Positions 1 to 35,741 are shown, counted from the stretch's first letter. The stretch: DNA of 35,741 nucleotides from Deltaproteobacteria bacterium (GCA_016202335.1 JACQOX010000113.1:1-35741), one strand, 5' to 3'. Made by a program: numbers and translations. The notes: generated by a model from the sequence alone, not told the origin.

Positions 1-6
1 CTTAAG

Positions 7-1914
7 TTATTGTATTTTTCCGTTGATGATCGAATTCGCATCGTGATCAATTCCTTTGGCATTGCCGAAGCCGATGCCGCTCATGTCCTCGATGCGAATA
101 TAGCGTGCTTCGCTGATGCCGATGGCGTCGAGATCAAACGCCTCTCCCCCTGAAACGCTGGGATCAAAGGGGCTGATGCCATTTGTCGAGTTTGAAAGCA
201 CCGGATGCCAGCCCGCGCAGCCAACGTAAGGATACAACGTCGATTGACAGGGAAAGTCCACGAATGTCGCACCATCTGAACTCACCGAAATTTTCCCAAG
301 CTCGGCGTACGGCGAAGCGGAATTGCCGCTGACGTAAAATGAGTTCTCGAACACGATAAAATCCGGCCCCGATTTATTCACGATACGGCAATTGCCCATG
401 TCAAGGACGATGGAGCCCGACGTGCCAAGTGAGACGACGTGATTGGATCCTTGATATTCGCCGGTTCCTTCGGGTGGTCCCAAGACGATGCTCGGCAGCG
501 AAGCTTGACCGAATCCTGCGCCGCTGCCGGGCGTGAAGGACGTTACTGCCTGCACAAAAGATTGACAGGCATCGTTTTGATTTCCGGTCGGGGGTGCTGG
601 AGGCGTGATGGTTTCCGAAGGATCTTCCTGCAACGTCGGTTCCTGAGCTGGCTTTCCAGAGTCGATGGCCACGAGTTTTCCGGGATATCCGGTGAGCACA
701 AACAGATCTTCGTTTTGGTAGTCTTCACCGCGAGTTCCGGGACGGACCGCGATGGCGCCGATGCCGGTATTTGCTCCGCTGGGATTTTGCTCCGTTACTC
801 CCGCAGGGAATCCAACCACGAAATGTTCGGCTGAGAGCGAAGGTGTAAGGGATGAAGCGTCGAGCATGAAAATACTGCTCTGCTCAAAACTCGAAACAAA
901 TAAGGTTCCATCATTGGCGGAGAATTTTGCGTCGCTTAAAAAATCCACCTCGTCGGTGATGAGGAACGGATCATCGCTGCCGCGTAGCCAGCGGCGATTC
1001 AGAAAATCGAGCTGATATAGTTTTCCTGACGTGGCTGATCCGAGAAATCCCATGGTGCCGTCGCGGGTGAGGGCGACGCCGCGGAAAGACGCGCCAATGT
1101 TGCCTAATCGGAGAGTGCTGGTCACGGCGTTCGTAGCTGTGTCGACGATGTCGATGCAGCTTTCGGTCTGCGGTCGACCGTGGGCATCGAGAATATCGAT
1201 GACGCCGGAATGGGTGATGAGCAGTTCGCGATCGCTTCGCACCGTAAGGCCCGTGGGATTGAAGCAGGACGTGACGAAAGAGGATGTTCGATGAAGGCGG
1301 TGGTCTGCGCTGATCGCAAAGACTTGAACGATTCCCGGATTGGCGATGGCCGGCACAAACGTCTGCGCATAATTTGCATTGGTGATGTACAGATTTCGCC
1401 CGATGATGGCCATGCCTCCCGGAAATGAAGGTGTAATCGTTGCTGGAACAGGGACGCCAAAGGAGTTGGTGCGAGGTGATCCGATGTCGACCTGCTCATT
1501 GGCGTTTGCCACCTGATAGATGTCGCCCGTCTGAGGGTTAAAAGAAACGATGGACGAAGAGGTGAGCAGAAACGCTTCCTCGGGAGAGGCGATCACCAGA
1601 TTGTTGGGAACACCCGAGCCATTCGGGCTGATCACGCCTTTGAAACGTTCAGAAATTTTCATCGGCCGCGCGTCGATATCCACGGCGATGACCCCAGAAG
1701 GATTCGTGGTGCTGACGATAAAAGCGGTGCTGCGCATGCCGTCGATGTCCGGAATATCGAGGTCTGCAGGGAAATCGCTTCCCAAGGAAAACGAGGCATA
1801 CCCTTTTCCGCTCTGCGGCGATGGCGTTGGATCTGGGGATACAACGGTTTCCAGCTGACTATTTCCACATGCCGCGAGCGACGTGAGTAAAGTGAGGAGG
1901 TAAATATATTTCAT
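7..1914 (-). CDS. Lipoprotein with a beta-propeller-like N-terminal part and a C-terminal beta-sandwich-like domain. Second gene of the riboswitch-controlled receptor operon.
   Basis: ORF 7..1938. The internal ATG at 1914 gives MKYIYLLTLLTSLAAC, a signal peptide with lipobox LAAC. This ATG overlaps the receptor stop codon (ATGA at 1911-1914), which suggests translational coupling. Repeated short strand-like segments (for example GRNLYITNANY, TLFVSSFEQSSIFMLD) suggest a propeller. The C-terminal segment contains GPDFIVFEN...YIRIED. I cannot recognise the function. Confidence 0.8.
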   Translation of the reverse strand: MKYIYLLTLLTSLAACGNSQLETVVSPDPTPSPQSGKGYASFSLGSDFPADLDIPDIDGMRSTAFIVSTTNPSGVIAVDIDARPMKISERFKGVISPNGSGVPNNLVIASPEEAFLLTSSSIVSFNPQTGDIYQVANANEQVDIGSPRTNSFGVPVPATITPSFPGGMAIIGRNLYITNANYAQTFVPAIANPGIVQVFAISADHRLHRTSSFVTSCFNPTGLTVRSDRELLITHSGVIDILDAHGRPQTESCIDIVDTATNAVTSTLRLGNIGASFRGVALTRDGTMGFLGSATSGKLYQLDFLNRRWLRGSDDPFLITDEVDFLSDAKFSANDGTLFVSSFEQSSIFMLDASSLTPSLSAEHFVVGFPAGVTEQNPSGANTGIGAIAVRPGTRGEDYQNEDLFVLTGYPGKLVAIDSGKPAQEPTLQEDPSETITPPAPPTGNQNDACQSFVQAVTSFTPGSGAGFGQASLPSIVLGPPEGTGEYQGSNHVVSLGTSGSIVLDMGNCRIVNKSGPDFIVFENSFYVSGNSASPYAELGKISVSSDGATFVDFPCQSTLYPYVGCAGWHPVLSNSTNGISPFDPSVSGGEAFDLDAIGISEARYIRIEDMSGIGFGNAKGIDHDANSIINGKIQ

Positions 1915-3839
1915 GAACGTGCTCCTACGGTGATCCAAAAGCTGCGACGAGGAAGCGGAAACCCGCGTGCGTCGTACGTCTGCACGTCAGCCAGATCCTT
2001 CACGTCACATGACGCAAAATAGCGCTGTTTGAATTTCACGGTCATGCCGACATTTGCCGTGGTTCGCGACGTGAGCACAACCGTGTTGGCCAGGTTGACG
2101 GGATAGCGATCGACGAACTGCAATTCTGCATACAGGCTCGCCGGTCGATATTGGCCTTCAACACGGGCGTTGAGCTTGTGCTCCGGACGTCCCGGCAGGG
2201 CAAGATTGGTTCCGGAAAACTGCATGCGCTGCCAGGTGTAATTCGTTTCCAGGTCGAGCCAGTCCCAAGGTGACACGCGGAGCGCGAGTTCAATGCCGCG
2301 CGAATGGGCGCGGGCCGTGTTGACCGGTTGAATCGTGGTGGAGCTTATCGGAACAAACAGAATGGAATTATCGATGGCCTGTTCGAAGTACGTTGTTTCG
2401 AATCGCGCTCGGTCGCCAGTGAGGATGAAACCGATATCTCCGCCGAAGGCCGATTCATCGTCTAAATTGGGATTGCCGCGCAAATAGCCTTGATCCGGAA
2501 AATACAATTCATCGAACGCGGGATAGCGATGCGAGGTCCCCAGATTGCCGCGCACTTCCAACGAGGCAAGCGGCCGCAGGATGGCGCCCAGTTTCCAGAT
2601 GAAGCGACTCGGTCGGTCTGAAGCGTCTTCAACGCGCAACGTGGGAATCAGCGTGATCTTGTCATCGAAAAGTCCCATCTCTTCCGAGAGCAGAACTGCC
2701 GGGGTATGACGGATGTGCGTGCCCTGCAGCGGTGCTCCCGTCAGAGGAGAGCTGTCGTCGGAAAGATCAAACGTAACCTCTGAGCGCAGGATTGTCATGA
2801 ACGACGTGGCATCGACCTTGGCGTGATGCGTCCCGGCGGTGTGTGCATGGATGCCGTCGCTCATATAGGTGACATCGATGGCCTGGCCGAGGGAAGGACT
2901 GGGATCGGAGAAGGCACTCACACCAATGCGATTGCTGACGCCGGTTTCCCAGGACACCTGGGGAAGGGGATCCTTCCTCGTGAAAACAAAAGACGTGGTG
3001 TCGCGAAAGATCGTTTCTTTGGCCTCCAGCGGATTCGACGGATAAAGCAGGGTCGTCTCTTCTTCGGTGCCGGGAATGTCGCGGTCGCTCCAAAAGAAAT
3101 CGTTGGAAGCGGTGGCCTTCATGGAAGCTGAAAAACGAAAAGTGGCCTTGGTCAGAAATCCTTCGGAGAGAGAGGCGTTGTGGAGGCGCGTAAAATTTCG
3201 GCCGCCGCCGACTGTGGTCCCCAAGAGATTCGTGGAAGCGCTGCGAAAGGGATAATCGCCTTGGCTCGAAAAGTGATCATGCGTGACAAGGAGATCCAGT
3301 CGTTTGAGCGGCTCATTCCAGGAAATCCCGGATTTAAAGGTGCCAAAGGATCCCCCTGTCAACCGCACATCCCAAGCGCGTTTGGACGTCATCGGTTTGG
3401 TGACGAGGTTGATGGCTCCCCCGATCGATTGGCTGCCAAACGCCGCCGAGTTTCCACCGCGGATGATTTCAATGCGTTCAATGTTGCCGAGCGGAATGGT
3501 TGACATGTCGACGCCGGCAGTTTGACTGCCGTTGAGCGGAACTCCATCCAGAAAAACGCCTACTTGGTCATGGCTCGAGCCGCGGATGGAAATCGTGGAA
3601 AGTTGACCGAGGCCGCCCAGTTCGGTGGTATGCATGCCAGCGGTTTGGCTGAGGACTTCAGGAAGCGATCGACTGCTTTTGTCCTCGCTGGGTTTGATAA
3701 CTGTGATGAATGCCGATGGAGCCTCAGACGCAGATTCGGAAAGAACGCCGATGACGCGTGTTGCATCTGCCGATGGATTTTCAGCGAAGGCAAAAAATGG
3801 GACTGCCACCAGGTAGGCGATTACAAAGGTAAAGCGCAT
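1911..3839 (-). CDS. btuB: TonB-dependent outer-membrane receptor, BtuB-like. A corrinoid substrate is inferred only from the upstream riboswitch.
   Basis: 642-aa ORF with signal peptide MRFTFVIAYLVAVPFFAFA. Plug-domain blocks are present: ISIRGS, FLDGVPLN and IERIEIIRGGNSAAFGSQSIGGAINLVT. The remainder is long and beta-barrel-like. The size is close to BtuB. A cobalamin riboswitch lies in the 5' leader. Confidence 0.85.
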   Translation of the reverse strand: MRFTFVIAYLVAVPFFAFAENPSADATRVIGVLSESASEAPSAFITVIKPSEDKSSRSLPEVLSQTAGMHTTELGGLGQLSTISIRGSSHDQVGVFLDGVPLNGSQTAGVDMSTIPLGNIERIEIIRGGNSAAFGSQSIGGAINLVTKPMTSKRAWDVRLTGGSFGTFKSGISWNEPLKRLDLLVTHDHFSSQGDYPFRSASTNLLGTTVGGGRNFTRLHNASLSEGFLTKATFRFSASMKATASNDFFWSDRDIPGTEEETTLLYPSNPLEAKETIFRDTTSFVFTRKDPLPQVSWETGVSNRIGVSAFSDPSPSLGQAIDVTYMSDGIHAHTAGTHHAKVDATSFMTILRSEVTFDLSDDSSPLTGAPLQGTHIRHTPAVLLSEEMGLFDDKITLIPTLRVEDASDRPSRFIWKLGAILRPLASLEVRGNLGTSHRYPAFDELYFPDQGYLRGNPNLDDESAFGGDIGFILTGDRARFETTYFEQAIDNSILFVPISSTTIQPVNTARAHSRGIELALRVSPWDWLDLETNYTWQRMQFSGTNLALPGRPEHKLNARVEGQYRPASLYAELQFVDRYPVNLANTVVLTSRTTANVGMTVKFKQRYFASCDVKDLADVQTYDARGFPLPRRSFWITVGARS

Positions 3840-3891
3840 GGTCCTTCTCTTTCCGCGAAGAGGGAGTATTTATCGGCGCGCGACAAGCGCG

Positions 3892-4178
3892 ATTGGCGTA
3901 AGGTTTCCTGGCTTCAAGCGTGAGATGGATTTCACCTTGCCTTCCCATCTCTCAGAAGAGAGACAGTGACTGAACGGTGAAGTGATCGGCTTGTCACAGT
4001 GGCGGGACCGCGTGGGATTTGGGCGTGTCTGAAAAATTGGCGATCTGCTTTGTTGCCCCTTCTCGAAAGATCCTCACGTACCATCATAAGTACGCTGCGG
4101 TCTTTCTCGTCGGGGCGCCTCGCATCTCATCCAATTTTTCAAACACGCAACACACCCACTTCCCTTTAAAACACCAAT
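3892..4178 (-). promoter_or_regulatory. Cobalamin (B12) riboswitch aptamer in the leader of the receptor operon
   Basis: Read on the minus strand, the conserved blocks appear in the canonical order:
- P1 5' arm ATTGGTGT (4178-4171).
- AAAGGGAAGTGGGTG (4167-4153).
- CAAATCCCACGCGGTCCCGCCACTGTGA (4021-3994).
- B12-box-like AAGCCAGGAAACCT (3914-3901).
- P1 3' arm ACGCCAAT (3899-3892), which pairs with the 5' arm (8 bp, one G-U).
Downstream, a small hairpin CTCTT/AAGAG overlaps the SD-like AGAAGGA just before the ATG. Confidence 0.7.
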
Positions 4179-4300
4179 GCGGTGTCGGCTAACAGCGGGT
4201 CACCGGCTTGTCAACGAAGGACATAGGAACTACTTTTTATCATAATAACCCATTGATTTCCCAATCGGTTTTTGTCAGAGAGAAAAAATCTTAAAAATTC

Positions 4301-4332
4301 GCGCAACTTTTTTTGAGGAAATCCGATAAAAC
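4301..4332 (+). promoter_or_regulatory. Two-box promoter-like motif, copy 1: GCGCAAC-N14-TCCGATAAAA
   Basis: An A-run is followed by GCGCAAC (4301-4307), a 14-nt T-rich spacer and TCCGATAAAAC (4322-4332). The ATG of the 355-aa gene is at 4337, 8 nt after CCGATAA. The same architecture occurs at 9446-9477(-), 11066-11096, 19539-19570 and 29655-29685. Confidence 0.5.
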
Positions 4333-4336
4333 CAGC

Positions 4337-5380
4337 ATGAATACAGCATCTGGCGTTTCCTCACTCCTGTACCTCCAGGCGAGCTTGGCCGCTCATTCGA
4401 GCCTTGGACTTTCGTCTGCTCATGCACTTGCCCAGGATGCGCTTGGTATTGTTGCTTTGCGTGGCATCGAAACCCAACGCGTTGATGCAGTGAGATCTCT
4501 CCTGGCGGATGTTAAAACCGCCTCCGACGGTCTGGGTGCGACACATTCGCTTCTTCAAGAAGTGATGAAAGGTTTATCCAGCTCATCGGTGCCAATATTA
4601 TGGAGGCCGAACACGTTTCAATCTTCAGCGCATATCTCAGCCATCATGCAGGCTATTCCGCTTCAAGCACCTTCCCCAGCAACGAATGAATATGAGATCA
4701 CTCAGCTTGATCGCCTGCTCGCGGTGGAACAGCTTTACGGTGCCGTTGATACGGACACGGCGGAAATTTTAGCGGCCTTTCCTTTGGCATTTACCAGCGG
4801 TGCAGCCTGCGACGATTTTATCGAGGTGGTTCGTGTGAAGAGGGATGTAAATCTGAAAATAAGGGACAATTTAGTGCCGTCGCTAACAGGAGGTGGCTTG
4901 CATGCTGCAGGAGTACATATTTCTTCCATCCTTCAGCATGTGATCAGTTTTTCCACACTCCACTCCTTGACGAAGCGCCTGCGTCAAGGGGGGAAAGAAC
5001 TCGAATCTATCAGGAATGCGGTGAAACCAGTTATTGATACGATGACCGGCAGAGGAAAATTAACCTTTGCCGGTAAAAGTATTACTGTGGGAGGTCCCCG
5101 ATGGGAACTCGCGCGCATTTTATTCAGCCAACTTTCTGATGGTGTCCCAGAAAGTGAGTTGGAGTGGCGAAATGGAAAGTTGTATTTTACACATGTTTTA
5201 TCTCGGCGCCATTCTCAGGGAGACCCCATTGTCGCTTGGCCACTGCATCCTGAAGAAGTGAGATTGGCCAGTTATTCGCGCGTGCTCGGGTGGGAAGTGA
5301 ATGCTCGACTGATTGACGATGATCAGACACATATTTGGATTGATTTTGGAAAGACACTCGTCGACGAACCCTCTGCTTAA
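4337..5380 (+). CDS. Hypothetical protein (347 aa), no recognisable domain
   Basis: Long ORF. The track start at 4313 is TTG. I prefer the ATG at 4337 (MNTASGVSS...) because the promoter-like motif ends 8 nt upstream of it. The N-terminus is Ser-rich and has no Sec signal. Confidence 0.7.
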   Translation: MNTASGVSSLLYLQASLAAHSSLGLSSAHALAQDALGIVALRGIETQRVDAVRSLLADVKTASDGLGATHSLLQEVMKGLSSSSVPILWRPNTFQSSAHISAIMQAIPLQAPSPATNEYEITQLDRLLAVEQLYGAVDTDTAEILAAFPLAFTSGAACDDFIEVVRVKRDVNLKIRDNLVPSLTGGGLHAAGVHISSILQHVISFSTLHSLTKRLRQGGKELESIRNAVKPVIDTMTGRGKLTFAGKSITVGGPRWELARILFSQLSDGVPESELEWRNGKLYFTHVLSRRHSQGDPIVAWPLHPEEVRLASYSRVLGWEVNARLIDDDQTHIWIDFGKTLVDEPSA

Positions 5381-5381
5381 C

Positions 5382-8252
5382 TCACCGACAATAATGCGTC
5401 ATCGCAGCCAGAGCTTCATTGGCAAAGCTAAACGCCTGGCCTGAGGATTTTCCCCAAATTTCTTGGTTCACTTCCGACATGCTCATGTTGTCGACAAATG
5501 CGGTGTAAGTGGTCGGCAGCCACTGACAGAGACGGTTGGGGTCGCTTGGTTTGACGGCGAGTCCCAAACCAAAAGCATTCAAAAACGCCACCATGCCATC
5601 GTTATAAAAATAACCATTGTTTTCGAGCGTCGTATTTTTTTTGCAGGTGGTATCATCGACGCCTGCGCTTGAGACGTTGCAAGCATATGTTGTTCGCCAG
5701 CCATTTAAGGAGTTATTCGTCGAGGCATCGTGTTGCTTGGAAATATCAGGCAATCCATTGGCATCAAGCACGGTAAATTGCTTTGCGGCCTGCACAGGAT
5801 ACATCACCAGCCATCGCATCAGATCCAGATTATTTGTCAAAAATGCCATGCGTCGAATGGTGTCATATGCCGACGGCATCATCCAGCCGATAGAAGAAAT
5901 GCATCTTCCGGTTGATAATGCCGAATTTGAACCGCTTCCCGCAGTGTCGCAGGAATGACCATTGATGAGGACGCGTTCCAGCATGAAATCGGAATAAAGC
6001 TGAAGAGCGTCGCGAAGGCGCTGGCTGGCGATAGGGTCACGAGCGAATTCAGCGCCCACAACCACAGTTTCCAACCGCTGAGTGGAGAGGCGAGAAAGTG
6101 TGAGTTCAAGAAAGGGTTGGGTTTGATCAACGGGAGGAAAGCCAAATCGGTTCACAGCGTTCTCACCGGCTTCTTCAAAAAAATCGACAAATCGACGATC
6201 CGCAGTTGCGAGATAGGCAAGAGAGAGATGTTTATCATAGGAATAATCTCCCGGACAATTGTCGCGGCGATGGTTGAGGCCTTCGCGATAGTCGCCGGAA
6301 TTGCCCCGCGAATTTCCAAAGCAGGGTGCTAAGCCCGTTACGCTGGAAGCTTCGAGATTGTCGTGATCCGGCCGGATGGCCAGTGTTTCAGCATAGGTGA
6401 TGGCTTCGCCGAGGGAGAAGTCATAGATGAAACGATTGTCGCCTGTTCGAAAAAATTCATCGAGGCCGACTTTGGCCCAATTCCAATAATTATTATCGCC
6501 GCCTTCATAGAGCTTGCCGAGGACTGTGGGGCAGTTGAAGTCTGCATCGCAGGACGTGCGGGGAAGATCGGGCCAGATCTGAATGCCGGTGATGCGTGCC
6601 CGTTCAAGGTAACCCCGCGTGTTTTCGTGAATGGTTTGTAGCCTGGCGAAAATATTCCTATAGGGGGGCATCACAACTGCAGCATATGGCCCCGCGATGC
6701 CCGTGGGATTGAGAATCGTGATGTGCGGTGTGCCGAGGAGCGGTCGTTCACTCCATTGTTGCAGCATGCTGGCGCGAAGTTGAAGGTCGGGTGCTGTTGG
6801 GGCGAAATCAACCGCCGCAGAGGACCAAATGCCGCGACCACCGCCGACTTGGATTAAAGAAGAAGTAAAATCAATTTCAAGCGCGTTGAGGCCAGAATTA
6901 TATCGCAGCCCCTGAGGTTCGCGGACAGCCATGCGGGCGACGGTAGCAATGGCTGCGCCTTGCGGAGTCTCCACAGCCAAAAATGGATGCGTCGCTCCAC
7001 CTGTAGATACTGTCGTCTGGTCATTCGCTGTGATGGCGTAGCGAATTTCCTCTGTCTCTGTACTTCCTCGATGTGGGTTGGTGGCGTTGACGACGGCATC
7101 GCGTGGGATGCGCTTTATCTGTTCCACTTGAACCGAGGATGTTGGATCGCTGATATTCTGAATGTCTGTTTGGGCGCGAACAGCCACATTGGAGATTGGT
7201 GCACTCAAAGGAATGCTCATCCAGGCGCGGCCGATACGCGTGAGGTTCGCCGCTTCATTGGCCTGAAAACCAGCGACGGCGCCATGGTAATAGGTGTGAT
7301 CGATTTTTACGGTGCTTGAGCCTGCGACAAATGTCAGGCGGATGGTGTAACCTAAATCGCGCGTGCCATTTTCATCGGCATAAAATCCGCGGGCAGCGAT
7401 GGTTGCCACTTGAGGGCCGGCGCGTTCGAGTTTTAAATACCACGGCGCCAGCGTTGTCGTGGATTTGCTGCCGTTGTGATCGAGCTGAAAACCAGCAGCC
7501 GTAGCATCTTCGCTGATTTCACTGATCGTGGTAAAGCTGCCATTTTCTTGGCGCACTTCCACTTTGGAAAGCCCTTCGAATCGCTCCTGGCGAATGGTGA
7601 ATCGAGCTGGACCGGTACTGATGATCCATGCTGCCGGCGATGATTGTTCGGTAATCGACATGGTCGTGTTTTCACCTTCTGTCGATGTGGGATGTTGGAT
7701 ACGCCAGATCGTGCTCGTTCCCGGTGGTGGTGTGGCATGCACAAAAGCATACACCGCTCGCACGGGCTGACGGCAATTATCGGGATGGACAGTATTCCAG
7801 CGGCTGAGCGTTTCAAACTGCGCGGGTAATCGGTTTCCATCTGCATCGCGAACGATCAGGCCTTTGGTAGAGTAAAGAGCAGGGCCACGATTAAAGGGGA
7901 CGAGAAAAGAAGTGATGTTGGGATTGCGGGCAATGGTATTTCGCTGATCATTGACCACAATGGGGATGTTGATCGTCGCTTCAAAGGGTCGGTAGTAAAC
8001 CGGGCACGCATCGTCATTTCGTCCTACGAGAAAGGATTCACCAACAAAGACGGGATCGGGCGGGGGAAGTTCGTTTGTGTTTGAATCTGCTGAGGGGGAG
8101 GACGAAGATGACGATGCGTCCGAGGAATTATTTTCTAGGGACTGTGCATGAGCGTTGTCATTTGAAACTGGACTGTCAGATCCACCGCACGCACTGATGA
8201 CGATTCCGAGAAGGAGCGATACGATCAATCCGCGCACGCGCGAGCTTTTCAT
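5382..8252 (-). CDS. Large lipoprotein (956 aa), function unknown
   Basis: The N-terminus MKSSRVRGLIVSLLLGIVISAC is a signal peptide with lipobox ISAC. A Ser-rich tether follows (NNSSDASSSSSSPSADS). The rest is about 880 aa with no motif I can assign. Confidence 0.85.
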   Translation of the reverse strand: MKSSRVRGLIVSLLLGIVISACGGSDSPVSNDNAHAQSLENNSSDASSSSSSPSADSNTNELPPPDPVFVGESFLVGRNDDACPVYYRPFEATINIPIVVNDQRNTIARNPNITSFLVPFNRGPALYSTKGLIVRDADGNRLPAQFETLSRWNTVHPDNCRQPVRAVYAFVHATPPPGTSTIWRIQHPTSTEGENTTMSITEQSSPAAWIISTGPARFTIRQERFEGLSKVEVRQENGSFTTISEISEDATAAGFQLDHNGSKSTTTLAPWYLKLERAGPQVATIAARGFYADENGTRDLGYTIRLTFVAGSSTVKIDHTYYHGAVAGFQANEAANLTRIGRAWMSIPLSAPISNVAVRAQTDIQNISDPTSSVQVEQIKRIPRDAVVNATNPHRGSTETEEIRYAITANDQTTVSTGGATHPFLAVETPQGAAIATVARMAVREPQGLRYNSGLNALEIDFTSSLIQVGGGRGIWSSAAVDFAPTAPDLQLRASMLQQWSERPLLGTPHITILNPTGIAGPYAAVVMPPYRNIFARLQTIHENTRGYLERARITGIQIWPDLPRTSCDADFNCPTVLGKLYEGGDNNYWNWAKVGLDEFFRTGDNRFIYDFSLGEAITYAETLAIRPDHDNLEASSVTGLAPCFGNSRGNSGDYREGLNHRRDNCPGDYSYDKHLSLAYLATADRRFVDFFEEAGENAVNRFGFPPVDQTQPFLELTLSRLSTQRLETVVVGAEFARDPIASQRLRDALQLYSDFMLERVLINGHSCDTAGSGSNSALSTGRCISSIGWMMPSAYDTIRRMAFLTNNLDLMRWLVMYPVQAAKQFTVLDANGLPDISKQHDASTNNSLNGWRTTYACNVSSAGVDDTTCKKNTTLENNGYFYNDGMVAFLNAFGLGLAVKPSDPNRLCQWLPTTYTAFVDNMSMSEVNQEIWGKSSGQAFSFANEALAAMTHYCR
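8091..8119. repeat. Direct repeat, copy A: tgaggg-N4-gacgaagatgacgatgcgt
   Basis: Read directly from the sequence. 8091-8119 matches 8324-8352 at 26 of 29 positions, including a 19-nt exact run (8101-8119 = 8334-8352). Copy A lies in the Ser-rich tether codons of the 956-aa lipoprotein gene. Confidence 0.9.
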
Positions 8253-8323
8253 GACAGCGCCTTTCCACAGAAGAGTTCACCAATAAACGCGAGACCAGGT
8301 AGGGAAAAAAGGTTTGGATTGAT

Positions 8324-8352
8324 TGAGGGCAAAGACGAAGATGACGATGCGT
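8324..8352. repeat. Direct repeat, copy B
   Basis: Partner of 8091-8119, 233 nt away. It lies in the non-coding region upstream of the lipoprotein start codon at 8252. Confidence 0.9.
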
Positions 8353-8524
8353 TTAAGTGATTGTACCAGACTGCGAAAAAGAACGAGTTTCATAGGAGCA
8401 CCTTTCTGCATGAGGTTCATCGGAGCAATTTTCAGAGGTCAGTGGATAGGGCTGCTGGAGGAAAAGCTCAATCAGGGCAAAACGGAATTTAGCTTAGGGG
8501 AATTCCTGAGAAAAACGTTAAACG

Positions 8525-17780: not shown

Positions 17781-17816
17781 TTCATAGCCTGTCCCAATTC
17801 TTTTTAAGAGATGAAA

Positions 17817-18176
17817 TTAGAGGCGGGCATTATCCTGATCATCTTCCAGATGAAATGTATGGAGGAAGCGGTGGATGATGGGAGCGAGCACGATCACGAT
17901 GATGCTCAAAAAAGCGATGCCGCTGAAGAGAGCATAACACGAAGCAAAAATTTTTGCCGAAGGTGTGGTCATGGTATCCACGGGGCCCATGCCCGTCAGA
18001 ATCATCGATGCATTCAGAAAGGCGTCGATCCAGGGAAGCCTTCCGAAGACGTGATATCCGAGGATGCCGATGCCAAGGGCGATGGCAATGATGATTGCCG
18101 CGACGCCGAAGTTTTTGAGGAGTCGCTTGAAGTATTCTTCACGCGACAGGAGCGGATGGCGGTGGTGTTCAAACAT
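17817..18176 (-). CDS. Small 2-TM membrane protein with an ion-channel-like pore-loop topology
   Basis: 119 aa. TM1 is FGVAAIIIAIALGIGILGYHVF. The pore-helix-like segment is LPWIDAFLNASMILTGMGPVD. TM2 is KIFASCYALFSGIAFLSIIVIVLAPII. The layout resembles KcsA-type 2TM/P channels, but the filter reads TGMGP instead of TVGYG. The ATG at 18176 overlaps the end of lat by 8 nt. Confidence 0.65.
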   Translation of the reverse strand: MFEHHRHPLLSREEYFKRLLKNFGVAAIIIAIALGIGILGYHVFGRLPWIDAFLNASMILTGMGPVDTMTTPSAKIFASCYALFSGIAFLSIIVIVLAPIIHRFLHTFHLEDDQDNARL

Positions 18177-19488
18177 GAGCCTTCACCGCCTTTTGGAGGA
18201 TCTCCACGGCTAAATTTATTTCTTTTTCCGTTACCGTAAGCGCCGGTCGGAAGCGGATGGAGCGTGTACCGCAGGGAAGGATGATCATGCCGAGGTCGTA
18301 ACATTTATCGATCACGCGGTTGCGTTCGTCGGTCGACGGCAGATCGATGGCGCACAAGAGGCCGCGGCCACGGGCATTGGTGATTGAAGGATGTTTGGCG
18401 GAGAGTTTTTGCAGTTCAGCAAGGAGATAACCTCCAATTTTTTGTGCGTTCGCCAGGAGGTTATCGCGTTCGATCACTTCCAAGATTTTTCCGACGCGCA
18501 CGAAATCAACGAGGTTGCCGCCGAATGTTGAGTTGATACGGCTCGATTCAGTGAAAACATTATTCGTAATTTCGTCGAGGCGTTTTCCCGCAAGCACGCC
18601 ACAGACTTGGGTTTTCTTACCGAAAGCGAGGAGGTCGGGAACCACACCAAGCTGCTGGTAAGCCCACATCGTACCCGTGAGTCCAATGCCCGTCTGTACT
18701 TCATCAAAGATCAAAAGCATTTCGTGTTCATCGCAAATGGTGCGTAAAGCCTTCAAAAATTCTGGACGGAAGTGATTGTCGCCGCCTTCGGATTGGATGG
18801 GTTCAATGATGATGGCCGCAATATCATGTGGATTTTGTTTCAACGCGGCATGGATTTGATCAACGGCTTTTGCTTCCGCTTGCTTGGTGTTTGCCAGATT
18901 TTGTGCGGTCACAGGAAAAGCAAGTGCTGGGGTATCAATGCGCGGCCAGTCGAATTTTGCGAAATACTGATATTTCCGAGGATCAGCAGTGTTGGTGAGC
19001 GAGAGTGTATAGCCCGAACGTCCATGAAAGGCGTTTTTGAAATGGATGACCTGATAGCCTTTTTCTCCGGTGATGCCTCGTGCAAAATTCTTTTTCACCT
19101 TCCAGTCAAACGCTGCTTTGAGCGCATTTTCCACGCCAAGTGCGCCGCCTTCGATGAAGAACACATGCGGCAGTTCTTCGGGGATGGCGACACGGCCGAA
19201 GATGTCGATCGCTTCGGCATATTCGAGCGTATAGATGTCTGAATTCGAAACTTTGGTGATGGCCGCTCGCGTGAGCTTCTTCAGAAATTCAGTTTCCATC
19301 AAGGCTGGATGGTTAAAGCCCAAGGGAAGGGTTGCGAAAAAAGTGAACATATCCAGGAAATCGCGACCGCTTTTCGCGTCGTGCAGCCAGCAACCGCGGC
19401 TTTTCTCAAGATCGCAGACGATGTCATAACCGTCGGTGAGCAGGTGTTGGCTTAACGTTTCGTGGACATTGTTGGGAGTGAGGGCCAT
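18169..19488 (-). CDS. lat: L-lysine 6-transaminase (lysine epsilon-aminotransferase)
   Basis: The blocks FTFFATLPLGFNHPAL, FFIEGGALGVENALKAAFDWK, FHGRSGYTLSLTNT, FDWPRID, EPIQSEGGDNHFRPEF and LIFDEVQTGIGLTGTMWAYQQLG..PDLLAFGKKTQVCG closely match Mycobacterium and Streptomyces Lat as I remember them. I start the gene at ATG 19488 (MALTPNN...), which has AAGGAG upstream and gives 439 aa. The track extension to 19590 is probably non-coding. Confidence 0.9.
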   Translation of the reverse strand: MALTPNNVHETLSQHLLTDGYDIVCDLEKSRGCWLHDAKSGRDFLDMFTFFATLPLGFNHPALMETEFLKKLTRAAITKVSNSDIYTLEYAEAIDIFGRVAIPEELPHVFFIEGGALGVENALKAAFDWKVKKNFARGITGEKGYQVIHFKNAFHGRSGYTLSLTNTADPRKYQYFAKFDWPRIDTPALAFPVTAQNLANTKQAEAKAVDQIHAALKQNPHDIAAIIIEPIQSEGGDNHFRPEFLKALRTICDEHEMLLIFDEVQTGIGLTGTMWAYQQLGVVPDLLAFGKKTQVCGVLAGKRLDEITNNVFTESSRINSTFGGNLVDFVRVGKILEVIERDNLLANAQKIGGYLLAELQKLSAKHPSITNARGRGLLCAIDLPSTDERNRVIDKCYDLGMIILPCGTRSIRFRPALTVTEKEINLAVEILQKAVKAHV

Positions 19489-19538
19489 GAGGGCTCCTTT
19501 TTCAGAGGTTGGGCGTATGAACCACTTGTAAAAAAAAC

Positions 19539-19570
19539 ACGCAACAAAATATGATGGGCTGCCGATAGTA
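19539..19570 (+). promoter_or_regulatory. Two-box promoter-like motif, copy 4: ACGCAAC-N14-TGCCGATAGTA
   Basis: AAAAAC is followed by ACGCAAC (19539-19545), a 14-nt spacer and TGCCGATAGTA (19560-19570). The ATG of the 437-aa gene is at 19596, and AAGGAAG lies in the leader. Confidence 0.5.
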
Positions 19571-19595
19571 AAGCCAAAGGAAGAATACATCTCTT

Positions 19596-20909
19596 ATGAC
19601 AACCCCCATCGCTTCATCGCTTCCCATGGCCTGTTATGCTTCGCTTGTGGGGACAGCTCCGGCTGATTTCCAAACAACGCATGCCTTTGTGGCAGGTTCG
19701 CATTATCAACTTTCTGCAAATGTTCCCCCGTGGAAGCAAAGTTCATGGATTCCATTTTTTCGCGCGGGATATCCTGACTTGGGACGCCTCACCACAGCAC
19801 AAGTGGAAACTCTTCTCCAACGCAGTGAAATCGTAACTGCGCCTTCCGTACAGCGCAGCTTGGAAGAAATGTTGGCGTACGCCCAAGAAACTCCGCGATT
19901 CCTTGATGCCCAAGGTCATATTCTGCCGCTCTGGAATGATTTGCTCGCGGATCCACAGGCGGCGACGCCTGCTGCTGCGATCTTTCGCACCGATCTTGCT
20001 GAAGTACTGAAAGGTGTTTCGGAGATTTCTCCCGAAGTGGCGGAAACACTTAATCTCCTCATTGAGTTGGAAGCGACCTGTGGCGGCATGGCGCGTGAAA
20101 CCATGGATCATCTCGAGGCTTCCCATTCACCGCGGCTGCTACGAGCACTCTTACGCCGCGCGAGCGCTGATCGACTTATCGCTTTCGAAAACCTTCCCCG
20201 CTACGTGCGCATCGCTCTCTCTCAGCAAAAAATAGAATTTCGCACTTTTGAAGATCTGCTCTGGCTGGTGGCCTATCATCGGCAAGAAGGTCGTGATGAT
20301 GCGCTTCAGGCGTTGGCGATGAGTCATAACAATGCGGAAATTGTTTACCACGCCGCTTCCGAAACACTTTCCGTCTACGCCGATAAAGTTTTTTCTATGC
20401 CGACGCACGTCTCTGAACTTCTGGCGCTGCATTTGTTTGACCCGGAGAGTTATCCACCTGCAGATCGCTGGCTTGCTGATCACAAACCGGAATCGCTCTA
20501 TCGCGGTTTTCGGGTGCGCTTTGTCAAGGTATCGGGAGATCAGCATGCAGAATGGATTGGCAGCAAAGATGGGAGATCATTTACGCCCAATATCGAGTCT
20601 GATGTTGCAACTCTTCGCGCTCTGTCCGCCGATGCTGCGGATATGGCTGTCGCCCATTTGCGGGAACTCCAATACGGGACCCGGCCGCTCACGCGAGATG
20701 AAATTGAACAATGGCGCAACGCCATTCGCGAGTTCCAGGAAGCGCAAACGTGTGAAGATTTTCTCTTCGATATCAGATCTGCCAAGGCGGAGGAGATGGT
20801 GGTTTGGCTCTTGGCGGAATTCAGACTGTATCGTTATGGCGTGAAAACGCGCATGGAGTGGCCGCGTGCCTACAGCTTTGATCCGCCACCAGGAAGGAGA
20901 AATCGATGA
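19596..20909 (+). CDS. Hypothetical protein (437 aa)
   Basis: Long ORF with no recognisable domain. Its stop overlaps the next gene's start (ATGA at 20906-20909). Confidence 0.8.
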   Translation: MTTPIASSLPMACYASLVGTAPADFQTTHAFVAGSHYQLSANVPPWKQSSWIPFFRAGYPDLGRLTTAQVETLLQRSEIVTAPSVQRSLEEMLAYAQETPRFLDAQGHILPLWNDLLADPQAATPAAAIFRTDLAEVLKGVSEISPEVAETLNLLIELEATCGGMARETMDHLEASHSPRLLRALLRRASADRLIAFENLPRYVRIALSQQKIEFRTFEDLLWLVAYHRQEGRDDALQALAMSHNNAEIVYHAASETLSVYADKVFSMPTHVSELLALHLFDPESYPPADRWLADHKPESLYRGFRVRFVKVSGDQHAEWIGSKDGRSFTPNIESDVATLRALSADAADMAVAHLRELQYGTRPLTRDEIEQWRNAIREFQEAQTCEDFLFDIRSAKAEEMVVWLLAEFRLYRYGVKTRMEWPRAYSFDPPPGRRNR

Positions 20910-21667
20910 GTGTATTATTGGGTGTAGCGGCAGTTTCCGGGTTGAATGTGGGTTCGCTGGGAATACATTTCTCGCAGATTCCAGCAGGAATCTACCAGAT
21001 TGGCCATGCGAATGATCGAGATAATCCAGTGCGAATGGTGAATACATCTGGTTTTGAATTGGCCGTTACGACGACGACCAAAGCCCACTATGCAGCGGGA
21101 TTGAGACAACTGGGGAAAACGACAACAGTGCTGATGGTGGAATCTGAGCGAGATCGTTCTTTTTCAATTCTTGCACGAGGCACGGAAGCTGAAATTGGCG
21201 CTGTTTCGCATGATGAGCTCATGGAAATAATTCGGGAGATGCACCTGATGGAGCAACGTGGAAAGCGAGTCGGAGATCATGTGTTGAACGGTGCCTTGCA
21301 GGCGTTTGATGTGGGGACGGAATTTCGAGTGATTCCTGTGACGTTTAAGACACCTTTTGAGCCAGAGATTGGGGAAAATGATCACTCCATGCTGGTGACG
21401 GGCTATGAGGCGATCGCTTTTGCCGCATTATTTGGCGTTTCGCTTCCAACGGGAGAAGAGTGGGAAATCGCAGCTAGACTTGATTTGCCTGCAATGCAGT
21501 GGGGTGATGATGAATGGATGAATAATAGTTGTGATGATGATGAGATAGAAATGAGGGAATTGCGCTGCTTTTGGCGTGTGAATGTGGCGTATGGTAACGC
21601 CGAGCGTCCGGACAAAGGGGATTACACTTTTCCTTTTCGGTTGCTTCGAAAAGCTCAATCCTCGTGA
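20906..21667 (+). CDS. Divergent FGE/SUMF1 (formylglycine-generating-enzyme fold)-like domain protein
   Basis: Weak but ordered resemblance to the FGE-sulfatase domain:
- IPAGIYQIGHAN..DNPVRMVNTSGFELAVTTTTKAHY compared with IPxGxFxMGS...PxHxVxLxxFxIxxxxVTNxxY.
- LPTGEEWEIAAR compared with LPTEAEWEYAAR.
- WGDDEWMNN compared with GNVWEW.
- A terminal FPFRLL compared with GFR.
A long insertion lies between the first and second blocks. SD AGGAAGGAG is upstream. Confidence 0.45.
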   Translation: MSVLLGVAAVSGLNVGSLGIHFSQIPAGIYQIGHANDRDNPVRMVNTSGFELAVTTTTKAHYAAGLRQLGKTTTVLMVESERDRSFSILARGTEAEIGAVSHDELMEIIREMHLMEQRGKRVGDHVLNGALQAFDVGTEFRVIPVTFKTPFEPEIGENDHSMLVTGYEAIAFAALFGVSLPTGEEWEIAARLDLPAMQWGDDEWMNNSCDDDEIEMRELRCFWRVNVAYGNAERPDKGDYTFPFRLLRKAQSS

Positions 21668-21734
21668 CATCTGCGCAGATGATGACTTTGGATAAATCGC
21701 GAGTATTTTTGCCTGGTGGCAAAAAACATCGTGG

Positions 21735-22907
21735 TTACCGATACGCCTCAATCCCCGTGATATCCGCGCCGATGATGAGGGTGTGCATATCGTGCGTGCC
21801 TTCGTACGTGTACACGCTTTCGATGTTCATCATGTGGCGGATCACTGGATATTCATCCAAAATGCCGTTGGCTCCCAGGATTTCGCGCGCGAGGTGGGAA
21901 ATGTCGCGGGCGATTTTGGCGTTGTTCATCTTGCCCATGGAAATGTGGGTGTGGCGGGCCTTGCCGGCGTCTTTGAGGCGACCGAGTTGCAGCGCCAAGA
22001 GTTGTCCTTTGGTAATTTCCGTGAGCATTTCCACCAATTTTTTCTGCGTCATCTGAAAGCCGGCGATGGGTTTGTCGAATTGAATGCGCGACTTGGAATA
22101 ATCTAGCGCGGCTTCGTAGCAGGCCATGGCTGCGCCGAGCGCCCCCCAGGCGATGCCGTAGCGGGCCTGGCTCAAACACGAAAGCGGGGCCTTGAGGCCT
22201 TCCGCCTTGGGGAGTCGATTGGCTTCAGAGACGACGACATCTTGCAGAACGAGTTCGGACGTGACTGACGCGCGCAAAGAAAACTTTCCCGTCATCTCCG
22301 GAGCAGAATATCCCTTCATGCCTTTTTCGACCAAGAACCCCAACACCTGATCGTTTTCATCTTTGGCCCAGACGATGGCGACGTCCGAGATCGTGCCGTT
22401 GGTGATCCACATCTTGGCACCGGAAAGCACCCAGTCGTTGCCTTTGCGCCGCGCGCGGGTGATCATCCCACCGGGATTGGAGCCGAAGTCCGGTTCGGTG
22501 AGACCGAAGCAGCCGATCTTGGTTCCGGCTGCGAGTTCTGGCAGCCATTTCTTTTTTTGCTCTTCCGAACCGAAGGCGAAAATCGGATACATGACGAGCG
22601 ATCCTTGCACCGAGCAAAAGCTGCGGACACCGGAATCGCCGCGCTCCAGTTCCTGCATGAGCAGGCCGTAGGCAACATTGTTGAGACCGGCGCAACCGTA
22701 TTCGGTAGGGAGATTGGATCCAAAAAATCCCTGCTCAGCCATCTTGGGAACAAGGCCTGCTGGGAACGTGGCTTCGCGATTGTGTTTTTCGATGATGGGC
22801 AACACTTCGCCGTCGACGAATGCGCGCGCAGCATTTTGAATCATCTTTTCGTCGTCGGAAAGCAGACCATCGATGCCGAAATAATCCGTGGATGTGAGTT
22901 TGCTCAT
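21735..22907 (-). CDS. gcdH: Glutaryl-CoA dehydrogenase
   Basis: 390-aa acyl-CoA dehydrogenase. N-terminal DYFGIDGLLSDDEKMIQNAARAFVDGEVLP, then GCFGLTEPDFGSNPGGM and C-terminal YTYEGTHDMHTLIIG are typical of the GCDH subfamily. SD GAGGGAAA is upstream. Confidence 0.88.
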   Translation of the reverse strand: MSKLTSTDYFGIDGLLSDDEKMIQNAARAFVDGEVLPIIEKHNREATFPAGLVPKMAEQGFFGSNLPTEYGCAGLNNVAYGLLMQELERGDSGVRSFCSVQGSLVMYPIFAFGSEEQKKKWLPELAAGTKIGCFGLTEPDFGSNPGGMITRARRKGNDWVLSGAKMWITNGTISDVAIVWAKDENDQVLGFLVEKGMKGYSAPEMTGKFSLRASVTSELVLQDVVVSEANRLPKAEGLKAPLSCLSQARYGIAWGALGAAMACYEAALDYSKSRIQFDKPIAGFQMTQKKLVEMLTEITKGQLLALQLGRLKDAGKARHTHISMGKMNNAKIARDISHLAREILGANGILDEYPVIRHMMNIESVYTYEGTHDMHTLIIGADITGIEAYR

Positions 22908-22926
22908 ATGATTTCCCTCTACGCTT

Positions 22927-22953
22927 ACCAGTAACTGACAGTCAGTTATTGGT
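22927..22953. promoter_or_regulatory. Operator-like palindrome, proximal copy: ACCAGTAACTGAC-A-GTCAGTTATTGGT
   Basis: 27-nt inverted repeat with one arm mismatch, 20 nt upstream of the gcdH ATG. On the gcdH strand a TTGACC hexamer (22956-22951) directly abuts it. Confidence 0.6.
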
Positions 22954-23011
22954 CAATTTTGGATTTACTGTATTGTAACGATACTCATAGATAAAATGGT
23001 GAAGCTGGGGT

Positions 23012-23040
23012 TACCAATAACTGACAGTCAGTTATTGGTA
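23012..23040. promoter_or_regulatory. Operator-like palindrome, distal copy: TACCAATAACTGAC-A-GTCAGTTATTGGTA
   Basis: Perfect 29-nt palindrome with 14-nt arms and one central base. It ends one base before the stop codon of the GlgA-like gene (23041). Its centre is 86 nt from the centre of the proximal copy. Confidence 0.6.
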
Positions 23041-24480
23041 TTATCGTAATGCTGCGGGCGGCCGAGAAAGCATCTGATGATAACGTTCAAAATACAGCTG
23101 AACCGATGTGTCCCAACTAAAATTGCGGTTCATTCCAAGAGTCATGCGCCGTTCTCGTTCTTGAGGGTTCCGCCAGGCATTGACAGCTTGGCGAACGCCC
23201 GCAGCAATTTCATCAGGAGAATTATCCCATGTCACAAAGCCTACTCCCCGTGCGGTATCTGGCATTCCGCCGTAAGGAGTGACGACGGGAATCAGTCCAT
23301 AACGTACCGCCATTTTAGGGGCCAGTCCATCTGGCTCTCCTCGCGAGGGATGAAGAAATATATCAGCACCTGCCAGAAGACGATGGGCAAGTACAGGATC
23401 ATACGATGTCTTTACTGCGACTCTTCCGGGATAGCGATGTTGCCATCCCTCAACCATTGTATCGTAGCCTTTCGTTGTTGGGCTTCCAAGGGTGATCAAT
23501 CCAATGGGATGATTTTCCATGAGCGTTGAAAAGGCAGCGTCAATGACGTCGATACCTTTACTCCAAGACAGGCGAGAATGAACGGCTACGATAGGATCGT
23601 CTTCATCGACCGATAAGCTCCATTCCGAGCGAAGGGTTCGACGATTTAAATCCTTTCCATCTGGTGCTGATGCTGAAAATGACGAATGAATATGCGGATC
23701 GCTGCTCGGATCCCACTCCAAGCCCAGGCCGTTGGGAATTCCAAAGAATCTCCCCTCTACGAAGTCTTGGCGAAAAATGCCCTGCATTCCTAATCCAAAA
23801 CGGTCCGTCTGAACTTCATAAGCATAATTTCGACTTACAACGTTCGTTGCATCGGCGGCTAAAACTGCCGCTCGGATGAGGTCAACTTTACCATCGTTGA
23901 TTAAGGAATCTCTAAGATCGTCGAGACTGGGGAAATTTGAAAGAACATTTAAGGGAAATCTTCCCTGGTTGGTGGTTCCATGCAGTGTAAATAAAAAGCG
24001 AGAGTGTTTCATCAGTTCGCGATGTTCCGCATGTCTGCGAAAGAAAACAGCGGCCAGAGTTCCAGCACGGCCATGACCATGAATGATATCCGGTCGGATG
24101 TCTGCCAGTTTGCAGATTTCGAAGAGACTTTTTCCCTGTAAAATATAGCGACCGAATTCTATGTCTTCATAATTTTTGAAAAAATCGGTAAAAAAGGGAT
24201 GCTGTGCAAAAAATATCCTGACGGTTCGATCTGTTCCGGGAACCGGCAAAAAACTTTGGAAAATACCAACGGCTTCCTTTCGTTCGCCAGTATTCACTTC
24301 AATGTCCCCAATTTTTTGGAGATCTGCGTGCTGGTAGGTGGACTCAGAATAAAGGGGTAAGAGGACCGAAACGTCAGCTCCGTATTTTGCCTGCGCGGTC
24401 GTAAGCGCGTGCATCACATCGGCAACGCCGCTTCCACGAATATAGGGATTCATCAAAGAGGCTACGTGAAAGATTTTCAT
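23041..24480 (-). CDS. Glycogen/starch-synthase-like glycosyltransferase (GT5-like)
   Basis: N-terminal MKIFHVASLMNPYIRGSGVADVMHALTTAQAKYGADVSVLLPLY aligns with the GlgA N-terminus ([27 protein letters not shown]...), but KTGGL is replaced by RGSGV. C-terminal SRGEPDGLAPKMAVRYGLIPVVTPYGGMPDT resembles the GlgA E-x7-E / GGLxDT region. Confidence 0.7.
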   Translation of the reverse strand: MKIFHVASLMNPYIRGSGVADVMHALTTAQAKYGADVSVLLPLYSESTYQHADLQKIGDIEVNTGERKEAVGIFQSFLPVPGTDRTVRIFFAQHPFFTDFFKNYEDIEFGRYILQGKSLFEICKLADIRPDIIHGHGRAGTLAAVFFRRHAEHRELMKHSRFLFTLHGTTNQGRFPLNVLSNFPSLDDLRDSLINDGKVDLIRAAVLAADATNVVSRNYAYEVQTDRFGLGMQGIFRQDFVEGRFFGIPNGLGLEWDPSSDPHIHSSFSASAPDGKDLNRRTLRSEWSLSVDEDDPIVAVHSRLSWSKGIDVIDAAFSTLMENHPIGLITLGSPTTKGYDTMVEGWQHRYPGRVAVKTSYDPVLAHRLLAGADIFLHPSRGEPDGLAPKMAVRYGLIPVVTPYGGMPDTARGVGFVTWDNSPDEIAAGVRQAVNAWRNPQERERRMTLGMNRNFSWDTSVQLYFERYHQMLSRPPAALR

Positions 24481-24632
24481 GTCGGCTCCTGGCTAATGAT
24501 GATTGATACAGCAGCAGCTGGTTTCGGGGTGACGCGCGCCCACAGAGCAGTAGTCGGTGAAGATGTCAAGAAAAGTGCCTGGGGGGAATACAATTGCGCT
24601 GGCGTTTGATTTCTAGTATCCGCCGGGACCTT

Positions 24633-25802
24633 ATGTACCGTAAACTAAATCTCGATCGCGATCGCATTGATGACTGCAGGAAGGTGGCAGGGCGAATTCT
24701 GGCGCCCGTGCTCCGCCACATCAAACATCATTCTTCTCCGGCAATTGAGATCGCGACCTTGCAATGCCTTGGGCTCGAAGCCGATGCTGCCAGGAGCATG
24801 GTTGAAAACCTGGGAAAAGATCGCCTTCGCCTCGGTGCTGCAACGTGGCTGGACAGTGCGAAAGAACAGGGCTTGGTCAAAGAAAAACTTGTAGCGGTGA
24901 TGCAAAGGTTTAGTGTCGATGCGGATCCCATTCATAACGTGCTCTTTGGGCAGATGGCGGCAAAGCGTTCTTTTGTTGATCACTTTTTCGCATGGATGTG
25001 TGCCGCGAAAACAGGGCGAGTGGTGGTGACGCGCGAAGATGTGTTGCTCGATCATGTCGACGCCTATCGCCACGGGCATCAGGCTTTGGCGAGTATATTT
25101 CTGAACGAAGCGTTCGCAGCAGCCGCAGGTATAGGCCCTGAACACTTTAGTCCAACGCATGCTTTTGCCGTCGATACGAATGTGGAAGAAGGTTTTCTCG
25201 TTGAGATTGCGCATGCTCAGGTGATGCGCGAAGTTTTTTTACGGAGTCCCATTCGATTTACCATCACCTCTCGCGATGATGCAGATGCAGAACGAACTTC
25301 CTGGCGAAGAGTGCTCTTTCAGGTCGTGGGTGCAATAACAGAGCAGTCGATAATCATTGATGAGAATTTAAAGGCAGGGTGGTTTTCTTCTTTTGCGCGG
25401 ACAATCGGCGATGAGCTCCTCATCAATTCCAACGGAAAAATTTCGCGCCGTGCGCTGACCTTCGTGGAAAACACGCACAAGCATTTAAAGAAGATCGAAG
25501 ATCTGACGCTGTTCAAGGCGTTTGAAAATGGAATGTTCGCCAACCGCGAATGCCCTGAAAATGAGGGGAAGGGACTTGATGGGCTTTTCCAAAAAGATCG
25601 GAATTATTTCAATCCTCTGCTCGATTGGTTGACGCAGCCATTGAACGCAGAAGCGGACGGAGCTGAAGCTTCCGCTCCCAAAGAAAAATCTCAGCGACCC
25701 CAGAAAGCTCACAAAAGTGGAAGTCGCCGTCGTGGCTCTCGCGGTCGAGGCCGTGGTGGACGAAAAGGGCCGCGACCTCAGGGGCAGAAGGCAAAGGAGT
25801 AA
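24633..25802 (+). CDS. Lysine 5,6-aminomutase alpha-subunit (KamD)-like protein, truncated core, with a C-terminal Arg/Gly/Lys-rich tail
   Basis: ATG at 24633 (MYRKLNLD...); the track start at 24594 is TTG. Blocks resembling KamD, from memory:
- KLNLD at the N-terminus.
- HSSPAIEIATLQCLGLEA.
- ALASIFLNEAFAAAAGIGPEHFSPTHAFAVD..EGFLVEIAHAQVMREVF.
- GKGLDGLFQKDRNYFNPLLDWL.
The homologous part is roughly 150-200 aa shorter than KamD. The tail is KSQRPQKAHKSGSRRRGSRGRGRGGRKGPRPQGQKAKE. Confidence 0.6.
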   Translation: MYRKLNLDRDRIDDCRKVAGRILAPVLRHIKHHSSPAIEIATLQCLGLEADAARSMVENLGKDRLRLGAATWLDSAKEQGLVKEKLVAVMQRFSVDADPIHNVLFGQMAAKRSFVDHFFAWMCAAKTGRVVVTREDVLLDHVDAYRHGHQALASIFLNEAFAAAAGIGPEHFSPTHAFAVDTNVEEGFLVEIAHAQVMREVFLRSPIRFTITSRDDADAERTSWRRVLFQVVGAITEQSIIIDENLKAGWFSSFARTIGDELLINSNGKISRRALTFVENTHKHLKKIEDLTLFKAFENGMFANRECPENEGKGLDGLFQKDRNYFNPLLDWLTQPLNAEADGAEASAPKEKSQRPQKAHKSGSRRRGSRGRGRGGRKGPRPQGQKAKE

Positions 25803-25806
25803 TCCT

Positions 25807-26742
25807 ATGTCGGGCATCGGTATTGTTTTAAATCCGCATTCACGCGCCAACCGCAAAGATCCTGGCCGAGCCCGTCGCTTTGGCTTTATCGTCGGTGACA
25901 AGGGATCGTGTTACGAAACGCAGACCTTGGCTGACGTAGAACGCCTGGCCAAGGAATTCCGTGATCGGGGTATTGAAATCCTGGGGATTTCCGGTGGCGA
26001 TGGCACGCTTCACAAAACGCTGTCGGTTTTCGTGAAGGTCTATGGTGATCGACCTTTGCCGCGAATTGCCTTTCTGCGCGGCGGAACCATGAACAACGTG
26101 GCGACGACCCTCGGTATCCACGGAACTTCCGATGAAATCCTCTCGCGGCTTATCCTCAAATATCATCGTGGCGATGATTTCCCGACCACCCAGGTTCCGC
26201 TTCTTCGTGTGAACCATGAATACGGCTTCCTATTTGGCCTCGGCATGCCCACCCGTTTTCTGCAGACCTATGGAAGATATGGCGAAGAAAGTCAGACGCC
26301 ATATCGCGCGGCAGCGCTGGTAGCGGGTTACACCCTTTCTGCGCTGATGAATGGCAAGGCTGCAGCGCGCATGTGCCGTCGTTTTGACGCCCATCTGACC
26401 GTTGATGGCGAAGTCCTGCCGTTTAAAAATTATATTCTCATCTTCGGAGGAACGATCGAATGCGCCTGCTTTAATTTCCGACCGTTGTATCGGACCCGCC
26501 AATTCGAAGGGAGATTTCAAATCCTGGGATTATCCTGTACACCGCGGCATCTGGCGCTGATGATTCCCCAAATCTTGATGGCGAAGCCCATCGCGTCTGA
26601 CTGCATGCTCGATCGCGTGGGAAGTTCGGTGGTCATCGAATGCAGCGAACCTCTGCGTTATATGATTGACGGCGATATTTCGGAAGAAGTTCAAAGGATT
26701 GAATTAGGGCTCGGGCCGAAATTGGAGTGTGTTATTCCTTGA
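25807..26742 (+). CDS. Diacylglycerol-kinase-catalytic-domain / NAD-kinase-fold kinase (YegS/BmrU-like)
   Basis: ATG at 25807 lies 7 nt after AAGGAG (25794-25799). IGIVLNPHSRAN and GISGGDGTLHKTL are the typical DAGK_cat motifs. The track extension to 25717 overlaps the upstream gene and is rejected. Confidence 0.75.
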   Translation: MSGIGIVLNPHSRANRKDPGRARRFGFIVGDKGSCYETQTLADVERLAKEFRDRGIEILGISGGDGTLHKTLSVFVKVYGDRPLPRIAFLRGGTMNNVATTLGIHGTSDEILSRLILKYHRGDDFPTTQVPLLRVNHEYGFLFGLGMPTRFLQTYGRYGEESQTPYRAAALVAGYTLSALMNGKAAARMCRRFDAHLTVDGEVLPFKNYILIFGGTIECACFNFRPLYRTRQFEGRFQILGLSCTPRHLALMIPQILMAKPIASDCMLDRVGSSVVIECSEPLRYMIDGDISEEVQRIELGLGPKLECVIP

Positions 26743-27448
26743 TTAGCCGCAGATTTCCTTCCGCGACATCCCGCTTTGCCTGTTCATATCTTTCAGGCGT
26801 TCCCACATCGTTCCAATAACCTTCATGCAAAAACGTCGTGATGCGGCCGCCGGCTTTGAGCAGCGGGAGAAATCCATCTTTGACGAGGCAGGAAGGGCGA
26901 TCGGCCGGAGGTAGGATTTTCAGAAGTTTCGGGCCCATGACCATGAGGCCGGTATAAAACACATCGCCATTCCCAAAACCGAGGACAAATCCCTGTTCGT
27001 CGCGAGCGACTGAATTATAAGGATCTCCGGGCGAGAGGCGTCGCACCACCAGGGTCGCGTCGGCCTGGGAAGAATCATGATGGTCGATGATAACCTGGAC
27101 ATTGCCTTCCATCAGGCTATCGCTGTTCATGACGATGAACGGATCATTGCCAAAGAAGACGCCGGCCTTTTTGATGCCCCCGCCCGTGCCCAAGATCTGG
27201 GCTTCTTCCGAATAATGCACAGTGAGCTCGTACCTTTTCCCATCGCCCACGTATTCACGAATCTGCGATCCCAGATGATGCAGATTGATCATGATGTTTT
27301 CAATGCCGGATCGTTTTAAAAAAGTGAGCGGATAATCGATGAGGCGATGGCCATCGAGCGGCAGCAGCGGTTTTGGGGTGGTGTCGGTGAGCGGCTTGAG
27401 TCGCGTTCCGAACCCGGCAGCCAGGAGCATTGCCTTTCTGATCATCAT
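26732..27448 (-). CDS. murU: Sugar-1-phosphate nucleotidyltransferase, MurU-like (N-acetylmuramate-1-P uridylyltransferase)
   Basis: LLAAGFGTRLKPLTDTTPKPLLPL is the nucleotidyltransferase G-x-G-T-R motif. The size is about 238 aa. It lies immediately downstream of an AmgK-like kinase, with an ATGA overlap at 27445-27448. The track start at 27454 is GTG. Confidence 0.7.
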   Translation of the reverse strand: MMIRKAMLLAAGFGTRLKPLTDTTPKPLLPLDGHRLIDYPLTFLKRSGIENIMINLHHLGSQIREYVGDGKRYELTVHYSEEAQILGTGGGIKKAGVFFGNDPFIVMNSDSLMEGNVQVIIDHHDSSQADATLVVRRLSPGDPYNSVARDEQGFVLGFGNGDVFYTGLMVMGPKLLKILPPADRPSCLVKDGFLPLLKAGGRITTFLHEGYWNDVGTPERYEQAKRDVAEGNLRLIKE

Positions 27449-28461
27449 CGCCACTCCGGAAGATACTTGAGGAGCATGTCGTACAGGGCACGATGCTCAG
27501 GAAGTTTCGCTAAAGCGTCTTTCACATATCCAAGTGAGGCGGGAATGAAAGGTAAAAATTTCGGATTTTTCTTCACCTGATCGATGAACACAAAGCGCCC
27601 GGAGTCCTTGAGTTTGCGCTGGACCGTGACCAGGCAGTGTTGTTCGACGACATCATTTATCGTGCGTCCGGTATTTTCCGCAAACCGTGCCAGGCACTCA
27701 TCAAGAAGTTCCTTCGACAAAACGACATAGGAATCCCGCGTCAGTGCCACGAGATCGTACACGGCAGGGCCAAGAAGCGCGTCCTGAAAGTCGATCAGAA
27801 CGAGTTTCCCATCCCGGGCCATGAGATTTTTGCTCTGGAAATCGCGATGAGTAAAACCAAAGGGCAGGGCCGCAATTTTTTCGGTGATGGCGCGCGTCTC
27901 GCGATCGAAAATTCCTCGATCAACGGCAGAGACATCAATGCCGCGCTTTTGTAGGCCGTATTCTAAAAAATGATCGAATTCCCAGTTGAGCAAGGTTGCA
28001 TCGAATGAACGCTGCAAGGCGATGCATTGATCAGGTGATTGACCTGTGGTCTTTTGTTGCAGCTCAACCAAGAGATCCACCGCCTTGAGGTACCAGTCAC
28101 GCTGTGCGGAAGGTCCCTGTTCAAGCGCTTTGATCATCATGACTTCGCCCAGATCTTCGAGGAGCATGATATGGTCTGCGGGACTGTACACGTGAATCGT
28201 TGGAACCGGCAGGCCGCACGACGCCAAGAAGCGCGCGATGTTGATGAACGGCAGCTCGTCCTTCTTGCCTTGGAAGTTGGTGATCTCTTCGGAGACGGAA
28301 GCCGCGCCTTCGGGAAGCTTCATCACGATGAAACTTTGTCCGTCCTTTAAACGTAGGCGATAATACGACCGGGCCGAGGCGTCGCCATGGAGTTTGATGA
28401 GGTCGGCGAGAGGCGAGGAAAAACCGATGTCGCAAAGTAAACGCGTTAAAATATCGTTCAT
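27445..28461 (-). CDS. amgK: Anomeric MurNAc/GlcNAc kinase, AmgK-like (APH-fold phosphotransferase)
   Basis: LHGDASARSYYRL resembles the AmgK N-terminal motif. HRDFQSKN and IDFQD are the APH-fold catalytic and Mg-binding motifs. It is paired with a MurU-like gene, as in the known peptidoglycan-recycling module. Confidence 0.72.
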   Translation of the reverse strand: MNDILTRLLCDIGFSSPLADLIKLHGDASARSYYRLRLKDGQSFIVMKLPEGAASVSEEITNFQGKKDELPFINIARFLASCGLPVPTIHVYSPADHIMLLEDLGEVMMIKALEQGPSAQRDWYLKAVDLLVELQQKTTGQSPDQCIALQRSFDATLLNWEFDHFLEYGLQKRGIDVSAVDRGIFDRETRAITEKIAALPFGFTHRDFQSKNLMARDGKLVLIDFQDALLGPAVYDLVALTRDSYVVLSKELLDECLARFAENTGRTINDVVEQHCLVTVQRKLKDSGRFVFIDQVKKNPKFLPFIPASLGYVKDALAKLPEHRALYDMLLKYLPEWR

Positions 28462-28841
28462 GGATTCACCGTGAGGGTCTGATTCGCATTGCTGACGTTC
28501 TCGCCAACCGTGATCGTAACCGTATTTGCGCCGGCTTGAGCGTCGGGGGGAACGATAAACGTGATCTGCTCCAGTTCATCGGCCGTCGCTGGGGAAAGCA
28601 GTTGATACGTCTCTGCGGTGGTGATGGCGTTGCCGATGGAAATAACGTTGAGCGCGGGAGCAGCAGAAAAGCCGCAACCGAAAAGCGTCACGGGGTCTCC
28701 GGCTTGAGCGCTCGCGGGATCGATGCGAGCGAGCGTTGGTGTGAGGCCCGTGGGAACGCTTTCATTCAGCGCTAGATCGCTTTCGGAACTGCCGCAGCTT
28801 GCGAGGAATAGCGCGAAAAAAATGAAAATGGATTTCATCAT
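28458..28841 (-). CDS. Small lipoprotein with an IPT/TIG-like domain
   Basis: MMKSIFIFFALFLASC is a signal peptide with lipobox LASC. IDPASAQAGDPVTLFGCGFS...VTITVG is IPT/TIG-like. Its stop overlaps the amgK start (ATGA at 28458-28461). Confidence 0.75.
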   Translation of the reverse strand: MMKSIFIFFALFLASCGSSESDLALNESVPTGLTPTLARIDPASAQAGDPVTLFGCGFSAAPALNVISIGNAITTAETYQLLSPATADELEQITFIVPPDAQAGANTVTITVGENVSNANQTLTVNP

Positions 28842-28843
28842 CT

Positions 28844-29236
28844 CTATTCTTTGAATACGCTTTCGATTTTTTCCAAGAATGCTTTGGCGTCGTTTACACG
28901 TTCGGCAGATTCTTCTTCGGTGAAGGGGATTTCGGGTTCGTAGTCGGATTCTTCACGTGCTTTTTGAGCATTGCTGAGCATCGCTGCAAATTTTTTCTCG
29001 AGGAGACCTGTTCTGACAAAATGCAGATTGAATAAACTGCTGAGGCCCGAATGCGATTTGGTTTCAAACCCACGAAGGAAAAGAGCAGCTCGCGCATAAT
29101 GAAATATCGCATAATATGCTCGAGAGACAGCGCCGTCGTATTCTTTGCTTTGATGGAGGATCTCAGCTTGACGAAGCGCGGCCCTCCCGCGTTCTTGCTC
29201 GAGTTCCGCGTTTCGTTTTTTGTTGAGAGCATTCAT
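28844..29236 (-). CDS. HEPN-domain protein (toxin-like partner of the MNT gene)
   Basis: AVSRAYYAIFHYARAALFLRGFETKSHSGLSSLF and ...KAREESDY... match the PF05168-type HEPN pattern from memory. It overlaps the upstream MNT gene by 4 nt. A canonical R-x4-6-H motif is not obvious; the sequence reads R-EESD-Y. Confidence 0.75.
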   Translation of the reverse strand: MNALNKKRNAELEQERGRAALRQAEILHQSKEYDGAVSRAYYAIFHYARAALFLRGFETKSHSGLSSLFNLHFVRTGLLEKKFAAMLSNAQKAREESDYEPEIPFTEEESAERVNDAKAFLEKIESVFKE

Positions 29237-29580
29237 AATGCGATCCCTTCGCGGTCAATGTCCTGGGCGAGCAAGCGCTCTCGATCGCGAAGTTCATCAA
29301 AGCGTGCGTTGCTCATGACAAGCGGTGAAATGTTAATCTCTGTTTCCAGAAAGAGATCCGAAGCGATGTTCCACACAATGTATTTATTTTTAATCGAATG
29401 GGTGCGCAAAAGCACGAGTACATCGACATCTGAGTCTTCATGGGACTCCCCACGAGCGCGCGAGCCAAACAGGATCGCTTTTAAAAAATCATTCGGAAGA
29501 GTGTCCTTTGTTTTTTTGATAAAACGATCAAGAACATCCTGTTCAAGAGTCGTCAGCACTTCTTTCGCTTTTTTATTCAT
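29233..29580 (-). CDS. Minimal nucleotidyltransferase (MNT) domain protein (antitoxin-like partner of HEPN)
   Basis: LFGSRARGESHEDSDVDVLVLL is the G-S-x10-D-x-D nucleotidyltransferase motif. I prefer the ATG at 29580 (MNKKAKEVL...). The track ORF extends to 29616. Confidence 0.78.
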   Translation of the reverse strand: MNKKAKEVLTTLEQDVLDRFIKKTKDTLPNDFLKAILFGSRARGESHEDSDVDVLVLLRTHSIKNKYIVWNIASDLFLETEINISPLVMSNARFDELRDRERLLAQDIDREGIAL

Positions 29581-29654
29581 GGCTGACGCAGATAGCATGG
29601 TTGAAGTCAGGTTCAAGCGGCTTTTTCTTGTAGATATATGAGGCTGTAGCTTCC

Positions 29655-29685
29655 CAGCAACTTTTTCTGAATTCTACCGATAAGA
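29655..29685 (+). promoter_or_regulatory. Two-box promoter-like motif, copy 5: CAGCAAC-N13-TACCGATAAGA
   Basis: CAGCAAC (29655-29661) is followed by a 13-nt T-rich spacer and TACCGATAAGA (29675-29685). AAGGAGG follows, and the ATG of the 726-aa gene is at 29715. Confidence 0.45.
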
Positions 29686-29714
29686 TCATCAGAGTCCTTA
29701 CAAGGAGGGTTTTT

Positions 29715-31895
29715 ATGCTCACGGTCTTATCAGCGGCGCTGTTGCCTTTTCGGGCTGCAATTCCAAATGCGGGTGGAGGGGCCATTGCCACCGAGGCGAG
29801 TGTTTTGGGGAGTGTGTTCGTCGCCAATCACCCTATCCCGGCACAATTTGCGTTGCAGCATCCCTATTTCAGGCCAAACGTTGGTCCAGCACCGACATTT
29901 TCCGATCCACGAGTTCAACGTTTTTATTCGCAATCTCGAGAAGACGGTCTCAACGACGCTCTTTTGCGTCCTTTTCTGAGCAGTGTGTATGGTTACACTC
30001 ATTCGCATTTGAATGACGTCGTGGCGGTACTCAAGATTGACCAACACTTAAGCCCAGATTTTCCACGGGACATCGCGGAAGCCACAGAACGTTATCTCAA
30101 GAAACTTCCTCCACGCGCCGACAAAAATGCCGATGTTATTTTACGCTATTCAGAATTTGAACGTCAGGGCGCCGCTCCGGAAACGTGGCGGAAATACGTA
30201 CGGTACGCACAAGGTGAAAACCTTCGTGCAGAACGTCTTCGTCCGTATGCAGTGGAATACATTCTCCATGTTCCCAAAGCCGTACGACGAGCGCTTGATA
30301 GCGAGGATGAAGTCGGCGAGAGAGAGAAGTTGTCGAAGGTTGGTCTTGTTGCCTTTGTCCGCAAATATCTCGAATTGCTTGAGGGCGACATCAATGGACA
30401 CGTGATCGATTGCCTGGAAGAGCTGCCAAAATCATACAAACAGCGAGTGATGGCAAAACTCGATGCGTACTTCGGTACGACTGGAATTCCTGTAAAAAAG
30501 ACAGACCGCACGCCACTCGACTTTGAACAAGACCGAACGCTTCTCCCGCTGATCCTCAAAACACTTCTCAAAGCACAGGCCGAACCAGGAGCTAAAAATA
30601 GAGAACAAATCGTTCCCGTCATCATTAAATTGGGACTCCGTTTTCTCAATCGATCAGTAGAGTTTCGACAACACGTTGAGGGACTTTCGGAATACTTTCC
30701 TCCAGTGTCGGGAAATTGGTCGGAGGGACATGCCATCTTATTCTATGATCACGTCAAGGCAATCATCATCCACGGCATTCCGCATTATGATTACATCGAA
30801 CTCTTTGATTCTTCAGAAGAGAGGGCAAGCATCCAAGCATCGTTCGCATCGCTCACCCCAGTTCAAAAACATCGGATCGAGGCAGAGACAGCGCTTCGGA
30901 GCTTGGGTAAATTTTTTGAGGAGATCGATGTTTTAGAGGCGAATTATGAGATCTATGCCATTCCGGTCAAAGGGCTTCCCGCAGCTATGGTGATAGACAG
31001 CGGTTCCGACTGCAGCAAAGGTACTGCGGGCAATCGCGCCCTTAACGGTGCGCATACTGTCTATCTTTTCACCGACGCGAAACGCGAAAAACTGTGGGGG
31101 TATCATGAACTGTATGAAGCCGAAAAAGACGGCCCGCTCTATCTGATGTCCGACGTGATGCAGCCATCGACGAACATCGATCTGAAGGGATCTGTTTTTT
31201 TGAAAGAAATGCAGGCGTTTCACCGCGCAATCATCGCGCAATCTCGACTGCAAGGAGAGCCGGTAGTGGCGACGCTTGTGAGCACCGAATCGAAGTTCAT
31301 CTCAAACCGCACCTCCATTGAACTCGCCGCAGAAGCTTATTTAAAAACAGCCCCACGGATGCAGGGAGTAGCAACACGAGAAACCCATTGGACAACCGAT
31401 ATGTGGGCATCTGCGGTGCGATGGATTCAATATGAGCGAGATGCAAAAGCCCTGAAAGCTGCAGTAGAATTATACGGCCTGGTTCAGATTTATAAAAACA
31501 CTTCTGAGAGCTTACTCCCCTGGAACGACCTTAAAGAGAAGTCTCTCCCTGTCAAGCTCATCTGGAAATTCCGCACCACCAGGTCCCCAGCCAATCCTGA
31601 TTTCAACACTTGGGCGCATAAGCTTGCTTCTGACATCCACACAATCACCGGAAAGGATACGTCTTGGTTAGAGGCATCTGCTCGCGTTGCGGCAGGATTC
31701 AGGAAGAAAAAGGGGACACAAAAAATAAAAGAGAAAGAGTTTCGCGCCATGGCGGCATGGAAAAAATATGCAGCAGCGCAAGAGCATTTTGTTACCCAAC
31801 AACGCAAAGAGAATGCGCTGAGGGATCTCGAAACCTCTCCACAGACAGATCCGGGTGCGTCGGCTCTCTTTGTCGATGGCGCGGACATCTCATGA
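29715..31895 (+). CDS. Hypothetical protein (726 aa)
   Basis: Long ORF. ATG at 29715 lies 7 nt after AAGGAGG. The N-terminus MLTVLSAALLPFRAAIPNAGGGAIA is mildly hydrophobic. No recognisable domain. Confidence 0.8.
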   Translation: MLTVLSAALLPFRAAIPNAGGGAIATEASVLGSVFVANHPIPAQFALQHPYFRPNVGPAPTFSDPRVQRFYSQSREDGLNDALLRPFLSSVYGYTHSHLNDVVAVLKIDQHLSPDFPRDIAEATERYLKKLPPRADKNADVILRYSEFERQGAAPETWRKYVRYAQGENLRAERLRPYAVEYILHVPKAVRRALDSEDEVGEREKLSKVGLVAFVRKYLELLEGDINGHVIDCLEELPKSYKQRVMAKLDAYFGTTGIPVKKTDRTPLDFEQDRTLLPLILKTLLKAQAEPGAKNREQIVPVIIKLGLRFLNRSVEFRQHVEGLSEYFPPVSGNWSEGHAILFYDHVKAIIIHGIPHYDYIELFDSSEERASIQASFASLTPVQKHRIEAETALRSLGKFFEEIDVLEANYEIYAIPVKGLPAAMVIDSGSDCSKGTAGNRALNGAHTVYLFTDAKREKLWGYHELYEAEKDGPLYLMSDVMQPSTNIDLKGSVFLKEMQAFHRAIIAQSRLQGEPVVATLVSTESKFISNRTSIELAAEAYLKTAPRMQGVATRETHWTTDMWASAVRWIQYERDAKALKAAVELYGLVQIYKNTSESLLPWNDLKEKSLPVKLIWKFRTTRSPANPDFNTWAHKLASDIHTITGKDTSWLEASARVAAGFRKKKGTQKIKEKEFRAMAAWKKYAAAQEHFVTQQRKENALRDLETSPQTDPGASALFVDGADIS

Positions 31896-31983
31896 AAGCA
31901 CGTTTATTAGGTTTTGCGAAAGAGTTGGACCGGAAATCTCGTCGAGATCTGGCGCGAGTTTGAGCAGCAACGGCCAGAGTGAA

Positions 31984-32616
31984 TTAAGGAATAAGTCTTG
32001 CCAATTTTCCTTCGAGATTGGCTTCAAAAAACGGCCGAATCCAGGCAAGCAGCTCTGACCGGCGGAGCGGGAAAAAACAGCGTTCGCGGAGCTTCCAACA
32101 AAATTTCGCGGCAAAGTGATTGGCGGTTTCGTACCGATCGCGTTCTTCGTGACTGAGGTCCGCGGCGAAGTCTGGAGAGTCAAATTGCCAGGTAAAGATG
32201 TTGTGCGGGGATTTCCCGGCAGCTTCGATCGTCAAGAGATGCAGCACAATAAATTTATCCACTTCCGCCTGGAGTTCCAATTCCAACTGGCTGCACGACT
32301 TATTTCGTCCCGCGCGGTCGATGACATACAGAAAATGGCTGAGGCCTTCCGCAGCATAACCAAGATCGTCATAGCGAAGAGAGCCATGCTGGAGGCGTTG
32401 GCGGATCAGCGGATGCAGGTAAACGCCGAGTTGCACATCATCGTTCGTTTCTTTGACCAACATCGCTTCCATCCCTGAAAATCGGCTTCCGACGCTGATC
32501 TCTTGGTGACCATCATGGCGTGGCTTCAGCGCGAGTAGGTAGGGAGTGATGGCATCGGGAGCGTCGTTGATGCCGTAGAGGTTTTTCAACATCGTATAAA
32601 GCGTTTCGAGGATCAT
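31984..32616 (-). CDS. Hypothetical protein (210 aa)
   Basis: The ORF overlaps the upstream gene's stop by 4 nt (32613-32616). No recognisable domain. Confidence 0.7.
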   Translation of the reverse strand: MILETLYTMLKNLYGINDAPDAITPYLLALKPRHDGHQEISVGSRFSGMEAMLVKETNDDVQLGVYLHPLIRQRLQHGSLRYDDLGYAAEGLSHFLYVIDRAGRNKSCSQLELELQAEVDKFIVLHLLTIEAAGKSPHNIFTWQFDSPDFAADLSHEERDRYETANHFAAKFCWKLRERCFFPLRRSELLAWIRPFFEANLEGKLARLIP

Positions 32617-33215
32617 TGGGTTTTAAGCTCGATGGGCTGCGGGAAAATGCCTTCGCGGCGCAGAACGTCCATCAGTCGTGCGTCGCCGGTCGCGAGCCAG
32701 CGTTCATAGGTCTGCAAGAGGTTCACATTGGGGGTGCCCCGTTCATCGGACGCGACTTCTTTGAGGATGTTTACGAGCGCCGGGAATTTCTGCGCCAGCT
32801 CGCTGTAAAGCGCGCCGAACACTTTTTCGCCGGGCATCATGCCGGCCAGATTGTGATACGCCGAACATCCCATGCTGATGAAATAGTTGGGATCGACCAG
32901 CATGCGGTGAAATTTTTGAGCGAAATAGCCGGCGGTGTAAAGCGCGACGTCGCCGATTTTTTTGAGGGAACGGATGCGGGTGGCGGTATCCCCTTCGAGG
33001 GCTTCGGCGAGCAAAATCGCGAGCGGTTTTTCGACGACATGGTCACCTTCGCGGGTGAAGAGTTTATCGCTGTGGCGGAATTCATGGAGGAGATTGACCA
33101 GGTAAAATTCGGTCATCTCCGTGGCTTCGACCCCCTGATGGGTGAGGGCCTGTTGAACCTTTTCTCGAAAATAGGCTGGAAGTTCGTTTCCTTCAATGAT
33201 GCTGTCTTTGGCCAT
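32613..33215 (-). CDS. Hypothetical protein (200 aa)
   Basis: I prefer the ATG at 33215 (MAKDSIIEG...), which lies 5 nt after GGAGG. The track start at 33233 is TTG. No recognisable domain. Confidence 0.7.
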   Translation of the reverse strand: MAKDSIIEGNELPAYFREKVQQALTHQGVEATEMTEFYLVNLLHEFRHSDKLFTREGDHVVEKPLAILLAEALEGDTATRIRSLKKIGDVALYTAGYFAQKFHRMLVDPNYFISMGCSAYHNLAGMMPGEKVFGALYSELAQKFPALVNILKEVASDERGTPNVNLLQTYERWLATGDARLMDVLRREGIFPQPIELKTQ

Positions 33216-33262
33216 ATGGACCTCCAACGACAATCAATGCAAAGGCTACGCCACTTGAATAG

Positions 33263-33290
33263 ATTATACAGAACTTGAAGGATTTGTAGA
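33263..33290 (-). promoter_or_regulatory. Sigma-70-like promoter candidate for the 200-aa/210-aa operon
   Basis: The minus strand reads TCTACA (33290-33285), a 16-nt spacer and TATAAT (33268-33263), in an AT-rich spacer about 48 nt upstream of the ATG at 33215. Confidence 0.4.
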
Positions 33291-33357
33291 GAAGAAAATA
33301 AATAATTCTAGCGAGTTAGCTGATTTTTCGAAGTAAAGGTTTAACTTGAAAAGATGC

Positions 33358-34356
33358 TTATGATTTATCCGAAACAGGAGAAAAGAGTTTTTTTGACGCC
33401 TTTTTAAGGAGCACAAACCCCAGCAATAATTTGAAGAAATAATTGGTGAACATCCACAGCAGCGTGATGGTGAACATGAGTTCCGCGGCGGTGATTGCGC
33501 CAGAAGCAAAAATGGAGCCCTGCATTTTGGGAGCGAGGAGTTCCACCATGGCAGCGTTGACGGTTCCGAGTCCGCCCGGGGTGATGGGCAGGGTGCCGAC
33601 TAAAAACACGATGGGGATGCGGCCGAGAATGTCGCGGAACGGGATATAGGTTCCAAAGGTCATGACCACGATGTACATGGAGATGATGATGGTCAGATGG
33701 ATCGGGGTGCGCAGAAAAGCCAGGCGGAGGTAATCGAGAGGGCGCGCTTTTTCAAACAGGTGAAAGAGCGGGCGTGTGCGAATGGGTTCTAACCAGGCGA
33801 TGGGACGGCCGAGGATTTTCTGATCGAGACGCCGCCAAAAGAGCAGCCACGCGGCGAACCCAGCTGTGGCCACGAGTCCCACGAACTGAACATAGCCTGA
33901 AAGATCGATGCCGCGGATCATCGTGGATTCACAGAGGCTGCCGAGCACTGCTAAGCTGATCACCCAGAGAAAATCGACGACCATGATAAAAAGAAAAGCG
34001 CTCAGAGCTTCGGTGACCGGCAGCCGATAGCGGCGTTTCAGGTAATAAGCGAAGGCGGCCTGGCTTGCCGGATAGTTGATGACCATGATGAGATAGGTCG
34101 CGGCTCTCGCGAAAAGAATTTCTTTCCAGGCGACCGGCAGACAGAAGCGGGAAATCACATAGGTCGTGCTCCAGCTGTCGACGATCAGGAGAAATACAAA
34201 ATAGAAAAGGGCGAACGAAAAGAAGGGGATGAACTTGACGTAGGACGCTGCTTTCAGGACATCTGCCGGCGGGTACTGGCGAAAAAGAAAGGTCAGAATG
34301 AGAGCTGCCATGACCCAAGGGATAAGTTGTTTTAAACGCGTGGTGAGTATTTTCAT
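33358..34356 (-). CDS. Polytopic membrane protein, lysylphosphatidylglycerol-synthase-TM / flippase-like (UPF0104) family
   Basis: About 8 hydrophobic segments. GTLPITPGGLGTVNAAMVELL matches the conserved P-x-x-P-G-G-x-G loop of the family. ATGA overlap with the rlmE stop at 34353-34356. Confidence 0.7.
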   Translation of the reverse strand: MKILTTRLKQLIPWVMAALILTFLFRQYPPADVLKAASYVKFIPFFSFALFYFVFLLIVDSWSTTYVISRFCLPVAWKEILFARAATYLIMVINYPASQAAFAYYLKRRYRLPVTEALSAFLFIMVVDFLWVISLAVLGSLCESTMIRGIDLSGYVQFVGLVATAGFAAWLLFWRRLDQKILGRPIAWLEPIRTRPLFHLFEKARPLDYLRLAFLRTPIHLTIIISMYIVVMTFGTYIPFRDILGRIPIVFLVGTLPITPGGLGTVNAAMVELLAPKMQGSIFASGAITAAELMFTITLLWMFTNYFFKLLLGFVLLKKASKKLFSPVSDKS

Positions 34357-34946
34357 AGGCGATGATCCAGGCAGACAAAATACATTTCTCCGGATGTTTT
34401 GCGCGTGGCTTTGGGCACGACGCGCACAATTTTGGAAAATGCTTTGCGGAGCATGTGTTGGTACTCTGCGACTTCTTTGCCTTCAAAAATTTTGACGATA
34501 AACGAACCGCCTTTTTTCAAGAGGCGTGAGCACGTGCCGAGGGCAATGCTCGCCAATTCAAAAGATTTATAGGCGTCAGCAAAGGCGACTCCGCTGGTGT
34601 TTGGCGCCATGTCGGAGAGGACCACGTCCACTTTGGACGGCAGCTGTGATTCAATGGCCGCGAGCGCAACATCGTCCTCGATCGAACCTTTGACGAACAT
34701 GGTATTGGGAGGCAGCGAGATCGTGAGATCGCGCAGGTCGATGCCGACGACGCGGCCATTTGGCCCCACGGCTTCGGACAATTCTTTGAGCCAGCTCCCC
34801 GGAGCACAGCCCAAATCCACAACGACCGCGCCTTTGCGGAGAAAATGGAATTTTTCATTGAGCTCGAGGATTTTATAGGCCGCGCGTGAAGCTTTACCTT
34901 CGGCCTTGGCTTTTTTGAAATAATGGTCTTTACGCTCGTATCCCAT
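34353..34946 (-). CDS. rlmE: 23S rRNA (uridine-2'-O)-methyltransferase RlmE/FtsJ
   Basis: KDHYFKKAKAEGKASRAAYKILEL...VVDLGCAPGSWL...VVLSDMAPNTSG matches the RlmE SAM-binding and catalytic blocks. Confidence 0.88.
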   Translation of the reverse strand: MGYERKDHYFKKAKAEGKASRAAYKILELNEKFHFLRKGAVVVDLGCAPGSWLKELSEAVGPNGRVVGIDLRDLTISLPPNTMFVKGSIEDDVALAAIESQLPSKVDVVLSDMAPNTSGVAFADAYKSFELASIALGTCSRLLKKGGSFIVKIFEGKEVAEYQHMLRKAFSKIVRVVPKATRKTSGEMYFVCLDHRL

Positions 34947-35337
34947 GAAGCAAGCACCTTTTCGTTATAAAATTTGCGTATGCAAGACCAAAAGCTGCGC
35001 AGCCGGATTTTCTCGCGACGTGAAAGAGGAGTTTGAAAAACTCATCGCCCGGAAAGGGCTGAAGGATCAGGTGGTCGTGGGGGACGGCGGTTGCTACGGC
35101 CGTTGCACCAAAGGCCCCAACGTCCTCATCATCGGCCCCATCCCGGACGAACTGTGGCCGCTCTATCGCGAACAGAGCCTCATGCCCGGCCCCGACGGGC
35201 CACCGGCGCAGATGTACAACGGCGTTTTGCCACCAGATTGCCGGGAACTGCTGGAAAGTCATTGTGAGCAGGGCACAGTCCTTGAGCGGCTTCGTGAAAA
35301 GCAGCGCCCCGCAACTTTTTCTGAAACCTGCCGATAA
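34945..35337 (+). CDS. Thioredoxin-like [2Fe-2S] ferredoxin domain protein
   Basis: Cys pattern ICVCKTKSC ... GGCYGRCTKGPNVLI, which is the C-x3-C plus GPNV pattern typical of this family. Confidence 0.65.
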   Translation: MKQAPFRYKICVCKTKSCAAGFSRDVKEEFEKLIARKGLKDQVVVGDGGCYGRCTKGPNVLIIGPIPDELWPLYREQSLMPGPDGPPAQMYNGVLPPDCRELLESHCEQGTVLERLREKQRPATFSETCR

Positions 35338-35503
35338 CTATAAGAGAAGGGGTGTGTGCGCTGGGGAGTCCAAACCCGGTGCCAATGTGGCTTCTGGCTA
35401 CGTCAACCCCCAAAATCTGTTTAAAGTGGTTGAAAGGGTGTTTATATAATGTTTAGGGTGGCAAGCGATTTGCATCTTAAGCCCGGAGAAACAGGAGGCA
35501 GTC

Positions 35504-35741
35504 ATGATAAGCGGTGGAATCAAAGTTGATGTGAAAACAGTTCGTCCGATTTCGGGGGAAACCTCGATTCCAAAAACAAATCTTTCTGGAGCGACCCCAT
35601 CTGCAGTTTCGGGTGGCTTTGAGCGGGCCAAAGCCCCTTCGCATATTCTTTCAGGTGGAGCTGGTGCGCTCGGTGTGAAGCGTTTTCAAGCGAAAGAAAC
35701 TCCCGCCGAATACGCTGCTAAAGTTGCCAGCGGTGCTATAC
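35504..35741 (+). CDS. Hypothetical protein, 5' part only (runs off the window)
   Basis: ATG at 35504 lies 5 nt after AGGAGG (35493-35498). The frame is open to the window end (79 codons): MISGGIKVDVKTVRPISGETS... It is absent from the track because it has no stop in the window. Confidence 0.5.
   Translation, partial: MISGGIKVDVKTVRPISGETSIPKTNLSGATPSAVSGGFERAKAPSHILSGGAGALGVKRFQAKETPAEYAAKVASGAI

Follow-up and report, generated by a model that had tools for sequence, protein, structure and literature searches.

The class-3 flagellar promoters of E. coli and Salmonella that depend on sigma-28 read TAAAGTTT-N11-GCCGATAA, and the promoters of two other members of the family, Streptomyces WhiG and Chlamydia sigma-28, retain its TAAA −35 box. 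In P. aeruginosa fliC the −10 box GCCGATAA lies at −15 to −8 and the −35 box TCTAAAG at −36 to −30, a register equivalent to TAAAG-N15-CCGATAA, and the base-specific contacts of sigma-28 with the −35 box are known from a P. aeruginosa structure (PMC12784957). Members of the family can be given over entirely to programmes other than the flagellar one, as reports on WhiG and Chlamydia sigma-28 indicate (PMC8325347, PMC13595943). In Bdellovibrio HD100 the FliA class accounts for 92 of the 140 promoters of the attack phase, and transcription start sites (TSSs) have been determined for these 92 (Karunker et al. 2013, PMC3627812 Table S2). FliA dependence of promoters of this class has been shown experimentally, Bdellovibrio FliA driving the promoters tested in a heterologous E. 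coli delta-fliA reporter (Avidan et al. 2017, PMC5430801). From the mapped HD100 promoters we computed the logo TTAAG-N16-tgCCGATAAg, the bases before CCGATAA being T (0.49) and G (0.45). Transcription starts 8 nt after CCGATA in 67/86 cases and 7 nt after it in 14/86 (together 81/86, 94%), and about a quarter of the start sites (21/86) coincide with the annotated start codon.

The window analysed here is a stretch of 35,741 nt (51% GC) from a genome labelled Deltaproteobacteria bacterium. A sequence-only reading of this DNA, which had also pointed to the large non-flagellar FliA regulon of Bdellovibrio, described five copies of an oriented two-box element in it and asked whether they mark a dispersed regulon. 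All five are present where it had placed them and on the same strands, while a sixth, perfect copy (S6) had been overlooked (Table 1). All six −35 boxes read GCAAC or GAAAC; the −10 box is CCGATAA in five and CCGATAG in S4, with a G in front of it in four of the six. The boxes are 15 nt apart in four sites, 16 nt in one and 17 nt in another. An A-run on the 5′ side of the first box, previously noticed in three sites, is found in S1, S3 and S4. The weakest of the six is S4, which has an A-rich spacer and is overlapped by a sigma-70-like TTGTAA-N18-TATGAT. Only one other position in the window scores above 15 bits with the position weight matrix (PWM), and it lies within the 437-aa gene, 520 nt upstream of the gene for the FGE-like protein.

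Table 1. Two-box sites and the units downstream of them (window positions)
Feature	Coordinates	Strand	Description
S1 promoter	4303..4329	+	GCAAC (4303-4307)-N15-CCGATAA (4323-4329); PWM 25.1 bits
S2 promoter	9448..9476	-	GAAAC (9476-9472)-N17-CCGATAA (9454-9448); PWM 24.8 bits
S3 promoter	11068..11094	+	GCAAC (11068-11072)-N15-CCGATAA (11088-11094); PWM 25.1 bits
S4 promoter	19541..19568	+	GCAAC (19541-19545)-N16-CCGATAG (19562-19568); PWM 19.4 bits
S5 promoter	29657..29683	+	GCAAC (29657-29661)-N15-CCGATAA (29677-29683); PWM 23.2 bits
S6 promoter	35311..35337	+	CCGCAAC-N13-TGCCGATAA, equal to GCAAC-N15-CCGATAA; PWM 26.6 bits, top score of all sites
Putative seventh, internal site	20361..20386	+	GAAAC-N14-CCGATAA; PWM 19.7 bits; status uncertain
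S1 target	4337..5380	+	347-aa, without recognisable domain; mRNA predicted to be leaderless
S2 target	8525..9427	-	300-aa, without recognisable domain
S3 target cassette	11101..18239	+	1073-aa orphan, 210-aa, 464-aa TPR protein, 414-aa, doubtful 142-aa ORF
S4 target pair	19596..21667	+	437-aa orphan and 253-aa FGE-sulfatase-like protein (Pfam, PDB)
S5 target	29715..31895	+	726-aa near-orphan
S6 transcript (predicted)	35338..35741	+	~160-nt 5′ leader, then ORF from ATG 35504

Some gene boundaries had to be redrawn. The gene behind S1, taken to encode 355 aa, truly starts at ATG 4337 and encodes 347 aa, the TTG at 4313 falling inside the promoter. The aminotransferase next to S4, whose start had been put at 19590, starts at ATG 19488, so that S4 is truly intergenic. 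The earlier statement that every site is intergenic and points into the adjacent gene holds for all six: intergenic DNA makes up 5.9% of the window, and each site is oriented toward a start codon 7–167 nt away. S2 begins 5 nt past the aldehyde dehydrogenase stop codon, and S6, 167 nt from ATG 35504, is divergent from the 110-aa/rlmE operon. The weaker variant reported upstream of the btuB-like receptor (3870–3899) has no −35 box and a score of −0.5, and we do not count it as a member; it lies between a cobalamin riboswitch aptamer (3881–4205, minus strand) and the receptor start.

CCGATA occurs 22 times in the window, where we compute an expectation of 11.9 in place of the roughly 17 estimated before. 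The argument had been rested on the pairing of the boxes, and the pair bears the weight: GCAAC-N15/16-CCGATA is found 5 times against 0.028 expected, it never exceeds one occurrence across 1000 dinucleotide-preserving shuffles of the window, and it is absent (0 sites) from 1.28–1.30 Mb of unrelated genome loci used as controls. A chance origin is ruled out by the shuffle statistics, and the shared two-box motif is real, far beyond chance. In an unsupervised repeat search, the top-ranking family of direct repeats consisted of S1, S3, S5 and S6. The recognisable metabolic and housekeeping units, said to lack the motif, do lack it (0 units; Fisher p = 0.009).

The genes behind the sites had been described as lacking any recognisable function, and this was borne out for the orphan targets of S1–S5, for which sequence searches of Pfam, NCBIfam and PDB gave no relatives; the proteins behind S1 (347 aa) and S2 (300 aa) had no match in any of the three. 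For the 1073-aa orphan, a word-index search of 5.8 billion proteins retrieved only the protein itself, an exact look-up was empty, and no relative was found in GTDB genomes or in PDB. A search of 1.84 billion representatives gave only 10 clusters related to the 726-aa protein, 0/10 with a Pfam domain; the protein itself has no Pfam match and no significant PDB match, and homologues are absent from the other loci examined. The ORF behind S6 is cut by the contig end, with 79 aa visible. Upstream of the start codons two arrangements are seen. At S1 and S3, CCGATA is followed after 8 and 7 nt, respectively, by the ATG (4337 and 11101), with no Shine–Dalgarno sequence, whereas the S2, S4 and S5 targets do possess one (AGGAGG downstream of S2, and AAGGAGG at S5, ahead of ATG 29715). 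The S6 leader was considered as a riboswitch or sRNA and rejected: it has no Rfam match and its fold is no better than that of shuffled sequences (z = −0.48).

Comparison with related loci shows that the targets are lineage-specific and have been inserted into an operon backbone that is itself conserved. At the place of the S3 cassette, the relative L001 has AT3 and ALDH directly abutting. The S4 pair separates ACAD from AT3, two genes that are immediate neighbours in L001, and in L203 (GCA_016180865.1, labelled Deltaproteobacteria) this same junction holds a different orphan, also with the motif. L203 has the ACAD/ALDH/DAGK block in common with the window and carries two intergenic motif sites, each ahead of an orphan gene. 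L001, L205 and L206, which resemble the window most closely in gene content, lack the motif; orphan insertions are rare or missing in them and intergenic DNA is scarce, and the single L001 orphan has a sigma-70-like upstream region. Among named genomes, those closest by ALDH (70–72% identity) are MAGs labelled ‘Deltaproteobacteria bacterium’. The aminotransferase retrieved 80 GTDB loci at 49–58% identity (best 55–58%) from mixed phyla, including Myxococcota, Ignavibacteria and Thermoplasmatota, and none of these 80 loci contains the motif.

In environmental DNA the motif recurs. A metagenome scan with the pattern GCAACTTTTT-N10-CCGATAA matched at least 120 loci. The base before CCGATAA, left open in the pattern, is G in 64% of the 119 sites listed (p = 4e-19), and the position before that is T in 50% of the metagenomic sites listed. 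The region 5–10 nt upstream of GCAAC is A-rich (0.36–0.49 A over the 119 metagenomic sites listed), and CCGATAA is mostly followed by T or C in the environmental sites listed. An ORF starts within 300 nt downstream in 96 of the 122 scan matches listed, and 46% of scan matches fall in stop-free stretches, though such stretches account for 88% of the DNA. The 641 kb of matched loci contain 17 further GCAAC-N15-17-CCGATA sites that were not scan-selected, where about 0.75 would be expected from the window shuffle rate and the controls gave 0. Downstream genes in the scan loci listed are mostly domain-less or uncharacterised, and the motif-bearing contigs among the matches listed range from 30 to 71% GC, with only the box positions conserved across them.

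The placement of the motif is also conserved in other organisms. A copy adjoins rlmE in L187, L095 and L137, matching the position of S6 in the window; RlmE identity between these loci is only 43–47%, and in the alignment no invariant column runs are longer than those of the two boxes, CAACTTTT and CCGATAA. The L137 copy precedes a ~120-nt structured RNA ending in a canonical intrinsic terminator (z = −3.7), and this match forms a predicted promoter-to-terminator sRNA unit. The idea of a dispersed alternative-sigma regulon of function-less genes is supported by a motif class that recurs in environmental contigs, and the recurrence points to a large, hitherto undescribed regulon that would resemble the attack-phase regulon of Bdellovibrio.

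Our best explanation is that the six elements are probably promoters of one alternative sigma factor, most likely from the sigma-28 family (FliA/SigD/WhiG, group 3) with a re-specified region 4. The downstream box, (G)CCGATAA, is the sigma-28 −10 box, as had been recognised before, and the spacing equals that of sigma-28 promoters. The −35 specificity would have changed, GCAAC plus a T-run replacing TAAAG/TTAAG, and the holoenzyme would contact (G)CCGATAA at −15 to −8 and, further upstream, GCAAC(T)n at roughly −34 to −30, with transcription beginning 7–8 nt after CCGATA. At S1 and S3 the predicted +1 is the A of the start codon (4337 and 11101), which would yield leaderless mRNAs; S2, S4 and S5 would give short leaders with a Shine–Dalgarno sequence and S6 a long one. 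The lineage-specific, function-less genes would in this way be placed under one switch, apart from the conserved metabolic genes interleaved with them, and each target would have been inserted together with a promoter belonging to it. Bdellovibrio, with its attack-phase programme under FliA, is the model for such a system. At a density of one site per 6 kb, the regulon would run to hundreds of promoters.

Several observations count against this explanation. The upstream box (GCAAC/GAAAC) does not match TAAA, as had been pointed out, and also misfits the HD100 TTAAG logo; GCAAC has the AAC hallmark of ECF promoters in place of the defining TAAA(G). The overlap of S4 with a sigma-70-like promoter and the motif-free closest relatives weigh in the same direction, and so do the lack of any sigma or anti-sigma gene in the window and the fact that its nearest named relatives are only ‘Deltaproteobacteria bacterium’ MAGs. 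The absence of flagellar genes adds to this. In tblastn searches of ~680 kb (the window, 120 scan loci, L001 and L203/L204) with FliC, Tsr, MotA, FliA and CheY queries, only response regulators were hit, and flagellin, MCP, MotA and FliA genes were not found, where about a dozen such genes could be expected of a flagellate like Bdellovibrio. No flagellar or chemotaxis family is among the 25 listed of the 40 Pfam families found for 83 environmental downstream genes, and 0/6 window targets are flagellar. The re-assignability of the family, as in WhiG and Chlamydia sigma-28, would fit this absence.

ECF promoters have boxes such as GGAACTT for E. coli sigma-E, TGAAAC-N16-CGTA for B. subtilis sigma-W and GTAACG-N16/17-CGAT for M. 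tuberculosis SigD. An ECF (group 4) factor or a group 3/4 intermediate, for which the AAC of the −35 box would be primary and CGAT(AA) an ECF-type −10, is a rather unlikely author of the motif with some points in its favour. AAC is present in the −35 box of 6/6 sites and GCAAC with its T-run resembles ECF −35 boxes; the −10 core begins with CG about 16 nt downstream, and an AAC-N16-CGA spacing suits ECF geometry as well as sigma-28. Flagellar and chemotaxis genes were not found near the sites in the ~680 kb searched with the queries named above, and FliA-like proteins have been placed at the boundary of group 3 and ECF in an ECF re-classification (PMC7826278). However, the −10 boxes of ECF promoters are short and usually CGT, while here the entire 7–8 bp (G)CCGATAA (core CGA) is conserved, including the unselected G and T of the environmental sites, as in HD100. 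ECF factors are typically auto-regulated, yet the window contains neither a motif-bearing sigma/anti-sigma operon nor any sigma or anti-sigma gene, Sigma70_r2/r4 proteins included. One site per 6 kb is also far denser than a typical ECF regulon, and the predicted leaderless architecture together with the target class matches the mapped FliA regulon of HD100.

The 31-nt element could instead be a conserved terminus belonging to some mobile or duplicated cassette that spread by insertion, with no common regulation. The insertion of the targets into a conserved backbone would agree with this, as would the 87% identity of S5 and S6 over 31 nt, spacer included. Such an end is unlikely, and we give it little credence, because none of the units has a partner element or an inverted repeat on its far side. 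Similarity ends at the two boxes, the flanks being unrelated, and conservation is confined to the box positions in the environmental contigs as well; the box-to-ATG distances suit transcription starts, and the position beside rlmE is kept at the low protein identity given above. That the boxes form the operator of a DNA-binding activator or repressor is scarcely credible: a shared upstream element would equally be expected of a transcription-factor regulon and the spacer part TTTTTCTGA recurs in S1, S5 and S6, but the boxes are mutually unrelated, neither direct nor inverted repeats, are strictly oriented and ~20 bp apart like a −35 and a −10, leave at S1 and S3 (7–8 nt from the ATG) no room for a separate promoter, and include a downstream box identical to a known sigma recognition sequence.

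Returning to promoters of a re-specified sigma-28, a much broader picture can be drawn, which we regard as possible but doubtful. One or more widespread, uncultured and apparently non-flagellated lineages (30–71% GC) might use such a factor on GCAAC(T)n-N10-GCCGATAA as a global second programme. Its targets would be sRNAs and genes in the hundreds, evolving fast, mostly lacking homologues, often leaderless, and continually inserted along with their promoters into conserved operon backbones, the sigma-28 box acting as a portable ‘plug’ into a predatory or host-interaction programme. 

Independently of that broader picture, the different motif-bearing orphans at the same ACAD|AT3 junction in two relatives suggest a route by which genes recently gained or recently born come under the control of a regulon. 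If the main reading is confirmed, the motif would provide a sequence-only handle on a large co-regulated ‘dark-matter’ gene set of uncultured bacteria, since metagenomic DNA alone would suffice to place any gene behind GCAAC(T)n-N10-GCCGATAA in one expression programme. The precedent of Bdellovibrio, whose flagellar sigma factor became a global life-cycle regulator, would be extended to other lineages and to a new −35 specificity, and this would amount to a natural experiment in the re-specification of sigma-28 region 4.

Set beside canonical flagellar sigma-28 promoters, the window sites have an identical −10 octamer, the same register of both boxes (pentamer-N15-CCGATAA) and a T-run after the −35 pentamer, GCAACTTT agreeing with TAAAGTTT at 5/8 positions. 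Letters 1, 2 and 5 of the −35 pentamer differ and the genes served here are non-flagellar; the window has the −10 box and the spacing of sigma-28 promoters and lacks the TAAA(G) −35 box and flagellar targets. The regulon is denser than in enterobacteria by one to two orders of magnitude, and the WhiG and Chlamydia regulons are small. Literature searches, one of them full-text, yielded no account of a −35 variant reading GCAAC. The HD100 FliA regulon differs in its TTAAG −35 box (GCAAC(T)n here), in the G after CCGATAA (T or C at most environmental sites) and in that the searches of the window and scan loci turned up no flagellar or chemotaxis genes near the sites; the window targets have next to no homologues in public data. 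In common the two have the tgCCGATAA −10 box, a pentamer 15–16 nt upstream, a high promoter density and start codons at the FliA initiation distance, the S1 ATG lying at the modal spacing of 8 nt and that of S3 at 7 nt. Leaderless transcripts make up 21/86 there and a predicted 2/6 here, and HD100 FliA likewise serves mainly hypothetical or lineage-specific, non-flagellar proteins (large surface proteins, proteases) and sRNAs. A Bdellovibrio-type arrangement, with dense promoters on non-flagellar, mostly hypothetical genes, two of them predicted to be leaderless, is what the window appears to contain.

The two-box elements of the window are in all probability promoters of some class of alternative sigma factor. 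The five sites listed by the sequence-only reading are all present as it described them, and a regular-expression scan of the window added a sixth perfect copy (S6) which it had overlooked, so that its list stands while its total of five does not. CCGATA as such occurs 22 times in the window against 11.9 expected, and the pair GCAAC-N15/16-CCGATA five times against 0.028 expected from 1000 dinucleotide-preserving shuffles, with a shuffle maximum of one; GCAAC-N15-17-CCGATA is absent from 1.28 Mb of unrelated genome loci used as a control. All six sites are intergenic, intergenic DNA making up 5.9% of the window, and all are oriented toward the adjacent start codon at a distance of 7-167 nt. 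S1, S3, S5 and S6 make up the highest-ranking family in an unsupervised repeat search of the window, and the two-box matrix gives the six sites scores of 19-27 bits. Aligned on CCGATA, they usually show a T-run directly 3′ of the upstream pentamer.

Only one other site in the window scores above 15 bits with this matrix. It falls inside the 437-aa gene, with the FGE-like gene beginning 520 nt further on, and may either act as a promoter from within that gene or be fortuitous. A sigma-70-like match overlaps S4; with 13 in the whole window against 14.1 expected, matches of this kind show no enrichment. Given the overlap, the S4 unit might serve two holoenzymes, or S4 might be no true member. The CCGATAA upstream of the receptor, taken earlier for a weaker variant of the motif before a btuB-like gene, was rejected as a regulon member because it is without a −35 box and sits between aptamer and receptor, just downstream of the aptamer in the 41-nt gap before the receptor start codon. 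The separate proposal made for this gene did hold, as a cobalamin riboswitch is found upstream of a TonB-dependent receptor gene.

Within the window, the strongest sign that the boxes set a predicted transcription start is the split between putatively leaderless and Shine–Dalgarno-led genes. The S1 and S3 targets have no Shine–Dalgarno sequence and their ATG follows CCGATA by exactly 8 and 7 nt, respectively, the A of each ATG being the predicted transcription start; for S2, S4 and S5 an AGGAGG-like sequence follows 21-32 nt downstream.

Coordinates of the two-box sites and of other features of the window
Feature	Position	Strand	Remarks
TonB-dependent receptor gene	1911-3839		
CCGATAA upstream of the receptor	3870-3876		
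Cobalamin riboswitch aptamer	3881-4205	−	Rfam RF00174, 58.6 bits
S1	4303-4329	+	pentamer-to-CCGATA gap 15 nt; 347-aa protein, N-terminus 4337 (gene start corrected to this ATG)
41-nt direct repeat, first copy	8079-8119		minus-strand gene region
41-nt direct repeat, second copy	8312-8352		minus-strand gene region
S2	9448-9476	−	gap 17 nt; 300-aa protein, N-terminus 9427
Region compared with L001 and L203	11015-18168		
S3	11068-11094	+	gap 15 nt; cassette including the 1073-aa protein, N-terminus 11101
142-aa ORF	17811-18239	+	end of the S3 cassette
Aminotransferase gene	18169-19488	−	start corrected to ATG 19488 by alignment to an orthologue
Region compared with L001 and L203	19489-21734		
Sigma-70-like match	19526-19555	+	TTGTAA-N18-TATGAT, 9/12
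S4	19541-19568	+	gap 16 nt; 437-aa protein (N-terminus 19596) and FGE-like partner
Two-box match in the 437-aa gene	20361-20386	+	CGAAAC-N14-GCCGATAA, 19.7 bits
Region compared with L001 and L203	22908-24593		
Palindrome, first copy	22925-22953		ACCAATAACTGACAGTCAGTTATTGGT
Palindrome, second copy	23011-23040		
HEPN/minimal-nucleotidyltransferase pair	28844-29616	−	just upstream of S5
S5	29657-29683	+	gap 15 nt; 726-aa protein, N-terminus 29715
S6	35311-35337	+	CCGCAAC-tttttctgaaacc-TGCCGATAA, gap 15 nt; ORF with N-terminus at ATG 35504
S6 unit	35311-35741		divergent from the 110-aa/rlmE operon

The target proteins have no relative in Pfam, NCBIfam or the PDB, save a TPR protein in the S3 cassette and the FGE-like partner at S4, and with these two exceptions the view that the targets lack a recognisable function is borne out. 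The 1073-aa protein has zero homologues among 5.8 billion proteins; for the 726-aa protein, 1.84 billion representatives yield ten related clusters, all of them lacking a known domain. None of the six target proteins carries a Sec or lipoprotein signal peptide or a transmembrane segment, and the two lipoproteins of the window (956 and 643 aa) are without the motif. Equally without it are the units of recognisable function (ALDH, class-III aminotransferase, acyl-CoA dehydrogenase, GlgA, the aminomutase-like/DAGK pair, the AmgK/MurU-like operon, rlmE and the riboswitch-controlled receptor), as had been claimed for the metabolic and housekeeping genes (Fisher p = 0.009). The last member of the S3 'four-gene cassette', a 142-aa ORF, has no homologues and shares 71 bp with the 3′ end of the aminotransferase gene that converges on it; it may not be a real gene.

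Synteny explains why the motif is found on the orphan units and on none of the recognisable ones, the orphans lying at the junctions of a shared backbone. ALDH, AT3, ACAD, aminomutase-like, DAGK, MurU-like, AmgK-like and TIG genes are common to the window and its relatives L001 (a Logan contig) and L203 (GCA_016180865.1, a MAG labelled Deltaproteobacteria bacterium) at 42-80% protein identity, the values between window and L001 being 80% for ACAD, 73% for ALDH, 65% for AT3 and 54% for APH. Each genome has its own insertions at gene junctions. ACAD, AT3 and ALDH are directly contiguous in L001, and at their junctions the window has 7.1 kb (the S3 cassette) and 2.1 kb (the S4 pair) of additional DNA; L001 instead carries an orphan of 882 aa, placed between its genes for the MurU-like protein and DAGK. 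At the ACAD|AT3 junction L203 carries a different, 268-aa orphan preceded by TAGCAAC-N17-CCGATAA; the window and L203 thus have unrelated orphans, both with the motif, at the same junction. A second orphan in L203 has CGAAAC-N15-GCCGATAA upstream. The window spans its entire contig; its proteins have no entry in an exact-match index, and no close genome is found among GTDB representatives. Of the relatives that bear a name, the nearest are MAGs called 'Deltaproteobacteria bacterium', a label that once covered both Bdellovibrionota and Myxococcota.

Some further features of the window were noted. Two copies of a 28-nt near-perfect palindrome, 86 bp apart, lie within the 133-bp gap between the acyl-CoA dehydrogenase gene start and the glgA end, and resemble tandem operator sites at which a dimeric protein would regulate ACAD. 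Of the two copies of a 41-nt direct repeat (80% identity), one belongs to the 5′ coding end of the 956-aa lipoprotein gene and one to the 272-bp 'intergenic' gap that precedes this gene, which suggests a partial duplication or a mis-placed start of the gene. A toxin-antitoxin pair similar to the HEPN/minimal-nucleotidyltransferase pair near S5 is located 3′ of ALDH in L205 (3092-3822), the locus with the closest ALDH relative (75% identity).

The motif recurs widely in environmental DNA. A metagenome scan with the pattern GCAACTTTTT-N10-CCGATAA gave at least 120 loci, and these matches are not chance. Among the matches listed, the unspecified base before CCGATAA is G in 64% (p = 4e-19) and T stands two bases before it in 50% (0.49 in Bdellovibrio bacteriovorus HD100); 46% of these matches fall inside long stop-free stretches, which make up 88% of the DNA. 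An ORF of at least 60 aa begins within 300 nt downstream in 96 of the 122 listed matches, with the start codon 5-9 nt after CCGATAA in 15 of these 96. The 641 kb of listed matches also hold 17 further, unselected GCAAC-N15-17-CCGATA sites, against 0 in the 1.28 Mb of controls (Poisson p = 1e-17). Contigs with the motif range from 30 to 71% GC among the listed matches, whose 83 distinct downstream proteins mostly have no Pfam match; the Pfam matches found include subtilases, an M23 peptidase, FGE-like, Hcp and TPR proteins and two RecN. Several environmental downstream proteins resemble the target proteins of the window in their Ser/Ala/Gly/Leu-rich, uncharged N-termini; others are clear lipoproteins.

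As S6 does in the window, a motif copy adjoins rlmE in three scan loci, L187 (1-257), L095 (860-1127) and L137 (176-345), among which RlmE identity is only 43-47%. In the rlmE-side alignment, CAACTTTT and CCGATAA are the longest stretches without a variable column. Downstream of the motif in L137 comes an RNA of ~120 nt that is strongly structured (z = −3.7), has a canonical intrinsic terminator at its end and matches no Rfam family; motif, RNA and terminator form what is predicted to be a complete small transcription unit encoding an sRNA. The 160-nt leader of S6 has no significant fold (z = −0.48). A short TTGGGGAG-like element occurs 3′ of the promoter in the window (S6) and in L187.

We consider it fairly probable that the factor reading these promoters belongs to the sigma-28 family. 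The sequence-only reading had proposed oriented alternative-sigma promoters on orphan genes, which would make up a dispersed regulon, and this is supported, with a sigma-28-class −10 and a non-TAAA −35 confirmed. Three features would fit sigma-28: the full extended −10 octamer, with the positions that the scan left free, the register shared by the two boxes, and how far the predicted start lies from the −10 box. Against it, the −35 letters differ and carry AAC, a hallmark of ECF promoters. Approximate query sequences for flagellin, MCP, MotA and FliA detected none of these genes in ~680 kb (the window, the listed scan loci, L001 and L203/L204), nor are they represented in the Pfam families listed for downstream genes. 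An ECF-like sigma, or a group 3/4 intermediate, is a real rival because some ECF promoters resemble AAC-N16-CGAT, such as the Mycobacterium tuberculosis SigD promoter GTAACG-N16/17-CGAT, yet we regard it as unlikely. Sigma-28-type promoters, and the widening of a sigma-28 factor into a global programme in Bdellovibrio, are already known. A limited full-text literature search found no description of the GCAAC(T)n −35 variant, of its wide environmental distribution, of its near-exclusive link with homologue-less genes inserted in conserved operons, or of the apparent absence of flagellar genes beside such promoters.

Returning to sigma-28, the enterobacterial consensus is TAAAGTTT-N11-GCCGATAA, and the window elements, GCAACTTT-N11-(G/T/A)CCGATAA, agree with it at five of the eight positions of the −35 element. 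In the open-complex structure of the Pseudomonas aeruginosa fliC promoter the sigma-28 boxes are TCTAAAG (−36 to −30) and GCCGATAA (−15 to −8), and its TAAAG-N15-CCGATAA has a register identical to that of the window sites (PMC12784957). Residues Q228 and S224 of P. aeruginosa sigma-28 make the contacts to its −35 box. In Bdellovibrio, promoters of the CCGATAA class have been shown experimentally to depend on FliA, and fliA is essential (PMC5430801). The FliA logo of HD100, which we rebuilt from 92 promoters with a mapped TSS (Karunker et al., Table S2; PMC3627812), reads TTAAG-N16-tgCCGATAAg; the +1 follows CCGATA by 8 nt in 67 and by 7 nt in 14 of 86 promoters, and in 21 of the 86 it falls on the annotated start codon. 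The window sites are predicted to divide in the same way between leaderless and leader-bearing transcripts. The two sets also appear similar in promoter density, in (predicted) leaderless fraction and in the class of their targets, a likeness that would by analogy speak further for a sigma-28 family factor.
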